Positions 1 through 64,000 of a stretch of DNA of 64,000 nucleotides are shown here, piece by piece. Each line of letters begins with the position of its first letter. Position 1 is the stretch's first letter. The notes beneath the pieces are model-generated. The model was not told where the DNA came from. It saw nothing but the letters and a program-made list of their open reading frames with translations, and ran no database searches. Source of the DNA: Spironucleus salmonicida (taxonomy: Eukaryota); the NCBI RefSeq assembly GCF_000497125.1, contig NC_090601.1, positions 1,116,001-1,180,000 of the forward strand, read 5' to 3'. Position numbers and translations under genes: made by a program.

Positions 1-2
1 AT

Positions 3-1406
3 TTTTGTTTATAAGTTATGTCTTCCTTATTCATTACTAGTTAAAACGCTTATATTTAACTTTAATTATTACCACAATGTATTAATAGCAGCGTTCATTT
101 AAAATTATATATAAATGATGATCCATATTTAGTGTATGCATAGAATAAAGGTGTTACTTAAAATATTTCAGTAAAAATTATAGAATATAATCCTTTATTT
201 ATACATTATGCTAAATTAGAGCTTATTGATGAGTAACATGAACATGTTATAATCATAAATAAAATTAGGTATGCACATAACCTTGCTCAATCCTGTTTAA
301 ATTTTACTGATATAAAGATATCATCGACATAGGGAATGCTTGCATTTTATTTTAAAAGTCATACTTGTGCTAATGAAGTTATAATTAGTAAAATTTTTAC
401 GCATTTTATACTAGATGATGGTTAAATTATGACTGATCTAAAATTAGCAAATCAGTTATAGGTAGGATAAATATCTAGTTTTTCTTGTAAATTACGTACT
501 ATTCCAGATTTAAGTATTTAATAAAGAGTTGTTTTTCATTGTTGCTAGTCTAATTTCACTTGCTATCAAATAGAAAAGAATATTTTAGAGTTAAAAAGTA
601 ATTAAGTTAATTTAGATATTGTATTTCAGATAAATCAACCAAATAATTAAGTATTCTTTTCAAATATCAAGTACAATAATGTTTTCTTAAACGGCTTTAA
701 TGAAGTTTAAGTACAGAGTTCGAAATTTGTTATTGATGATATGTATTTTATCGCATCATTTTTATTATAAAATCCTGTTGGAGAAATAAATAATTATTTA
801 GTGGAAATTTAATTTTATAATGTTACTTTATAGCTTACGTATTTATATTCTTAAGATTATTTTATCTTAGAGTGCGTAGAACTAGAAAGCATTAACGAAT
901 ACACTTAGTGTGTTGAGGATATAAAATATTCTAAAAATATTCTAAATATTGATCCGACTTTTAATTTTGCTGTTACAATTTTCTTTAAAGATGTTAATAA
1001 TAAACTACTTTCTCGGTATTCAACTATTGCTTAAATTACTGAAATCTCACATACAGTATTGGATAAACATTATTTTCACAATGGTATATTCTATATTTTT
1101 ACAACAAAATTTGTTGGATATGATATATAAGCTACAATGATTGGTGATATTAATTAATCAGTTACATTTTATGGTCGTGAGAAAAATAAATATTCATATA
1201 TCAATAAAAATATTTCTAAACTTAACAATAAATATGATGATATAATCTTCATTATCTAAGTCTAAGAAGAAGGAATTTAGATATAAACTAGATATTTGCT
1301 TCATTTTAATATTGAACCGAAATTGTGTTCGCCATTTATTATTTATTTTCCAATTACCCTATTAATGTTAGCTTTGTCCTGTTTTTTCCTGTAACCAAAC
1401 CATGAT
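3..1406 (+). CDS. Hypothetical membrane protein, 5'-partial (C-terminal TM helix)
   Basis: Frame open from the window edge to TGA at 1404-1406 when TAA/TAG are read as Gln; ends in hydrophobic FIIYFPITLLMLALSCFFL. Confidence 0.65.
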
Positions 1407-2259
1407 TAATTTTCAGAAGTATTATTTACTTGATTTTTTAATAATAAATTATCATAAAATGAAGTTCTAATTAGATTTGGAGCATTACTATTAAGAAATA
1501 TATCAAATTTAATTATTTTGATCAGTTTCCTAGTTATAAAAGGTTTATCTAAACATCTGATAAAAAATTAATTTGATAGTCTAAACTGATTTTTAATATA
1601 TCACTTTATTTACTTTAGATTATGATGTCTAATTCATATTGGGTGAGTTTTTATTTTCTATTTAAACTTAGTATCAAATAATTATTAGTCTTTATAATAA
1701 GACTTCATTAGTACCTTTAGGATTGGAAAATATTATGTATAGTGGTATCATTTCAAAATAAATTTGTCATCTTAATAAGTAGCAGAAGTAGATTAAACTC
1801 ATTATAATCTGTATTCCTAATAATAAATTTTAGGAGAATTATTTAAAATAAACATAATTATTTTAGAATAAAGTGTATCATTTAAAGTTAGATTTATTAA
1901 TTAAATCATAATAATTCTATATAATATGATTGCTACTGTTTCATGATGATAGTTGTAAATCAAAAACTTCTTGCTTAAATATATGTGCTAAGAATACCTC
2001 AATATTAATAATAGATGTAATATGTATTATTAAGTATCAATCATTCATATCTGATTAATATTTTTATAATAAACCTAATATAATGGTTTTAATGACGATA
2101 ATCTAAATTATTTGAAGTTTATATAAAAATAACTGGATTAAAATTAATATTTTAATAATATTTAAACATTAAAAAATTACCTAAGCCTCTATTTGCTTTT
2201 TAACTATAAAAAATATTACATGTAATAAGTAAATTTGTGATGAAATTTATAAAGAGTCG

Positions 2260-3840
2260 TCATTAATTTGCCTTAACTGCAATGATTATAGTTACTATCA
2301 CAACAATTATTAGAACTGATCCAAATACCAGGCATAATGTCAATTTCAAAGCATTAAATGAATCAATTTCACAAAAATAGCTATATTGAGAATCATAAAT
2401 ATTATTAATTAACATTAAAGGTCTAAATGAGATCTTTAAATTCTTAATAAAAGCATTTTATCGATTATAATAGTCCCCATGATAAAATAGATATATTGAA
2501 CTATCTGTTTCATTTTTTCTATTAAGGCAAGTCTTGTAATATATAACAGATTCGAATTATAAATGATATTCATATGATTAGTACGTTTGTCTACTGGCAT
2601 ACGATGAATCTACCTAAAGCACTTATTATATCTTTGTTATTATATTTTTAGAATACAGTTATATGCAACGTTCAGATTAAACTGGGAAAAACACCACGCA
2701 CGTATCACTATATGATACCAAAGTCATAAATTTATAAAAACAAGATAATACAGCTGGATAATATTTACCCTCCTCCCTTATGATTGAACCATCTGCAGCA
2801 ATTAGTGTCACAAATACAAGAATTGTGGTCGCAGTTGAATCAGTTAAAATTGACTCATTAGTATTCTTAAACATAAAAAGAATACCTCCTGTATTGACAA
2901 TTGTTTCAAAATCCGCTTAATCTATATATTGCTTACTCGTAAAAATAGCACTAGAATTGACCACAGAAGCTCCTTTTTAACATGTGTTAAGTGATGAAAG
3001 ATTCCCAACGATTTATAGTGTTTAACTTGTTATTGATCCAAATCCATCTATTGCAGTTTAACACTCCATACTTTACGAGCTGATGTTCCGAATGTAGCTG
3101 AAGATTTACTGCTCTAGGCTGGATCCTGGCTGTGTGAAATGCATAGACAGCCGTATTTGCATTTGCCTGTCTGCGGTAAACTCTGTAAAGAATGTATCAA
3201 TCTGCTTTTGTATTTCTGCCGTTGAGTCAGAAAAATTAAGTCGGTAGAACTTTGTGGACAGGTGCACGAATGGCAGTTTGTAGCCTTCGTAGTCGGCTGG
3301 TGCGGGATCTAAGGGGGCGATTGCAATCTGCTTCCACTGGGACCCCACTTAATATTGCAGACTTACGGTTGGATCCGTGATCAAGCAATCATTGGGGGTG
3401 CCTGACAGGTTCAGGTAGGACGTTTTCCCGCTCCTCGAGTAGTTTAAGCTAAGATCGCTCCAGCAATTTGACGTGTTGACGAGCGTGTTGGTTATTAGGG
3501 AAAACTAGCCGGGAACTTCTAGCTATTCTTGCAGTAGCATGGTGTAGGAGATTATGGTCAGTTTCGTCATTATACTAAATACACCAGCAGGAATTTTATC
3601 AAAATAAATGGTTAAAGATCCCTCGGAAAAATACTAAAATTCTGTCTCTATGGATTTTGTTGATCCAGCATCAATATAATTTAGTTTAGCCTTAGAAAGT
3701 GTGTTATTGAATGCTACGCATTTAATGGGAGCAGGTACCATATTGCTAATTTATATTATGTACTGTGACTTTTACATAGTAGCTATCAAAGTTGAATTGC
3801 TATGGAAGCATTATGTAACTTCAAATAAGACTAGGAGCAT
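2260..3840 (-). CDS. Type I membrane/surface protein, 526 aa; paralog of 12638-14218
   Basis: Code-6 ORF MLLVLFEVTQCFHSNSTL...; start chosen by homology; same length (1581 nt) as and colinear with the 12638-14218 gene; C-terminal hydrophobic helix. Confidence 0.8.
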
Positions 3841-4006
3841 TTTGCAATATAGATCAATATAAAACTTAATCTTCTAATAATCTTCTCGATAAATTGATAT
3901 TTCCATTTTGCTTTCTCATCGTTAATTAACACTTTCTAAATTAATGATATTGCATTTTTGCAAAATCAAAAATCAAAATACATTTAATTATATATAATTC
4001 ACATTT

Positions 4007-4986
4007 ATGGAAACAGTTTCTAGCATATAACTAAAAACTTCTAAGAAACGCGCATCCAGACTTGACGAATAGCACATGCAGAGCACACCAAAAAGCCTAT
4101 TTTGTGTCTAAATACGCAAATCCGCACATTCAAGTACTCGCTGCAGCAAGCACACCAAAATTACTCTACTGCGCTCATCGTTTTCCGGAGCGGAAATCGT
4201 GAATTTCCTGGAAACCGCTCTGCATTTTGGGACGTTTTTGGCGGCTGGGATTTTGCGATTTCTGGCGTCTTGTTTTACTTCCTCGAGAAGAGAGTCAAGC
4301 GGCCGAATTTTCCTCGATTATGACTCGATTTTGCCCCTGCGAAACCCGCTCTCGGACGTTCTCATTACCACCACGCTGAATTTCACTAATTCGCTATCGC
4401 TTCAGAATCTGTGGAATCAGATTCTGACTTTTGTGGCGTTTCCGGCTCTGCTTTTGGCGTTATTAGCACCTTTATCAACAACTACATGTCGCGGTCGATA
4501 GTTACGCGGTATTTGATGCCGATAGTGCAGCTCGTTTTGCTCGTCCAAATGGCCGTATTCGCAGGGGTGTTCTAGCACAAATACGGGGCTTTAGTCATGT
4601 TCTTCGCGTACATTTTCTTCTCGGTGTGGGTGCAGCAGCATACTTTCGGGCTGCTTCTCACATGCGCCCCAAGGTCTCTTTCCCAGTACGTTTGTGGATT
4701 TCCGGCGCTATCTAGAACCTTTGGCAGCTCTCTCGCCGGGAGTCTGAACCAGAGCATCTTCGCGATCGTAGGAGCAATCATACCAAATGACGATTCCAAA
4801 AAGTTCATCGTCAGCGTGATTTCTGTGGTGGTTTTTCAGATGGTCCTGGTGGTTTTGACTGTTCTAATATCCTTCATGCGCTTCGGAAATCACGAGGATG
4901 AGGCGCACAAGAAGGGCTACCAGAAGCACAAGGTCAGAAAACTGAAATTTATCGAGGAATCGCATCATTCTGCAAGTGAAGTTTGA
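4007..4986 (+). pseudogene. Multi-TM transporter-like (MFS-like) gene with apparent frameshift(s)
   Basis: Frame from ATG 4007 stops at TGA 4514-4516; the hydrophobic multi-helix reading continues in another frame from about 4441 (GSAFGVISTFINNYM...) to TGA 4984-4986. Confidence 0.4.
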
Positions 4987-5980
4987 GGTAAATTATTCAT
5001 TTTAGCGATTAAAGGCGGTTTTCTATTTAAAAAATTATGTTTAAACTGTATTTCGCGATAATGTAGGTTAAGAGTAGCATATTTTTCAAACTACGTAGTA
5101 TCTACTTTAAATGGTACGTATCACCTTTGTTAGTGGCCTAAGTATAACTAGACAAAGGCTAAGCTCGGTGTGTAAGCGAAATTATGCAAATCATATTTCA
5201 GCACATGTTAGACGATTCCCAGCGTAACCTAGCAGTAAAACCAAAAACTATCTATGCAGGCTATAAAACTGGGTTGCTTGGCAGTGGGATTTTACTATTA
5301 AATAGTAAAACTGCAAAGTTCTATCTTCGCTAGAACCTATTAAATATCGGTCTTTGGAAATCTTAAGGATCAAAATTAACATTTACTTTTCGAAGAGGAA
5401 CCTGTTTATTTGGATATTTTAAAATAAATAATATTTGGTAACTAAACAGTCTTAATATAAGGTTTATCTTGGTGCAGTTTTGACAGTACAAAAGCAATAG
5501 TGGAAATCAGCTGTAACGTAAAACCTAGGACTACTAAAGTACAAAATTGTTATGCAGTCAGAGCCTAGTTAGTATAACAAGCTATCTAGCTTACTCGTAT
5601 CGCTACCTGCATACGTAAACTAAACTGCTGGATTAGCAAGAATAATTTCCAGGTACGTATGCAATTGCTGCTATCTGGGATTGCTAAGTAATTGGGCTAT
5701 CAGAGGTATACCTTATTCCCCCTATAGTACCTTGAATCTTATGCCTATCTAAATGAGTAGCTGTGGCAAAATCGAGCTATCTTGGCTTAATTTGCAAGAG
5801 GCATTTTCCAACTGTCACGTTAATTCTCGGCATATAATTGTATAATAATATGCAATTATATTTCCACTCCAAAAGATTTTAAATACCTCTTAGCTCCTTT
5901 CCCCTACTCCAGTGATCTTATATCCGCTTTTTATCCATTCAAGTTTTATTTTGTATGATATAAATGCAAAGTTATATAAA

Positions 5981-8400
5981 ATGCCCACTTCGTGCATCCC
6001 TAAAATTGCTTACTAGTCCGCTAAGCAAGTAGCTGTTTTGCCGTCCGAAACCTGCTCCGAATTTGGCAGGTAGACCACAGTCCAGGACTAGGCCTAAAAC
6101 GAGTCATTTCCGCAAGAAAATTGGCCAACTCATCTGCCACCTAATGAGCGCACGCCGTCCATTTTACCTGAAAATATAGTGGAGCCTCGAGTTCAAAATC
6201 AACTTTTTGCTCCTAATATTAAAGATCCCAGCAATTTCCAAAACTATGTCTTGGACTAAGACGCTGTAATTTGCGAGTTGGAAAGCGTCTACAAAGTAGC
6301 GCTTTAGAGCAAGGGTTCGCTACAGTCATTTCGGGTAAATGGAGCGGTTTTGCTACCTAGCTAGAAGTGCTCACTCAGCGACTAAAAGGCGCCTTAGCCG
6401 CATCTGATATAGCCTGTGTGCCTTGTTCTCAGCGATAAATAACTCAATTCCGTACCAATTCAGCTCCTACGCTGCTGCTAACAAGTCCAATAAACCGATC
6501 CAAGTTCAGGCAATTCTTAGGGAGCTTTGAAAAATGCAAGTTGCCGACCAGAAGTTTACTTATATCAGTTACAGTATTTGGGCCTCAGAAGCTGGGAAAC
6601 GACTAGAATTTGTGCGATTTGGCACTTGTTATTGACTAGAATCAGAACTGCCCCTCAGCGCAAGAGGACCATAAATCGGACGTTAAATCGTCGATAAAAA
6701 GCTTTAAAACGGCGTTTTAGGGGAAAATATGCATAAGCGCTAAAATCGGCAAGCTGGAACTGAAGAAGCCTTAAAAAGCGGCTGGCGCGTGTTTAGAGCA
6801 ACTTAGCTTGGTAGATGCGACGGTTTAGATGCTGTAGGTGTGGAGCGGTATTGCGATAAATAGCGTTGTCATAGAAAATAGCAGCATAGTAGGCGCGAGG
6901 CAGACAAGTGGGGTTGCGCTTGCTGACGGGTTTGCGGGGCTGAGCCAGGCTAAGAACCTACGCAAGCTGGTGCTCCACCGGCAAAGCTCAATTGAATTCC
7001 CCGACCGTGACTGCACCATCAAGAACCTCATAATAGGCAATAATACCGACTTTTTAGAGGAGCTTTCGATCAGGCTTTACAAAATCGAAAATCTGGAAAT
7101 TAGCTGTCCGGTGTTAAACTACAGGTTCAGCAAAGGGAACGTTACCAAGTACTCTTACAGCCATCCTGGTAGATTTATCTCCATTTACGTTGAATACGAG
7201 AACTCTTGCTCCGGATATGCGCAATGGGAACGTATAGAAATCTTGGAACATTATAGATACATCGTCGACTGCAGTTTTGCTTCGTATGATTTGTCGAAAT
7301 TCAGCATAATATCGGTGCCTATCACTGTTATTTAGGTTATGAGGCTGCATAATCTTCTTTGCAGGCGGGATTTCGCCGAAATTTGCATGTAAAACATCTA
7401 CATCCTTAGAGTTCCTGAGAATCTGATAGGCAAGAAGTTGCATACCTTCCATTAGATTGAAAATCTCTCATTATCAAACGACGAAATTAATAATAAATTA
7501 CATGTAATCACAGATATTACAGCCAACATGCCGATCCCGAAAAATACAAAATCCCTAGTTATACAAACTAAATCCTATTTAAAGCTAGAGTTACAGGAGA
7601 AGTATAGTATTACTACCTTAATCTACGAAAACTCGCCGATAGCTGAAATTAGCAATGCTATTCATGTTAAGAATCTAACGGCTATTGGAGTAGATATTTA
7701 TGTCTATTTGCTGTCAAACTTTTATAATTTGTGCATTAAGGATTCCAAAATTGAAAATTTCGCTATTTAGAAGACCGGAAATCTGCAGCTTAAAACGCTA
7801 CAGATAGAAGACTGCAGCTTTCTAGAGGAATTAAGAGAAAGCCTCTTCGACCTCTTACAGCACACACATAATATTGAGTCCCTCTTCATTTCTGAAAAAG
7901 CATCCAATTCTGTACCTTTGCAGCTGTTCCTCCACCCAAACATCAAGTCAGTAACCCTGCGTAACCTGGCAATCGAAAAACTCGAGTTTTCTGATCTGCG
8001 GAATCTCTCATTTCTCTCCGTTTCCTCAGCTATAATTCTAAACCCCCTGGTGCAGAAGTTCACTCGCCTTCTCTAAACCCGGTCTCTTGGCTCTCTGCGC
8101 CTAGAAAACCTGAAACTGGGTCTCATAGGCGAAGATAGCTAATTAGCCGCGTGCAGTATGCAGCTAAAATGCCTCATTCTGCGCCGCAGCGTCGATTACT
8201 GGCTCAGAACAGGAATTAATGACGCTTTCTTGATAGGCAGCGACAAATTCTACACGACGCCGACACCGTCGTGCGAGACTGAAGTTTCCGCAGAATTCGG
8301 TCGAAATTTGGAGACTTTGGCACGCCTGCCAAGGGCTTTGGAGCGCTATACGATGATCGCGAAGATAAATTTGATAGGAAAGCAAACGGTTGGCGAGTGA
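5981..8400 (+). CDS. Leucine-rich-repeat-like protein; apparent frameshift in the 5' third
   Basis: One frame open 6148-8400 in code 6 with LxxLxL-type motifs (NLRKLVLH, QLKTLQIEDC, NLSFLSVS); ATG 5981 is in a different frame that stops near 6760. Confidence 0.5.
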
Positions 8401-9562
8401 GCAATTTGGAGAAGTATTAAATAGTTATAGCACAGGCAGAACGAGAGATTGGATTTTGCTGTAAAACTTGCTGCTGGGAAAATTCGGTAGAGAATCTAAT
8501 TTTATTTTTATATCAGTTGAGATGATTTGGATAACTGTAGTTCTTTTCTATGTGGTAATTCAGAGAGAAAATTGGCGCCAAACGGTGTAAGTTGAAAGGG
8601 TCGTATGGGTATGAGTTTCCGAGGCTTAGATTTGGAGTGTGTATCTGGTGCTAGCCGGTTAGCAAGAATGTGGGAAATTAGGCTAAGTCTCAGCTAGTTA
8701 AACGATTTACATTGATGGGTTAAGGTAAAAGTGTAGTGAATGATAGTATATATAAATAGCATATTTATCACATTTGATGGTGCAGTGGGAAGAATTCCAG
8801 GCCAAATTACATAAAATTTTGGTATTTTATCGGAATTAATGCGATTGGCCTATTTGATAAAGGAAATTATGTGGCAATAGTAAATAATTAATATCGTAGA
8901 ACGCAGTATGTAGAGACGTTTTTATATTCCAGATTTATCCTCATATTTAGTATGGGTGCATCTATTATCATTTTGCATATGGTTAGATTTTAATTAGTCA
9001 TCTCGCATTCTATATCAAAGTGATTTCATTTATAATGTATTTTAGGAAACATTATTATATGGTAGATACCATATAATTCTAAGCAATAAATTGAGAATCA
9101 TCCAAAATGTACATATTCATTACAGCATTTGGAATATTTTATAATCAAAGCAATATAACTTTTGATATACTAATTAACTTAATCCTTATAATTATCATCT
9201 TAGCTAGCGATAGGTTTTAGTGTACATAAAGCTTAAAAAAATTAATTCCATATTATTTATTTAGGTGCCTACATGACTATTATAATAATGTATACAAGCA
9301 TTTCAAAGTGTCAAAATATTTAAATTGATGTATAGCGATTTAAGTTAATATCATATATCATGGGAATTAGTTTCTTTACTTGCTTTACCTGTACAATTTA
9401 AAAACCCACATTTTATTTATAATATCTAATAAAATGTAAGAGTTATTACTAAAGGTGTGATTGTGCGATACAACTAGAATATTCGATTCGTTAACACCGA
9501 ATAGTCATTGTTAAATATAAGCCTGGGCCTCATGACCTGCTGCCGCCCGCCGGAGGAGAAGG

Positions 9563-10735
9563 TCATTGTGATGGGCGCGCCGACCCTGTATAACTATTTA
9601 ATCTGGCGCGTGCATTCAAAGCCGGGCACTGCACGCACACGGCAAGCTGGTCCATCTGGTACGCGAGGGTTTTGGCCAGGACCAAGTCGCCGATCTGGAT
9701 GGTGAACTCGGTGGGCTGCGGCTCCAGGTAGGGGCACTGCCGGGAGAAGGCGTTCCGGATGAAGTTCCCGCAGACCTCGCCGGTGTTAAAAGTGGCGAGT
9801 ATCGAGGACCAGCAGGTATTTTCGACAGAGGTTATCCGCGTGGAGGAGTACAAGTATGCCGTATCGGCCTGGTCATAGAAGTAGTAATGCACCAGTATGT
9901 CGACCTCCAGCAGATTCATGTTCTGAAGCACTCCGATCAGCCGAGAGCACTCCCCGCCATCGGTGGAGTCGTCGCACGTGATGCCTCGGTCAATGGCCGC
10001 GAAGTCAAAGTCGTTAGCCGCGAAGAACAGATTGTCAATCGTCCGCGCTGTGATCACGCTGAATATCTAATACCGCAGCCTTATGCGGCGCATTTGCGGC
10101 ATGTACAGGGCGTTCAGCTCCGCAGCATTCGCGAGGCCGTCGCCAAGGATGTTAAACTGCCCCGCCCAAACCGTAAAAATGGCGCTGGCGTACATCGTGT
10201 CTAGCTGCGCGCTCTGGATCATGCTGATGGCCGCGAGCTTCACAATGGTGGTGGTGTCCAGCTTTATGTAGAACCGCACCTTCAGCTGGTTAAAGTTCTC
10301 GAGCACCCATCTCGAAAAGTCGTAGCTTACGGTGATCTGCACCAGGCTCCCTGCCGCGCTTTCGGTGTAGACAGGGTCCCCCGCCCCGTCCTGCCCGCTG
10401 ACGCCCAGCTCTACAATGTCGCCAGCCAGGCCGAAAAACTGGAACGCGAAATGCTCTATGGCCCTGTCTGAGTTGGGGCACTCCCCGGCCAGATGGAGCG
10501 CAACGACGGCCTTGTCCGCCTGCCAAAATATCTCGTTCCGCGCGCTGTCGTAGCAGCCCGAGGTGGCCGGGTGCGCGATGAGGATCTGCCCCACCGGCAG
10601 GGTCGTCATCCGGGTCAGGGACTTGATGCAGATGTTGGCAGCCAGCGCCTCCTGGATGAATTGGCAGGTGGAGTCCGACCCGATGGCCGGGCACGAGTAG
10701 CAGAGGCGGGCGTCGTCCCTGTAGTTGTAGTTCAT
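9563..10735 (-). pseudogene. GC-rich Cys-containing surface-protein-like gene, disrupted at both ends
   Basis: 391-codon code-6 ORF joining ORFs 10067-10846 and 9563-10057; upstream protein-like sequence (VIFDSDPSPECEQLPQGIYLDIQVSNFPDSVIR) is out of frame and preceded by TGA; another shift near 9600. Confidence 0.55.
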
Positions 10736-12637
10736 AATCTGGCCCGGATGACGCTGTCTGGGAAGTTGGAAACCTGAATGTCCAGGTAAATCCCCTGCGG
10801 CAGTTGCTCGCACTCGGGGCTGGGATCCGAGTCGAAGATTACTCACCTCTGACCGGCAGCAAGGTTAACGTAAATAATCTTGTTCCTTTTGTAGCAGTTA
10901 CTAAGTGGCTCTGAGATTAAAATAAATGAATTATCGTCAGGTTTAACATATTTTAGCAACATTGCGTTTATAATTTTTGACAGCATATCTTACATATTAG
11001 TACTAAATTTCTATATTATGGATGTTAATTGACAAGTTATAAAGATTTGTGCGAATTTTTTACGAATACATTACATGTAACGCGCATTATTAAATAATTT
11101 TCAAATATTTAATCTTGTATGTAAAATGGTATTTAGATGGTTATTATCGACAATTTAAGTAGCTATTAGTTCAGCTTAGAAAATCTATAATTTATAATAT
11201 ATTACCTCTGACAAAAAGGAATCTATCATTAAATAAACATACAACATGATATTGTATTGGTATCTGAGAATTAATATATAAAAATTAGATTCTCAGTAAG
11301 TAGTATAATAATACTTGGTGGAGCTCTATTAGTCTTACTATATACTATTCAAGGCTACAATACAGTTTTAGCACGACTACTTTAAGAATTGAATAATTTG
11401 AATGTAAATAGGTTACGCCATCTAGTTTCGTTGTGTGACCTTCTAAAACATACTCACTAATTAAAAATAGTAATTGAAAATAGTTAGGCAGTCTTACTAT
11501 GGTATATTTAGATATCTAAAAAAATAAATGTATAATAGTCATTAAGAACGCAATATTCAGCTGGCCGAATATGCATGCAATAAAATCTGCTTCATATAAT
11601 ATGGGTATACTTGGAAAAAAATGAAACCGTAACAGCGATATTTTGCATTAAGTAAACTGCCCCGATACGTTAGCTAACTGAATTTTGCTATATATGTCAT
11701 GATGTGTTATAATGGCCTTACTTAACTTATAAGAAATTTAGATTTAATAATATGAATTGCTAATTCTTGTTATATTTCTCTTATCTAAAATTTAATAGTA
11801 ATGAACATTATTTTCATTACTAACAGCATTTTTGTATTCATACTATTTAATTTTAGTAAAGGTTTGGTTATTTCATCCAATATTACCAAATTTTTTGTAA
11901 CTTAAACATTATATAATTATTCGTGTAAATCGAATTATGATGGAGTCATATTTAAATTATGAAATTTCCTACCTGGATAAACTTCGTTTTCTCCTGTCCA
12001 GATGAACATTTTGTACTTTTAATAAAAATAATAACAATATATACCTTGAATCAATATATTACTCTATAGAATTTTTATATAGTTCAACCTTTTTATATAT
12101 GTTATCATAAGTTAGTCAAAATATACTTAAACTGTCATCCTATAATTTTTAATTATTTTGTTGTACGTTTATAAGTGTTGCTTCTTTAGATGTTATGTAA
12201 TTAACTACAATAATCTAAGATTTTATTTCACACTCGTTTAAAACTATACAATATCAAATTTAACAAAAAACTTTATACATAAGATTAGAAATTATTATTT
12301 TTATGTTATGGTTTAAATTAATGACACAATCAAAAAATATCAATAATCAGTTGTAGACAAAATTATCGAATTACAAAATTATAGAATATTTTTAACGTAA
12401 AATTATATTATTTAAATATAATATTATAGAATAAATAAAATTATACATTATATTATATAATTCCTTCATCAAGTATTATGGTATATATAAAATAAATTAA
12501 TTTTAAAAATATCAAATTTACGATACACAGAAAATAACCAATATTATAAACTAATTAATTTCAAATAGAAAAACACTTAAAAATAATTTTTAATTACTAG
12601 CTAAAATTAAACTAGAATTAATAGCACTCATTTTCAA

Positions 12638-14218
12638 ATGCTGATTGTGCTATCTGGACTGACACAATGCTTCTACTCTAATTCAACTTTAATAGGAGTG
12701 ATGCAAAAGAAGTAATATGAGATCACAATTACGAACTTAGATCCATCGCCTATTAAATGTCAAGCTTTCAACAATAGTCTTTCAATAGCTAAACTAAATT
12801 ATGTTGATGCTAGAACAACAAAATCAATAGAGACAGAATTTTAGTATTTTTCAAATGGTTCCTTAAAGATTTTGTTCGACAGCATCCCAGCAAAGGACTT
12901 TGACGTTATGAATAAACTGTCTATAATCTCCTACACCATGCTACTGCAAGAATAGCTAGAAGTTCCCGGCTAGTTTTCCCTAATAACCAACACGCTCGTC
13001 AACACGTCAAATTGCTGGAGCGATCTTAGCTTAAACTACTCGAGGAGCGGGACAACATCCTACCTGAACCTGTCAGGCACCCCCAACGACTGTCTCATTA
13101 ACGATCCTAAAATTTTCATTCAGTACCAGGTAAATGGCACGTGGAACTCGATTCCAATCGCCCCCTTAGATCCCGCACCAGCCGACTACGAAGGCTACAA
13201 ACTGCCATTCGTGCACCTGTCCACAAAGTTCTACCGACTTAATTTTTCTGACTCAACGGCAGAAATACAAAAGCAGATTGATACATTCTTTACAGAGTTT
13301 ACCGCAGACAGGCAAATGCAAATACGGCTGTCTATGCATTTCACACAGCCAGGATCCAGCCTAGAGCAGTAAATCTTCAGCTACATTCGGAACATCAGCT
13401 CGTAAAGTATGGAGTGTAACACCTAACTTGAAGCGTTTGGGGCAGTTTCGTCCGGCACGCTTTAAATTGTAGGTGATTTAACTGCATTCAACAGCTGCTA
13501 GGTTGGTACTGCCTTCGTTAACTCAAGTGCAATTTTTATGTACTAGCAAAATAATGACCGCCGGCCAATAAATGTAATTGCAAGCATGGGAGGTATTCTT
13601 TTTGTACTACCGTCTAAAAATGAATCTGTGCTGACTGACCCATCAGTTACAGACATTATCCTTTTCATTACTCTTATAAAAGAAGATGGTACAATACTGC
13701 GTGAGGAAGTAAAATACTACAAAGCAGTTCTATCATGCTTCTACAATTTCCTCACATTGGTATCTTATACGGATACATGCCTTATATTTTTCCCAGTGCA
13801 GTCAGAAAGATGTGTTGAATTATACTCACACAAAGTAAAAACACGCATTCAGTAAATCTTGTAACCAACTGCGGCATCTTCTAGCCGTTTGGTCCATTAG
13901 GTTTATGAATTTGTAATGCCCTTCGAATCAGTTAACTATTTCAAAACTTGCTTGAAAGGATAAAATACAACAAGAGATTCTACATACAAATTTTACCCTG
14001 GAGATTTTCCGTAGAGATAAGCCGGATTTGTTGATAATTTAGCTTCATCATTTCAGCCGCTAATAATCATTAACAATGACCAAGATTTTTAGTTTGCGTA
14101 CTTATGTTCGAATAATACATTTTAAAATGTATTACTTATCTTACTGTTAACATTTTTGGCTGTTGCTGTAGTCTTAGTAATTGCTGTCACTGTTATAACT
14201 GTTAAAATGCACTAGTGA
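12638..14218 (+). CDS. Type I membrane/surface protein, 526 aa; paralog of 2260-3840
   Basis: Code-6 ORF MLIVLSGLTQCFYSNSTL... ending in TM helix FLAVAVVLVIAVTVITV, then TAG TGA. Confidence 0.8.
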
Positions 14219-14237
14219 AGGAGTGAACTCAGAATTT

Positions 14238-16289
14238 TCATTAGCACTCGTTGAACCGCTGCTCGACCATAATCAGCTAAACGATCAAATTCAGGTATCC
14301 CATATTATCCGCGCCCAGTTATCTCCGCATCGCGTCCCCATCCAGCTCATTGTCGTTGTCATTTGCGTCCATAACCGCTCCATATACGTTGACAAAACTA
14401 TCAAATCCTAGCTCTTTTTCCATGAAGGCGCGTAGGCTCTCCATCCGATAGCAGAGGCTCTCTTTGGCGTTCGGATTGGTGAGCTTTTTCTTCCATTCGT
14501 CCGCAGCATTGGCCTTGTTGTTAAAATTCTAATCTGGCTAGTCTCCAAAATCAGAATCTGATGACTCCTCCGAACGCGCGTAGGGATCATACCGCTTGAC
14601 TGGTTACTTTTTGGCTGCCTGTGGCGCTTCAACTTGCGACTAAGGCTTTTTCCAGCCACCCAACGGTTCCGGCTCGTTGTCTTTAGCTTTCTGACGCTAC
14701 TTCATCTCGTCCAGCCTCTCTTAATCCTTACGTTTCTGGACCTCAATGAGATATTATTTCGGATTTTCACGCTTCAGCCTAGCCATATATTGGGCTCGCG
14801 CCGCGTCTCCGCCCGCAGCTGGTGCCTCTTTAGCGCCATCCAGCTCGCTCTGCCACTGACTTTGGTACTACTACTTGTTTTTCTCCAGTGCTATTTTCCG
14901 CTATTCTTGAAGATCTCGCTGCTGCTAAATAGCAGCATTTCGCATTTTGTCCTCCTCCATCTGAGCGCGTTTGCTGGCCTCCGCCTTCCGCTCCCGCATC
15001 TCAGCGTCGCGGGCTCTGCGCTCGAACTCCGCGCGCTCCTGCGCCATTTGCTAATTTTTGAGTTTCAGGGCCTCAATTTCACGCTGCCTCAGCGCATCCT
15101 GCTGTTTGGCTTGGTTTATAAGATTGTTCTCTTAATCTTGCCGGCTAGCAACCGGTTTCACGTTCAGCCCAGGCTGCATACCGTTAATCACTTATGGTTT
15201 GTTTTAGTTCGAATTTTGTGGGTAATTTACTCTAGAAGGTGGCTAATTAGAGGGGTAGGAGGTGCGTACCTACGCAGGCTGCTTGACAGCATTCTAAGGT
15301 GGATTTACTGGGTTCTGAACCACAGCGGCCTTATATTGCTGCATTTGCTCGTTTTCCTTCTGCGCGTAAACGTTTCCTGGCTGAACACTTGGTTTTTACT
15401 CGTTAAAACCCTTCAAAATGTCACCTTTTCCGTGGAAAACAGTATGCGCAAACTCATCCTGAAGAACCTCGTCAGGAAGCTGCTTCTAAATACGTTCCTG
15501 AAGGCACGGGAGCTTCAAAATCGTGTTCACACTAGGCCGCTTTTTAGGGTCTTTCTACAGCATTGCAGTACACAAATCGCGCATATTCTGGCTATATTTA
15601 CTGCTAATAGGCGTGTATTTCCCTTCCAAAATTTTTACGATTAGCATCTTCATATTCGCGGCCTCAAATGTGTGATTCAATGTGCAGAGCTCGTAAAGAA
15701 TACAACCGAGCGCCCATACATCAGATTTATTGTTGTAACCCTGATTATTGCATAATTCGGGAGACAGATAATAGGGCGTTCCGATGGCCGTTCTGGCGCA
15801 TTCCATCGTCGAATTTAAGATTTTTGAGACACCGAAATCACCAATTTTGCAGATCTTTTTTCCGCTCTAAAGATCCATGAAAATGTTCTGCGTCTTGAGG
15901 TCGCGGTGGAGGATTCTGCGGTCATGGATGTGCTTCAGGGCCAGAGTAATCTGGATGAACCAATCCCAGATCACCTGCTCGTCAAAGAGCTGTCCGCGCG
16001 TTTTCTGGCCTCTGATCGTGTCGTGGAGGTCGCCGCCGTTGGCAAACTCCATTACGATGTAGAGAAAGCGTTGGTCGGTGAATGACTCCTTGTAACCGGT
16101 GATGTACGGGTGGGCTAGCTTTTCGAGGATTTTTGACTCTTGTAGCGCCTCCTCGCGTTCTTGGGGCTTCATCGCAGATATTTGGATTATCTTCATCACG
16201 AATTATTTCTTTGTAGAAAGCTCTTGGACCAGAGCAGCTCTGCCGAACGAGCCTTTGCCGAGCGTTTTTATCTCCTTGTAACGGTTCAT
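14238..16289 (-). CDS. NEK: NEK (NIMA-related) Ser/Thr kinase with long coiled-coil C-terminus, 683 aa
   Basis: [37 protein letters not shown] motifs; continuous frame only when TAA/TAG=Gln. Confidence 0.95.
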
Positions 16290-16865
16290 ATTTTGTGGAA
16301 GGGTATGGCATATATTATATATATTATATAATAAATAGGGTGTGTGTAGAGGAAATTGATGTCAGTCAATAATGTCTAAATATTGAATCTGAGAGCAGGT
16401 TCGTTAGTAAAAGATAGCTGAAAGATAATTCTAATATGTGGAGGTGTGGTAACAATGAAATATTTGAAGAATATGTAGTATAGTATTTTTTGATAGAGTC
16501 TGAGTTTTTGCGTTTATTTCTTAATTTATTAAATGCTTATATTAAATAAAACATGTCTTAGCGACAACTTCTTATGAATTTCTATTATAACTAATCTTTA
16601 AGTGTTTTATATATGATGAAAGAAATTTACATAAATATTACATAATTAATTCATACTCATCTGCACATGTTAAATATGATACACACTTCGCAGCATATAA
16701 GTTTAGATAGACATAGCTTTATTGTAATATTTAAAATATATAAAGCATAGAAAGCTGTGATTTTTAATTGTGGGTAAATCGGCATTTCATGAGCATAGTT
16801 ATTTCATTTATTATAAATCGTTACGAATGATATAAAACTAATAAAATTATAACAGAAATCTGTGC

Positions 16866-17195
16866 TCATTTGAATGTAACGCCGCGGAGGAGGCCGTCCG
16901 CACCCACGAACACCGGCGTGCCGTGGAGTGTGGTGTAGAAGGGAACCTCTGGTTCCTCCAGGAGCACCGCTCCCAGTGCGCGTCTGAGCTCGTCTGCCTG
17001 TCTAGTCGCGGTAATAGCAGCGAGATCTGGCGCCAGTAGCGCTTCCAGCCCCGGGAGCTGGGCGGAGCCGCGAGCCCGGAGAACGAGACCCGTAACCAGG
17101 AAGCATAAGAAAACTGCAAGCAGTGCGTGAGATGCCATACGTTGTCTCGCCTCATGTCGCTCGAGGGCTTCGATGTGCTGGTTAGCGGTCGCCAT
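16866..17195 (-). CDS. Hypothetical single-TM protein, 109 aa (IR1 left copy)
   Basis: ATG..TGA ORF with TM segment HALLAVFLCFLVTGLVL. Confidence 0.6.
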   Translation of the reverse strand: MATANQHIEALERHEARQRMASHALLAVFLCFLVTGLVLRARGSAQLPGLEALLAPDLAAITATRQADELRRALGAVLLEEPEVPFYTTLHGTPVFVGADGLLRGVTFK

Positions 17196-17210
17196 TAGTG
17201 GAGTGGTAGC

Positions 17211-17744
17211 TCACTTGTGCAGCTTGCGGTTGCGTTTCGCGTGCTTGTTCTGCGCGGATCGCACCTTCATGCGTGCGAGGCGCACTAGCTGCTCTGTGCG
17301 CTCGATCTCGCCGCGGCGGGCCTCGACCTTGCCGGTCATGCGCGCGTCCTTGAGGAAGACCTCGTCCACAATGGAGCGCGCCTGTTGCCGCTTGGTGAGA
17401 CGGCTATAGAACTCCCGACTGCCTGGAAGCACGGCGGCCAGCTGTACGCGGTCGGGCAGCGCGCCCTCCCAGTCAGTGATCTGGCGCCTGCCAAGGTCGC
17501 GCAGCTTGAGCGCCTCCAGCTCCAGGCGTGTTCTGGCGGTTAGCTCCATGTCTGCCATGGCGTGGAAGCTGCGTGCTCCCTGGGACTTCGCTTGCGGTGG
17601 AGGGGCGCGCCAGTGACAGTCTGCGGGACCGGCGGTGTCTGGAAGGCGCGAGAACTGCTACACCATGCGGGCCGTCTCCGCGGAGAGGGTGGGCGCCTGC
17701 TGGGTACTGAACGTGGTACTGGGCGTGTAGCCGAAGACGTCCAT
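17211..17744 (-). CDS. FCF2: Fcf2-like pre-rRNA processing protein, 177 aa (IR1 left copy)
   Basis: FHAMADMELTARTRLELEALKLRD...LPDRVQLAAVLPGSREFYSRLTKRQQARSIVDEV resembles the Fcf2/DNTTIP2 C-terminal domain; one TAG read through. Confidence 0.75.
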
Positions 17745-17762
17745 TGCGGAGCGGAGCGGGGA

Positions 17763-18071
17763 ATGCAGAGCTAGGTGTAGTTCAGCCTCCCGCTCGCGCT
17801 AGCCTGTGCATCCTGCGCAACGGTGCTGCCATACAACGCAAAGCTGCGAGCGCGCAAGCGGGTAGTACCGGGGGGGCTGTGCTTCGCCGTCCGCTGCCCG
17901 TCCTGCCGTGGCACGCTAGAGGTGCGTCAGGAGGCGGGAGTATTCCGCGCGGGTGACGGGGCCGAGATACCGCCATCTAAGTTGCAGCCCGTCCAGAGCA
18001 GGGCAGAGCCGCCCACTTCGGAGTCAGACCTGGACTTCGCGGCAGCTATCCGTCAGCAACGGAGCGAGTGA
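17763..18071 (+). CDS. Yju2/Cwc16/CCDC130-like zinc-binding protein, 102 aa (IR1 left copy)
   Basis: VQFSLPLALACASC...KLRARKRVV...FAVRCPSCRGTLEV...GA follows the Yju2/CCDC130 twin-CxxC pattern. Confidence 0.6.
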
Positions 18072-18081
18072 CCCTTCCACA

Positions 18082-19419
18082 ATGTCCACCATCCAGCGCT
18101 ACGTCGCCGAGGCAGCCCAGGCCGAGTCCCTGCGCCGCGGCCCCGAGACCTTCGCTGAGCGCCACGTGTTCGTGGACCTCACCGAGCTGCTAACCTACCT
18201 AGCCGACCGGGAAGCTTCCCTCGCAGCATTCCGGGGAGACCTACGCCCCCTGACCGCGGGACTGGACTGCTTCCTGCAGGGTGTACTGGCTCTGGGACCT
18301 GCCTCAGTCACGCTGGCCCAGGACGGTAATCCCAGCCAAGCCGTCGCGCTGCACTGCCTGCCCCTGCAGATGGCTTAGGCTGCAGCCGCCACGCGGTTCT
18401 AGCGCACCGGGAACGTTAAGTTCGCATAGGAGGCCTTCCGGCTGAGCCCCAGACAGCGACTGCAGGTCCACGAGCATCTTGTCGCCTCGTTCCCGGCTGT
18501 GCGCTCCCTCATCGCCCCAGTGCTGGCGCGGCACTATGTTCGGGGCTACGACATCGCCGTATCCCAAGCTCAGTGGGCCCTGCTCTCTGCAGCAGACGTG
18601 GTACCAAGCTTCCATGCGCTCGGAATGCTGCTCAGCGGGGAGCTAGCCACCCTGGAGGTGTACGATGCCCAGTTCCTGGAGCACGTCCTCGGGCAGGACC
18701 GTGACCGTCTCGCCCTCCTCCTCGGGGATGAGTATTTTCCTGGTTATTCAGTACTTCCGATTATTGAACATACAGGATTGAAATACTAAAAATTATAAAA
18801 ATTGAACATTAAGTTATAGAAAATTACTTTTAATACGGCTATGGATATCTCTAAAGGAAAAACTATTTCACAAATTGCTACTTATATGCTAGGTTAAGAA
18901 AACTATATAGTATAACATGTGTTTGATGACTATAATCGGTAACTCACCTCATTAGAAGTATTAATGTCAATACTGGAGCGATAAATGCTATAATTTTATT
19001 CTGAAGTTTATAACATTACTACGTAAGAATTTTCTTCTCCAAAATGTACTAATTAGGATAGCGACTTTTCATCATAGTATTTTTGCAGTTATTTTAAGAG
19101 TTACCATGGAAATACTCATAATTCAACATCAATTATACAAGAGAATTTAAACATCTATGATAAAATTATTTATCTCTTATAAGATCTCGTCTAAATGCGT
19201 AAATTTGTCCAATTTAATAAAACTAAGCATAATATGCCATTGACTTTTGAGGAATACTGTTATTTTGCACAGTTATCTATTAAACCCAGATCTGGAGCTA
19301 AAGTATTTCTTGCCGAAATGCAGAAACAAGGCGTGCAGGAGGTGTCACAGTATGTATCTTGGGAAAAATTGACTCAGGAAGACCCAGGCGAGCTAATAAA
19401 GCGCATTTTAAGAAGATGA
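18082..19419 (+). CDS. PIN-like XPG/FEN1-superfamily protein, probably inactive, 445 aa (variant A)
   Basis: HVFVDLTELL, VTLAQDGNP, SLIAP and H3TH-like LALLLGDEYFPG; several catalytic acidic positions appear substituted. Confidence 0.65.
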
Positions 19420-19430
19420 TTATATTTTTA

Positions 19431-21269
19431 TCACTCGATACCTCTCACGTAGTTACCACTCAGTTCGCCTCCCCTAATTTTCCACTCCCCGTCAACCAAT
19501 TCGCACATTTCCTCCAGCTGTTTCTAGATATTTTTAGGTATGAAATAGTCCAAAATGGCCTATTTTTATGCTATTTGCATCTAAATTCGCTCCATATCCA
19601 CCTGCCTAATTTCTCGCTCGCGCGCATTCTCGCTCTGCTAGTTCTGATATTCGTCTAGTTTCTCCTAATTCTTCACCGAATACTTTTCAGATTTTCGCTT
19701 CAAAGCGTCGATTTCCTCTTGAATGTTCTAGTAATTCTGCTCATCCAGGACTTCCTTCTCCGCCTGCTCCTCCAGCTACCTTTTCAGCTGTTGCGCCGCC
19801 ACCTTTCTGTCCGCAATTTCCTGACGTGCAATTCGTAGCTCTCTCTCTTGCTGCTCCTACTCAGTCTGCAACTACTCCTTTTGCGACAGCTGGCGCTTCT
19901 GCTGCTCGATTTTCTCTGCCATCTGCTGGACGAATTTACGCGCTGCTTCAGACTTCGCCTCCTTCTATTGGAGCCTATTTAGAAGCTGCTGATGCTGGTT
20001 CTTCTGCAGCTCAATTTCGTCCTCTGATAGTTTCTTGACGTTGAGCTTCTTGACAACGTGTATTTTAGATAGTTTTTCCTAGATTATTTAAATTTGTTCG
20101 GCCTGGTGCTGTTGGCCCTCTTCCGTGTCTGGCTAAACGCCAGAAAACAACTTTTGGAGCTACTCCTCAAGACTTTAAATTTAGTCCTTCATCTCGCGAA
20201 TCTAGGCATCTTTTGGGTCTTCATTTACTTTCGCCTTGTTTTTGATTCTTTTGGCCCTATCAGCGTATCTAAGCGTAGACATTGTCTCTTCAAAATTTGT
20301 CGAAGCTGGTGAGACAGCTACGACCATCAACGTTTTTGAATTTCCTCCTAATGAGTCTTTTAATAAATGTGTTAATTTTGACTGTCTGTAAGGGATATGT
20401 GTCTCTTGATCAACTAGTTTTTAAATGACAATACCAAGATTTGATAACGATAAATTAATCTTAGCACCTTCTTTTAGACGATCACCAGTAGCTTCAGTTT
20501 TTCCTTGACGCTCAGAACCAGCTAAGTCAACTAAATTAAGTTTTCCAACACGAACAGTTTCTTTTCCTTCTATAATTTGTTAGCATTCAACAATAACTTA
20601 AAAAATCGAATGGGATCGAGATGATGTAGCGTTCATTTTTGTTGCTGCCACAGATCTGTGCTTATTTCCCTTTTCCATGATATCATTAATCTCCTTATCA
20701 GATTAAACCTAATATTCTGTAAGGCCATTAATATAAACACCTTTGTCAGGATTTTCATTAACTGGTAAATTTAAAATACCCGTCATTAAGTCACGAATCT
20801 ACTCATTATAAATTTCATAAAATGAACATCTAACTAAATATGAAGTATCATCATCAGCCGAGGATATATAGTCAAAAATACGTTAAATTGCCATTGGAAT
20901 CATCCCAATATCATCTCCATAGCCCATCATTGTATATGTTTTTCCAGACCCAGTTTATCCATAAGCAAAAACAGTGCTATTGAAACCTTATAAAACAAAT
21001 TCAACAGCAGGCCTAACAGACTCATCAAAGACTTCAATTTGAGTAGACCATTAGTCTTTATCGTTTTATCCATAAACAGCATCAAATGTAAAAGTTTGAT
21101 ACGATTTTTCAGCAAGTTGTTTCCCGGATATATCTTTAGAGAATGGTTTTTCAACCTAAACCTAGCCCATTGGTTTATTCATTCGAATAATTTAAGTTGC
21201 ACCTTCATTTGCTTCACGCTAATTAAAGGGTCTGCAACGAATGAGAACTTTAACATTATCATCGGACAT
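19431..21269 (-). CDS. Kinesin motor, kinesin-2/KIF3-like, 612 aa
   Basis: [21 protein letters not shown] (Q=TAA), [40 protein letters not shown] neck, coiled-coil tail. Confidence 0.95.
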
Positions 21270-21401
21270 TTGTGACAAAAAATAGTATTTATTATTATAT
21301 TATATATAAAATTTGTTTCATTTTAATTATAGAGATAAACAGGTTAAAACTCTTTTATTTGTGTAATTTGTATCAGTATAATATTAACTTTAACTATAAT
21401 A

Positions 21402-22670
21402 TCACACTTCTAACTAGTTTAAAACCTCATATCTATCTGATTCTAAATTGACTTCATATAATTATTCTATAATAGTATAAAAGGTATCTACTTTAAAAGA
21501 GTGTTAATAAAAATATTTAAATTCATGATAATTTAAGCATAAGTCTTTGCTCTTGAACTGCTTGTATTATTTATAAATAAACTCATTAATTTAAATATTC
21601 TTGAATAATAGTAATTTTTTAATGAGACAATGATATTCAATAATAAAAGTTGATTGTATTGTCTAATCACATGGTTATAAGTTACTGAAGATGTATTTGT
21701 TGCTAAAATGTTATAATGCAAACTTATAATCTTATTAAGTAATAGGATTTTTATGAAAAGAACTGTCTGATATAATACAATAAATAATATCAAAAAATCG
21801 TAAAAATTATCGCTATAGAATACAATTAAGACTTTAAAACTAATTAAGGATATATTTAGTTTATGTGTAGTTATCTTTGTAACAAACGAGGAAATATTCA
21901 TCCTTATACAAAAAATCAATTAAATTAACCATATCATATTATTAAATTAAACATAGTGTTTAAACAATTGATATCTAATAAATAACATTTTTTCTTTTAT
22001 AACTAAATCCAGGAAAATACTCATCCCCGAGGAGGAGGGCGAGACGGTCACGGTCCTGCCCGAGGACGTGCTCCAGGAACTGGGCATCGTACACCTCCAG
22101 GGTGGCTAGCTCCCCGCTGAGCAGCATTCCGAGCGCATGGAAGCTTGGTACCACGTCTGCTGCAGAGAGCAGGGCCCACTGAGCTTGGGATACGGCGATG
22201 TCGTAGCCCCGAACATAGTGCCGCGCCAGCACTGGGGCGATGAGGGAGCGCACAGCCGGGAACGAGGCGACAAGATGCTCGTGGACCTGCAGTCGCTGTC
22301 TGGGGCTCAGCCGGAAGGCCTCCTATGCGAACTTAACGTTCCCGGTGCGCTAGAACCGCGTGGCGGCTGCAGCCTAAGCCATCTGCAGGGGCAGGCAGTG
22401 CAGCGCGACGGCTTGGCTGGGATTACCGTCCTGGGCCAGCGTGACTGAGGCAGGTCCCAGAGCCAGTACACCCTGCAGGAAGCAGTCCAGTCCCGCGGTC
22501 AGGGGGCGTAGGTCTCCCCGGAATGCTGCGAGGGAAGCTTCCCGGTCGGCTAGGTAGGTTAGCAGCTCGGTGAGGTCCACGAACACGTGGCGCTCAGCGA
22601 AGGTCTCGGGGCCGCGGCGCAGGGACTCGGCCTGGGCTGCCTCGGCGACGTAGCGCTGGATGGTGGACAT
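21402..22670 (-). CDS. PIN-like XPG/FEN1-superfamily protein, 422 aa (variant B; same N-terminus, diverged C-terminus)
   Basis: Frame stays open about 200 codons past the IR edge to TGA 21404-21402. Confidence 0.65.
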
Positions 22671-22680
22671 TGTGGAAGGG

Positions 22681-22989
22681 TCACTCGCTCCGTTGCTGAC
22701 GGATAGCTGCCGCGAAGTCCAGGTCTGACTCCGAAGTGGGCGGCTCTGCCCTGCTCTGGACGGGCTGCAACTTAGATGGCGGTATCTCGGCCCCGTCACC
22801 CGCGCGGAATACTCCCGCCTCCTGACGCACCTCTAGCGTGCCACGGCAGGACGGGCAGCGGACGGCGAAGCACAGCCCCCCCGGTACTACCCGCTTGCGC
22901 GCTCGCAGCTTTGCGTTGTATGGCAGCACCGTTGCGCAGGATGCACAGGCTAGCGCGAGCGGGAGGCTGAACTACACCTAGCTCTGCAT
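22681..22989 (-). CDS. Yju2/Cwc16/CCDC130-like protein (IR1 right copy)
   Basis: Mirror of 17763-18071. Confidence 0.6.
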
Positions 22990-23007
22990 TCCCCGCTCCG
23001 CTCCGCA

Positions 23008-23541
23008 ATGGACGTCTTCGGCTACACGCCCAGTACCACGTTCAGTACCCAGCAGGCGCCCACCCTCTCCGCGGAGACGGCCCGCATGGTGTAGCAGTTC
23101 TCGCGCCTTCCAGACACCGCCGGTCCCGCAGACTGTCACTGGCGCGCCCCTCCACCGCAAGCGAAGTCCCAGGGAGCACGCAGCTTCCACGCCATGGCAG
23201 ACATGGAGCTAACCGCCAGAACACGCCTGGAGCTGGAGGCGCTCAAGCTGCGCGACCTTGGCAGGCGCCAGATCACTGACTGGGAGGGCGCGCTGCCCGA
23301 CCGCGTACAGCTGGCCGCCGTGCTTCCAGGCAGTCGGGAGTTCTATAGCCGTCTCACCAAGCGGCAACAGGCGCGCTCCATTGTGGACGAGGTCTTCCTC
23401 AAGGACGCGCGCATGACCGGCAAGGTCGAGGCCCGCCGCGGCGAGATCGAGCGCACAGAGCAGCTAGTGCGCCTCGCACGCATGAAGGTGCGATCCGCGC
23501 AGAACAAGCACGCGAAACGCAACCGCAAGCTGCACAAGTGA
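23008..23541 (+). CDS. FCF2: Fcf2-like protein (IR1 right copy)
   Basis: Mirror of 17211-17744. Confidence 0.75.
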
Positions 23542-23556
23542 GCTACCACTCCACTA

Positions 23557-23886
23557 ATGGCGACCGCTAACCAGCACATCGAAGCCCTCGAGCGACATGA
23601 GGCGAGACAACGTATGGCATCTCACGCACTGCTTGCAGTTTTCTTATGCTTCCTGGTTACGGGTCTCGTTCTCCGGGCTCGCGGCTCCGCCCAGCTCCCG
23701 GGGCTGGAAGCGCTACTGGCGCCAGATCTCGCTGCTATTACCGCGACTAGACAGGCAGACGAGCTCAGACGCGCACTGGGAGCGGTGCTCCTGGAGGAAC
23801 CAGAGGTTCCCTTCTACACCACACTCCACGGCACGCCGGTGTTCGTGGGTGCGGACGGCCTCCTCCGCGGCGTTACATTCAAATGA
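23557..23886 (+). CDS. Hypothetical single-TM protein (IR1 right copy)
   Basis: Mirror of 16866-17195. Confidence 0.6.
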   Translation: MATANQHIEALERHEARQRMASHALLAVFLCFLVTGLVLRARGSAQLPGLEALLAPDLAAITATRQADELRRALGAVLLEEPEVPFYTTLHGTPVFVGADGLLRGVTFK

Positions 23887-24134
23887 AATTCAATTTTATC
23901 TCTATTTGATGTGATGCTTCTTCGGTAAAATTTATTCGCTCACGTATAAAGTATGTCTATTTCTATAGTTAAATTTAATGAATTGTATAATTAGTAATTG
24001 TTCATCAATCCGTATATAGAATATAATATCTATATATATTAACAAATATATGTAATATAATTTAATCTCGATCTAAAAATATTACTATCATATTTAGTAT
24101 ATATCGGCGCGCTAAGATCAACTCTAATTATTAA

Positions 24135-24614
24135 ATGAGAACCGTGATTAAACCAGTAAATAAACCACACATCTAAAAATATAGTGAGCAGTATTCGCAT
24201 AAATCAACTCTCTTACCGTGCATGAAGAACAAATCTTTCTAGATGCCTTCATTACACGCAAGTTCCTTTAGTGTTCCGTAGGCATATCTTACTAAACCTG
24301 TCCGAAGCTTAATCCTGAGAAATGTATACCCAGAACAAACAGATTAAATTCCGGTATTAAAAAGATAGATATCTTAGATAAGCTTCAGGGATTTCACCCA
24401 GGACATCATCCCTCACATTCGACTCCAATAGCGGCTCGCCGATATAGATAAAGTTCGTGAAGCAGCTGAGAGCGAATGGCGCGTGGTCAATAAAGTAAGG
24501 AAGGGGAGCTTTGTTGAGTAGGAGGACGGGCTGCAAGAACCGAGCCATATAAAACTCATCCGAAGGCAAAGTTTTATGCGTAGCTGCAGCAACCTTTTCG
24601 ATATTGAGAAATGA
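24135..24614 (+). CDS. Hypothetical protein, 159 aa (copy 1), straddles outer IR2 edge
   Basis: Code-6 ORF MRTVIKPVNKPHIQKY...SCSNLFDIEK*. Confidence 0.6.
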
Positions 24615-24721
24615 TGTAGTGCCCCAAAGAATGCGCGTACAACCTTTCTGCGCTAAACTAAAATGAATAGTATTTTACTCACTTCATCGTCCCTAAATTA
24701 TACAGCCCTGCATCAAAGATA

Positions 24722-25294
24722 TCACTTGTAGTCGCGCCTCTCATACCCGCCACGTCTATCACCGCCATCTCTTTTCTCGTATCCACCACGCCTGTCGCCG
24801 CCGTCCCTATCACCACCACGCCTATCATTATAACCGCCACGTCTATCACCACCATCTCTGTCACCACCGCGTCTGTCATTATATCCTCCGCGTCTGTCAC
24901 CGCCATTGAATCCACCACGGTTATCACCACGTTTTGCAAAGCTTTCTCTAATGTTCTTATATACTTCGGCTTCCTCGTCACCACTGACGATGGACAACTT
25001 AACCTCATTCTGCCCAAGGACAAGAGGTGTCTCGGCAAACTCTTCCATAACCTTCTTGGTTGCATCAACGTCTTATTCAGAAAACCTTAGCACGGCCTCA
25101 GTCTTACCAGCGGCATAGTCTACATGCTTGATGAAACCAAACTTTCCAAACACTTCTTTGAGAATCTCGCGTGTTACACGCTGATCCTTGACATCCTCTG
25201 AGTCAGGGCGGAAATCTCTGTCAAATACACCATCATTGACACCAATGACGCCGATATCTGATATCCTAAGGAGGAGGTCCTTAATAAATTCCAT
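24722..25294 (-). CDS. Stand-alone xRRM (La-type C-terminal RRM) + RGG-repeat RNA-binding protein, 190 aa (copy 1)
   Basis: LLLRISDI...VTREILKEVFGKFGFIKHVDYAAGKTEAVLRF...LSIVSGDEEAEVYKNI, then DRRGG repeats; one TAA read through. Confidence 0.85.
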
Positions 25295-25401
25295 TTGGAG
25301 GAAGTGAAAGAGGAGAGGAGAATTTGTGGAGTGGTGTATATAATATTGAACTAACAGAGCGGGGTGGAGATTATTATATAAAACGGGCCACATGATCACG
25401 A

Positions 25402-25623
25402 ATGGAACACGTGAATGCAAAGATTTACAAGGCCTCACAGATTGAGAACCTTAACCAAGTTTTCTTGTCATAATAGTCTTAAAAGTCCGCCGTCGCCGCG
25501 GAACATAGCTAGAGAGGTATAGTATAGGCACACCCGCCTGTATATGCGCATATCGATCGTCCTCAGATTCTAGACGTACTAGATTCCGCACAGGCTAGAA
25601 AAGCGGCTAAGCTCCTCGAATGA
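25402..25623 (+). CDS. Small hypothetical protein, 73 aa, inside the IR2 arm (also at 28120-28341 -, 31556-31777 +, 34274-34495 -, 37711-37932 +)
   Basis: MEHVNAKIYKASQIENL...KAAKLLE*; divergent from the xRRM gene; stop lies 6 nt from the arm edge. Confidence 0.45.
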
Positions 25624-25851
25624 TAATTTCAGGTATATTGATACTCATTCATTATCAATTTTGTAAAGTATATTTTGCTGTCTCTTCAACATAGAGGTTT
25701 ATATTGATCAATGTTCATGAATAATCACTATCCGTATTTCTCTCATCTATTCTGTTGAACACTGAGAGTTTGATATTCTATGGTTTTTAGAGCTTTAATA
25801 TATTTATATACCATTAATATATAAAAATTATAGATTATTTGATCTTAGCAA

Positions 25852-26163
25852 ATGCGAGATATGTCGTTAGCACGACGTAGGGGGTAACACACAAGTGATC
25901 AAAGAAATAAACGTAAATAATGTGTATTGCCGTAAAAGTTATAATAAATACCCGACTGTGGAATTAGTACTCATATACCTCCTTTACAAACCCCATCTTA
26001 ACTCACATCAAACAGGTTGTGCCAGACTATGAATTAAATGCTCCTGGTAGATACATTAAATAAGGAAGATATCTCATAAGGTGAAGATAGGACTGACTAT
26101 ACCCTACATAACATCTAGTCTGAAATTCAACAGCTTGAATGCCTCAAGTTGGTGATAAAATGA
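25852..26163 (+). CDS. Hypothetical protein, 103 aa, in the invertible spacer
   Basis: Code-6 ORF MRDMSLARRRGQ...LKLVIK* behind an AT-rich upstream element. Confidence 0.5.
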
Positions 26164-27700
26164 TCTTTTGTGCTCAGTTATGATAAGCTTCAAACGCACC
26201 AACCGCTAAATATTAAGTTGGAAACTGCATACTCTAGTAAGGTTTAGGGGGTTATAATACTAAATTTATTTTAAATCATTTTAGGTAAAGTATAGCATCT
26301 AAATTATTAAGTTATCCGTTACGAGTACTCTATTTTCTATATATAGTTATTATATTAAGTAATTAATTATGAATTTATTCATATCAATGTTAGTACTTCG
26401 CCGAATTTTGATTTTTAACTTTTATCATAGAGAGTTATATAGATATTATAAGGAGCACTAGCAAAAATTACTAAAATTATATTAAAAATTAGATGCCATT
26501 AATTGATATTTATTATATAAGCTAATTTATAGTATCTAATCAGAATAAATTAAAATATATTCTAAATATTATTTTGTTTAAGAAGGTCTTCTTCTAATTT
26601 TCATTAATCTTTTAAAATTGACCTATCTGTCAATCATGATTATGTTTTATAATTTTCAAGTTTAAATATAAGATTTGTTATGATATAGAAATGTAGTAAT
26701 GTAATATTTTATACTAACTAAGTAAAGTTTGATCTTTGAATAATCATTACCATAAATATATTTTTTAAAATGTTAATAATTTTTAAATAATTATCTAGGT
26801 TAGAAACTTATAATACCAAAATGATCTAGTTATTCTGATTTTTGTAAGGCATCATACATATTAGTGTTAAACATACAGTATAACATCAATTATCTGGTAC
26901 TATTATTAACTATAAGTGTTACGAATCTTTTACTGCTAGAAAGGAATATTAGTTATTTTGAAGTTTATTCGCTCAAACGACTTAACCATATATTTAATTT
27001 CTAACTATATCGAAAATCCTGCTACTTTTTCCATAATGAGCACAATAAAGTTATTTCTCTATCGTAATTTTATTTAGTTCATATACTCATATTTATTATA
27101 TGCAATTGAATACATGGTTATTATTTAGACTTATTATTTGTGATAACCGCTCATAACTTAAGACTGTTAAATTTTCCTATAGATAAATTATTTAGTAACG
27201 TTTAAAGTAAAGTATATTAATAATTTGGAAAAGCATAAGATACCTGATACTTATAATTTGTATTCCTTATTGATAATTAGAAAATGTATTAATCAAGCGT
27301 ATTCGGCTATATAAATAATAGAAAATTCCAAAACCCGTTTATTGTAGTCTTAGTGATGGTCTAAAATATCAAACAAATTGTAAACTTTACATCCAAAACC
27401 TGACCTTATCTTTAATACTCATTGCCAAAATTCATTATTAATATAGATTATATCAATTTCTTAGTATAAATAACCCAGATATTTGCTACTGAGTAATATC
27501 CTGAAAAGATACAAAATAAAAAAATACAATAACACTACACCTTGTGTTTATATTTCAGTAACAATTTTAAAAAATACTATACAAAATGTAAAAAGATTAT
27601 TCACTCATTATAGGCATAAACACTTTAATTAGCTAATGGTTTATTTGGAAATATTCGTATTATGATGAAAAAGTAGACAACGTATTAGGATAAATTTCGT

Positions 27701-28093
27701 TCATTTGTTTACATTTATCTGGATATTTAATAATGCCTACTAATATTGGCACATACGGGTCCTTCGAGCTCCACGAAACACAGTGGTAGATTCTATTTAT
27801 TCCTTGCGAATAAGTTGATTTTAATCAATAAACATGAACTATGGAACTTTTAAAGTTTCATATTTTCGAAAACTACGGTGTACATAATAGTTTGGTTACT
27901 ATTTTGGACAAGATGGGATATTAAAGTCTATAATGACATTATGTTTATATGGCAGTAATACTAAATTCGGTGCATATTCAAAGTCATTAGATATCTAATA
28001 ACTGTGCAACGTGGATGGGGGCTTCATAGGATGCACTTTAGAGTACTAAAAAGATTTAACTGCGTGCATTTGGAAGGAGATAGTATGTCCCAT
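27701..28093 (-). CDS. Hypothetical protein, 130 aa, in the invertible spacer
   Basis: Code-6 ORF MGHTISFQMHAVKSF...NIQINVNK*. Confidence 0.55.
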
Positions 28094-28448
28094 TTATTAT
28101 ACACAGAAATCTTAAATTATCATTCGAGGAGCTTAGCCGCTTTTCTAGCCTGTGCGGAATCTAGTACGTCTAGAATCTGAGGACGATCGATATGCGCATA
28201 TACAGGCGGGTGTGCCTATACTATACCTCTCTAGCTATGTTCCGCGGCGACGGCGGACTTTTAAGACTATTATGACAAGAAAACTTGGTTAAGGTTCTCA
28301 ATCTGTGAGGCCTTGTAAATCTTTGCATTCACGTGTTCCATTCGTGATCATGTGGCCCGTTTTATATAATAATCTCCACCCCGCTCTGTTAGTTCAATAT
28401 TATATACACCACTCCACAAATTCTCCTCTCCTCTTTCACTTCCTCCAA

Positions 28449-29021
28449 ATGGAATTTATTAAGGACCTCCTCCTTAGGATATCAGATATCGGCGTCATTG
28501 GTGTCAATGATGGTGTATTTGACAGAGATTTCCGCCCTGACTCAGAGGATGTCAAGGATCAGCGTGTAACACGCGAGATTCTCAAAGAAGTGTTTGGAAA
28601 GTTTGGTTTCATCAAGCATGTAGACTATGCCGCTGGTAAGACTGAGGCCGTGCTAAGGTTTTCTGAATAAGACGTTGATGCAACCAAGAACGTTATGGAA
28701 GAGTTTGCCGAGACACCTCTTGTCCTTGGGCAGAATGAGGTTAAGTTGTCCATCGTCAGTGGTGACGAGGAAGCCGAAGTATATAAGAACATTAGAGAAA
28801 GCTTTGCAAAACGTGGTGATAACCGTGGTGGATTCAATGGCGGTGACAGACGCGGAGGATATAATGACAGACGCGGTGGTGACAGAGATGGTGGTGATAG
28901 ACGTGGCGGTTATAATGATAGGCGTGGTGGTGATAGGGACGGCGGCGACAGGCGTGGTGGATACGAGAAAAGAGATGGCGGTGATAGACGTGGCGGGTAT
29001 GAGAGGCGCGACTACAAGTGA
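28449..29021 (+). CDS. xRRM+RGG RNA-binding protein (copy 2)
   Basis: As copy 1, with one K->N SNP (AAG->AAC at 28691). Confidence 0.85.
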
Positions 29022-29734
29022 TATCTTTGATGCAGGGCTGTATAATTTAGGGACGATGAAGTGAGTAAAATACTATTCATTTTAGTTTAGCGCAGAAAGG
29101 TTGTACGCGCATTCTTTGGGCACTACATCATTTCTCAATATCGAAAAGGTTGCTGCAGCTACGCATAAAACTTTGCCTTCGGATGAGTTTTATATGGCTC
29201 GGTTCTTGCAGCCCGTCCTCCTACTCAACAAAGCTCCCCTTCCTTACTTTATTGACCACGCGCCATTCGCTCTCAGCTGCTTCACGAACTTTATCTATAT
29301 CGGCGAGCCGCTATTGGAGTCGAATGTGAGGGATGATGTCCTGGGTGAAATCCCTGAACCTAAAAAATTGCAAGTGCTAGTGTTATATAAAATAACATTT
29401 AAATACATACTAATTATTAAAACACTTCTTACAAATCTTCAGATTTAACAAAAAAATGGTTATTTTAAAATATTTACAAGCAAAATCTTTATTGATAATG
29501 AAGTTTATATCAAGTTTTCATCTTTGAATGAATATTATTACTGAAATTTGGGAAAATACGGATAAAATATCATTAATATTATCAGTTTGAATTTAATTTC
29601 AGGATGTGCAATATTTTATTAATTTATGATAAGGTATTACATTCATAATTTAATGTAAAGCTATAGACGATTATTTCTAATCTATATTCATAGATCCATA
29701 AATAATTAAATTACACATCGTGGTAGCGCTTTAA

Positions 29735-30064
29735 TCATTTTAAATCTGCTTGTTTTCGGATTTCGCAATTTTCAAGTTAAAGGTCTCGATTAAAAGTTTA
29801 TAATAATATTAACTGTTCACGAAAATCAAGTATTTGATCAATATATTCTTCACATTTAGTCATAAGATGTTATTTTTATGCTAGGAGATCAACTTTATCT
29901 AGTTCAAGTGTTAAAATTTTCTACCGAAGAAGCGTTAGTTCAGATAAACCCACTTCAGGTATGGAGTTTTACTTTACTTATTTTATTTCATCTGTATTTT
30001 ATTCTTTAAGTTCGCTAAGACGTTTTCTGAATAAGTTATTACATTAATTTAGGGACAGATTCAT
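29735..30064 (-). CDS. Hypothetical coiled-coil protein, 109 aa (copy 1)
   Basis: Code-6 ORF MNLSLNQCNNLFRKRLSELKEQ...RKQADLK*. Confidence 0.55.
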
Positions 30065-30289
30065 TTATACTAGCGAATTTTAAATTATTATATTATATTA
30101 TGTATAGTATAAATATATTTATATAAAATGTATAGAAAAGTTTTATATCTATAGTATTTAATCTACCATAGATTACTTCATTAATAGTTTAATTTATAAT
30201 TGATACCATTGGTGCTGTATTTACCGATCTAAAATATTACTATCATATTTAGTATATATCGGCGCGCTAAGATCAACTCTAATTATTAA

Positions 30290-30769
30290 ATGAGAACCGT
30301 GATTAAACCAGTAAATAAACCACACATCTAAAAATATAGTGAGCAGTATTCGCATAAATCAACTCTCTTACCGTGCATGAAGAACAAATCTTTCTAGATG
30401 CCTTCATTACACGCAAGTTCCTTTAGTGTTCCGTAGGCATATCTTACTAAACCTGTCCGAAGCTTAATCCTGAGAAATGTATACCCAGAACAAACAGATT
30501 AAATTCCGGTATTAAAAAGATAGATATCTTAGATAAGCTTCAGGGATTTCACCCAGGACATCATCCCTCACATTCGACTCCAATAGCGGCTCGCCGATAT
30601 AGATAAAGTTCGTGAAGCAGCTGAGAGCGAATGGCGCGTGGTCAATAAAGTAAGGAAGGGGAGCTTTGTTGAGTAGGAGGACGGGCTGCAAGAACCGAGC
30701 CATATAAAACTCATCCGAAGGCAAAGTTTTATGCGTAGCTGCAGCAACCTTTTCGATATTGAGAAATGA
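30290..30769 (+). CDS. Hypothetical protein, 159 aa (copy 2)
   Basis: Direct repeat of 24135-24614. Confidence 0.6.
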
Positions 30770-30875
30770 TGTAGTGCCCAAAGAATGCGCGTACAACCTT
30801 TCTGCGCTAAACTAAAATGAATAGTATTTTACTCACTTCATCGTCCCTAAATTATACAGCCCTGCATCAAAGATA

Positions 30876-31448
30876 TCACTTGTAGTCGCGCCTCTCATAC
30901 CCGCCACGTCTATCACCGCCATCTCTTTTCTCGTATCCACCACGCCTGTCGCCGCCGTCCCTATCACCACCACGCCTATCATTATAACCGCCACGTCTAT
31001 CACCACCATCTCTGTCACCACCGCGTCTGTCATTATATCCTCCGCGTCTGTCACCGCCATTGAATCCACCACGGTTATCACCACGTTTTGCAAAGCTTTC
31101 TCTAATGTTCTTATATACTTCGGCTTCCTCGTCACCACTGACGATGGACAACTTAACCTCATTCTGCCCAAGGACAAGAGGTGTCTCGGCAAACTCTTCC
31201 ATAACGTTCTTGGTTGCATCAACGTCTTATTCAGAAAACCTTAGCACGGCCTCAGTCTTACCAGCGGCATAGTCTACATGCTTGATGAAACCAAACTTTC
31301 CAAACACTTCTTTGAGAATCTCGCGTGTTACACGCTGATCCTTGACATCCTCTGAGTCAGGGCGGAAATCTCTGTCAAATACACCATCATTGACACCAAT
31401 GACGCCGATATCTGATATCCTAAGGAGGAGGTCCTTAATAAATTCCAT
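30876..31448 (-). CDS. xRRM+RGG RNA-binding protein (copy 3)
   Basis: Carries the same SNP as copy 2. Confidence 0.85.
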
Positions 31449-31803
31449 TTGGAGGAAGTGAAAGAGGAGAGGAGAATTTGTGGAGTGGTGTATATAATAT
31501 TGAACTAACAGAGCGGGGTGGAGATTATTATATAAAACGGGCCACATGATCACGAATGGAACACGTGAATGCAAAGATTTACAAGGCCTCACAGATTGAG
31601 AACCTTAACCAAGTTTTCTTGTCATAATAGTCTTAAAAGTCCGCCGTCGCCGCGGAACATAGCTAGAGAGGTATAGTATAGGCACACCCGCCTGTATATG
31701 CGCATATCGATCGTCCTCAGATTCTAGACGTACTAGATTCCGCACAGGCTAGAAAAGCGGCTAAGCTCCTCGAATGATAATTTAAGATTTCTGTGTATAA
31801 TAA

Positions 31804-32196
31804 ATGGGACATACTATCTCCTTCCAAATGCACGCAGTTAAATCTTTTTAGTACTCTAAAGTGCATCCTATGAAGCCCCCATCCACGTTGCACAGTTATT
31901 AGATATCTAATGACTTTGAATATGCACCGAATTTAGTATTACTGCCATATAAACATAATGTCATTATAGACTTTAATATCCCATCTTGTCCAAAATAGTA
32001 ACCAAACTATTATGTACACCGTAGTTTTCGAAAATATGAAACTTTAAAAGTTCCATAGTTCATGTTTATTGATTAAAATCAACTTATTCGCAAGGAATAA
32101 ATAGAATCTACCACTGTGTTTCGTGGAGCTCGAAGGACCCGTATGTGCCAATATTAGTAGGCATTATTAAATATCCAGATAAATGTAAACAAATGA
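31804..32196 (+). CDS. Hypothetical protein, 130 aa (inverted spacer copy)
   Basis: Reverse complement of 27701-28093. Confidence 0.55.
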
Positions 32197-33733
32197 ACGA
32201 AATTTATCCTAATACGTTGTCTACTTTTTCATCATAATACGAATATTTCCAAATAAACCATTAGCTAATTAAAGTGTTTATGCCTATAATGAGTGAATAA
32301 TCTTTTTACATTTTGTATAGTATTTTTTAAAATTGTTACTGAAATATAAACACAAGGTGTAGTGTTATTGTATTTTTTTATTTTGTATCTTTTCAGGATA
32401 TTACTCAGTAGCAAATATCTGGGTTATTTATACTAAGAAATTGATATAATCTATATTAATAATGAATTTTGGCAATGAGTATTAAAGATAAGGTCAGGTT
32501 TTGGATGTAAAGTTTACAATTTGTTTGATATTTTAGACCATCACTAAGACTACAATAAACGGGTTTTGGAATTTTCTATTATTTATATAGCCGAATACGC
32601 TTGATTAATACATTTTCTAATTATCAATAAGGAATACAAATTATAAGTATCAGGTATCTTATGCTTTTCCAAATTATTAATATACTTTACTTTAAACGTT
32701 ACTAAATAATTTATCTATAGGAAAATTTAACAGTCTTAAGTTATGAGCGGTTATCACAAATAATAAGTCTAAATAATAACCATGTATTCAATTGCATATA
32801 ATAAATATGAGTATATGAACTAAATAAAATTACGATAGAGAAATAACTTTATTGTGCTCATTATGGAAAAAGTAGCAGGATTTTCGATATAGTTAGAAAT
32901 TAAATATATGGTTAAGTCGTTTGAGCGAATAAACTTCAAAATAACTAATATTCCTTTCTAGCAGTAAAAGATTCGTAACACTTATAGTTAATAATAGTAC
33001 CAGATAATTGATGTTATACTGTATGTTTAACACTAATATGTATGATGCCTTACAAAAATCAGAATAACTAGATCATTTTGGTATTATAAGTTTCTAACCT
33101 AGATAATTATTTAAAAATTATTAACATTTTAAAAAATATATTTATGGTAATGATTATTCAAAGATCAAACTTTACTTAGTTAGTATAAAATATTACATTA
33201 CTACATTTCTATATCATAACAAATCTTATATTTAAACTTGAAAATTATAAAACATAATCATGATTGACAGATAGGTCAATTTTAAAAGATTAATGAAAAT
33301 TAGAAGAAGACCTTCTTAAACAAAATAATATTTAGAATATATTTTAATTTATTCTGATTAGATACTATAAATTAGCTTATATAATAAATATCAATTAATG
33401 GCATCTAATTTTTAATATAATTTTAGTAATTTTTGCTAGTGCTCCTTATAATATCTATATAACTCTCTATGATAAAAGTTAAAAATCAAAATTCGGCGAA
33501 GTACTAACATTGATATGAATAAATTCATAATTAATTACTTAATATAATAACTATATATAGAAAATAGAGTACTCGTAACGGATAACTTAATAATTTAGAT
33601 GCTATACTTTACCTAAAATGATTTAAAATAAATTTAGTATTATAACCCCCTAAACCTTACTAGAGTATGCAGTTTCCAACTTAATATTTAGCGGTTGGTG
33701 CGTTTGAAGCTTATCATAACTGAGCACAAAAGA

Positions 33734-34045
33734 TCATTTTATCACCAACTTGAGGCATTCAAGCTGTTGAATTTCAGACTAGATGTTATGTAGGGTATAG
33801 TCAGTCCTATCTTCACCTTATGAGATATCTTCCTTATTTAATGTATCTACCAGGAGCATTTAATTCATAGTCTGGCACAACCTGTTTGATGTGAGTTAAG
33901 ATGGGGTTTGTAAAGGAGGTATATGAGTACTAATTCCACAGTCGGGTATTTATTATAACTTTTACGGCAATACACATTATTTACGTTTATTTCTTTGATC
34001 ACTTGTGTGTTACCCCCTACGTCGTGCTAACGACATATCTCGCAT
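33734..34045 (-). CDS. Hypothetical protein, 103 aa (inverted spacer copy)
   Basis: Reverse complement of 25852-26163. Confidence 0.5.
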
Positions 34046-34602
34046 TTGCTAAGATCAAATAATCTATAATTTTTATATATTAATGGTATATAAATATATT
34101 AAAGCTCTAAAAACCATAGAATATCAAACTCTCAGTGTTCAACAGAATAGATGAGAGAAATACGGATAGTGATTATTCATGAACATTGATCAATATAAAC
34201 CTCTATGTTGAAGAGACAGCAAAATATACTTTACAAAATTGATAATGAATGAGTATCAATATACCTGAAATTATCATTCGAGGAGCTTAGCCGCTTTTCT
34301 AGCCTGTGCGGAATCTAGTACGTCTAGAATCTGAGGACGATCGATATGCGCATATACAGGCGGGTGTGCCTATACTATACCTCTCTAGCTATGTTCCGCG
34401 GCGACGGCGGACTTTTAAGACTATTATGACAAGAAAACTTGGTTAAGGTTCTCAATCTGTGAGGCCTTGTAAATCTTTGCATTCACGTGTTCCATTCGTG
34501 ATCATGTGGCCCGTTTTATATAATAATCTCCACCCCGCTCTGTTAGTTCAATATTATATACACCACTCCACAAATTCTCCTCTCCTCTTTCACTTCCTCC
34601 AA

Positions 34603-35175
34603 ATGGAATTTATTAAGGACCTCCTCCTTAGGATATCAGATATCGGCGTCATTGGTGTCAATGATGGTGTATTTGACAGAGATTTCCGCCCTGACTCAGA
34701 GGATGTCAAGGATCAGCGTGTAACACGCGAGATTCTCAAAGAAGTGTTTGGAAAGTTTGGTTTCATCAAGCATGTAGACTATGCCGCTGGTAAGACTGAG
34801 GCCGTGCTAAGGTTTTCTGAATAAGACGTTGATGCAACCAAGAAGGTTATGGAAGAGTTTGCCGAGACACCTCTTGTCCTTGGGCAGAATGAGGTTAAGT
34901 TGTCCATCGTCAGTGGTGACGAGGAAGCCGAAGTATATAAGAACATTAGAGAAAGCTTTGCAAAACGTGGTGATAACCGTGGTGGATTCAATGGCGGTGA
35001 CAGACGCGGAGGATATAATGACAGACGCGGTGGTGACAGAGATGGTGGTGATAGACGTGGCGGTTATAATGATAGGCGTGGTGGTGATAGGGACGGCGGC
35101 GACAGGCGTGGTGGATACGAGAAAAGAGATGGCGGTGATAGACGTGGCGGGTATGAGAGGCGCGACTACAAGTGA
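34603..35175 (+). CDS. xRRM+RGG RNA-binding protein (copy 4)
   Basis: Same allele as copy 1. Confidence 0.85.
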
Positions 35176-35889
35176 TATCTTTGATGCAGGGCTGTATAAT
35201 TTAGGGACGATGAAGTGAGTAAAATACTATTCATTTTAGTTTAGCGCAGAAAGGTTGTACGCGCATTCTTTGGGGCACTACATCATTTCTCAATATCGAA
35301 AAGGTTGCTGCAGCTACGCATAAAACTTTGCCTTCGGATGAGTTTTATATGGCTCGGTTCTTGCAGCCCGTCCTCCTACTCAACAAAGCTCCCCTTCCTT
35401 ACTTTATTGACCACGCGCCATTCGCTCTCAGCTGCTTCACGAACTTTATCTATATCGGCGAGCCGCTATTGGAGTCGAATGTGAGGGATGATGTCCTGGG
35501 TGAAATCCCTGAACCTAAAAAATTGCAAGTGCTAGTGTTATATAAAATAACATTTAAATACATACTAATTATTAAAACACTTCTTACAAATCTTCAGATT
35601 TAACAAAAAAATGGTTATTTTAAAATATTTACAAGCAAAATCTTTATTGATAATGAAGTTTATATCAAGTTTTCATCTTTGAATGAATATTATTACTGAA
35701 ATTTGGGAAAATACGGATAAAATATCATTAATATTATCAGTTTGAATTTAATTTCAGGATGTGCAATATTTTATTAATTTATGATAAGGTATTACATTCA
35801 TAATTTAATGTAAAGCTATAGACGATTATTTCTAATCTATATTCATAGATCCATAAATAATTAAATTACACATCGTGGTAGCGCTTTAA

Positions 35890-36219
35890 TCATTTTAAAT
35901 CTGCTTGTTTTCGGATTTCGCAATTTTCAAGTTAAAGGTCTCGATTAAAAGTTTATAATAATATTAACTGTTCACGAAAATCAAGTATTTGATCAATATA
36001 TTCTTCACATTTAGTCATAAGATGTTATTTTTATGCTAGGAGATCAACTTTATCTAGTTCAAGTGTTAAAATTTTCTACCGAAGAAGCGTTAGTTCAGAT
36101 AAACCCACTTCAGGTATGGAGTTTTACTTTACTTATTTTATTTCATCTGTATTTTATTCTTTAAGTTCGCTAAGACGTTTTCTGAATAAGTTATTACATT
36201 AATTTAGGGACAGATTCAT
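35890..36219 (-). CDS. Hypothetical coiled-coil protein, 109 aa (copy 2)
   Basis: Direct repeat of 29735-30064. Confidence 0.55.
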
Positions 36220-36444
36220 TTATACTAGCGAATTTTAAATTATTATATTATATTATGTATAGTATAAATATATTTATATAAAATGTATAGAAAAGTTTTA
36301 TATCTATAGTATTTAATCTACCATAGATTACTTCATTAATAGTTTAATTTATAATTGATACCATTGGTGCTGTATTTACCGATCTAAAATATTACTATCA
36401 TATTTAGTATATATCGGCGCGCTAAGATCAACTCTAATTATTAA

Positions 36445-36924
36445 ATGAGAACCGTGATTAAACCAGTAAATAAACCACACATCTAAAAATATAGTGAGCA
36501 GTATTCGCATAAATCAACTCTCTTACCGTGCATGAAGAACAAATCTTTCTAGATGCCTTCATTACACGCAAGTTCCTTTAGTGTTCCGTAGGCATATCTT
36601 ACTAAACCTGTCCGAAGCTTAATCCTGAGAAATGTATACCCAGAACAAACAGATTAAATTCCGGTATTAAAAAGATAGATATCTTAGATAAGCTTCAGGG
36701 ATTTCACCCAGGACATCATCCCTCACATTCGACTCCAATAGCGGCTCGCCGATATAGATAAAGTTCGTGAAGCAGCTGAGAGCGAATGGCGCGTGGTCAA
36801 TAAAGTAAGGAAGGGGAGCTTTGTTGAGTAGGAGGACGGGCTGCAAGAACCGAGCCATATAAAACTCATCCGAAGGCAAAGTTTTATGCGTAGCTGCAGC
36901 AACCTTTTCGATATTGAGAAATGA
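36445..36924 (+). CDS. Hypothetical protein, 159 aa (copy 3)
   Basis: Direct repeat of 24135-24614. Confidence 0.6.
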
Positions 36925-37030
36925 TGTAGTGCCCAAAGAATGCGCGTACAACCTTTCTGCGCTAAACTAAAATGAATAGTATTTTACTCACTTCATCGTC
37001 CCTAAATTATACAGCCCTGCATCAAAGATA

Positions 37031-37603
37031 TCACTTGTAGTCGCGCCTCTCATACCCGCCACGTCTATCACCGCCATCTCTTTTCTCGTATCCACCACGC
37101 CTGTCGCCGCCGTCCCTATCACCACCACGCCTATCATTATAACCGCCACGTCTATCACCACCATCTCTGTCACCACCGCGTCTGTCATTATATCCTCCGC
37201 GTCTGTCACCGCCATTGAATCCACCACGGTTATCACCACGTTTTGCAAAGCTTTCTCTAATGTTCTTATATACTTCGGCTTCCTCGTCACCACTGACGAT
37301 GGACAACTTAACCTCATTCTGCCCAAGGACAAGAGGTGTCTCGGCAAACTCTTCCATAACCTTCTTGGTTGCATCAACGTCTTATTCAGAAAACCTTAGC
37401 ACGGCCTCAGTCTTACCAGCGGCATAGTCTACATGCTTGATGAAACCAAACTTTCCAAACACTTCTTTGAGAATCTCGCGTGTTACACGCTGATCCTTGA
37501 CATCCTCTGAGTCAGGGCGGAAATCTCTGTCAAATACACCATCATTGACACCAATGACGCCGATATCTGATATCCTAAGGAGGAGGTCCTTAATAAATTC
37601 CAT
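37031..37603 (-). CDS. xRRM+RGG RNA-binding protein (copy 5)
   Basis: Same coding allele as copy 1. Confidence 0.85.
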
Positions 37604-38160
37604 TTGGAGGAAGTGAAAGAGGAGAGGAGAATTTGTGGAGTGGTGTATATAATATTGAACTAACAGAGCGGGGTGGAGATTATTATATAAAACGGGCCAC
37701 ATGATCACGAATGGAACACGTGAATGCAAAGATTTACAAGGCCTCACAGATTGAGAACCTTAACCAAGTTTTCTTGTCATAATAGTCTTAAAAGTCCGCC
37801 GTCGCCGCGGAACATAGCTAGAGAGGTATAGTATAGGCACACCCGCCTGTATATGCGCATATCGATCGTCCTCAGATTCTAGACGTACTAGATTCCGCAC
37901 AGGCTAGAAAAGCGGCTAAGCTCCTCGAATGATAATTTCAGGTATATTGATACTCATTCATTATCAATTTTGTAAAGTATATTTTGCTGTCTCTTCAACA
38001 TAGAGGTTTATATTGATCAATGTTCATGAATAATCACTATCCGTATTTCTCTCATCTATTCTGTTGAACACTGAGAGTTTGATATTCTATGGTTTTTAGA
38101 GCTTTAATATATTTATATACCATTAATATATAAAAATTATAGATTATTTGATCTTAGCAA

Positions 38161-38472
38161 ATGCGAGATATGTCGTTAGCACGACGTAGGGGGTAACACA
38201 CAAGTGATCAAAGAAATAAACGTAAATAATGTGTATTGCCGTAAAAGTTATAATAAATACCCGACTGTGGAATTAGTACTCATATACCTCCTTTACAAAC
38301 CCCATCTTAACTCACATCAAACAGGTTGTGCCAGACTATGAATTAAATGCTCCTGGTAGATACATTAAATAAGGAAGATATCTCATAAGGTGAAGATAGG
38401 ACTGACTATACCCTACATAACATCTAGTCTGAAATTCAACAGCTTGAATGCCTCAAGTTGGTGATAAAATGA
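38161..38472 (+). CDS. Hypothetical protein, 103 aa (third copy)
   Basis: Direct repeat of 25852-26163. Confidence 0.5.
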
Positions 38473-38679
38473 TCTTTTGTGCTCAGTTATGATAAGCTTC
38501 AAACGCACCAACCGCTAAATATTAAGTTGGAAACTGCATACTCTAGTAAGGTTTAGGGGGTTATAATGTTCACTTTTTATGATTTGTATTAATTGTTTGG
38601 TTTTAAATTTTATCTTATAGAGATTTAATATATTAAAGTTTCCTCAATTTTATTTACTTCCAATTTACCATTTCATAAA

Positions 38680-39036
38680 ATGACCAGGCAGGTGATGCGG
38701 TTCCAATTACAGTAGCTGGGTGACGAGCTGGAGATAGCGCGTATAGAAGTTTAGGAGGGCAAGGATGCCCAGATGGGGTCTGTGCTGCTGAAGGAGATTA
38801 GGATGCTGCAGGCGAGACTGGAGCTGCTGGACGCGAGGGCTGCAGAGGAAGGTATGTAGGTGGCAGCAGCATTGGAGGTCCAGAAGCGCACGGTATTGCG
38901 CATGGTTGGCTCGAGGGAGGCGCATCTCGCCGGAGAAAAGCGAGACGCGGCGGAGCGTGTAGCCACAGCTAAGCGCAGGGTCCAGGAACTCGGGGCGGCG
39001 CGTGAGGAGCTTCGCGGTCGCATCAGAGGCCTCTGA
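38680..39036 (+). CDS. Hypothetical coiled-coil protein, 118 aa, GC-rich
   Basis: Code-6 ORF MTRQVMRFQLQQLGDELEIAR...ELRGRIRGL*. Confidence 0.65.
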
Positions 39037-39060
39037 GTAATTCATCTAATTCCACTCCTA

Positions 39061-39354
39061 ATGCAGTTCAAGTTTACGTCGGCTGAGACGGGCTTCACGG
39101 CGAGCGTGACAAAGGAGATCTCGTCGATCGCGCAGCTGTTCGAGATCGCCGGGGAGGCCATGGGGATCGCGGGCGAGTTCATCCTCCAGACGCCAGAGTA
39201 CCGCCTGGGGAAGGACGATCGCGTGAAGTTCCCGCAGCTGCAGCCGGAGAACGAGTACAAGCACTTTCTGGTGGTCCCGACCGGTGGAAGACAGCCGGCG
39301 CTTTAGGCGACGCTGGTGGACGTGGACCCAAGCGGGGGTGCGGAGGAAGTGTGA
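39061..39354 (+). CDS. Putative ubiquitin-like (beta-grasp) protein, 97 aa, GG at residues 75-76 (left copy)
   Basis: MQFKFTSAETG...HFLVVPTGG followed by a 21-aa extension; one TAG read through. Confidence 0.5.
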
Positions 39355-39383
39355 TTGTATATGTCGGCACTCGCTTCCTCAAA

Positions 39384-39899
39384 ATGAACAACATCGAAAC
39401 TGCGTACCTGCGCAGCAAAAAGCGCCTAGGGGGCCACCCCTGCCGCCTCGTCCTGGACCGCAGAATATGCGAGTCCCAGCTGTCGACCTCCAGATAGCTG
39501 GCCGCAGTACGGGAAAGCCGTGACCGCATAGCTCGAATGCCGTCGCCCCCACCTGATAGCGCTCCAGTCAACGAGCTGCAGTAGTTCTGGGCCCGCTAGG
39601 CCAAAACGGCAAGACTTTAGAATGAAATGACGCAGAGAAATGTCAGAGATGTCGAAATCGTCAACCAAAACGAGAAATAGATTGAAACCTACTATGCATT
39701 CGAACAGATAGAGACGGTGCGCCGGCGTCCACTAAGATAACGATTACCTGACGATATTTGGGATCTTACGTAAGAAATAAAGAGAGTGACTAAAGTAGAT
39801 GAATGGTTGGAGAGCGTACTTCTAGGCCGAATTGCAGTACAAACAATGCAGCTGCGAAGGATGCGGCGGGAATTGACCTACGGTTTTGATTTTGAATGA
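39384..39899 (+). CDS. Hypothetical protein, 171 aa (left copy)
   Basis: Code-6 ORF MNNIETAYLRSKKRLGGHP...YGFDFE*. Confidence 0.6.
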
Positions 39900-40281
39900 A
39901 ATATAATTATTATATAAAATATTCTTGTGATTTCAATTTAAAATCCGACCACCACTTCTCTATTTCGGCTCTTTGATATCCTGGACCCTGGACCGTTCCA
40001 GCTTCTGTAGAAATCTCTGAGACAATGAGAAGGCCCGTTTGCTTACCAGCTTTAGATTTTGCAGTCTGAGCTGAGTCGGGTTTGAATATTTTCAATTATT
40101 TTTTAACGTCATTTAGGTAGTGACTATATAACAAAGAACATTTTAGACAATAATATTTAGTCGTGTTTAACAAACAGCAGATGTATGCAAATGCATTTTC
40201 TTAGTGTTAGTTAATATTTAAGTTTTAAATTAATATTGTAATGGAAGCATGCAATACTAATTTAAGAATAAACTTATCGAA

Positions 40282-40917
40282 TCACTCTGCTAAGCAAGTT
40301 TTTGCAGATTCATATATATTATAAATAGTGCTAGTTGATCCAAACATGGTCCAGTCTACATTATAAACTCTGCAGCCCATTCCCTTAAGCTACTATACTA
40401 ATATTTTATAACATGCATCAAGTCCTTCTAAATATTCAACTTAAATGTTCATCTCGTAATCACGTTTTCTTATATTTTTTATTCTATAAAGGCAAGTTTC
40501 TGGCGAGACATCAAGATAAACTACTGCGGTTGGAAGAGGAATCTTAGAGACAATATCATTGTATTTAATTAAGTATTAATCAAACTAGTTCTATGATATG
40601 AAACCATCTTAAAACGCTAATCTCGCAAATACGGAATCTGAGAACACACTTCTATCTAATATAACTATATTATTCGGTTATTCAATAGCTATCTAGCATG
40701 CATGTTTATAGTGTTGTATTCTTTGTTCTAAAAACCACATTTAGAATTCAAAGGACCATTTTTTAGGGTCTTCATAGAACTTTGCCAAATAAGGGTTATC
40801 GGTAACGGGTTCCTCTAACGCATATAAATTGTACTCATTAGCTAAATTATGCAGTAATGATGTTTTACCGGCTGCTATACCACCCTCAAGAATCAAAAGA
40901 TTAGGCAGGGAATTCAT
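40282..40917 (-). CDS. Deoxynucleoside kinase (dNK/dAK/dGK family), 211 aa (left copy)
   Basis: Mirror of 41278-41913. Confidence 0.92.
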
Positions 40918-41277
40918 TATATAAAGGAGAGGTGAATTGAAATTTTGGTTATATTATATATTTAATATGTATCTACATTTTCACCCGGGAAATACAACTG
41001 AAGGATTCTATCTTTATTTATTGAACCTAATCAAATATATCTTTAATACTATTATTACAACAGAGTTACTAAAATCCAATTTGTATAATAGTGTCATACT
41101 TTTATTATTTGAAAAAAAATAGAAATCATCGATTTGATGTATTTAATTTAATTTTTATATTTGATTAGGTTCAATAAATAAAGATAGAATCCTTCAGTTG
41201 TATTTCCCGGGTGAAAATGTAGATACATATTAAATATATAATATAACCAAAATTTCAATTCACCTCTCCTTTATATA

Positions 41278-41913
41278 ATGAATTCCCTGCCTAATCTTTT
41301 GATTCTTGAGGGTGGTATAGCAGCCGGTAAAACATCATTACTGCATAATTTAGCTAATGAGTACAATTTATATGCGTTAGAGGAACCCGTTACCGATAAC
41401 CCTTATTTGGCAAAGTTCTATGAAGACCCTAAAAAATGGTCCTTTGAATTCTAAATGTGGTTTTTAGAACAAAGAATACAACACTATAAACATGCATGCT
41501 AGATAGCTATTGAATAACCGAATAATATAGTTATATTAGATAGAAGTGTGTTCTCAGATTCCGTATTTGCGAGATTAGCGTTTTAAGATGGTTTCATATC
41601 ATAGAACTAGTTTGATTAATACTTAATTAAATACAATGATATTGTCTCTAAGATTCCTCTTCCAACCGCAGTAGTTTATCTTGATGTCTCGCCAGAAACT
41701 TGCCTTTATAGAATAAAAAATATAAGAAAACGTGATTACGAGATGAACATTTAAGTTGAATATTTAGAAGGACTTGATGCATGTTATAAAATATTAGTAT
41801 AGTAGCTTAAGGGAATGGGCTGCAGAGTTTATAATGTAGACTGGACCATGTTTGGATCAACTAGCACTATTTATAATATATATGAATCTGCAAAAACTTG
41901 CTTAGCAGAGTGA
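41278..41913 (+). CDS. Deoxynucleoside kinase (dNK/dAK/dGK family), 211 aa (right copy)
   Basis: P-loop LEGGIAAGKT, EEPV..NPYLAKFYEDPKKWSF, LDRSVFSD, VYLDVSPETCLYRIKNIRKRDYE; absent from the ORF track because of TAR=Gln. Confidence 0.92.
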
Positions 41914-42295
41914 TTCGATAAGTTTATTCTTAAATTAGTATTGCATGCTTCCATTACAATATTAATTTAAAACTTAAATATTAACTAACACTAAGAAAAT
42001 GCATTTGCATACATCTGCTGTTTGTTAAACACGACTAAATATTATTGTCTAAAATGTTCTTTGTTATATAGTCACTACCTAAATGACGTTAAAAAATAAT
42101 TGAAAATATTCAAACCCGACTCAGCTCAGACTGCAAAATCTAAAGCTGGTAAGCAAACGGGCCTTCTCATTGTCTCAGAGATTTCTACAGAAGCTGGAAC
42201 GGTCCAGGGTCCAGGATATCAAAGAGCCGAAATAGAGAAGTGGTGGTCGGATTTTAAATTGAAATCACAAGAATATTTTATATAATAATTATATT

Positions 42296-42811
42296 TCATT
42301 CAAAATCAAAACCGTAGGTCAATTCCCGCCGCATCCTTCGCAGCTGCATTGTTTGTACTGCAATTCGGCCTAGAAGTACGCTCTCCAACCATTCATCTAC
42401 TTTAGTCACTCTCTTTATTTCTTACGTAAGATCCCAAATATCGTCAGGTAATCGTTATCTTAGTGGACGCCGGCGCACCGTCTCTATCTGTTCGAATGCA
42501 TAGTAGGTTTCAATCTATTTCTCGTTTTGGTTGACGATTTCGACATCTCTGACATTTCTCTGCGTCATTTCATTCTAAAGTCTTGCCGTTTTGGCCTAGC
42601 GGGCCCAGAACTACTGCAGCTCGTTGACTGGAGCGCTATCAGGTGGGGGCGACGGCATTCGAGCTATGCGGTCACGGCTTTCCCGTACTGCGGCCAGCTA
42701 TCTGGAGGTCGACAGCTGGGACTCGCATATTCTGCGGTCCAGGACGAGGCGGCAGGGGTGGCCCCCTAGGCGCTTTTTGCTGCGCAGGTACGCAGTTTCG
42801 ATGTTGTTCAT
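42296..42811 (-). CDS. Hypothetical protein, 171 aa (right copy)
   Basis: Mirror of 39384-39899. Confidence 0.6.
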
Positions 42812-42840
42812 TTTGAGGAAGCGAGTGCCGACATATACAA

Positions 42841-43134
42841 TCACACTTCCTCCGCACCCCCGCTTGGGTCCACGTCCACCAGCGTCGCCTAAAGCGCCGG
42901 CTGTCTTCCACCGGTCGGGACCACCAGAAAGTGCTTGTACTCGTTCTCCGGCTGCAGCTGCGGGAACTTCACGCGATCGTCCTTCCCCAGGCGGTACTCT
43001 GGCGTCTGGAGGATGAACTCGCCCGCGATCCCCATGGCCTCCCCGGCGATCTCGAACAGCTGCGCGATCGACGAGATCTCCTTTGTCACGCTCGCCGTGA
43101 AGCCCGTCTCAGCCGACGTAAACTTGAACTGCAT
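42841..43134 (-). CDS. Putative ubiquitin-like protein (right copy)
   Basis: Mirror of 39061-39354. Confidence 0.5.
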
Positions 43135-43694
43135 TAGGAGTGGAATTAGATGAATTACTTAAATGCCTCTAATATGAATTTAACCTGCTCATTATCGTCC
43201 TAAAACACCCGCAGCGTCATCGCGCTGAGCTCGAAATTGCTATAAAGAAGCAGCAAATGGAGAGGGAAATTGCGTGTAGAAACTGATCAAGTATGTGGAA
43301 TACTATCCGTATTCCGCGAGAATATCGAAAAAATCCGTTCCGCTTAAAAATTCGCCTTTTCGCGCAATCGATGTGAAGATGTGCCAGAAACTCAAAGAGA
43401 AAGCAGCAAAATGAGAGCTTTCGGGGATTTGGAATGACGATTTTGCAGATATGAGCGAAATGGCCGACGAGAAACGGCCAAGGGCAGGAAACTATCAGCG
43501 CGTGCACGATTCCGTGAAGGCCAAAATAGATATTTTTGTTTGGGAGGTAGTAGATTTTCTGTGTTCCGAAGTCTAATACGACTTATTTGAAAAGTAATAC
43601 AAGCATTATGTAAAATACTGTAAATAGCATTTTTATTATATAGTATAAAAGATATAATAATTAGTATTATGTAGTTTACCACTTCTTTGTCATA

Positions 43695-44018
43695 ATGTCT
43701 GAAAATTTTAACTCCGTGCTGAACATGTTATTCCCTGACGATACTGAGCCTCCTTATATTAAGGAGATATTGTAATAGGCAGATCGTCCAATAACAGCAG
43801 GTATCGGTGCCGAAAAAAATAGTATTAAGTAAGACACAGCAATGCGAATGAACAACACATTAAATGTTTTAAAAATAGCACATAAAAAGAACTTCGACTT
43901 TAGCGTCCGAAAGTAATAAAACTGGACTGGGAAACATTAGGTATAAAAAATTTAAGGAGATTCAGCAAAGATTATTAAGAAAAACAAAGGTTTTGACCGA
44001 TTCGCAGCTTTCAAATGA
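43695..44018 (+). CDS. Hypothetical basic protein, 107 aa
   Basis: Code-6 ORF MSENFNSVLNMLFPDD...FDRFAAFK*. Confidence 0.6.
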
Positions 44019-44075
44019 ATAAAAATAATGAAATTTCTAGTGAATTTAATGTTATTATTAAATTCTTTTAAAAAT

Positions 44076-44157
44076 CGACTGAGGTGGGAATTGAACCCAC
44101 GCATACAGAGTATAATAGCTTAGCAAGCAATCGCCTTAACCGCTCGGCCACCCAGTC
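44076..44157 (-). tRNA. tRNA-Ser (anticodon GCT)
   Basis: GACTGGG acceptor strand, TGGCCGAGCGGTTAAGGC D-arm, TTGCTAA anticodon loop, long variable arm, GGTTCAATTCC T-loop, discriminator G. Confidence 0.93.
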
Positions 44158-44703
44158 ATATTTAAAACAAATATGAATTAAGAATAATTTATCTTATGTA
44201 TATACATTATTATATATAAAACTACATATTACTTAAAATGTGTTTCTGTACATCTAAAAAAGTTCTCTAACAAAGAGATCTTTTTATACAACTTACCTCG
44301 CCTATTTAATTAATTTATCCTTAAGTGTCGTTAGTGTATCTTGTAAATGCAATCTCCCAGAATATAATTTTTGAACATGGTTATTAGGAAACTGATAAAG
44401 ATATCGACTTAAACAATATTATTCATACTCACTAACAGTCTTAAAACTTGGCAATTTTGTTTAAAGAAAAAGCTTGTCCCATAATTCATTTTGAAAAAGA
44501 TGATATATTAACTAGTGTGTACTCACTGAAGTAAGGAAATCTGCTAGTATTTCATTCCCACATTGTATAAGACTTAAATGGTTGCGATATTAAGATGCAA
44601 AATATCCTTATTAAGCTAATAGAAGCTATGAGTGAGATGGATTGAATCCTATTATAATAAAATACGACCACATCATGTCATATACTTAATAATAAAAAAC
44701 CAA

Positions 44704-45288
44704 TCACGCCATCGAGTGAACTTTTTCACTACAGCACATTCTACACAATCCGCAGCACTCACAACCACACCATCCAGAACAGCACCACCACATGAATACA
44801 AAGAAGAGCACGAAGGTAATAATAAATATAGCCAAAATAATAGCCATCATTGTATTGTATTTTGCATAGTAAAACTGATTCCTTTAATCATCAAGAGAGC
44901 TCTTAACGATGCAACTAAAATTTCCAATTTATGGAATATAGCCAACGGCAATAGTATCGTATACATCGATTCTATCCCTTTTTTTAATCTCGGAATCTTT
45001 ATCTTTAGCATACTAAACGCAAACTTTGCTATTATCAGTTTCAATTTTCCAAACATTTCCTGGCATTGAGATATTGAAGTAGAATGATGTCAACTATAAC
45101 TTTTCACTGATTTCCTTCACAGTGATTGACGTGGTCTCATTTTTGAAAGTAACGGTGCTGAATGCAAACGAAGTCAGCATAGAATCGGCCATAAGGACTG
45201 CGATAATGATGATTAACACGACTGATAGCACGCTGTAAGTGATTCTGGCGCAAAGATTTTTAAGCAGGTTGCAACAGCAGTTAGCCAT
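44704..45288 (-). CDS. Two-TM membrane protein with Cys-rich termini, 194 aa
   Basis: MANCCCNLL..TM1...TM2 (MMAIILAIFIITFVLFFVFM)WWCCSGCGGCECCGLCRMCC; code-6 read-through. Confidence 0.75.
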
Positions 45289-45627
45289 TTATAGTAAAGA
45301 AATAGAAAATGATTTGCATATTTAAAGCATATTTTTTTGATATTACAATTCCCCTCTCTTTAGCAACCTAAAGAACTCCAATTATACCTTAATACCCAAA
45401 TTACTATTTTAAAGATCTTCCGCTCCCTCTTTATAAACTCTGCAATAAAATTTATTACACGGTTTCTACTATTCTACTTATTAATGTAGAAAATTAAACT
45501 TTAACATCCTATATAATAATACTATTTAGAAAATTTATCCACACTACAAATTTTTAATTTTTCTAAAAATACATATTCGCTCTTATATACGCTAATATAC
45601 CTAAAATAAATTTTATCACACAACTGC

Positions 45628-48600
45628 TCAAACCTCGTCTATGTTCGTATTCACGCTCCCCACGCAGCCGATCCAGCACCCAGTGCCCCCGTTCACTTTC
45701 ACGTAGAAAACGCTCCGATACTGGCACCGGAACACTCTGTCACGCGTCATGTCGAAACTCTCGTCCTGAGGCGAAAATCTGACGCCAATTTCGCAGTTTT
45801 TGTGCGGTTTCTGGTTCTGGTGGCCCCCGATTTCGCCCTCAAGAAACGAGAATTCGAAGTGCGCGGGAACGTCCAAAACGACGACCCCCTCGCTCTCGTC
45901 GAAATAGACGTCCTGGAAGTCCGAAAACGATTTTTGACAACTTTCCGTCACTTTTCGAGCCATTTGCTGCTACTTATTGAATTGAATTTCAATTAGCTTT
46001 TCCACTCCAAATTTTTCTAAATTTTCGTTTTGCAAACCGAGAAATTCGCTGATTTTCACGTGCAAAATCTCGAATTTTGCGGCCAAAACGCTCGCATTTT
46101 CGAGCTTGAAAAACCGCAAATCCTCGCGGCGCGGGAACGTGTTTTTGAACTGCAGAATTTGACGCCGCGGGTAGAGCTCAGGAGCGGCGATAACGGCCTG
46201 AATCGGGTACGTCAATTCGTACGGAATCTGGTCAGAATTCTGGATTTTCAGAACGATTTTGCTCTGAATTTGACGCTGGCCGATTTCGCTCAAAATCAAA
46301 TTCTGAATGTCATTTTCGCTGTTATTCACAATGTTGAAAAACTAGAAAACGTCGCTTTTGGTCAACTTCAACGCAAATTCTACGCGACTCAGCGCGTCGA
46401 TTTTTAAGCACTTTTCGCTAATTTGGAGTGGAAAATCAATTTCAATTTCAATTTCAAGTTAGCTCTAACACTGACTCACGATATTCAAATTCTGCAAATA
46501 ATTTGAGCTGAAATTGCTCTGAAATTCGAGCGATTTCGCGCCGTCGCAGAATTTGATTTTCGGCGGCTCGCGCTCGCATTTCAGGCGCAGGAAGATGCCG
46601 TTGAGCTGCAAAATTCCCTCATAAACTCCAAATTTCTTCATATTCGTCGCCTTTATCGCAATTTGCTGCGATTTCATCGACAGGATTTCGGTCTCGGACG
46701 GCGAGCAGACGAAAAACGGCGTGTCCAGCAGCTAATTCGACGAAAAAAGACCCCCCGGGAACAGCTGAATTTGGTTCTGGGAGCTGTTGTAGTGAATTTG
46801 CAGCTTCAGGAAATTTTTGTTCAATTGCGAGATTTTGGGCTTTAAAAGCATCGATGAGCCCGTCGGATTGTGGATCGAAATGTTGATCGATTTCGACTGC
46901 GTTGAGCCCTGATTTTGAAGAATTAGGAAGGGCATTTCTTGCAAAATTTCGTCGTAAGTGGAAGGGGTTTTTAGCTGCGTTAGGTCCAATATAGCATTTT
47001 AATTTGACGCTTTTTTGAGCATTCGCTGGGTCGTTTTCTACGGCTATTTGACCTGAAAATCGCAAATTTCGAGGTCCAGAATTTCGATTTGGAGCGGGAT
47101 TTCGCACAGGAGGCGCTCCCAGCTCTGGCCTTGAACGGCCTCGTTCTTGTCGTTCTGGCGGATCATGCCTTGTTTTTCGTGCAAATTGTCGAAATTCTGC
47201 ACGAACGGGCAGCGGATGCTCACGTCTGGGCCGAAAGAGCTCACGTGAATGCGCATCGAGGCGTCGTGGAACTGAATGAAGCTCTCGATGTCGCCTGAGC
47301 GGTCCGGATTGATCGCGAAAAACGCGTTCGCCTTCGACTGCGCTCTGATTTTGATGATTTGGGGCGCAATTAAGTCCTGGCCGATTGCGATTTCGCAGAC
47401 GAAAATCGACGATGAGGGGTTCACGATCGTGAACGGAATCGTTATTGGGTGGTACGGGCGCGTCTGGATCGCGAAATCCTGAATCGCCGGATTTGTCGGA
47501 TTTAGAATGTCGAAAGATTGCTTGTAAATGTCCAGGTAGACGTACGGTTTGAGCGGTTCTAGGCGCTTTTTGAGCGTTGTGGCTGAGATTATGACATTGT
47601 TGTCCGAATCGATCAAATTTTGCGGTAATTAGGAGGCCATGACGCCGAATGCCTGAATATTTTTCTTGCAGACGATTGTGGAATCCTGGAGGCCTGGAAG
47701 CATCAGAATCGGCTTGCTTTGGTCCAATTCTAGCTCTACAACTTGGTCAATTTGCTATTTGCGCTGCCTGAACCACACAGAGAGTCCCGCCGGGGCGAGC
47801 TGAGACGGGATTTCGTCGATGTTCAAAAAGCTCGCATCGCCGCTCAGAACTGTCAAATCAACGCTAACGCTCGTTTTTCCCTTGTTTATCAGAATCAACT
47901 CAACAGGCTTCAATTGGTCATTTTCCGGCGCGTAGACATCAGTTCCAAATTCGACCTCCGGAGCCGCCACCGTGCCGTAAACGCGGCAGCACACATCGCG
48001 CTCAGACAAAAACCCACCTTCCATGAAAACTTGAGGCTGAAAAGGAGTGAAAAGGCGCTGCATTTCGCTCAAAGGAATCGCCTTATCGCGCAGCTGCTCG
48101 AAGAGCTTCAGCGACGAATTCTTGTAATTCAGCGACGAGTCCTAAAAGTTCAAAAACGGGTTCGCCGAAACCTGCTAAAACTGCTTCAGCGACGTCGACG
48201 GACGGACGGATTTCAGCGGCGATAACACGCTCCGGACGCTCATCGAAGAGCTCTTTCGCGCGTTTATTTCGATCTCTTGATTTTCGTGCGCCTTGACTTT
48301 TACGTGAATTTGCTTCAAAACCTGCTCGTAATAGAGCGTTCCTGGCGTATTTATGACGATAAACGCCTCAATCGGCCCCAAACTCAACGGACGAACTTTT
48401 ATGTGAATCGTTATATCACATTGCGGCGGAATGATCCCAGCGTGCGGGAACGCCATTATCGGCTCAGGCTCGTCGTAAACGGCCTGATTTCGCTGTATTT
48501 TGCCGCTTTTCCGCGAGCTTATTTGCACTTATTTCAGGTACTGGGGCTGGTAATTTACCGGAATTTCGCGGTCCAAATTCTCGTAAATCCCACGCGCATT

Positions 48601-50637
48601 TTGGCCGTTAAAAACGTCGCAAACGTCCGGAAAACTGACGTCGGAATTGACGATTTCGTGCTGTTTCGACCATCGAAAATGCACGCCGGAATCGTGCGGA
48701 ATCGTCACCAATTTGCTCGACGAACAGCGCAAATTCGTGCTCACAATGAACGGAATAAAGCAGTTTTGAGAGCAATTTCTGACCCGAAATTTGAACTCCG
48801 CTCCACTTTGGAGCGGAATGACAGAAAGATCGAGCGCCGGCTCCGAAATTAGAAGGTAGTCCGTGAGCGGAATCTGCTGCGTCTGCAGGTAGTTAATGGC
48901 AGCGCTAATTGACAGTTTGTGCTCTTTTAGCAAAGTGTCCGAAATGGAGTGGAAAATCGGAATTGAATTCAAAAGAATTCTGAAAATCGTGAAATTCTTG
49001 AAATTGACGTCCAAAATCGCCTTTTTGGGTCGCGGCGGCGGGATTTTTTGCTTGTGCAGAAACTCGGAAATGTTGTGCTGCTGCGAGTTCAGATTTTCGA
49101 TTTCTGGCAGCGCGAATTTGAAGATCAAATTGAGCGTTTTTTGGTCGTTTTCGGTCGAAAAAGCGAAGTTTTCGGACTCGAAATGCGTGTAAATGTTGTT
49201 CAAGTACCCGAGCGCGAGATTCGTCTCAAAATATCGCATTTGGTAGCTCACATTTTGACTTTCCACTCCCTCAAATTCGAAATTTATGCGCCGCAAAACG
49301 ACTTTTTTGCTGTCAATTTCGCTCGAAATGTTCAGAATTCGCGATTTTGGGAGGCGCTTTTTTGCGTAAATTTCGAGGAAATCGCTGCTTTTGAGGTCGA
49401 TTTCGGCCGTAAAATCGACCGGATTTTCGTCGATTTTCGAGATTTAAATCGCAGAATTCGCGATTTTTGCGCTGAAATTTATCAAAATTTCGTAGTTTTC
49501 GAGCGTTTTAATCGAAATTTGATGCGGTTTCGTCAGATTGTCCTGAAAATCGAGTTCCAGGGCTAAAATGCTGTTTCCGAGCATCGTGATGTCGTGCTGC
49601 TCCAGAACTGGCGTTTCCGGCTTCTGAAACTCGAAATAATCACCGAAAAATCGCTTTTCGTAGGCCAGAAATTGCTGCAATTTCGACGCCTAAAACGCGT
49701 TTTCGGGCGCCTGCGGCTCCTCGTATTTCTGCCGGAAATCGCAGTTTAGCGAGGCCTCGCTGCTCACGAAAAGCTCGATTTGGGGGTCGCTTTCGAAGGC
49801 CGAAATGTCGACTGAAGCGACGCGCAAAACTGAGCCTTTTGGGTCGTTTTGAGCGTTTTTGAGCAGAATTCGGCAGTTGTGCGGCTCGTCGTACGACTTG
49901 TTGATTTGCTGGATTTTGACGTCGAAAACGGAGCGATTTTGCTCCCGCCGGCAGCTCATTTCGCAGGGAATCGCGCGCTCGTCCAGGAGCACTTTTTCGA
50001 TGCTCAGGACGCCCGGCAAATTGCGCGCCTAAAGGGCGATAATGCTCGTCTGCTCGCCGCTGCGAATTTCGACTTCTGAGCTGAAAATTCCGTGCGAAAC
50101 CGGCAAAAAGCTTACTATGAGCTCCTGAGAAGCCCCGGGGGCCAAATTTCCGGCTAAATGCTGGATGTGGAAAGGTTGTTTCGGCGGTAGAATTATGAAG
50201 CGGCGTGAGGTTTTGCACGGATTTGTAATTATTATATTATTTGTATACAATTTTCCTGGAATGTAGTGTGAAAAACAGATAATATCGTTATTATATTATA
50301 AATAGTTGCTTAGGCCCGGAGTGTTTTTAATGAAATCGCCGACGTGGGCGAGCTTCGCGGCCTTCTGGTGCTCAGAGTGCAGGATTTCCGGGTTCAGGAG
50401 CGTCTTCGAGTTAAGATAATTCGTCTTGCAGTGGATGCGGTTTGCGTGCTTCTCGAGACTTTTTGTCGAAGAAACTTTCGCATTTTCAATTTGCTTTTTG
50501 TTCTGTTTTTAGTAGTTTTTGAATGCAGCAGTTTCTTGTGACACGTCGCGTGGAAGGGGCTTCAGGAGTGGTCGATTGCCGACTTGGAGCTGCTGCTGCT
50601 TTTCCAGTAGAATTGTATCCAGCGGAATTTGCGACAT
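45628..50637 (-). CDS. Large ASH/MSP Ig-like-domain ciliary protein, DLEC1(CFAP81)/CFAP74-like, 1669 aa
   Basis: Eleven listed minus-strand ORFs share one frame and join at TAR codons; FSHYIPGKLYTNNIIITNPCKTSRRFIILPP..F..GNLAPGASQELIVSFLP and FPHAGIIPPQ are ASH-type motifs. Confidence 0.75.
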
Positions 50638-51370
50638 TTTGTGGAAGGGAGGTTAGGTGATAATATGATATATTTTAATACAAAGGAAATGAGATGGAGA
50701 ATGTATGTATTAGTGGAAACATAAGTATATGGGGTAATAATCTAGTTCTAACAAATAATTTTGTGAGTATGATATGATAGACGTAGGCTCAGCAGTTTAT
50801 AGATTTTAATTATGAGAGTTTACTAACGTTGAGTACTAGATACTGAGCGAACAATAAGATATGGATTATTTACTATTCATATGATAATACTCTATCTTTA
50901 TAATAATATTAACCTCTTAAATGTGATAGAATACTCGTATTCTCAAGCTGAAGCTTTTGAAAAGTAGAATTTAATAGTTTAGTATTAGCACCTGTAAATA
51001 TTCTTGATTGAATTGGAATATTATTCTCTGTATTTACTCTAATATATATTTTATAAATATTTAGCATAGGTGCACTACTTTAGTAGGTTTATGAGCTGCT
51101 TAATGTGTCTGTGTTTTTTAGATGAATACTTCACATATGTTATATATAATTAATAAATTATATGTAAAAATCTAATAACTGTTACACAGAAAAAATACAA
51201 TAATAAAGATACATTTTAAAACTATAAAATTATATTACTGCCTCATCTGAAAAAACTATCAACTAAATTTAAAATTTATTTATGATAGTTCTTGTATACT
51301 AAGATTTCTCACTATATTGAATATAATATAGTAATATTTCGTAATATAACATATAATTTTTATCAATATA

Positions 51371-51862
51371 ATGATAGAGAGACTACCTACGCTAAATAAC
51401 AGATTAGCAACACACCCTAAGACTAAAGTGAATGCCCTAAAATCATCTCGTACACAATAATCCTAGAAATTATTTGAAAAAGTCACACTAGCTTCTCTTT
51501 CATTGAATGATAATATTTTTATTGATAACTTAGATAGTGAACTTTGTGCTATTGAATAAGAGTTACCTGATTTATCACTTAGTACTGATTGTGATGATGG
51601 CCAATTTTTCCACCAAATTTGCATGCAAGCAAAGCTGAAAATGTAAATTAAGCTGACCATTTAAGACTTAAAATAGACAATATGTAAGGATAAAAAATTC
51701 TAAGATTTGATCGCTCTATAAAGATAGTAGATATGTTAAATTCTTATAATATAGAAAGCATTTTTTGACGCACATGGCTATTCAGCTATCTTTCACAAAA
51801 ATGAATACCTTTCAAAAATTGATTACTAACAGTATTTTAAAAAATTTATTACTCAATTTTGA
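51371..51862 (+). CDS. Hypothetical protein, 163 aa
   Basis: Code-6 ORF MIERLPTLNNRL...KKFITQF*. Confidence 0.55.
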
Positions 51863-54156
51863 ATTGATGTACTAAATTACTTCAGCAGATTACACATATT
51901 TAGATGATTTATAAGGTTAAACTTATTACTGTAGTGTTTATAGTATGTTCATAATGATAAATTAGTGTGTGTAAAATTGACTACAATCAAAGGCAAAAAT
52001 TATATAAGATACTACTTATAGAGTCGCTATACGGTAAATAATAACTAATAAGTTAAAATTATTAATTAAGACTGATTGGTCAAATTTGATTATATGTGCA
52101 TTTAGTTTTGCATCCATTAATTATACTAATAGCCAAAAGATATAGATATGAGCAATATTTCTTTTAATTTTATTCGATAACCTTATAAAATATTTATATA
52201 AGTATAAATGATAATATTAATTATATCATGTTTTTAGATCCCATTATATAATTTTATTTATATATTAGATTTTTAATATATTCTCATTTTTTAAAAATCA
52301 TCAAGTAATCAGAGAATAATACACTTTACCAATGTTACTGTTAACACATTGTTCAACGAAAATAATGGTTATTAACTCATCTACCTAATAACTATCATTT
52401 ATAGAGACTATTGAATTATATACAATATTAAGCACTGACTTTGATGAAAGTTCATTTTTCTTATTGTTATAAATATAGCTGAATATAAAAATAAAATTAA
52501 CCATGTTGTAAATCAACGAAACAATACTTAAAAATTTAAGTTCCCTCTATAACTGAACCAATAAGCATAATAGATCAATTAATTATTAAAACTTAACAAT
52601 AATTTTTCAAATAACCTAGAAATTTGATAACTTATCATTAAATAAAATAATTTACTTTACTAGAAAGTTGAATGAATATGTCCAAATAGTGATATATAGT
52701 ATTATATCTTATACTAATCAATTAATTTTACACTACATTTCTACATAATATTCAATGAGTATTATAAATTTTGTTAAAAATATGCGCATATTTTATTACT
52801 TGATGATTTTATAAAATTTCAATATAAGACATGCTTATATTTCAAAACCTAATTATTAAATGTGGTTTATGTATATGTGACATCATACCTAATATAACAA
52901 TACAATACAGATAATTTCAGTTTAATGATAATTAATATTATTTCACTACTTCCTTTATCGTATTCCTCTTTTAAATAATATACCTTTCATAGGAAAACAT
53001 TCCTATCCAACTAAAATACCCAATAAAACTGTTCCACCATCCATCTCTATGCATGCATACAGTTTATCAGCACAAGATACAAACAGAAATTTAGAATCAT
53101 ATTCACCTAGATTTTTACCATACACATTTTATGCATGAATTAGCATATTAAATTATTCCCTGTTAATAGTAATTTATCTTATAATATGGCGGCTAGTAAA
53201 CAGCAGAAATCGATTACTCTGTATCTTTTACATATTAGGTTAGGTTCAAGTTTTTGAGTATATATAATATATAGATATTATACATACAATTTTATAGAAT
53301 AGTTACAAACCTAAACAATTTTTTTTAACAATAAAATGGATCCATAGATAAAACTTTTTTTTCGCAGATATTATATGCAACGATTGCAAAATTTACAGTA
53401 TTGAATGAAATGAGTTTAAATGATGCATTATATCATTTTAATTAGTTTATTGATTGATTATTTAATGTCAAGTAGGCAAAAGAAAAATTGAATTTCCAAT
53501 TAATACATCAATAGAAATAACAAATTATTAAGTCACAGATATCCATTTCAATCAATATGCTCCGCAGCCACTTTCTATATAATGAAATTTTACTATTCAA
53601 CATTTAGTTTATTAAGGCTAATTTAACCTGAATACATCCTATTTTAACTTTATCCTATAATTATTACAAGCATTCAGTTCAGTTACCATTAATTTATATC
53701 ATATCTATATGTTGTTTCCGCTATATTATTATATAATTTTACTATTAATTTATATATTCCTACTTAATACCTACACCATATATTGCCAGCGCTAGTATTA
53801 ACTTACCTCGCGTCTCTATTCATGAATTTAACGTAAATTCTAATTAAACCTTCCAATCCCACTTATTAAATACCAAAATTCCAGCTTTTAACTATCTAGA
53901 ACCTCGCTTGCTACTGCTGGAAAATTTAACTACATATTATCTTGAGCCCTTCTTACTATCACATCTAACCATTGGCTCAAAAGCTGTTCGCTCCTTCATC
54001 GCTTTTGTCCCCAATACACCCAAAATATCAATTTAAACTAATTTTTTCACTCCAAATCATCATTATTAGCTACGCAGCCTATTTGCCCCTATCTAGTCTG
54101 CCTGCGAATAATAGCAACCACACCCATTCAATCAGTAGACCAGAAACTCAATCCCC

Positions 54157-54432
<276 letters not shown>

Positions 54433-54543
54433 CCCCCCTCCCTCCCCAACTCGGCTCGCACTGAACTTCACCCTTCCAATTTCTGACTAAATTTCCATTT
54501 CTCCAAATCACGTTAGTCCATTTTTCTCAAAAAAGTAAAAATT

Positions 54544-54612
54544 AAAAATAAATAAAATAAAAATAAAATAAAAATAAAATAAAAATAAATAAAATAAAAT
54601 AAAAAAATAAAA
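54544..54612 (+). repeat. Imperfect (AAAAT)n tract
   Basis: Direct reading. Confidence 0.85.
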
Positions 54613-54660
54613 TTAAAATTTCAATGTCAATTCAATTTCAACTTTCCACTCCAAAAACCC

Positions 54661-55902
54661 TCACTCGTAATCCTCCATATCCAGCGCAAAAAAGTCGTCT
54701 TCGTAGTCTTAGCTGACCTCTAAATCGGCCAGGACGTTCTGCTCCCTCTTGACGTTTTTGAGGGCCAGGAGCCGCTGCGCGTCGACGCGTTTGAGGACGC
54801 TTTTGAGCTCCTTTCTGGGCTTGTTGGAGCCGTAGAATTCTCCGTTTTGGCCCAAAAGTACGGTATTTTCCCGGACGTTCAGGTCGTCGGCGTGCACGAA
54901 ATTCTCGAAAAACGCGAGGGGGACCTGGCTGTAAACGGTCTTCGCGAGGTGCATTTTGAGCTGAAACTGGAAAATTCTGGTGAAAAACTGCCTGCAGATG
55001 TAGAAGAGGCCCTCGGGCTTCAAAAGGGGCGTTTGGGCGTCGAATTCGGCGCGCAAATCGGCTAGGCTGATTTTGTTTTGTAAGAATTCCAAATTGCAAC
55101 TTTGGGTATATTATATGATATTATTGATAAATATATCAATTTCATTTTTCTACGGTAAACTTGAAACTTTCTCAAAATTAAGTAATTATATTAATGTTTT
55201 TATTCGCTCCACTTTCACGTCTTCGCTGTCGCTTTTGATCTGTCTCAAAAATTGACTGGCGGCCTCGATTTGGCCCAAATTTGCGTGCAGGACGCCCAAA
55301 ATCAGGTACATTTCAGGCTGAATTTCGAGCGTTTTCTGCAGCAAAAATAGCTGATTTCGCTGTTTTTTGTAGAATTCGAACGCCTCGAAAAGCTTGAAAT
55401 CGGCCAGAAAGTGCTGCAAAACGGCCTAAAACAGCACCAGGAACAGCTGGTTCGGCTGCGTCGACGAGATGCTGAAGTACTGCAAAATTATCGCCTGCAC
55501 GTTCGACGCGGCGCGCAAAACGGCGATCAGCGCCGCCCTGTCCAGCGTGTGCTGCGCGCGGCTCAGGAACAGGTACGAAACGGCGTGGAAATGGTGTTTC
55601 AGGGACGAGATTTTGACGAGCGCGATGAGCGCGATTTTGACCGAAAAATCGTCCAGGTTCGTGAGCTGCAGGTGCGCCTCGAACGTTTTCAGGTTCTGCT
55701 GCTGCAGGTCGAAATCTGGGGAGTTGGTTAACGTGATCAAAAGCGGCTAAATGAACACTAGGAGCTGGGTCGAAAGTTGGTCTTTTTGGAGCTTCTGGAT
55801 CAGGTCAGTATCTATCAGCTTGTAGATTTTGTTAACTGACGTTTCGTCTTTGATTTAGAGCGATATCTGCGCGATCAAATCGAGCGCGTTCGGCTGCGTC
55901 AT
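54661..55902 (-). CDS. Hypothetical helical protein with TPR-like segment, 413 aa
   Basis: Joins ORFs 55426-55740, 55186-55419 and 54709-55092 in one code-6 frame; PEMYLILGVLHANLGQIEAA is TPR-like. Confidence 0.75.
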
Positions 55903-55961
55903 TTTAGAGGACTGGGGAAAATAAAATCAGTATTATAATATAATAATGTGTTTTATGTAAA

Positions 55962-58901
55962 ATGGAAGTTTTGCTACCATACGTAGATTTCGAGACGCAG
56001 CGGCTGATTATGCACAAAACGATAAATCCCAGTCAGCTTTACGATCTGATCTTTGAGAACCTCCCAGAAACCTGCTTTCCGGTGCTCTACGAGCACATTT
56101 TGCTGATTTCGCAGGGCGAGCTAGGCGCACTGTGCGAGCGCAGGCCCAACTTCAGGTTCCTCCAGTCCAAACATGGCCAGAAATTCGTTTCGCAGGTCGA
56201 AACGCAGCAGTTTTACGCTACCGAATTCGCTAACTCGGCGGCGTTTGTGGGCTGCTTCGAGTACGCAAACCAGCAGATTCGGTTCAGAGACACGCCACTG
56301 ACGATGATACAGTTCGCGTTTGCGATCCAAATGCGGCAGGTCTACACGATGGACGAATTAGTGGACCTGTCAGTGCTGATGCTGCAGGACGACCAGCTCT
56401 TCCTGGCGTTGCACGCGCTTGTAGTAGAGCAGCTGAAGGGGTTGGCCGTCGAGGACCAAATTACGATCATTTTGTGCCTCTACGCGCCGCTGATTATGAA
56501 GCCGCTATCGAGCAACGTCCACATCGTATTTTTGACGGCAGGTGTGTCAGCTAGTCTGTAGGATTTGGCTTTTGACGTTCTGGTGACCTACTTCCCCCAA
56601 ATTTAGCCGTATCTGCCATTCGAAATAGCGCAAATCCTGTTAAAGGCCCTTATTGCCAATGACTAAAGTGGCATTTTTCCGGGCCTCCTGACGATGACTT
56701 CTAACAAGAAGCAGATCATCGAGGAGCTGAACGCGAAAATAGACGAAAAATAGCGCATTCAGCAGTTGGTTTCCAAGCCAAAGCTGTTCAAGGAGAGCTT
56801 CAATGGCGACTTCACTGGATTTTTCAGCGAAAACGACGTCGCACCGGAAGCAAAATTCGATATCCTTTCGAGAAACTTAGATGAACTGAGCGCCTTTTTC
56901 GACTACAAAATCAGCTCCGTGGTCGTCAAAGAGGACAACGCGCTCCTGAAGGTCGTGCGACAGTGCCTGGCGGACTTCCTGCTGTCAGGCGAGGGACAAG
57001 CGGTCGAGAAGGTCGTGAACGCCATCGCGCTGAAGTGCGCCGAAAAGCTGCAGTTCGACCCAAAATCGTGTCTCTTCGTCGTCTGCGGCATCACGATGCT
57101 GAATACGCAATTCGACTTCGAGCTGCAGGGCCGGCGGCTGACCCGTTATATCAGCAGCGCCGACTTCATCAAAATGATGCACACGTCCCCCAATTTCGAC
57201 GTACAAACCCTGGATGCACCCTTCCTGGCTGGCCTCTACGCTGGCCTCAAGACGACGCCACTGGGCCTGCATCACTGCATTTTCGAGGCGTTCACGTGCA
57301 ACTTCATGACGTTCGACGCCGAGATCGCTGGTGGCTGCCCGCAGCTCTAGGAGCTCGTGCGCGTGCCGCACGCCCAGAAGGCAAACTACGCAACAGCGCA
57401 GTACTTCTGCAGGACGCGCGAGCGGCTGCAAGGCGGCGTCCCGCGCGCTGACAACGGCTTCGCGCTGGCGCCGCTGATGCTGGAGCACGCGCTGGCGGCC
57501 GTGGGCGCGTCGTCAAACTTCGGGCAAATTCAGGCGCTGCTGGACGCGATTTTGGACGCTTTCGCGGGATCCGAGAGCTCGAATTTCGTGATAAACGGCG
57601 TCCTCGCGCTGCTCTCAATCTGCGGCTTCCAGAACTCCGAGATTCTGGCGCTTTCGGACGCCTCCCAGATCGCGCAAATGGCCGCTGCTGCGAAATTGAA
57701 TCGAAAACAAATTCAGATTTTCGCTTCTATTTTGAAAATTTTGCCCGCCGTCATTCCCCATTTTAACGATTCTGAGCTGGATCAGGTGCTCTACAATTTG
57801 CTGATTTTGGACGCGCTGCGGCTGTCGGATTTCGGCTCCAGCCAGCCGTTTCTGGCGCTGCAGCCGCTGCTGCGCGCGGGCGATTTCGCGGTTTTCGCTG
57901 CGATTTTCGCGCGTTTCAGACCGTTTCTGGCCGCGAAAACGATCGAAATCGTCGATTTCACGAACTTGAAGTACCTGCTTTTCACGCAAATCGGGCCCAA
58001 AACGCAGCGCGTGCCGGCGTCCAAGGAGGTGCTCAAGGTGGCCGTTTTGCAGCCGTTCCAGTACGCGACAAACTTGGCGATAACGCGTATTTTGAGCTGG
58101 TTTCTGGGCGAGAAAAGCGCCAAAACGAGCGTTCTGCTGAGCGAAATCTGCGCCTGCAGGGACCTCGTCTGGGCGCGCCTGCAGCCGGGCCAGATCGTGA
58201 AGATAGAGCGCGCGTTCCGGGTCTAGCAGCAGCCGTTTTTGGAGGTTTTTCAGGGAATGAAAAGTCAAATTGTGCTGAATGGCGCGTTTGCAGTCACGCT
58301 GAAGGAGGCGTACTAGTTTTTGGAGGCCCAGGAGCCCGTGGAGTTCAGCGCGCAGGAGTTCCTTCAGCTCGTTCTGCGCCTGCGCGAGAACGCGCGATAC
58401 CGGCAGATTTGGCTCCCTTTCGTGCCGAAGTTTTTCGTGTTCTCGCAGCAGAAGCTCAAGGACTGTGAGAGCGCGATTGTAGAGGATCTGGTGGCTAGGA
58501 CCGACCTGGCTGGGTTTGCGTTCTTTTTGGAGGATGTGCAGAATCTGTCTACGCTGATTCTGCTGTACAAGATGCTTACCGGGCTCGAACTTGACTTTTT
58601 GCTGCTCAAAAAGAGCATTGCGGATTTTGTTATATCAGTTAAAACGGTTGGAATCGTGCAATTGGCAGAAAATCTGGACAGCGAAAAGGTCAGGATTGCA
58701 GTTTCTGAGCTTGTAGTGCTGCAGGAGAGGCTGACGCTAAACGATGTTTTGGGCGCAGTTTTGGTAAGAAATTTAGCGGTGTCAAACGAGATTGATTTTG
58801 GTGTTAAAATAGGCATCTAGGAGTTCACTATCGGAATTTTATGTGTTGTGCTAGGAGTAGAGCTGAAATCTTAGTTTTCTTGGTTCTCGTAGAGTAAGTG
58901 A
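55962..58901 (+). CDS. Sec7-domain ARF guanine-nucleotide exchange factor, 979 aa
   Basis: VRQCLADFLLSGEGQAVEKVV (catalytic Glu-finger motif) and ITMLNTQ; four listed ORFs in one frame. Confidence 0.85.
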
Positions 58902-58915
58902 AGGATATGAAGTGT

Positions 58916-59335
58916 TCACTCATTTTTGTTCAATTTAGTAACTTCTTCAAGCTCTGATTGCACTCTCTTTAACGCGTCGATTAAGTGCTTATTTTATTTT
59001 TTAAGCTGGTCGCATTCGCTCTTAGTTACAGCCCAACCTTGTATGCCGTCGGCCTTTTCAGCCTCTAAACAAGCGCACCTTTCCTTATACTGTTCAAGTT
59101 CGGCAATCTTTGCTTCAGCCTGCAAGATTTTTAACTTCAAAAATTGATCAGAGCCGTTGAACGCAGGGGGAGTGGTGAGAGTAGGGATATTTTCAATAAA
59201 CTCTTTTTTATCAGTGGAGGTAGGAGCAGGAATAGATTATGAGGAAGCTAATCTAGAATCACCTAACGAGCGACGAGATACATTTGAAGGTGATGGCTAT
59301 GCAAGGGGTTTTGTTAAAGCGAGAGAATGGTCCAT
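58916..59335 (-). CDS. Hypothetical coiled-coil protein, 139 aa
   Basis: Code-6 ORF MDHSLALTKPLAQ...TKLNKNE*. Confidence 0.65.
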
Positions 59336-59466
59336 TTAGTAGATTGAAAAGAAACGGCGGAAAAAAATTTATAATATTATATTGTTATATATAAAATTGT
59401 TACAAATAAAGTATTTGTTTATAATATGATATTTAATATTTATTAAATTAAAAACTATATTAAAAA

Positions 59467-60126
59467 ATGGAGCAGAGCATCCTAGACAGGATTGCCCTTC
59501 AAAAATAAATATTATATGGTGATACTGGAGTTTAGTGTTATTAAAATCCATAAAAAGTTGTTTATAGGATCTAAATCGAAGAAAAAAATGATCCGTTTGC
59601 AGAAAATTATGACGAATATGCATATGATTTGTAGTAGTAAAATGAATATGCTGAGGTATTAATGGAAGATTTACCTGAACCTATTCATATTCCGATTTAA
59701 TCCCCGGATATCCCAATTGAATTTGAGGAAAATAATTAAGTTAGCCACTTTATAATAGATAATGTAGATAGTTCAGAAGCCCCTAGCGAAAGTTAAATTT
59801 TAGATGTAATATATAAGCAAAAAGGACAATACTCTTATGAGAATTTTGACAAATAAGATAACCTAGATAAAGAGATAGATTAGAAAAATACTAAGTTACC
59901 AAAAGTACCAATTAAAAATCCTTCTGTTAACAAACTTACTAATGATTTTCGCTAAATATTGGTTGATTAAAAGATCATGTCATAAAAAATAGAGCCAGAC
60001 TTTAGTAATAGTTAAACTTTTATAAATAACCAGGATGTAATACATAAAATTATATTTTTAAATAACCCTAGATAGACAGATTTTATTGATGATATTTTGA
60101 ATTTGCCAGTTAGTAGACCAGAATGA
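59467..60126 (+). CDS. Hypothetical acidic low-complexity protein, 219 aa
   Basis: Code-6 ORF MEQSILDRIALQKQ...VSRPE*. Confidence 0.6.
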
Positions 60127-60260
60127 ATTATTTTCATTATACTGATATTTAGTAATAGCGATGTACGTTACTTCATTAATTATACTAGTTTGACTTACCA
60201 TGCTACATCTTATATAGACAATTAATACAAATTAAAAATATATTTATTCCACTCCTAAAA

Positions 60261-61400
60261 ATGGATCATACTGGTTTAAATTAATTCTTAATTTATCGTG
60301 ATTCATCTATCAATCATGAACTATTTGGAGCATTATCAAATTTTAGAGATTTATAGTTTGCTGCTCCTTATAAATATGAAGATTTTGAAGCTTATTCTAC
60401 TTAGTTTAGAAAAATATTTCCATATGAAAACGATTCTAAGGCTCCTTTGATAACTGACGATCCTTTATTATCTAAAAATGCTATTTTTATAATTACAAAA
60501 GACTCTTTTACAAGAACAGAGGGTGCTAATTTTGAAACACCCGATGGTGTTCTTTCTGATCCACCAATAAATTCAAACACATAATTTTTAGCACTTTTAA
60601 ACTCAAAACATTAAGTATGGTATTTGGACCTATTATCTATTTGGATATCGCGGCGTTGCCCCGTTAAAAGAAATATTTCAACTAAAGAATTAACACATTT
60701 AATTTATTAATTCAAAACTGATGATATTATTCTTTAAAAGATTTATTAATATTTTTATAATCGACCAGCTCCTCCTCCTTAATAGTTACCCCCGCCAAAT
60801 TCATAAAAGCGCGTGAGTTAACGGGTAAAAGAGATTAAAACTCTTTTAAAAGATCGTAAGATATCATCAGCACTCGATATAGGTTGCAGCGATGGATTTA
60901 TTATCTAGGCTTTAGGTTAAGAGCTGCAAATAAATGTTGTTGGAATTGACATACGGCCTCCATAGTGCAAAATTAAATTTCATGAAACCACAGGCTCCGA
61001 ATTTGTCGATGAATTAGAAGGATAGTTTGATTTAGTATGTATAATGATGACATTGCATCACGTTGAAAAATGGAAAATAATGATTAAAAATGCTTTAAAA
61101 TATTTGAAAAAAGGAGGATTTTTGTTTATACGAGACCATGATGCATTTGAAAATGATTATAAGATTTTATTAGACCTACATGATTAAGCATTTAATTCAT
61201 GTATATGGGAGACTCCAGAAAGCGATACATTTGAATTTTAGAAAAATTGTAGAAGTTGGTTTTTAAGCTATCTAGATGTTAAAGAAGAGATTTTAACATA
61301 TGATGGATTAGAAATGGTCGAAAAATTTAATTTTACTGGATAAGAGTTTGATTGGAGATGTTATGGTAGTGTGTGGTATGCTTTATTCAACAAAGAGTGA
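60261..61400 (+). CDS. Class I SAM-dependent methyltransferase, 379 aa
   Basis: ALDIGCSDG, VVGIDI, FDLVCIMMTLHHV, LKKGGFLFIRDHD. Confidence 0.88.
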
Positions 61401-61410
61401 ATTTATTCGT

Positions 61411-63999
61411 TCATTTCATAAGAGACATTAGTTTACCACACTCTAGACTGTTTAGATTTTTAATAGAGTCATAAATTTAACCCCAGTTCTTTTTACAGAT
61501 TTCATGAATTTGCGTATCATTTGAGTTAAATATTCTAACTAAAAATGAAAGTGCTTTATCAATAAGAGACTAATCTTTTTCTTATAGTAAGAAGGTTTTT
61601 AATACTTCGAATACTGGAACACCTAATACACCACAATCTTATTAGTAAATAATAAGATGCTTAAAGTTTTTTTCTTATATAATTTGTTCAAAAAGATTAA
61701 TTGAACAATTTTTTATTTTTATATTACTATATAGGGTAAGCATACCTAAGGTTAGGATAACTTTAAATGTAGGTTGACATGATACGATTGATTACACTAT
61801 TTACAATGTCTTTAGTACAAAATTCTCAAGGAATTAAATGTTTAGCGTTAAATTTTAACCATTTGATAAATATAAATTTTTCTGTGAACAAGATGATTAA
61901 TTTAAAACAGCAACTGCAGAGTATAATGCATCAATCATATTTTCAAAACATGAAACCATATAGTTTTATTATGATATTTATGAAATAGTAATAGCATGAT
62001 TAATAATACTAGATAATAAATCAATAAACGTTTCAGATTCCAATTGGTAATAAAATAAGAACTAGCCTTATAAAAATTTAAAAAATAATGGAGTACAACT
62101 TTACTCAGATATATCGTTAAGCGGCGTATTACTAAATATATTATTTAAGATTGTTAAAACAAGAGTACATAGTAAAACAGAATTAAATTATTATTTTTAT
62201 TTAATTTCTTATTAGAAAAACCTTAAAGTTCTTTACTATTTCATATTTAATAACTGATTAATAGCTTAAATAAACTAAATTGATTTTTACTCAGATAAAC
62301 ATATTAAAATTCCCATCATAAAAGAAATAAAATTATTTTATGTACATAATTTGTCAACAATTTATAGATTAAAATCATATAAAGTCACAAAAATAATTAT
62401 ATTAAATATCTTTTGCAGCATGTCTATTAAATTTATCGATTCATATGATAATATGAATTATATAAATGCATAAAGGCAATCTTATGTAGTAACAGTTGCT
62501 TGAATAACAGTACTAATTTTTTACTGGTAAAATTATATATTACTCCTTTGTTACTGCATTTAAAATGAAATTTATTGAAAAATATATTCAATGATAGATA
62601 ATTTGTTATCATAATCAATTTCAGAAATAAGAACGTTAGATAGTATTGATTCATCATAAATAAATAACTCCAAAATATCCTTTGACGTCAATATATGCAA
62701 TTTTGTATTAATCAAATAACCAATATTGTTGGATAATGGTTAAGAGAAATTCTATATTTTTAACAATAATTATTCAAATAGTTACAATAGTTCTTTGTCA
62801 TTAACTACGGAAGAAAAACTGTTTATAAAATCCTCATTAGAATCAGGATCATTTAATAGATTGATTATTAGGTTAACGTGATTAAATTACTCATGGGTTA
62901 CAATTGAATATTATGATATATACAAGATAATTTACAACACATGAGTTTTTACTAAGTTAATATTATTAGTTTAATAAAATTCGGATAGTTTTATACAGAA
63001 TTAATTGTTAATAGTTGTATCTGTGATAATATATTGATTTTAGTTGATAAGTAACGAAATTACTAGAATTGTATCTGAATTTATTGAAAGTAACTATAAA
63101 ACTTCAAACATAACAAAAATATTTAGTAGTTAGATGTTGTCAGATTGTGATTATATAGATAATAATTCGATGTCTTGTAAATTTATCGTAGCTTTTTAGC
63201 TATCGAATAAATCAAAAATAAATATCTAACCTATTGATATTAAAATTTATTATAACTATTAGATATATATCAGAGATTAGTTGCTTTTAAGTTTACTAAA
63301 TAGTTAATTAATATAAAATCCTTAGTTATTATATATATCATTTGATAAATACTCTATTAAAAAACTATAAGTTTACTACAGTTATAATTATGTATGTATA
63401 ATAATAATTACAATAGAAGTAAGTTTTTAATCTTATGATTCTAATAAACGAATTAGCAAATTTATCCATTATTAAATATCTAAAAATTACTTAATAATTT
63501 CTATATCAATAATGCTGGTTAACTAAAAGAAATGAGATAATAAATCATCTCTATTCAAAAAAATTAGATTATAAATTTGTTAATAATATTATTCAATACA
63601 TTTTAAGTTAGTAATATCAATTTATAGATTTGATAAGTAAGATTCTATTTTTTGTAAATAATTAGTATAATCATTCAACTAAAGCTTTATCAATATATAT
63701 AATAACTGCAAATCCTAAACACCAAATTCTTATTTCTCAAAAATTAGCGTAACTAATTTGACTAATAATAGATTTTCTGAGTTTTCTATAAAAATATCTT
63801 TTAATACATCCAAAAGTGATGATGTAATAATTATTTTGTGATTTTATTCATTATCTAATAGATTTATAACTAATTTTAATAAAAAATATAGGATTTCATT
63901 ATAAATTTGATATGTTTCTTCACATAGACTGAGCTGAATAAAAATTTAACATATATAACTACCCAATTTGTTACTTATAACATGTTTACTTAGTTATTT
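61411..63999 (-). CDS. Large AT-rich helical hypothetical protein, 5'-partial
   Basis: Same minus frame read open in code 6 over 61411-62700 and 63720-63999 (interval between not fully checked); stop TGA 61413-61411. Confidence 0.65.
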
Positions 64000-64000
64000 A

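Follow-up and report, generated by a model that had tools for sequence, protein, structure and literature searches.

Why do genes of ordinary cellular kind lie in four inverted duplicate systems side by side within about 41 kb of a Spironucleus salmonicida chromosome, and are their arms held alike by copying between them? We examined the surrounding window, i.e. the whole stretch of 64,000 nt (contig NC_090601.1 of assembly GCF_000497125.1, positions 1,116,001 to 1,180,000).

Four inverted systems in one window

A repeat search and a blastn comparison of the window with itself confirmed all four inverted gene-duplicate systems where the original prediction had placed them: an old paralogue pair and the inverted repeats IR1, IR2 and IR3 (Table 1). 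Inverted arms of >99% identity surround unique spacers, the copies being real in the DNA; unique flanks are present on both sides of every repeat, and exact repeats of 1.2-5 kb cannot have arisen by chance. The gaps between the perfect systems are small, with 182 nt from IR1 to the array that contains IR2 and 445 nt from this array to IR3. Elsewhere in the window, blastn self-comparison found no further repeats of at least 80 nt and tblastx no pairs of at least 45 bits, a (CAAT)n microsatellite excepted in both cases. TAA and TAG encode glutamine in the reading frames of the window. The arms carry cellular genes, as had been proposed: Fcf2, an RRM_3/RGG RNA-binding protein, a deoxynucleoside kinase and several orphans.

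Table 1. Features of the inverted systems, in window coordinates
Feature	Position	Strand	Remarks
Old-pair gene 1 (P0003), predicted membrane protein, 548 aa	2260-3906	-	code-6 ORF; exact protein-collection entry
Probable conversion zone, gene 1	3061-3555	-	exact tracts 3426-3555 (130 nt), 3061-3323 (263 nt)
Old-pair gene 2 (P0004), 526 aa	12638-14218	+	code-6 ORF; exact protein-collection entry
Probable conversion zone, gene 2	12923-13417	+	exact tracts 12923-13052, 13155-13417
IR1 left arm	16866-18743		probable homogenised tract, 1878 nt, GC 0.651
Gene X (IR1 left arm)	16866-17195	-	ORF
Fcf2 gene (IR1 left arm)	17211-17744	-	Pfam match
Gene Y head (IR1 left arm)	18082-18741	+	ORF crossing arm end
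Gene Y left copy, diverged AT-rich tail	18742-19419	+	GC 0.30
Kinesin gene, true centre of ancient IR1	19431-21269	-	Pfam Kinesin, E 2.3e-116
Gene Y right copy, diverged AT-rich tail	21402-22010	-	GC 0.20
IR1 right arm	22009-23886		exact reverse complement of left arm
Array, 2.36 units, period 6155	24069 to about 38576		T(863-1174) a S b' T b S' a' T a S(1-626)
Array palindrome, 4981-nt arms	24381-29361 / 30536-35516
IR2, arms of 1251-1252 nt	24381-25632 / 28111-29361		spacer S, 2478 nt
Arm A, five copies	24381-25632(+), 28111-29361(-), 30536-31786(+), 34265-35516(-), 36691-37941(+)		RRM_3/RGG gene of 190 aa in every copy
Spacer S, 2478 nt, GC 0.264	25633-28110		exact reverse complement of 31787-34264 (0 differences); partial third copy 37942 to about 38567
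Spacer T, 1174 nt, GC 0.256	29362-30535		direct copy 35517-36690 (0 differences); partial copy 24069-24380
IR3 left arm, exact 2004 nt	39036-41039		ORFs 39061-39354(+), 39384-39899(+)
Deoxynucleoside kinase (IR3 left arm)	40282-40917	-	dNK, GC3 0.29
IR3 loop, 116 nt	41040-41155		GC 0.18
IR3 right arm, exact part	41156-43159		blastn self-comparison

Identity and GC change together in IR1 and the old pair

IR1 is an old duplication, in which tails of 28% identity adjoin arms of 100% identity. The arms show 0 mismatches over 1878 nt around a 3265-nt spacer; among their three ORFs Fcf2 alone matched Pfam, as a eukaryotic pre-rRNA processing protein. In each copy gene Y reads on past the arm end: codons 1-220 show 100% identity (GC 0.66, GC3 0.77) and the tails beyond share 28% identity over 168 aa (BLASTP E 6e-6). 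Their Smith-Waterman score of 101 was reached by none of 1000 shuffles (mean 43.3, maximum 78) and by none of 22 further AT-rich frames in the window. Base composition breaks at the same place: GC1/GC2 is 0.75/0.45 for the head and 0.24-0.35/0.18-0.28 for the tails, and GC is 0.65 in the arm against 0.20-0.39 in spacer and tails. At each of the four arm ends, GC taken in 50-bp steps climbs from 0.12-0.30 to 0.62-0.72. The non-coding stretch 17745-18081 of the arm also has a GC of 0.66, so that codon selection is not the cause.

Since the gene Y copies bear different yet homologous tails, both copies must exist; an older proteome source (EukProt/MetaClust) lists both versions, each with its own tail, and these two observations support the reality of IR1. 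A search of 5.8 billion proteins returned two members of the gene Y family, both from this window, which leaves no third donor. The duplication is older than the arm identity implies, and the identity has been maintained.

The old pair was expected to be inverted with patchy identity; pair and mosaic were both found, with the interval of gene 1 extending to 3906 rather than 3840. The two proteins are 67% identical. Third-position identity is 1.0 within the exact tracts and a saturated 0.3-0.5 outside them, and GC is 0.46 in the zone against 0.29/0.35 in the remainder of the genes (0.29 for gene 1). Gene 2 has a paralogue of at least 90% identity outside the window, SS50377_26250. Over the 263-nt tract genes 1 and 2 are the same, yet this overall much closer paralogue differs from gene 2 by 2 residues. 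Here too the duplication predates the tract identity, which has been kept up.

Complete identity adjoining saturated divergence in one frame, with a coinciding step in GC, strongly indicates homogenisation with GC gain at IR1 and the old pair. The original prediction had made this a rule for all four systems; it fits these two, where the identity step is the GC step, and lacks support as a general rule. The companion claim that identical segments are the GC-richer ones fails for the spacers S and T (GC 0.26) and for the inner half of the IR3 arm (0.31).

The array and IR3

IR2 does have inverted arms and a spacer present in both orientations, as predicted, and it proved larger than described, being part of an array of 2.36 units. 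The block a-S-b' is mirrored whole in the neighbouring unit, arm variants included. In the small palindrome, 2 substitutions and a homopolymer difference separate arms a and b; as these variants persist, the two arms cannot have been homogenised after the copying of the larger block. From the way S is oriented in the assembly, the spacer may have flipped by arm-to-arm crossover.

The full extent of IR3 is 39022-41039 / 41156-43173, its outer 15 nt containing 3 mismatches. A GC island (38651-39900) crosses the arm end into unique DNA. Older homology was found neither as a rim beyond the array arms nor beyond those of IR3, and neither system shows the maintained identity seen at IR1. Both may be either young inverted duplications or further products of the process proposed for IR1, in which no older rim can be seen. 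That the four systems are successive stages of one process is plausible as an ordering.

Short-read contigs end at the repeat boundaries

Contigs from two short-read sets (X1 and X3, both from one sample, possibly the one that was assembled) have ends that coincide to the letter with each predicted repeat boundary checked in IR3 and the array. Eight X1 contigs had depths of 21.8, 36.1, 45.3, 30.0, 18.9, 8.68, 20.9 and 6.34, for pieces with 2, 3, 5, 3, 2, 1, 2 and 1 assembled copies respectively, depth being an approximate proxy and not a copy number as such; the X3 depths likewise agree with the assembled copies. The IR3 arm is covered by one contig of 2004 nt whose depth is about double that of unique DNA, and a 176-nt X1 contig (41010-41185) consists of the IR3 loop plus 30 nt of each arm (30+116+30). 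Contigs overlap by 30 letters at the repeat boundaries, one letter short of what we counted as a bridge. In a second study, X5 record 22 reaches from the end of the array across the unique DNA and 30 nt into IR3. By the boundary-exact contig ends and fitting depths, a fold-back artefact is rejected for IR3 and for the array.

Weighing the explanations

We think it probable that these are real inverted segmental duplications, of which at least IR1 and the old pair are old, with tracts kept identical by GC-biased non-allelic conversion; from the two mosaics we infer that conversion recurred and was GC-biased. A break in one copy would be repaired from its inverted partner on the same chromosome, and repair of the mismatched heteroduplex would favour G/C. 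Over many rounds, the GC of the tract would climb at all codon positions and in non-coding DNA, while its edge would stay fixed where the flanks are too diverged for pairing. A crossover in inverted orientation would flip the spacer with no deletion, and pairs would therefore persist.

All four systems could instead be segmental duplications of differing age with no ongoing conversion, the arms being GC-rich since genes exceed intergenic DNA in GC (36.2% for coding against 25.4% for intergenic DNA in the published S. salmonicida figures, PMC3916229). The sharp ends of IR3 and the array, their AT-rich parts being as identical as their GC-rich parts, and the persisting a/b variants all suit this account, which we nevertheless regard as unlikely for the locus as a whole. 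It fails on the 100% identity adjoining 28% amino-acid identity within one ORF, on the exact 130- and 263-nt tracts amid saturated third positions, and on the GC of non-coding arm DNA; for IR1 and the old pair, identity abutting saturated divergence refutes it. Somewhat less probable still is a regional cause of the GC islands (local mutation bias, allelic recombination hot spots, or replication or transcription domains), to which the coincidence with repeat arms would be secondary. The Sec7 and NEK genes are GC-rich (GC3 0.71 and 0.58), each a cluster of 1 with no paralogue at 90% identity or more, the IR3 island ignores its arm end, and a 2007 survey of S. salmonicida noted sharp GC shifts as a 'peculiar phenomenon', in a text that leaves them unexplained (PMC1805757). 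Against this stand the four GC steps of IR1, which in either copy, and inside an ORF, lie no more than 50 bp from where identity ends and would require an independent cause ending at the last identical base four times, and the old pair, in which high GC and mosaic identity occupy one zone.

Perfect identity, a 116-nt loop and alternating S orientations are patterns that long-read assemblers can make, as fold-back chimeras, side-by-side alleles or polishing of near-identical copies, and the perfect identity could partly reflect such polishing. An origin of the systems as assembly artefacts is nonetheless very improbable given the unique flanks, the contig breaks, depths and loop contig at IR3 and the array, the different homologous tails of gene Y, and an older proteome source that has gene Y in both versions and the kinase as two identical entries in succession. 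The remaining alternative takes the IR1 arm for an element of foreign or mobile origin that entered twice, in opposite orientations; it draws on the arm's GC of 0.65 in a 0.25 background and on its base-sharp ends, and we find it scarcely credible. The predicted lack of transposases and recombinases held: none of the six ORFs of spacers S and T matches Pfam, and the arm ORFs are Fcf2, RRM_3, dNK or unknown, by which a transposon or composite mobile element was rejected. The IR1 ends have neither terminal inverted repeats nor target-site duplications, and their flanks share no duplicated bases. The arm genes of IR1 read in-frame TAG as glutamine, gene Y runs in frame into homologous tails on both sides, and the protein search found no additional copies of it.

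Relation to known systems

The proposed conversion between inverted paralogues in S. salmonicida is a known process in a new lineage. Arm-to-arm, GC-biased conversion has been described for mammalian sex-chromosome palindromes (human Y P6, PMC3723533; X palindromes, PMC8981503), which according to these accounts share with our systems gene-bearing inverted arms of >99% identity, a unique spacer and, probably, intrachromosomal conversion that keeps the arms alike, and also show GC bias and rare spacer inversions. Their arms measure tens to hundreds of kb, against 1.2-5 kb here (PMC3723533, PMC8981503). In Spironucleus, by contrast, the GC shift is of very large size, from about 0.25 to 0.65, and remodels the composition of the proteins; concerted evolution is inferred there from an old rim within the locus instead of a species comparison, and the host is a diplomonad in which sex is not observed.

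Diplomonads are binucleate and polyploid, and we know of no observation of sex among them. Mouse Fxy spans the pseudoautosomal boundary, a recombination boundary at which GC and amino-acid composition change abruptly within the gene. Gene Y likewise is one gene with such a step, although Fxy reflects allelic meiotic recombination and gene Y probably conversion between inverted paralogues. Plastid inverted repeats undergo flip-flop, spacers occurring in either orientation, and their arms are copy-corrected; there the genome is that of an organelle and both isomers have been shown in one population, whereas the S orientations sit in different units of one assembled array.

Among diplomonads, Giardia muris has seven identical VSP gene pairs, head-to-head or tail-to-tail (PMC7641422). 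As that paper presents them, they resemble our systems in that identical inverted genes flank a few kb of others and recombination or conversion is suspected; they differ in being surface-antigen genes, whereas the Spironucleus arms bear housekeeping-type genes and a GC effect as their main feature. In S. salmonicida itself, 19.2% of the genome is reported as duplicated (2 kb or more, at least 95% identity), mostly in single-gene stretches, with 44.7% GC in duplicated regions against 30.7% elsewhere (PMC9509377). The text of that paper suggests gene conversion for cysteine-rich surface protein regions only, and contains no occurrence of 'inverted', 'palindrom' or 'orientation', though its supplements or scripts may list orientations; the step in identity and GC inside genes, present here, is absent from that text.

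GC islands beyond the repeats

It is possible, as a tentative extension, that the sharp GC islands of S. salmonicida were for the most part left by GC-biased non-allelic conversion between segments that are paralogous and often inverted. If so, conversion without known sex would lift kilobase tracts from ~25% to 65% GC, the amino-acid composition of proteins within them would be rewritten, and tract boundaries would sharpen themselves over time. This offers a testable cause both for the GC heterogeneity of the 2007 survey and for the raised GC of duplicates described in 2022, as these texts give them (PMC1805757, PMC9509377). The half-identical copies of gene Y record directly both the homologous repair between paralogues and the bases that it favours, and bear on how diplomonads recombine and keep copies alike. 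For annotators, GC-rich stretches rich in alanine and arginine may stem from conversion bias and not from selection or gene transfer.

Being GC-rich without close paralogues, Sec7 and NEK show that paralogue conversion cannot explain all GC islands. The gene at 9563-10735 (GC 0.59), single-copy in the window, has a 98% paralogue on the same chromosome.

Genes and inverted systems

By per-frame counts TGA is the only stop: long frames contain TAA and TAG and lack TGA, as in a minus-strand frame of 46451-50700 with 1416 codons, 8 TAA, 9 TAG and 0 TGA. Translation with table 6 (TAA and TAG as Gln) gave long intronless genes. Two other readings were discarded: table 11 yielded only 21 ORFs of at least 150 aa in the window, none of the ten tried matching Pfam, and reading TAG as Glu with TGA as Trp produced no clear genes. 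Four gene models have no exact entry in the protein collection: three of them use alternative starts and the fourth is mis-framed (three Fcf2 starts were tried in total). GC in the window runs from ~0.20 in intergenic DNA up to 0.65 in some genes.

Coordinates of features in the window, with database matches of the encoded products
Feature	Position (strand)	Detail
Old pair, gene 1	2260-3906 (-)	predicted membrane protein
Old pair, gene 2	12638-14218 (+)	membrane protein; with next row, two-gene module
Module partner of gene 2	9563-10735 (-)	GC 0.59
Old-pair exact run	3426-3555 / 12923-13052	130 nt
Old-pair exact run	3061-3323 / 13155-13417	263 nt
IR1 arms	16866-18743 / 22009-23886	1878 nt, no mismatches; spacer 3265 nt
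109-aa ORF	16866-17195 (-)	TGA stop (16866-16868) exactly at IR1 arm outer end
Gene Y starts	18082 (+) / 22670 (-)	
Gene Y tails	18742-19416 / 22010-21405	
Ancient extent of IR1	16866-19419 / 21402-23886	
Array	24069 to ~38576	period 6155
Mirrored array units a S b' / b S' a'	24381-29361 / 30536-35516	exact reverse complements
Arm A gene, first of five copies	24722-25294	190 aa, RRM_3 and RGG repeats
51-nt tandem repeat, and copies	24786-24918	2.2-2.5 copies, 76-78% matches; encodes arm A gene's RGG/GGDR repeats
IR3 arms	39036-41039 / 41156-43159	2004 nt, exact; loop 116 nt
tRNA-Ser(GCT)	44075-44158 (-)	Rfam 55.3 bits; ~900 nt past IR3 right arm
Microsatellite (CAAT)68.8, perfect	54158-54432	SINQ repeats within open frame 53582-54964
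Sec7 protein	55962-58901	Pfam (table 6)
Protein kinase		Pfam E 4.9e-66 (table 6)
Kinesin		Pfam E 2.3e-116 (table 6)
RRM_3 protein		Pfam E 9.1e-15 (table 6)
Large Ig-repeat, cilia-type protein		weak Pfam matches, all except one under curated cut-offs
Fcf2		Pfam 34.7 bits vs cut-off 27
Deoxynucleoside kinase		Pfam E 9.3e-43

The observation of inverted systems was confirmed, while the interpretation first placed on it is partly supported. Repeat search and blastn self-comparison recovered all four systems of the original prediction. Outside the exact arms of IR3 the match goes on for another 15 nt, with 3 mismatches. 'IR2' does have arms (A, 1251-1252 nt) and a spacer (S, 2478 nt) in both orientations, but is not a stand-alone inverted repeat, being part of a larger array of order T' a S b' T b S' a' T a S(1-626), where T is a second spacer, a and b are variants of A, and a', b' and S' are inverted copies. 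The five A copies alternate in orientation; T is always direct; in the middle unit S runs in reverse. Together the mirrored units make up a palindrome, with T at its centre and arms of 4981 nt. Variant a comprises A1, A4 and A5, and b comprises A2 and A3. The variants are told apart by position 25630 and by a C/G difference at 25052 that makes the residue Lys or Asn; both protein variants are present in the annotation. A C4/C3 homopolymer divides the copies otherwise, A1 and A4 against A2, A3 and A5.

No further old pairs were found: window tblastx self-comparison at a 45-bit cut left only the microsatellite, though the gene Y tails discussed below also fall under that cut. Blastn (word size 7) and tblastx revealed no weaker homology past the IR1 outer ends or around IR3, and these searches plus the flank frame gave no older homology past the IR3 arms. 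A mirror gene in the IR3 right flank was ruled out, that frame having a TGA near the arm.

Probable conversion tracts in IR1 and the old pair

Gene Y runs through the inner end of each IR1 arm, with the kinesin gene between its two copies, and both forms are found in the protein collection. Codons 1-220 are identical between the copies. In the tails that follow, an alignment of 168 aa, kept in register, shows 28% identity (E 6e-6); the local alignment score of 101 was reached by 0 of 1000 shuffles (mean 43.3, maximum 78) and by 0 of 22 other AT-rich, TGA-free window frames. Since the tails are homologous in register, the ancient inverted repeat extends past the present arms, around the kinesin gene, with identity confined to its outer 1878 nt. 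IR1 is an old duplication, and its arm is strongly indicated to be a conversion tract. Because the outer arm end coincides with an ORF stop, the homogenised tract ends at a gene end outside and mid-gene inside.

Composition changes at the same boundary. The head of gene Y, in both copies, has GC 0.66 (GC1/GC2/GC3 0.75/0.45/0.77), against 0.30 (0.35/0.28/0.27) in the left tail and 0.20 (0.24/0.18/0.20) in the right; Gln codons are mainly CAG in the head and mainly TAA in the tails. At all four arm ends GC climbs from 0.12-0.30 to 0.62-0.72 (50-bp steps), and GC is likewise 0.66 in the arm's 337 non-coding nt. Had the identity come from one recent copying, there would be no reason for the GC island of the donor itself to stop at the identity boundary. 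Recurrent conversion, limited to the tract that is still similar and biased to G/C, does account for that coincidence. A search for the gene Y family across 5.8 billion proteins, within a set length range, brought up only the two window copies, so a third donor is unlikely.

The membrane proteins of the old pair are 67% identical, with third-position identity of 0.3-0.5 along most of their length, interrupted by the two exact runs; these have GC 0.46, vs 0.29 and 0.35 in the remainder of the genes. A closer paralogue of gene 2 outside the window, SS50377_26250, falls with it in one 90%-identity cluster and aligns with differences at scattered residues. Within the 263-nt tract, genes 1 and 2 agree throughout while this paralogue departs from gene 2 at two residues, which places the exchange between the two inverted window genes. 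Outside paralogues of window proteins lie on the same contig as the window. The two-gene module has further close copies elsewhere on the chromosome, so the duplication-rich block extends past the window: SS50377_26257 is a 219-aa partial copy, and SS50377_26251, nearby, is 98% identical to the module partner of gene 2, a GC-rich gene with one copy in the window (the only gene of that kind checked for homologues).

Identity and GC content

The expectation that homogenisation goes with GC gain thus holds for IR1 and the old pair, where identical tracts are GC-rich and the diverged remainder is AT-rich, but is not shown for IR3 and the array. Copies of S and of T are identical, yet have GC 0.26. 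In IR3, GC is 0.31 over the arm's inner half and GC3 is 0.29 in the kinase gene, and the GC island found at the outer end runs on into unique DNA to its left. IR3 and the array may simply be young. Identity with GC gain cannot explain every GC island. The Sec7 gene has GC 0.54 and GC3 0.71, and the NEK kinase GC3 0.58; neither has a paralogue of at least 90% identity in the protein collection, and paralogue conversion does not explain the GC of the Sec7 gene.

Arm-to-arm GC-biased conversion and rare inversions are established in palindromes of the human Y and the primate X (PMC3723533, PMC8981503); the present case is probably a clean new diplomonad instance of this sex-chromosome-palindrome process. 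A 2007 survey of S. salmonicida describes sharp GC shifts, from 30% to almost 70%, that mutation or selection scenarios did not explain and that were left open (PMC1805757), and the inverted duplicates bear directly on them. The text of the 2014 genome paper uses neither 'inverted' nor 'gene conversion' (PMC3916229). The text of the 2022 chromosome-scale paper gives 19.2% of the genome as duplicated, with GC 44.7% there vs 30.7% elsewhere, and mentions gene conversion solely for surface-protein regions; 'inverted', 'palindrom' and 'orientation' are absent from it (PMC9509377). Giardia muris has seven identical VSP pairs arranged head-to-head or tail-to-tail (PMC7641422). In the open-access literature we found no paper on inverted repeats of the S. 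salmonicida genome, nor (supplements aside) on GC-biased conversion between diplomonad paralogues; none of the matches listed joined biased gene conversion with Spironucleus, and for Giardia there was only a passing mention of GC-biased gene conversion, for rRNA.

Gene cargo and inversion

The arms were said to carry ordinary cellular genes, and Pfam identifies Fcf2, RRM_3 and deoxynucleoside kinase among them, the others being unknown. The reported lack of a transposase or recombinase also stood: none was found, 0 of 6 ORFs of S and T matched Pfam, and arm ORFs are cellular or unknown; nor do the IR1 flanks show duplicated target bases. The sole evidence for inversion is that S, judged against T, points both ways; the arm variants are mirrored along with their unit. 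This arrangement would fit a crossover confined to the outermost 240 nt of the arms, as it would a copying of the entire block in inverted form.

Support from short-read contigs

The region 36000-44500 is present in eight runs from one organism, four DNA-like from one sample and four from a second study. Contig sets X1, X3, X5 and X6 were compared over 35472-41215, chosen as holding one copy of each repeat; the range reaches from within the array into the right arm of IR3. X1 and X3 come from one sample, possibly the assembly's own source. These are de Bruijn contigs, so breaks are expected 30 letters inside each repeat, and they occur at every predicted boundary (35484, 36386/36415, 36694/36723, 37909/37938, 38538/38567, 39036/39065, 41010/41039 and 41185).

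Depth of X1 contigs by repeat piece
Piece	X1 depth	Assembled copies
T, first part	21.8	2
T, last 305 nt	36.1	3
A	45.3	5
S 1-626	30.0	3
Rest of S (1915-nt contig leaving from A inner end)	18.9	2
Unique DNA	8.68	1
IR3 arm	20.9	2
Loop contig (30+116+30 nt)	6.34	1

X1 depth per assembled copy is 6-12 across all pieces, although contig depth is not strictly copy number and boundary overlaps are 30 letters, one under the bridge rule. X3 depths were 228.8, 515.6, 773-989, 547.8, 131.9 (unique) and 258-329 (arm). From the second study, X5 record 22 leads from inside the last S copy through the array end and unique DNA to 30 letters into IR3. The orientation of S is invisible to such short contigs. IR1, which lies outside the range compared, is supported by its two copies with differing tails, both versions being in an older proteome source, where the IR3 kinase appears as two consecutive identical entries.

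Single X1 contigs depart from the assembly at 41022, 40576, 35943 and 36263 and end loosely after 52-255 letters; one of them branches off inside the IR3 arm, 17 nt short of its inner end. Minor variants, further partial copies or errors could lie behind these branches. X5 and X6 appear RNA-like by adapter ends and very uneven depth, a label that is a guess, and leave T and the IR3 loop without cover. Contigs of both end at 37360, and one from X5 resumes at 37362; the a/b variant site, 37361, lies in between, which would fit the presence of both variants. In both, depth is by far highest for the arm A gene (4000-7000, vs 150-700 for IR3 genes), whose five copies may reflect dosage.

What the first reader, a model, noticed from the sequence alone, without database searches (positions are those of the whole stretch)
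18082..22670. Two PIN/XPG-like paralogs with DNA-identical N-halves and anciently diverged C-halves, split exactly at the IR1 edge
Seen: both genes are identical from ATG to ...LLLGDEYFPG (662 nt inside the arms). Both then stay open for 200+ codons in the AT-rich spacer (445 vs 422 aa). The C-halves show no evident DNA identity yet remain recognisably homologous: ILERQMLQFYSEVYNI vs ILQRQFLRFFDIIYCI, and MPLTFEEYCYF vs LCLNYHEFKYF. Inference: the duplication is very old and the arms are kept identical by continuing conversion. This argues against a recent duplication or an assembly fold-back. The result is a constant nuclease-like head with two variable tails, with the breakpoint at the end of the H3TH-like motif.
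Basis: partly seen in the sequence, partly recalled or inferred. Interest (0 to 1): 0.85.

Follow-up and report, generated by a model that had tools for sequence, protein, structure and literature searches.

The report
Small palindrome homogenising half a gene
Two copies of an orphan gene in a protist that reads TAA/TAG as glutamine share a perfectly identical, GC-rich front half inside an inverted repeat, while their AT-rich back halves have drifted almost beyond recognition, most likely through GC-biased gene conversion between the repeat arms.

Summary
A perfect 1878-nt inverted repeat (16866-18743 / 22009-23886) flanks a 3265-nt spacer that carries one kinesin gene. Read with TAA/TAG = Gln, two convergent ORFs (C1 18082..19419 +, 445 aa; C2 21402..22670 -, 422 aa) share 662 identical bases. 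Their tails are 28% identical (E 6e-6; 0 of 1000 shuffles reach the score).

The four steepest GC steps in the 64-kb window are the four edges of this repeat (about 65% GC inside, 14-28% outside).

Contigs from an independent assembler show both junction sequences. Contigs of three cDNA-like runs from another study cross the C1 junction. No listed contig crosses the C2 junction.

Best reading: an old inverted duplication whose outer part is kept identical, and made GC-rich, by arm-to-arm gene conversion. The 3' halves of C fell outside the converted zone.

The "PIN/XPG-like" label has only weak support. Pfam, PDB and 1.84 billion proteins gave nothing, and AlphaFold failed. A profile comparison with archaeal FEN1 gave P about 0.03, and an Atlas structure look-up listed XPG families below its bar.

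"Two functional variable tails" is not shown. This is an ordinary mechanism (palindrome conversion) in an unusually clean example.

The parts
16866..18743 (.). Left arm of the palindrome, about 65% GC
   Evidence: 1878 nt, 100% complementary to 22009-23886. GC in 100-nt steps goes 26 to 62 at 16866 and 63 to 23 at 18744.
22009..23886 (.). Right arm of the palindrome
   Evidence: GC goes 14 to 63 at 22009 and 62 to 25 at 23887. In run X1 the arm is a single 1878-nt contig.
18744..22008 (.). Unique spacer: tail of C1, kinesin gene, tail of C2
   Evidence: X1 contig 18714-22038 covers it, with 30 nt of arm at each end.
18082..19419 (+). Gene C1, 445 aa (P0001). A public model, P0003, starts at Met97 (18370).
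   Evidence: cDNA-like contigs 18112-19364, 18126-19405 and 18166-19387 cross 18743/18744 with no gaps. The only ATGs between 18040 and 18400 are at 18082 and 18370.
21402..22670 (-). Gene C2, 422 aa (P0002)
   Evidence: One 212-nt contig, in 1 of 3 cDNA-like runs, lies on 21349-21560.
18744..19416 (+). Tail 1 (225 codons counted from 18742), 30% GC
21405..22008 (-). Tail 2 (202 codons), 20% GC
19431..21269 (-). Single-copy kinesin gene, 612 aa
   Evidence: Pfam Kinesin, E 2.3e-116. Contigs 19417-21254, 19430-21261 and 19536-21259.
17211..17744 (-). Fcf2-like gene, left-arm copy
   Evidence: Pfam PF08698, 34.7 bits, above the cut-off of 27.
23008..23541 (+). Fcf2-like gene, right-arm copy
   Evidence: Mirror image of 17211..17744 in the identical arm.
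16866..17195 (-). 109-aa ORF whose TGA is the first three bases of the arm (copy at 23557..23886 +)
   Evidence: No Pfam family.
17763..18082 (+). Possible 102-aa ORF ending at TGA 18069-71, with a poly(A) site at 18080-18082 that abuts the ATG of C1 (mirror: 22670-22989 -)
   Evidence: Run X6: A10 follows 18082. Run X5: adapter plus T10 precedes 22670. Only a sub-threshold zinc-ribbon hit.

Best explanation
This is a small nuclear palindrome in a protist that reads TAA/TAG as glutamine. The features fit a hexamitid diplomonad such as Spironucleus salmonicida; that is my inference, not a tool result.

Inferred history: a segment of at least 2.5 kb was duplicated in inverted orientation around a single-copy kinesin gene. 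The segment carried a 109-aa ORF, an Fcf2-like gene, a small ORF and the orphan gene C.

Inferred mechanism: since then, arm-to-arm gene conversion has kept the outer 1878 nt identical. Because repair of the heteroduplex favours G/C, the converted block has climbed to about 65% GC. The inner 0.6-0.7 kb (the 3' halves of C) fell outside the converted zone. Once diverged, it could no longer pair, so the boundary froze in mid-gene. The tails drifted to the AT-rich background and to 28% protein identity.

Only TGA stops translation here, so both tails still read open.

Shown directly: the perfect arms, the homologous tails, the GC cliffs, and cDNA-like contigs running unbroken through the C1 junction. 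Inferred: the age of the duplication, the continuing conversion, its GC bias, and any function.

The protein is an orphan. It may be a much-degraded XPG/FEN-like fold without the catalytic acidic residues. C2 may be a weakly used or decaying copy whose head is kept intact only by conversion.
For: Arms and tails:
- 0 differences in 1878 nt.
- Tails are homologous at 28% identity, E 6e-6; 0 of 1000 shuffles reach the score, and each tail is the other's best non-self hit in the window.
- Only same-register frame pairs score above background (101, 80, 52). Off-register pairs score 38-53, so the similarity has stayed in register, which suggests that length changes came in multiples of three.

Composition:
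- The four steepest 200-nt GC steps of the whole window (0.40-0.48; the next is 0.36) are the four arm edges.
- Head GC is 66% (GC3 77%), tails 30% and 20%.
- Head GARP residues 0.34 against 0.11 and 0.04 in the tails. Gln stop-type codons are TAG 3 / TAA 0 in the head, and TAA 10 and 14 in the tails. The head therefore evolved under the same genetic code.

A second case in the window: the inverted paralogue pair 2260..3906 / 12308..14218 shows a central tract of 91-100% DNA identity with higher GC, inside flanks of 57-63% identity.

Reads:
- Contigs of another assembler give spacer 18714-22038, arm 22009-23886, and outer flanks 16000-16895 and 23857-24105.
- cDNA-like contigs bridge 18743/18744 in 3 of 3 runs.

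Literature (passages read):
- For S. salmonicida, duplicated regions average 44.7% GC against 30.7% elsewhere (PMC9509377).
- G+C-rich segments were left unexplained; TGA is the only stop; 3' UTRs are 9-14 nt (PMC1805757). The last point fits the poly(A) seen 9-11 nt after TGA 18069-71.
- GC-biased conversion in palindromes is established in primates (PMC8981503, PMC3723533; abstracts in a search listing).
Against: - No outgroup and no whole genome were available. The direction of the GC change, and whether conversion is continuing or was a single event, were not tested.
- GC-rich blocks with steep edges also occur outside any repeat seen in the window, for example 9520-10860 with steps of 0.36 and 0.34. 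In the neighbouring repeat 39022-43173, the GC-rich part runs past the arm edge.
- The large repeat 24381-29361 holds long AT-rich stretches despite 100% identity.
- Outer flanks show no convincing residual homology.
- Evidence that the tails are still coding is weak. Three-base periodicity chi-square is 15.5 and 15.8, against 61-97 for kinesin and mostly 2-10 (up to 28.5) for intergenic segments.
- Neutral simulations without indels at about 50% DNA identity reach similar frame scores. The codon-position signal follows whichever frame guides the alignment.
- The species assignment is an inference.
Confidence: 0.55

Rival explanations
1. One recent event on an old pair. Two long-diverged inverted paralogous loci underwent a single recent 1.9-kb conversion, or a re-duplication. 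The block was already GC-rich for reasons unrelated to the repeat. GC-richness, or slower decay of GC-rich sequence, set where homology ended.
For: GC-rich blocks with sharp edges exist in the window without a local partner. Other 100%-identical repeats in the window include AT-rich stretches, so perfect identity alone does not bring high GC. All large repeats here are 100% identical, which could mean many recent events.
Against: The end of the conversion tract would have to coincide with an existing GC cliff on both sides, to within the resolution measured (200-nt windows, peaks 13-16 nt from the four edges; 100-nt steps). The second pair in the window also shows higher GC in its high-identity tract. 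Genome-wide, duplicates are reported as GC-richer (PMC9509377, passage).
Confidence: 0.27
2. The tails are no longer functional coding sequence. C2, or both copies, are decaying. The frames stay open only because TAA/TAG are sense codons and TGA is rare in AT-rich DNA. Conversion merely keeps a dead copy's head pristine. This rival concerns function and is compatible with the palindrome mechanism.
For: The chance of an open frame is not small: 0.03 for tail 2 by shuffling and 0.07 empirically, and tail 2 has two open frames. Periodicity is weak. Tail 2 has intergenic-like GC of 20%. Neutral simulations can reproduce the frame scores. No relative was found in 1.84 billion representative proteins.
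Against: Both frames being open together has a chance of about 3e-4 to 5e-3. The similarity stays in one register across several gaps. The reading frame scores best, 101 against 80 and 52. C1 is covered by cDNA-like contigs from near its ATG to within 14-55 nt of its stop.
Confidence: 0.4
3. Assembly or polishing artefact: a fold-back chimera, or two slightly different copies made identical by short-read polishing.
For: The window is full of perfect repeats. The DNA run that holds the stretch may be the source of the assembly, and its contigs reach only 30 nt into the arms, below the tool's 31-letter bridging rule.
Against: A different assembler gives one spacer contig whose two ends carry the arm sequence in opposite orientations, one arm contig, and two different outer-flank contigs. 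No variant letters were listed in 4 of 4 runs. Contigs of another study cross the left inner junction (3 of 3 runs) and the right outer edge (2 of 3 runs).
Confidence: 0.05

Closest known systems
Primate X- and Y-chromosome palindromes kept alike by arm-to-arm, GC-biased gene conversion (PMC8981503, PMC3723533; abstracts seen in the listing)
   Same: Inverted arms near 100% identical around a unique spacer. Arm identity is far younger than the duplication. GC is raised in the arms.
   Different: The arms here are 1.9 kb, not tens of kb to Mb. The organism is a protist. The arm edge lies inside a gene. The GC step is about 40 points over less than 100 nt. The direction of substitutions was not tested here.
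Plastid inverted repeat: genes moved into it slow down and gain GC (PMC5010901, abstract seen). From memory, genes that straddle the IR edge leave a partial second copy.
   Same: A copy-corrected repeat with a sharp edge that can cut a gene. Sequence inside and outside the repeat evolves under different regimes.
   Different: This is a nuclear locus. Both copies continue into homologous, diverged tails rather than one being simply truncated.
Duplicated regions of the Spironucleus salmonicida genome (PMC9509377, passages read): 19.2% of the assembly in matches of at least 2 kb and 95% identity, mean GC 44.7% against 30.7% elsewhere. G+C-rich segments were left unexplained in PMC1805757 (passages read).
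   Same: TAA/TAG = Gln, TGA as the only stop, very short 3' UTRs, GC-rich islands in an AT-rich genome, and GC-richer duplicates.
   Different: In the passages I read, those papers give genome-wide averages and no mechanism. Here the edge of identity and the edge of GC fall within 13-16 nt of each other as measured with 200-nt windows. That the window is this species is my inference.
FEN1/XPG family of structure-specific 5' nucleases (Pfam XPG_N PF00752, XPG_I PF00867)
   Same: A weak, collinear profile alignment places QDGNP on the FDGkPp motif, SQAQWALL on SQDyDSLL, and LLLGDEYFPG on ILvGTDyN.g. XPG families fill 6 of 7 rows of an Atlas structure look-up.
   Different: No Pfam hit at E <= 10. 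HMM score is -0.5 bits. hhalign probability is 1.6%. TM is 0.32-0.38, below the tool's bar. In that alignment, acidic positions are replaced.

Membership tests
FEN1/XPG 5' nuclease family | Significant match to the XPG_N / XPG_I sequence profiles | tested here: not met
   Pfam gave no family at E <= 1 for P0001 and P0002. At E <= 10, P0002, the 220-aa head and tail 2 gave no family; tail 1 gave three unrelated weak hits, none of them XPG or PIN. An HMM of 15 archaeal FEN1 ORFs, 5 of them badly trimmed or wrong, scored -0.5 and -0.7 bits with all filters off.
FEN1/XPG 5' nuclease family | Profile-profile similarity, collinear over both nuclease domains | tested here: inconclusive
   hhalign of the C1+C2 alignment against 10 of the 15 archaeal FEN1 sequences (5 dropped for bad starts or a wrong ORF): score 23.4, P 0.031, probability 1.6%, 263 columns, C1 31-359 on FEN1 3-338. 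2 of 167 column shuffles reach 23.4; shuffle mean 16.0, sd 2.8.
FEN1/XPG 5' nuclease family | PIN-like alpha/beta fold followed by a helix-3-turn-helix | tested here: inconclusive
   The AlphaFold2 model has mean pLDDT 34.8 and is unusable. Foldseek against the PDB gave 0 matches at E <= 0.001 and no nuclease among 18 weak rows. The Atlas's own model (pLDDT 0.41) has XPG families in 6 of 7 rows, TM 0.32-0.38, all marked under the bar.
FEN1/XPG 5' nuclease family | Conserved metal-binding Asp/Glu residues (the list of residues is recalled, not from a call) | tested here: inconclusive
   In the weak alignment, SQDyDSLL is matched by SQAQWALL and the sEGEAqAA stretch falls in a gap. The alignment is too weak to be relied on.
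Palindrome maintained by arm-to-arm gene conversion | Inverted arms of near-100% identity around a unique spacer | tested here: met
   1878-nt arms, 100% identical, with a 3265-nt spacer holding one kinesin gene.
Palindrome maintained by arm-to-arm gene conversion | The duplication is demonstrably older than the arm identity implies | tested here: met
   Homologous sequence continues past the arm edge at 28% protein identity, with DNA identity near the random level.
Palindrome maintained by arm-to-arm gene conversion | Concerted evolution of arms across related species or strains | not testable with these tools
   No genome is held for this window or its relatives. No relative of the protein exists in the databases searched.
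GC-biased gene conversion | GC raised in the converted tract relative to the flanks | tested here: met
   The four steepest GC steps of the window lie at the four arm edges. Head GC3 is 0.77, against 0.28 and 0.20 in the tails.
GC-biased gene conversion | Excess of AT-to-GC over GC-to-AT changes, polarised by an outgroup | not testable with these tools
   No outgroup sequence is available.

The most novel reading that the evidence does not exclude
The long-unexplained G+C-rich islands of this diplomonad's AT-rich genome are made by GC-biased gene conversion between duplicated segments. This locus shows it at fine scale: a frozen conversion boundary inside a gene raises one half by about 40 GC points and recasts its amino-acid make-up, while the other half decays. 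In the boldest version, both mosaic genes are used, giving one XPG-like (catalytically dead) head with two alternative tails.
Probability: 0.2. Interest if true: 0.65.

Novelty: new member of a known kind. Interest (0 to 1): 0.45.

Why it matters
If the reading is right, this locus is a natural experiment. The same gene, in the same genome, is split by a single boundary into a converted half (66% GC, Gly/Ala/Arg/Pro-rich, 0 differences) and an unconverted half (20-30% GC, Phe/Tyr/Ile/Asn/Lys-rich, more than one change per site).

It offers a testable cause for the G+C-rich segments that a 2007 survey of Spironucleus salmonicida left unexplained (PMC1805757, passages). It would also account for the higher GC of duplicated regions reported in 2022 (PMC9509377, passage). 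A full-text search for 'Spironucleus' together with 'biased gene conversion' found 0 papers in the held library.

For annotation, it warns that in organisms with TGA as the only stop, long open frames in AT-rich DNA are weak evidence of a gene. It also warns that conversion can keep part of a possibly dead copy looking perfect.

Tried and rejected
- **RNA holders.** No RNA holder is listed on record. The three runs used as cDNA-like are only guessed to be RNA. Their contigs skip the intergenic stretch 16291-16581 and carry A or T runs next to adapters.
- **C2 junction in RNA.** No listed contig of those runs covers 21561-22401 or crosses the right junction 22008/22009; 11 records were not shown. 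This says nothing about C2 expression.
- **Word depths.** These were not used as copy number or expression level, as the tool instructs.
- **Structure.** The AlphaFold2 model of C2, built from a 2-row alignment, was unusable (pLDDT 34.8). Its Foldseek matches were noise.
- **PDB sequence search.** It gave only four hits, at E 0.37-0.83, to an epimerase/aminotransferase and a flagellar protein.
- **Homologue searches.** Two searches found only the window's own proteins.
- **Codon-position identity.** The values were 0.47/0.57/0.36 against about 0.32 expected. I rejected this as a test of selection because a frame-2-guided alignment shifts the same pattern to its own positions.
- **Outer flanks.** One AT-rich, offset local match (score 27, z 4.1 with one scoring scheme, z 0 with another) was judged not convincing.
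- **Earlier notes of this scan.** None exist for this genome.
- **Whole-genome searches.** Not possible.
- **Foreign origin of the GC-rich block.** Considered and rejected, because the head carries three in-frame TAG codons and an Fcf2-like eukaryotic gene lies in the same block.
- **An intron at the arm edge.** Considered and rejected, because the RNA contigs are collinear with the genome, with 0 gaps.
- **Supplementary files.** Additional files of PMC1805757 and Table S1 of PMC3916229 may list these genes.
Full report
**What the window is.** The window is eukaryotic and reads TAA and TAG as sense codons. With NCBI table 6, long ORFs give a kinesin motor (Pfam E 2.3e-116), a protein kinase (E 4.9e-66), a 1872-aa ORF with only sub-threshold HYDIN/CFAP65-type Ig hits, and a Sec7 protein. 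With table 11 these frames are broken. GC swings between about 20% and 65% along the window.

These features match what is published for the diplomonad Spironucleus salmonicida:
- TGA is the only stop.
- A poly(A) tail sits 9-11 nt after a TGA.
- Public runs hold the stretch in contig sets of about 12 million letters.
- The species has a 12.9-Mb genome at 33.4% GC (PMC3916229, passages).
- It has 3' UTRs of 9-14 nt and unexplained G+C-rich segments (PMC1805757, passages).

The species name is my inference; the runs are coded and no genome is held.

**The observation.** A perfect inverted repeat has arms at 16866-18743 and 22009-23886: 1878 nt, 100% complementary, 3265 nt apart. Under table 6, 18082..19419(+) gives 445 aa (C1, P0001) and 21402..22670(-) gives 422 aa (C2, P0002). 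They share exactly 662 nt, up to ...LLLGDEYFPG. Under table 11 they would stop 14 and 10 codons after the arm edge.

The Smith-Waterman score of 101 is reached by 0 of 1000 residue shuffles (mean 43.3, sd 7.7, maximum 78). Among six-frame translations of all 606-nt windows taken every 150 nt, each tail's best non-self match is the other tail; the next best scores are 68 and 85. At the DNA level the similarity is marginal, with z 4.1 or 2.2 depending on scoring.

**Are the tails coding?** The evidence is suggestive, not decisive.

In favour:
- The chance of no in-frame TGA is 0.011 (tail 1) and 0.030 (tail 2) by base shuffling, and 0.07 each by an empirical count in AT-rich parts of the window, which include real genes.
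- Tail 1 is open in one frame of six.
- Only same-register frame pairs score above background (101, 80, 52, against 38-53 off-register), so the similarity has stayed in register, which suggests that length changes came in threes.

Against:
- Tail 2 has two open frames.
- Three-base periodicity is weak: chi-square 15.5 and 15.8, against 71.7 for the head, 61-97 for kinesin, and mostly 2-10 (up to 28.5) for intergenic segments.
- The excess identity at codon positions 1 and 2 follows whichever frame guides the alignment.
- Neutral simulations without indels at about 50% DNA identity give similar frame scores. At 46% identity they seldom do: P(score >= 101) = 0.03.

Those simulations put the divergence of the tails at roughly 1.2-1.5 changes per site, against none in 1878 nt of arm.

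**Read evidence.** All runs laid are contigs.

In DNA run X1, which may be the source of the assembly, a different assembler gives four pieces:
- one contig, 18714-22038, for the spacer, carrying 30 nt of arm at each end in opposite orientations;
- one 1878-nt arm contig;
- two different outer-flank contigs, 16000-16895 and 23857-24105.

Thirty letters is one short of the tool's bridging rule. Even so, the junction words exist in the reads.

Three runs of another study are only guessed to be RNA, but they behave as cDNA. They skip the intergenic stretch 16291-16581, stop near gene ends, and carry A10 or T10 next to adapters. In 3 of 3 of them a gap-free contig runs through the left junction (18112-19364, 18126-19405, 18166-19387). 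So head and tail 1 lie on one contiguous sequence in these cDNA-like runs, most simply one transcript. In 2 of 3 a contig crosses the right outer edge (22670-23925, 22688-23930). No variant letters were listed in any of the 4 runs.

A poly(A) site at 18080-18082 on the + strand, mirrored at 22670 on the - strand, ends an upstream ORF at TGA 18069-71 and abuts the ATG of C. The only ATGs between 18040 and 18400 are at 18082 and 18370. This matches the two public gene models: P0002 starts at Met1 and P0003 at Met97.

**Composition.** The arm is a GC block with cliffs at all four edges. In 100-nt steps, GC goes 26 to 62, 63 to 23, 14 to 63 and 62 to 25. The four steepest 200-nt GC steps of the whole window (0.40-0.48) are these four edges; the next steepest is 0.36.

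| Part | GC | GC3 | GARP residues | FYMINK residues | TAA / TAG codons |
|---|---|---|---|---|---|
| Head | 66% | 0.77 | 0.34 | 0.12 | 0 / 3 |
| Tail 1 | 30% | 0.28 | 0.11 | 0.36 | 10 / 3 |
| Tail 2 | 20% | 0.20 | 0.04 | 0.46 | 14 / 5 |

The block also holds an Fcf2-like gene above Pfam's cut-off (34.7 bits against 27). A foreign origin for the block is therefore unlikely.

**A second example in the same window.** The inverted paralogues 2260..3906(-) and 12308..14218(+) are 69% identical over 496 aa. Their DNA identity is a mosaic: 57-63% in the flanks and 91-100% over about 500 central columns, where GC is 0.39-0.55 against 0.21-0.35 in the more diverged flanking windows.

Not everything fits:
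- A GC block at 9520-10860 has no partner in the window.
- The GC-rich part of repeat 39022-43173 overruns its arm.
- The 4981-nt perfect repeat at 24381-29361 contains long AT-rich stretches.

**Mechanism.** The best-supported account is an old inverted duplication whose outer part is homogenised by arm-to-arm conversion with a GC bias, with a boundary that froze inside gene C once the inner parts had diverged. This is the mechanism established for primate sex-chromosome palindromes (PMC8981503, PMC3723533; abstracts in the listing). It is echoed by the plastid inverted repeat (PMC5010901; abstract).

For S. salmonicida, duplicated regions are reported to average 44.7% GC against 30.7% elsewhere (PMC9509377, passage). 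No paper in the held library contains both 'Spironucleus' and 'biased gene conversion'.

A single recent conversion of a block that was already GC-rich remains a serious rival. Separating the two needs an outgroup.

**What the protein is.** It is an orphan.
- Only the window's own two proteins were found among 8000 scored candidates of the 5.8-billion set, and among 1.84 billion representatives read by HMMER.
- Pfam gives nothing at E <= 1 for the whole proteins. At E <= 10 it gives no XPG or PIN family for C2, the head or either tail.
- The PDB sequence search gives noise.
- AlphaFold2 on a two-row alignment fails with pLDDT 34.8, and its Foldseek matches are noise.

- The Atlas's own low-confidence model of C2 has FEN1/XPG clusters in 6 of 7 rows, at TM 0.32-0.38, all marked below the bar.
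- I fetched archaeal FEN1 genes; PF00867 was found in 15 of 15 genomes. An alignment of 10 of them (5 dropped for bad starts or a wrong ORF) compared with C1+C2 by hhalign gives a collinear alignment. Its score is 23.4, P 0.031, probability 1.6%. That score is reached by 2 of 167 column shuffles.

A plain HMM of all 15 scores -0.5 bits.

In the hhalign alignment, the arm edge falls at the start of the H3TH-like stretch, not at its end, and acidic positions are replaced. I put the XPG-like fold at about even odds, and nuclease activity as unlikely.

**Verdict.** The mechanism is a known one in a new host, with an unusually sharp signature. The functional claim of a constant head with two useful tails is unproven, and C2 may be a decaying copy.

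Noticed in passing
window 2260-3906 (-) and 12308-14218 (+): Inverted pair of orphan, membrane-anchored-looking paralogues, 69% identical over 496 aa. A central tract of 91-100% DNA identity with higher GC sits inside flanks of 57-63% identity. This looks like a partial conversion tract. No Pfam family.
   Followed up: partly
window 24076-38576: A nest of perfect direct repeats (period 6154-6155 nt) and inverted repeats (arms up to 4981 nt) carrying copies of an RRM_3-domain gene (308 and 395 aa forms). A one-base deletion at 24622 is seen in contigs of 3 of 4 runs.
   Followed up: no
window 39022-41039 / 41156-43173: Another perfect palindrome: 2018-nt arms with only a 116-nt spacer. Its GC-rich part (38722-39622) runs past the arm's outer edge.
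   Followed up: partly
window 54086-54450: Tandem array of an 8-nt unit (35 or more registers reported), in a region of strong GC skew.
   Followed up: no
window 18069-18084 and 19417-19433: Very tight gene packing. The poly(A) site of the upstream ORF abuts the ATG of C1. The stop codons of the convergent C1 and kinesin genes are 11 nt apart, and contig ends suggest that the two mRNAs overlap by about 14 nt at their 3' ends.
   Followed up: partly
window 22009-23886 (run X1): The arm contig has word depth 200.6, against 144-170 for the neighbouring single-copy contigs. That is less than the twofold one might expect. The tool states that this figure is no copy number, and GC bias is a possible cause.
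   Followed up: no
window 16866-16879 and 18730-18743: The outermost 14 nt of the arm at each edge are less GC-rich (0.21 and 0.43) than the next 60 nt inside (0.72 and 0.68). This would be expected if conversion tracts seldom reach the very end of the homology. The sample is too small to test.
   Followed up: no
window 9520-10860: A GC-rich block (55-64% GC) with steep edges and no partner in the window. It holds a 390-aa ORF on the minus strand with no Pfam family. Whether it has a copy elsewhere in the genome could not be checked.
   Followed up: no

Follow-up and report, generated by a model that had tools for sequence, protein, structure and literature searches.

Organization of the locus

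The window, the whole stretch of 64,000 nucleotides that was analysed, is eukaryotic nuclear DNA from a protist, probably a diplomonad with a small genome, in which TAA and TAG are read as Gln. The repeat array at 24069-38567 amounts to 2.36 units in tandem, with a unit length of 6155 bp. A unit is made up of a 1180-bp linker and a 4975-bp cassette, the latter consisting of two 1249-bp inverted arms that flank an AT-rich spacer of 2478 bp. The array opens with a 315-bp left flank, l (24069-24383, GC 0.34), which is equivalent to the right end of each linker (30224-30538 and 36379-36693) and whose copies are identical save for an A5/A4 run at 24075. Self-BLAST and alignment of the arm markers place arm 1 at 24384-25632 (1249 bp) and arm 2 at 28111-29358 (1248 bp). 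Between them lies the forward spacer of unit 1 (25633-28110, + strand, 2478 bp, GC 0.26, from alignment), with subparts s1 (25633-26258) and s2 (26259-28110). Linker 1 (29359-30538, + strand), composed of R (29359-30223) and l (30224-30538), leads to unit 2, where arm 3 (30539-31786) and arm 4 (34265-35513), both located by marker alignment, enclose a spacer on the - strand (31787-34264). Linker 2 (35514-36693, + strand) is followed by arm 5 (36694-37941, marker alignment) and the shortened spacer of unit 3 (37942-38567, + strand, alignment), of which the first 626 bp are present in forward orientation before unique DNA begins. The array end is therefore off the unit boundary.

Repeat search and self-BLAST agree on this structure, which is established: an inverted pair spans 24381-29361 and 30536-35516, and direct copies recur at a spacing of 6154-6155 bp. 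In global alignment, cassette 2 (30539-35513), once reverse-complemented, coincides with cassette 1 (24384-29358) at every base, with 0 differences over 4975 bp; when the comparison is widened to 4981 bp, cassette 1 and the reverse complement of cassette 2 mismatch at the two outermost bases only. Such a perfect inverted match cannot have arisen by chance. The spacers of units 1 and 2 match at 2478 of 2478 positions when one is inverted and at 1486 of 2787 alignment columns when both are read directly. The linkers are direct repeats of one another (29362-30535 and 35517-36690, no difference in 1174 bp), and unit 3 differs from unit 1 by one homopolymer base up to the point where it ends (26258 in unit 1, 38567 in unit 3). 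On both sides, the boundaries of the inverted segment fall inside the arms, and the linkers beyond stay direct. These results bear out the earlier note, which had described flanks repeated directly every ~6155 bp around a segment, 30539-35513, that reverse-complements 24384-29358. Three large inverted duplications occur within 27 kb here. For IR1 and IR3, inverted repeats nearby, short-read contig depth likewise comes to about 2x, which indicates that near-identical inverted duplications are real in this genome.

Genes of the arms and spacers

Each arm carries one gene whose 190-aa product has a La-type RRM_3 domain and an RGG tail, and the two genes of a pair are divergent. Copy 1 (24722-25294, - strand) contains one in-frame TAA, read as Gln, and its only Pfam match is RRM_3 (PF08777, E 1.1e-14; 54.8 bits against a cutoff of 22.9). 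Copy 2 lies at 28449-29021 (+ strand), copy 4 at 34603-35175 (+ strand) and copy 5 at 37031-37603 (- strand); the coordinates of copy 3 (30876-31448, - strand) were transferred from copy 2 through the exact inverted identity. Among solved structures, the closest chain is the C-terminal RRM of human La (1owx, E 5.5e-4). We considered a full La or LARP7 identity and rejected it because the La motif and RRM1 that would stand ahead of RRM_3 (xRRM) are absent. Judged from its sequence, the arm protein is one with a La-type domain and not a full La protein. At similar length, homology searching recovered only its own cluster and ribosomal protein S3, the latter through two weak matches of RGG type; a search for longer homologues with residues 1-125 came back empty, and the 90% cluster is confined to one contig.

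The outer arm end also holds a fragment of another ORF, cut off by the arm end, for which the search found 0 homologues; neither of its continuations matches Pfam. None of the seven ORFs in the spacer and linker matches any Pfam family at E<=0.1, and no recognisable recombinase or transposase is encoded in either. Rfam gives no match in 24000-30600 at E<=1, and a single tRNA in the window reaches the gathering threshold. The upstream region of the arm gene (347 nt) folds no better than shuffled sequence (z = 0.33), and a structured RNA there was rejected as a candidate. Since the arm probably contains the whole transcript of the gene, turning the cassette over is most likely silent for expression.

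Arm polymorphisms and the site of exchange

The arms (1249 and 1248 bp) are 99.76% identical, long and similar enough for homologous recombination. Numbered from the outer arm end, they differ at two positions. At position 239, arms 1 and 4 have C4, and arms 2, 3 and 5 have C3. At position 669, arms 1, 4 and 5 have C, and arms 2 and 3 have G; on the gene strand this SNP reads AAGAAGGTT versus AAGAACGTT, that is, Lys (gene copies 1, 4 and 5) versus Asn (copies 2 and 3). Arm 1 is thus C4 + C and joined to spacer end sL, and arm 2 is C3 + G and joined to sR. Arm 3 has l as its outer flank yet is joined to sR and carries C3 + G; arm 4 has R as its outer flank yet is joined to sL and carries C4 + C. 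Arm 5, joined to sL, has the mixed haplotype C3 + C.

The SNP follows the spacer end in all five arms and the homopolymer does so in four of five, arms 1-4, just as had been described before, including the mixed state of arm 5. This marker linkage is established. Since the markers track the spacer and not the outer flank, the exchange must have occurred on the outer side of position 239, within the first 238 bp of the 1249-bp arm; the earlier estimate of the outermost ~235 bp holds up well against this interval. An exchange inside homology is expected to leave no gain or loss of bases, and none is found at either edge of the inverted segment. If exchanges fall evenly along the arm, its outer 19% is not the likeliest site, an observation that counts against the explanation we favour below.

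Arm 5 may have arisen by recombination or gene conversion, or its C3 may be a homopolymer error. The collapsed arm contig from short reads likewise combines C3 with C, each of them the majority base at its site. The units are mutually identical (0 differences), and the arms within a unit differ at two sites, which makes the divergence of the arms older than the amplification.

Copy number and orientation in short-read contigs

Short-read contigs of public runs were compared with the assembly, with depth set against that of the unique piece 38538-39065 (8.68 in run X1, 9.79 in run X4). The DNA runs come from one sample, possibly the assembly's own source. Spacer part s2 has a depth of 18.9 (X1) and 21.2 (X4), about 2.2x for 2 assembly copies; s1 has 30 and 31.7, about 3x for 3 copies; the linker has 21.8 and 23.1, about 2.4x for 2 copies; and the arms have 45.3 and 70, about 5-7x for 5 copies. 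Depth exceeds the assembly's prediction for l (4.2-4.3x versus 3 copies) and for the arms in X4 (7.2x versus 5). The tandem junction from R into l is spanned by contigs in three runs from two studies (X1 record 4, assigned to linker 1, and X4 record 13 and X5 record 22, assigned to linker 2), and the junction of s1 with unique DNA at 38567/38568 is spanned by X4 record 15 and X6 record 30. Copy numbers and tandem junctions are in this way established. They contradict a scenario that the earlier note had named as its possible refutation, namely that each chromosome has a single unit and the assembler joined haplotypes end to end: s2 stands at ~2.2x, the linker at ~2.4x and the arms at 5-7x, and contigs bridge R to l.

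Orientation is a separate matter. No short-read contig crosses a 1249-bp arm, so the inverted orientation comes from the long-read assembly alone, and it is in the assembly only that both spacer orientations are seen relative to the same flanks. Forward-reverse-forward and forward-forward-forward accord equally well with the contig graph, and two loose-end contig strings are absent from the window. It is conceivable, then, that the array is real and its orientation is not: the units could all face one way in the cell, or orientation could vary between molecules or genome copies, with the forward-reverse-forward path being stitched together by the assembler. Units that are 100% identical are the hardest case for an assembler, the contigs are compatible with either orientation, arm 5 differs by homopolymer length only, a typical long-read error, and the depths of l and the arms fit the copy numbers inexactly. 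Against this, writing l-arm-sR and R-arm-sL requires reads that join these elements, and long reads easily cross a 1.3-kb arm. Moreover, the l-anchored arm 3 is C3 + G and the R-anchored arm 4 is C4 + C, which a consensus of correctly anchored reads would not yield if all units were forward. The assembly is also in accord with the observed copy numbers and with the two kinds of junction. We therefore regard an assembly mosaic as rather unlikely and infer that real molecules have the orientation which the assembly shows.

Origin of the inverted unit

We consider it probable that an inverted gene pair was recently amplified in tandem and that the arms then underwent a single reciprocal exchange by homologous recombination, within their outer 238 bp. 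In the order of events that we infer, an inverted segmental duplication would first have produced a divergent pair of the small RNA-binding-protein gene (RRM_3 + RGG), with arms around a 2.5-kb non-coding spacer. Two differences would then have arisen between the arms, and the whole locus would have been amplified in tandem to 2.36 still-identical units, probably by unequal exchange between direct copies. Finally, the inverted arms of one unit would have undergone reciprocal homologous recombination within their outer 238 bp, which turned over the spacer together with at least the inner 1010 bp of both arms. Ordinary homologous recombination would suffice as the mechanism, with no dedicated recombinase required. 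The sequence requires only one inversion event, not a reversible, ongoing flip-flop. Unit 3 breaks off after 626 bp of spacer, which calls for one or more additional non-homologous events; this, too, tells against the proposed history.

Instead, the forward-reverse-forward arrangement could have come directly from break-induced replication in which the template was switched between inverted arms, as in human DUP-TRP/INV-DUP rearrangements, with no tandem duplication and later crossover. Carvalho and colleagues reportedly described in 2011 DUP-TRP/INV-DUP rearrangements mediated by inverted repeats, and the array resembles these in its three copies, its inverted middle and the inverted repeats at the switch point, the hallmark of that class. 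The presence of three large inverted duplications within 27 kb also speaks for replication, as do the odd array ends (24069 and 38567), which favour non-homologous junctions. However, a single switch at an inverted repeat would invert the sequence beyond it, and one switch thus fails to account for two linkers that are identical and run in direct orientation. A separate switch within an arm would be needed on each side of the inversion, and such a pair of switches is formally equivalent to a reciprocal exchange. No inserted or missing bases occur at the junctions within the array, and the defining features of DUP-TRP/INV-DUP, an inversion that runs past the repeat and a non-homologous end, are not those seen here. 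A replicative origin is distinctly unlikely.

A third possibility is that the 4975-bp cassette is a mobile or programmed element. This could mean a transposon bounded by long terminal inverted repeats, or a segment inverted by site-specific recombination, as in the FLP system or in bacterial invertase switches of the Hin/Gin type. The inverted part stops exactly at the arm ends, and the 6155-bp unit, with two inverted repeats that part two unique regions and two orientation forms, recalls the ~6-kb 2-micron plasmid of yeast (FLP/FRT). Unlike that plasmid, the array has no recombinase gene in its spacer or linker, lies within a 1.67-Mb contig and carries a cellular gene in its 1249-bp arms. An element is further contradicted by the Pfam result (0/7 spacer and linker ORFs, and no recombinase or transposase domain at the locus), by the cellular type of the RRM_3 gene and the ORF fragment cut by the arm end, by the restriction of the arm protein's 90% cluster to one contig, and by the flanks (...ATAAGC versus CCTAAA...), which form no target-site duplication. 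We consider this reading very improbable.

Relation to known systems

Inversions between inverted low-copy repeats arise by non-allelic homologous recombination at FLNA-EMD and at F8 int22h on the human X chromosome, and the arms of Y-chromosome palindromes undergo arm-to-arm gene conversion. Amplification followed by a single exchange, our preferred reading, gives the locus much in common with the former: kilobase-long inverted arms that are >99.7% identical, a segment found in both orientations, and breakpoints inside the homology without gain or loss. It differs in belonging to a protist and in that the two states occur in neighbouring paralogous units of one array and not as alleles. As in Y-type palindromes, the near-identity of the arms fits gene conversion. 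Plastid genomes and herpesvirus isomers likewise have a unique segment between large inverted repeats that takes two orientations by general recombination; there, however, both isomers coexist about equally in every sample, whereas the present array is chromosomal and its two orientations are known from neighbouring units.

Ubeda and colleagues are said to have reported in 2014 repeat-mediated gene amplification in Leishmania. That parasitic protist and the present locus share direct and inverted repeats around genes as substrates for copy-number change. The Leishmania amplicons are extrachromosomal and arise under selection, in contrast to this array, which is chromosomal and has no known selection. 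A bolder view would make the locus a live recombination substrate, in which every unit's spacer keeps flipping, all combinations of orientations are present in a clonal culture, and the alternation of direct and inverted arms lets the cell raise or lower the number of copies of a highly expressed RNA-binding-protein gene. We think this unlikely. If true, it would be the chromosomal counterpart of the stochastic, repeat-driven amplification of Leishmania, and frequent GC-biased gene conversion, in a diplomonad regarded as largely asexual, would have produced the GC-rich, near-identical arms both here and in the inverted repeats nearby.

Significance

The single exchange that we propose is an event of a known kind, the footprint of recombination between inverted repeats, and neither a new mechanism nor a switch; the flip was probably without effect on genes. 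To our knowledge, direct evidence of recombination is scarce for diplomonad-like organisms. Among the matches listed, no Spironucleus salmonicida paper concerns inverted repeats of the genome by its title or abstract, and none of the Giardia papers retrieved on inverted repeats, inversion and homologous recombination deals with diplomonad inversions, as judged from titles and abstracts. In one such species, young duplications make up about a fifth of the genome, according to its published assembly paper (PMC9509377). For a diplomonad-like genome, the array would provide a clean, base-exact case of inverted repeats crossing over in mitosis, or in a cryptic meiosis, and the locus would offer a simple assay for the frequency of such exchanges.

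Structure of the array and the inverted middle unit

Repeat search and self-BLAST reveal a tandem array at 24069-38567, with a period of 6154-6155 bp and 2.36 units. Each unit comprises a 1180-bp linker, made up of segment R (865 bp, GC 0.23) followed by segment l (315 bp, GC 0.34), and a 4975-bp cassette that contains a 1249-bp arm, a 2478-bp spacer (GC 0.26), and a second, inverted arm. In global alignments, the middle cassette (30539-35513) shows no differences from the reverse complement of cassette 1 (24384-29358). The two spacers match at 2478 of 2478 positions when inverted, versus 1486 of 2787 columns in direct alignment. The linkers (29359-30538 and 35514-36693) are direct and identical, with 0 differences in 1174. 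Unit 3 reproduces unit 1 save for one homopolymer base, and turns to unique DNA 626 bp into the forward spacer (26258 in unit 1, 38567 in unit 3). The array borders do not fall on any unit boundary: unique DNA meets l on the left at 24068/24069, and the spacer part s1 (25633-26258 in unit 1) meets unique DNA on the right at 38567/38568.

Counted from the outer end, two sites distinguish the arms of one cassette: position 239 (C4 vs C3) and position 669 (C vs G). Arm 1 (24384-25632) lies between l and the left spacer end, sL, and carries C4 + C; arm 2 (28111-29358) lies between R and the right spacer end, sR, and carries C3 + G. In the middle unit, arm 3 (30539-31786) joins l to sR and carries C3 + G, and arm 4 (34265-35513) joins R to sL and carries C4 + C. 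Arm 5 (36694-37941) is flanked by l and sL and combines C3 with C. Units are identical to one another, but the paired arms of a unit are not, which indicates that the differences at these two sites predate amplification. All that the earlier note had stated as fact about the array, the flipped cassette, and the arm markers agrees with these alignments and marker comparisons.

The best explanation, and the one we consider probable, is that homologous exchange near the outer ends of the arms inverted the middle unit. Because both linkers are direct, the inverted part must end within an arm on each side, and because both markers travelled with the spacer, the exchange falls within the outer 238 of 1249 bp. 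This bears out the earlier proposal of a crossover in the outermost ~235 bp. The location is unremarkable, since the prior probability of this interval is ~0.19 if exchanges are spread evenly along the arm. The event would have been a reciprocal exchange between two arms of one unit, formally equal to two template switches. A single such event is enough for the observed sequence, and ongoing flip-flop would be more than it requires. A replicative origin appears doubtful; a DUP-TRP/INV-DUP rearrangement with one template switch would have flipped the linker as well, and the linkers are not flipped. For the odd array ends, the simplest account would begin with two direct copies of l-arm-s1 (2190 bp), separated by about 4 kb, with unequal exchange as the next step. 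For arm 5, a second exchange between positions 239 and 669, gene conversion over a short tract, and a homopolymer error are all candidate origins.

Short-read support

Four public sequencing runs were compared as short-read contigs. X1 and X4 are DNA from one sample, from which the assembly itself may derive; X5 and X6 come from another study, and their RNA nature is a guess. The unique piece 38538-39065 served as the single-copy baseline, with word depths of 8.68 (X1) and 9.79 (X4). The collapsed arm contig has depths of 45.3 and 70 in X1 and X4, respectively (5.2x and 7.2x baseline, for five assembly copies). Spacer part s2 (26259-28110) yields 18.9 and 21.2 (2.2x in both, two copies), s1 30 and 31.7 (3.5x and 3.2x, three copies), and R 21.8 and 23.1 (2.5x and 2.4x, two copies). 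The poorest fit is l, at 36.1 and 42 (4.2x and 4.3x) for three copies. The tandem junction from R to l is spanned by contigs in X1 (record 4), X4 (record 13), and X5 (record 22), and the right end from s1 to unique DNA by contigs in X4 (record 15) and X6 (record 30). The tandem array is thus confirmed by a second data type. The depths and bridged junctions rule out one unit per chromosome with concatenated haplotypes, the scenario that the earlier note had named as refuting its reading.

None of the contigs from the four runs crosses an arm, and the contig graph multiplicities are equal for forward-reverse-forward and forward-forward-forward arrangements, so that the inverted orientation rests on the long-read assembly. 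We nevertheless regard an assembly mosaic as improbable. The 1.25-kb arms are easily spanned by long reads, which favours the assembled orientation, as does the haplotype swap in the middle unit, where l-anchored arm 3 has the type otherwise found next to R and R-anchored arm 4 the type otherwise found next to l; a read consensus of all-forward units would not produce this. The collapsed arm contig reads C3 + C, a combination that matches arm 5 but equally the commonest state among the arms at either site. Within the forward spacer, some short-read contigs leave at 25832/25838, 26750, and 27988 for at least 255 letters of non-window sequence, indicating that parts of the spacer either are dispersed repeats or have a variant at another genomic location.

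Coding content and possible expression of the cassette

A 190-aa ORF lies in each arm and includes a single in-frame TAA. Its product scores 54.8 bits against the Pfam family RRM_3, the La-type xRRM (cutoff 22.9), and finishes with a tail of RGG/RGGY repeats; among solved structures, the C-terminal RRM of human La comes closest (1owx, E 5.5e-4). Within a cassette the two copies point away from each other, both with the 5' end on the spacer side, and they differ by a Lys-to-Asn change caused by the SNP at position 669. In its outermost 300 bp, the arm also contains part of another ORF (...MARFLQPVLLL...GEIPE). This fragment is interrupted by the arm end and continues differently into l and R; neither version has a match in Pfam or a large protein database. 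The cassette contains no recognisable recombinase or transposase, as none of the seven spacer and linker ORFs matches Pfam and the stretch 24000-30600 matches no Rfam family. Target-site duplications are absent from the cassette ends. That the cassette is a programmed or mobile element is very unlikely.

An X6 contig at 24698-25615, entirely within arm 1, covers the gene and ~320 nt upstream at a depth of 2324, against about 5-136 for neighbouring X6 contigs. Fragment ends near the stop codon are marked by adapter-like loose ends. If X6 is RNA, this is weak evidence that the arm gene is strongly expressed and that its transcript stops short of the spacer, in which case spacer orientation would not matter to the gene. 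The upstream coverage would then represent a leader of unusual length among diplomonad-type genes; this stretch gave no sign of a structured RNA.

Genomic setting and neighbouring inverted duplications

Genes in the window open only with TAA and TAG as sense codons (NCBI table 6), leaving TGA as the only stop. The standard code gives 10 frames of at least 200 codons (longest 375), and TGA as sole stop gives 108 (up to 1876 codons). Table 6 genes include a 1872-aa frame at 45628-51246 (-) with 32 TAA/TAG sense codons and weak, below-cutoff matches to CFAP65/HYDIN-type Ig-like domains, a 979-aa Sec7-domain protein at 55962-58901 (+) with 10 such codons, and a 683-aa protein kinase at 14241-16289 (-). 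Obvious introns are absent, and genic blocks of 40-65% GC alternate with intergenic DNA of 20-30% GC. Code, genes, and composition together point to nuclear DNA from a hexamitid diplomonad with a small genome. They agree with the features that PMC9509377 gives for S. salmonicida: 33.5% GC overall, with duplicates (at least 2 kb, at least 95% identity) forming 19.2% of the genome and being GC-richer (44.7% vs 30.7%). A tRNA-Ser(GCU) at 44075-44158 (-) is the sole Rfam or ARAGORN match across the 64 kb. A perfect microsatellite-like array at 54158-54432 matches itself at 8-bp offsets and reads (QSIN)n in two forward frames.

Two further large inverted duplications flank the array. The arms of IR1 (16866-18743 and 22009-23886; 1878 bp, 100% identical, GC 0.65) surround a 3265-bp spacer, in which a 628-codon stop-to-stop frame at 19431-21317 (-) resembles a kinesin motor by eye. 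The gene content of these arms is an Fcf2-like gene and the 5' portion of a 600-codon frame that the arm border interrupts, leaving the right copy truncated. IR3 is a near-palindrome (39025-41039 and 41156-43170; 2015 bp, 99.85% identical, 116 bp between) whose arms hold a divergent deoxynucleoside-kinase gene pair (PF01712, E 1e-42). Both sets of arms have ~2x short-read contig depth, indicating that inverted duplications with near-identical arms, placed without regard to gene borders, are real and frequent here. We note that the arm + s1 inverted repeat around linker 2 (33639-35516 / 36691-38567) is also 1878 bp by BLAST, the IR1 arm length, which is probably coincidence. An older inverted match (3061-3729 / 12749-13417; 675 bp, ~9 kb apart) has 88% identity, in contrast to the at least 99.8% of the closely spaced inverted repeats.

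Duplications of the IR1 and IR3 type fit the duplicate-rich, GC-enriched genome described in PMC9509377, the main text of which contains neither "inverted" nor "palindrom". A literature search by title or abstract found nothing on inverted-repeat-mediated inversions in diplomonads. The five copies of the arm gene suggest a dosage effect of amplification, and nothing in the analysis points to the inversion itself as a switch. The locus adds a neat case to a process already in the textbooks and does not represent a new type of system.
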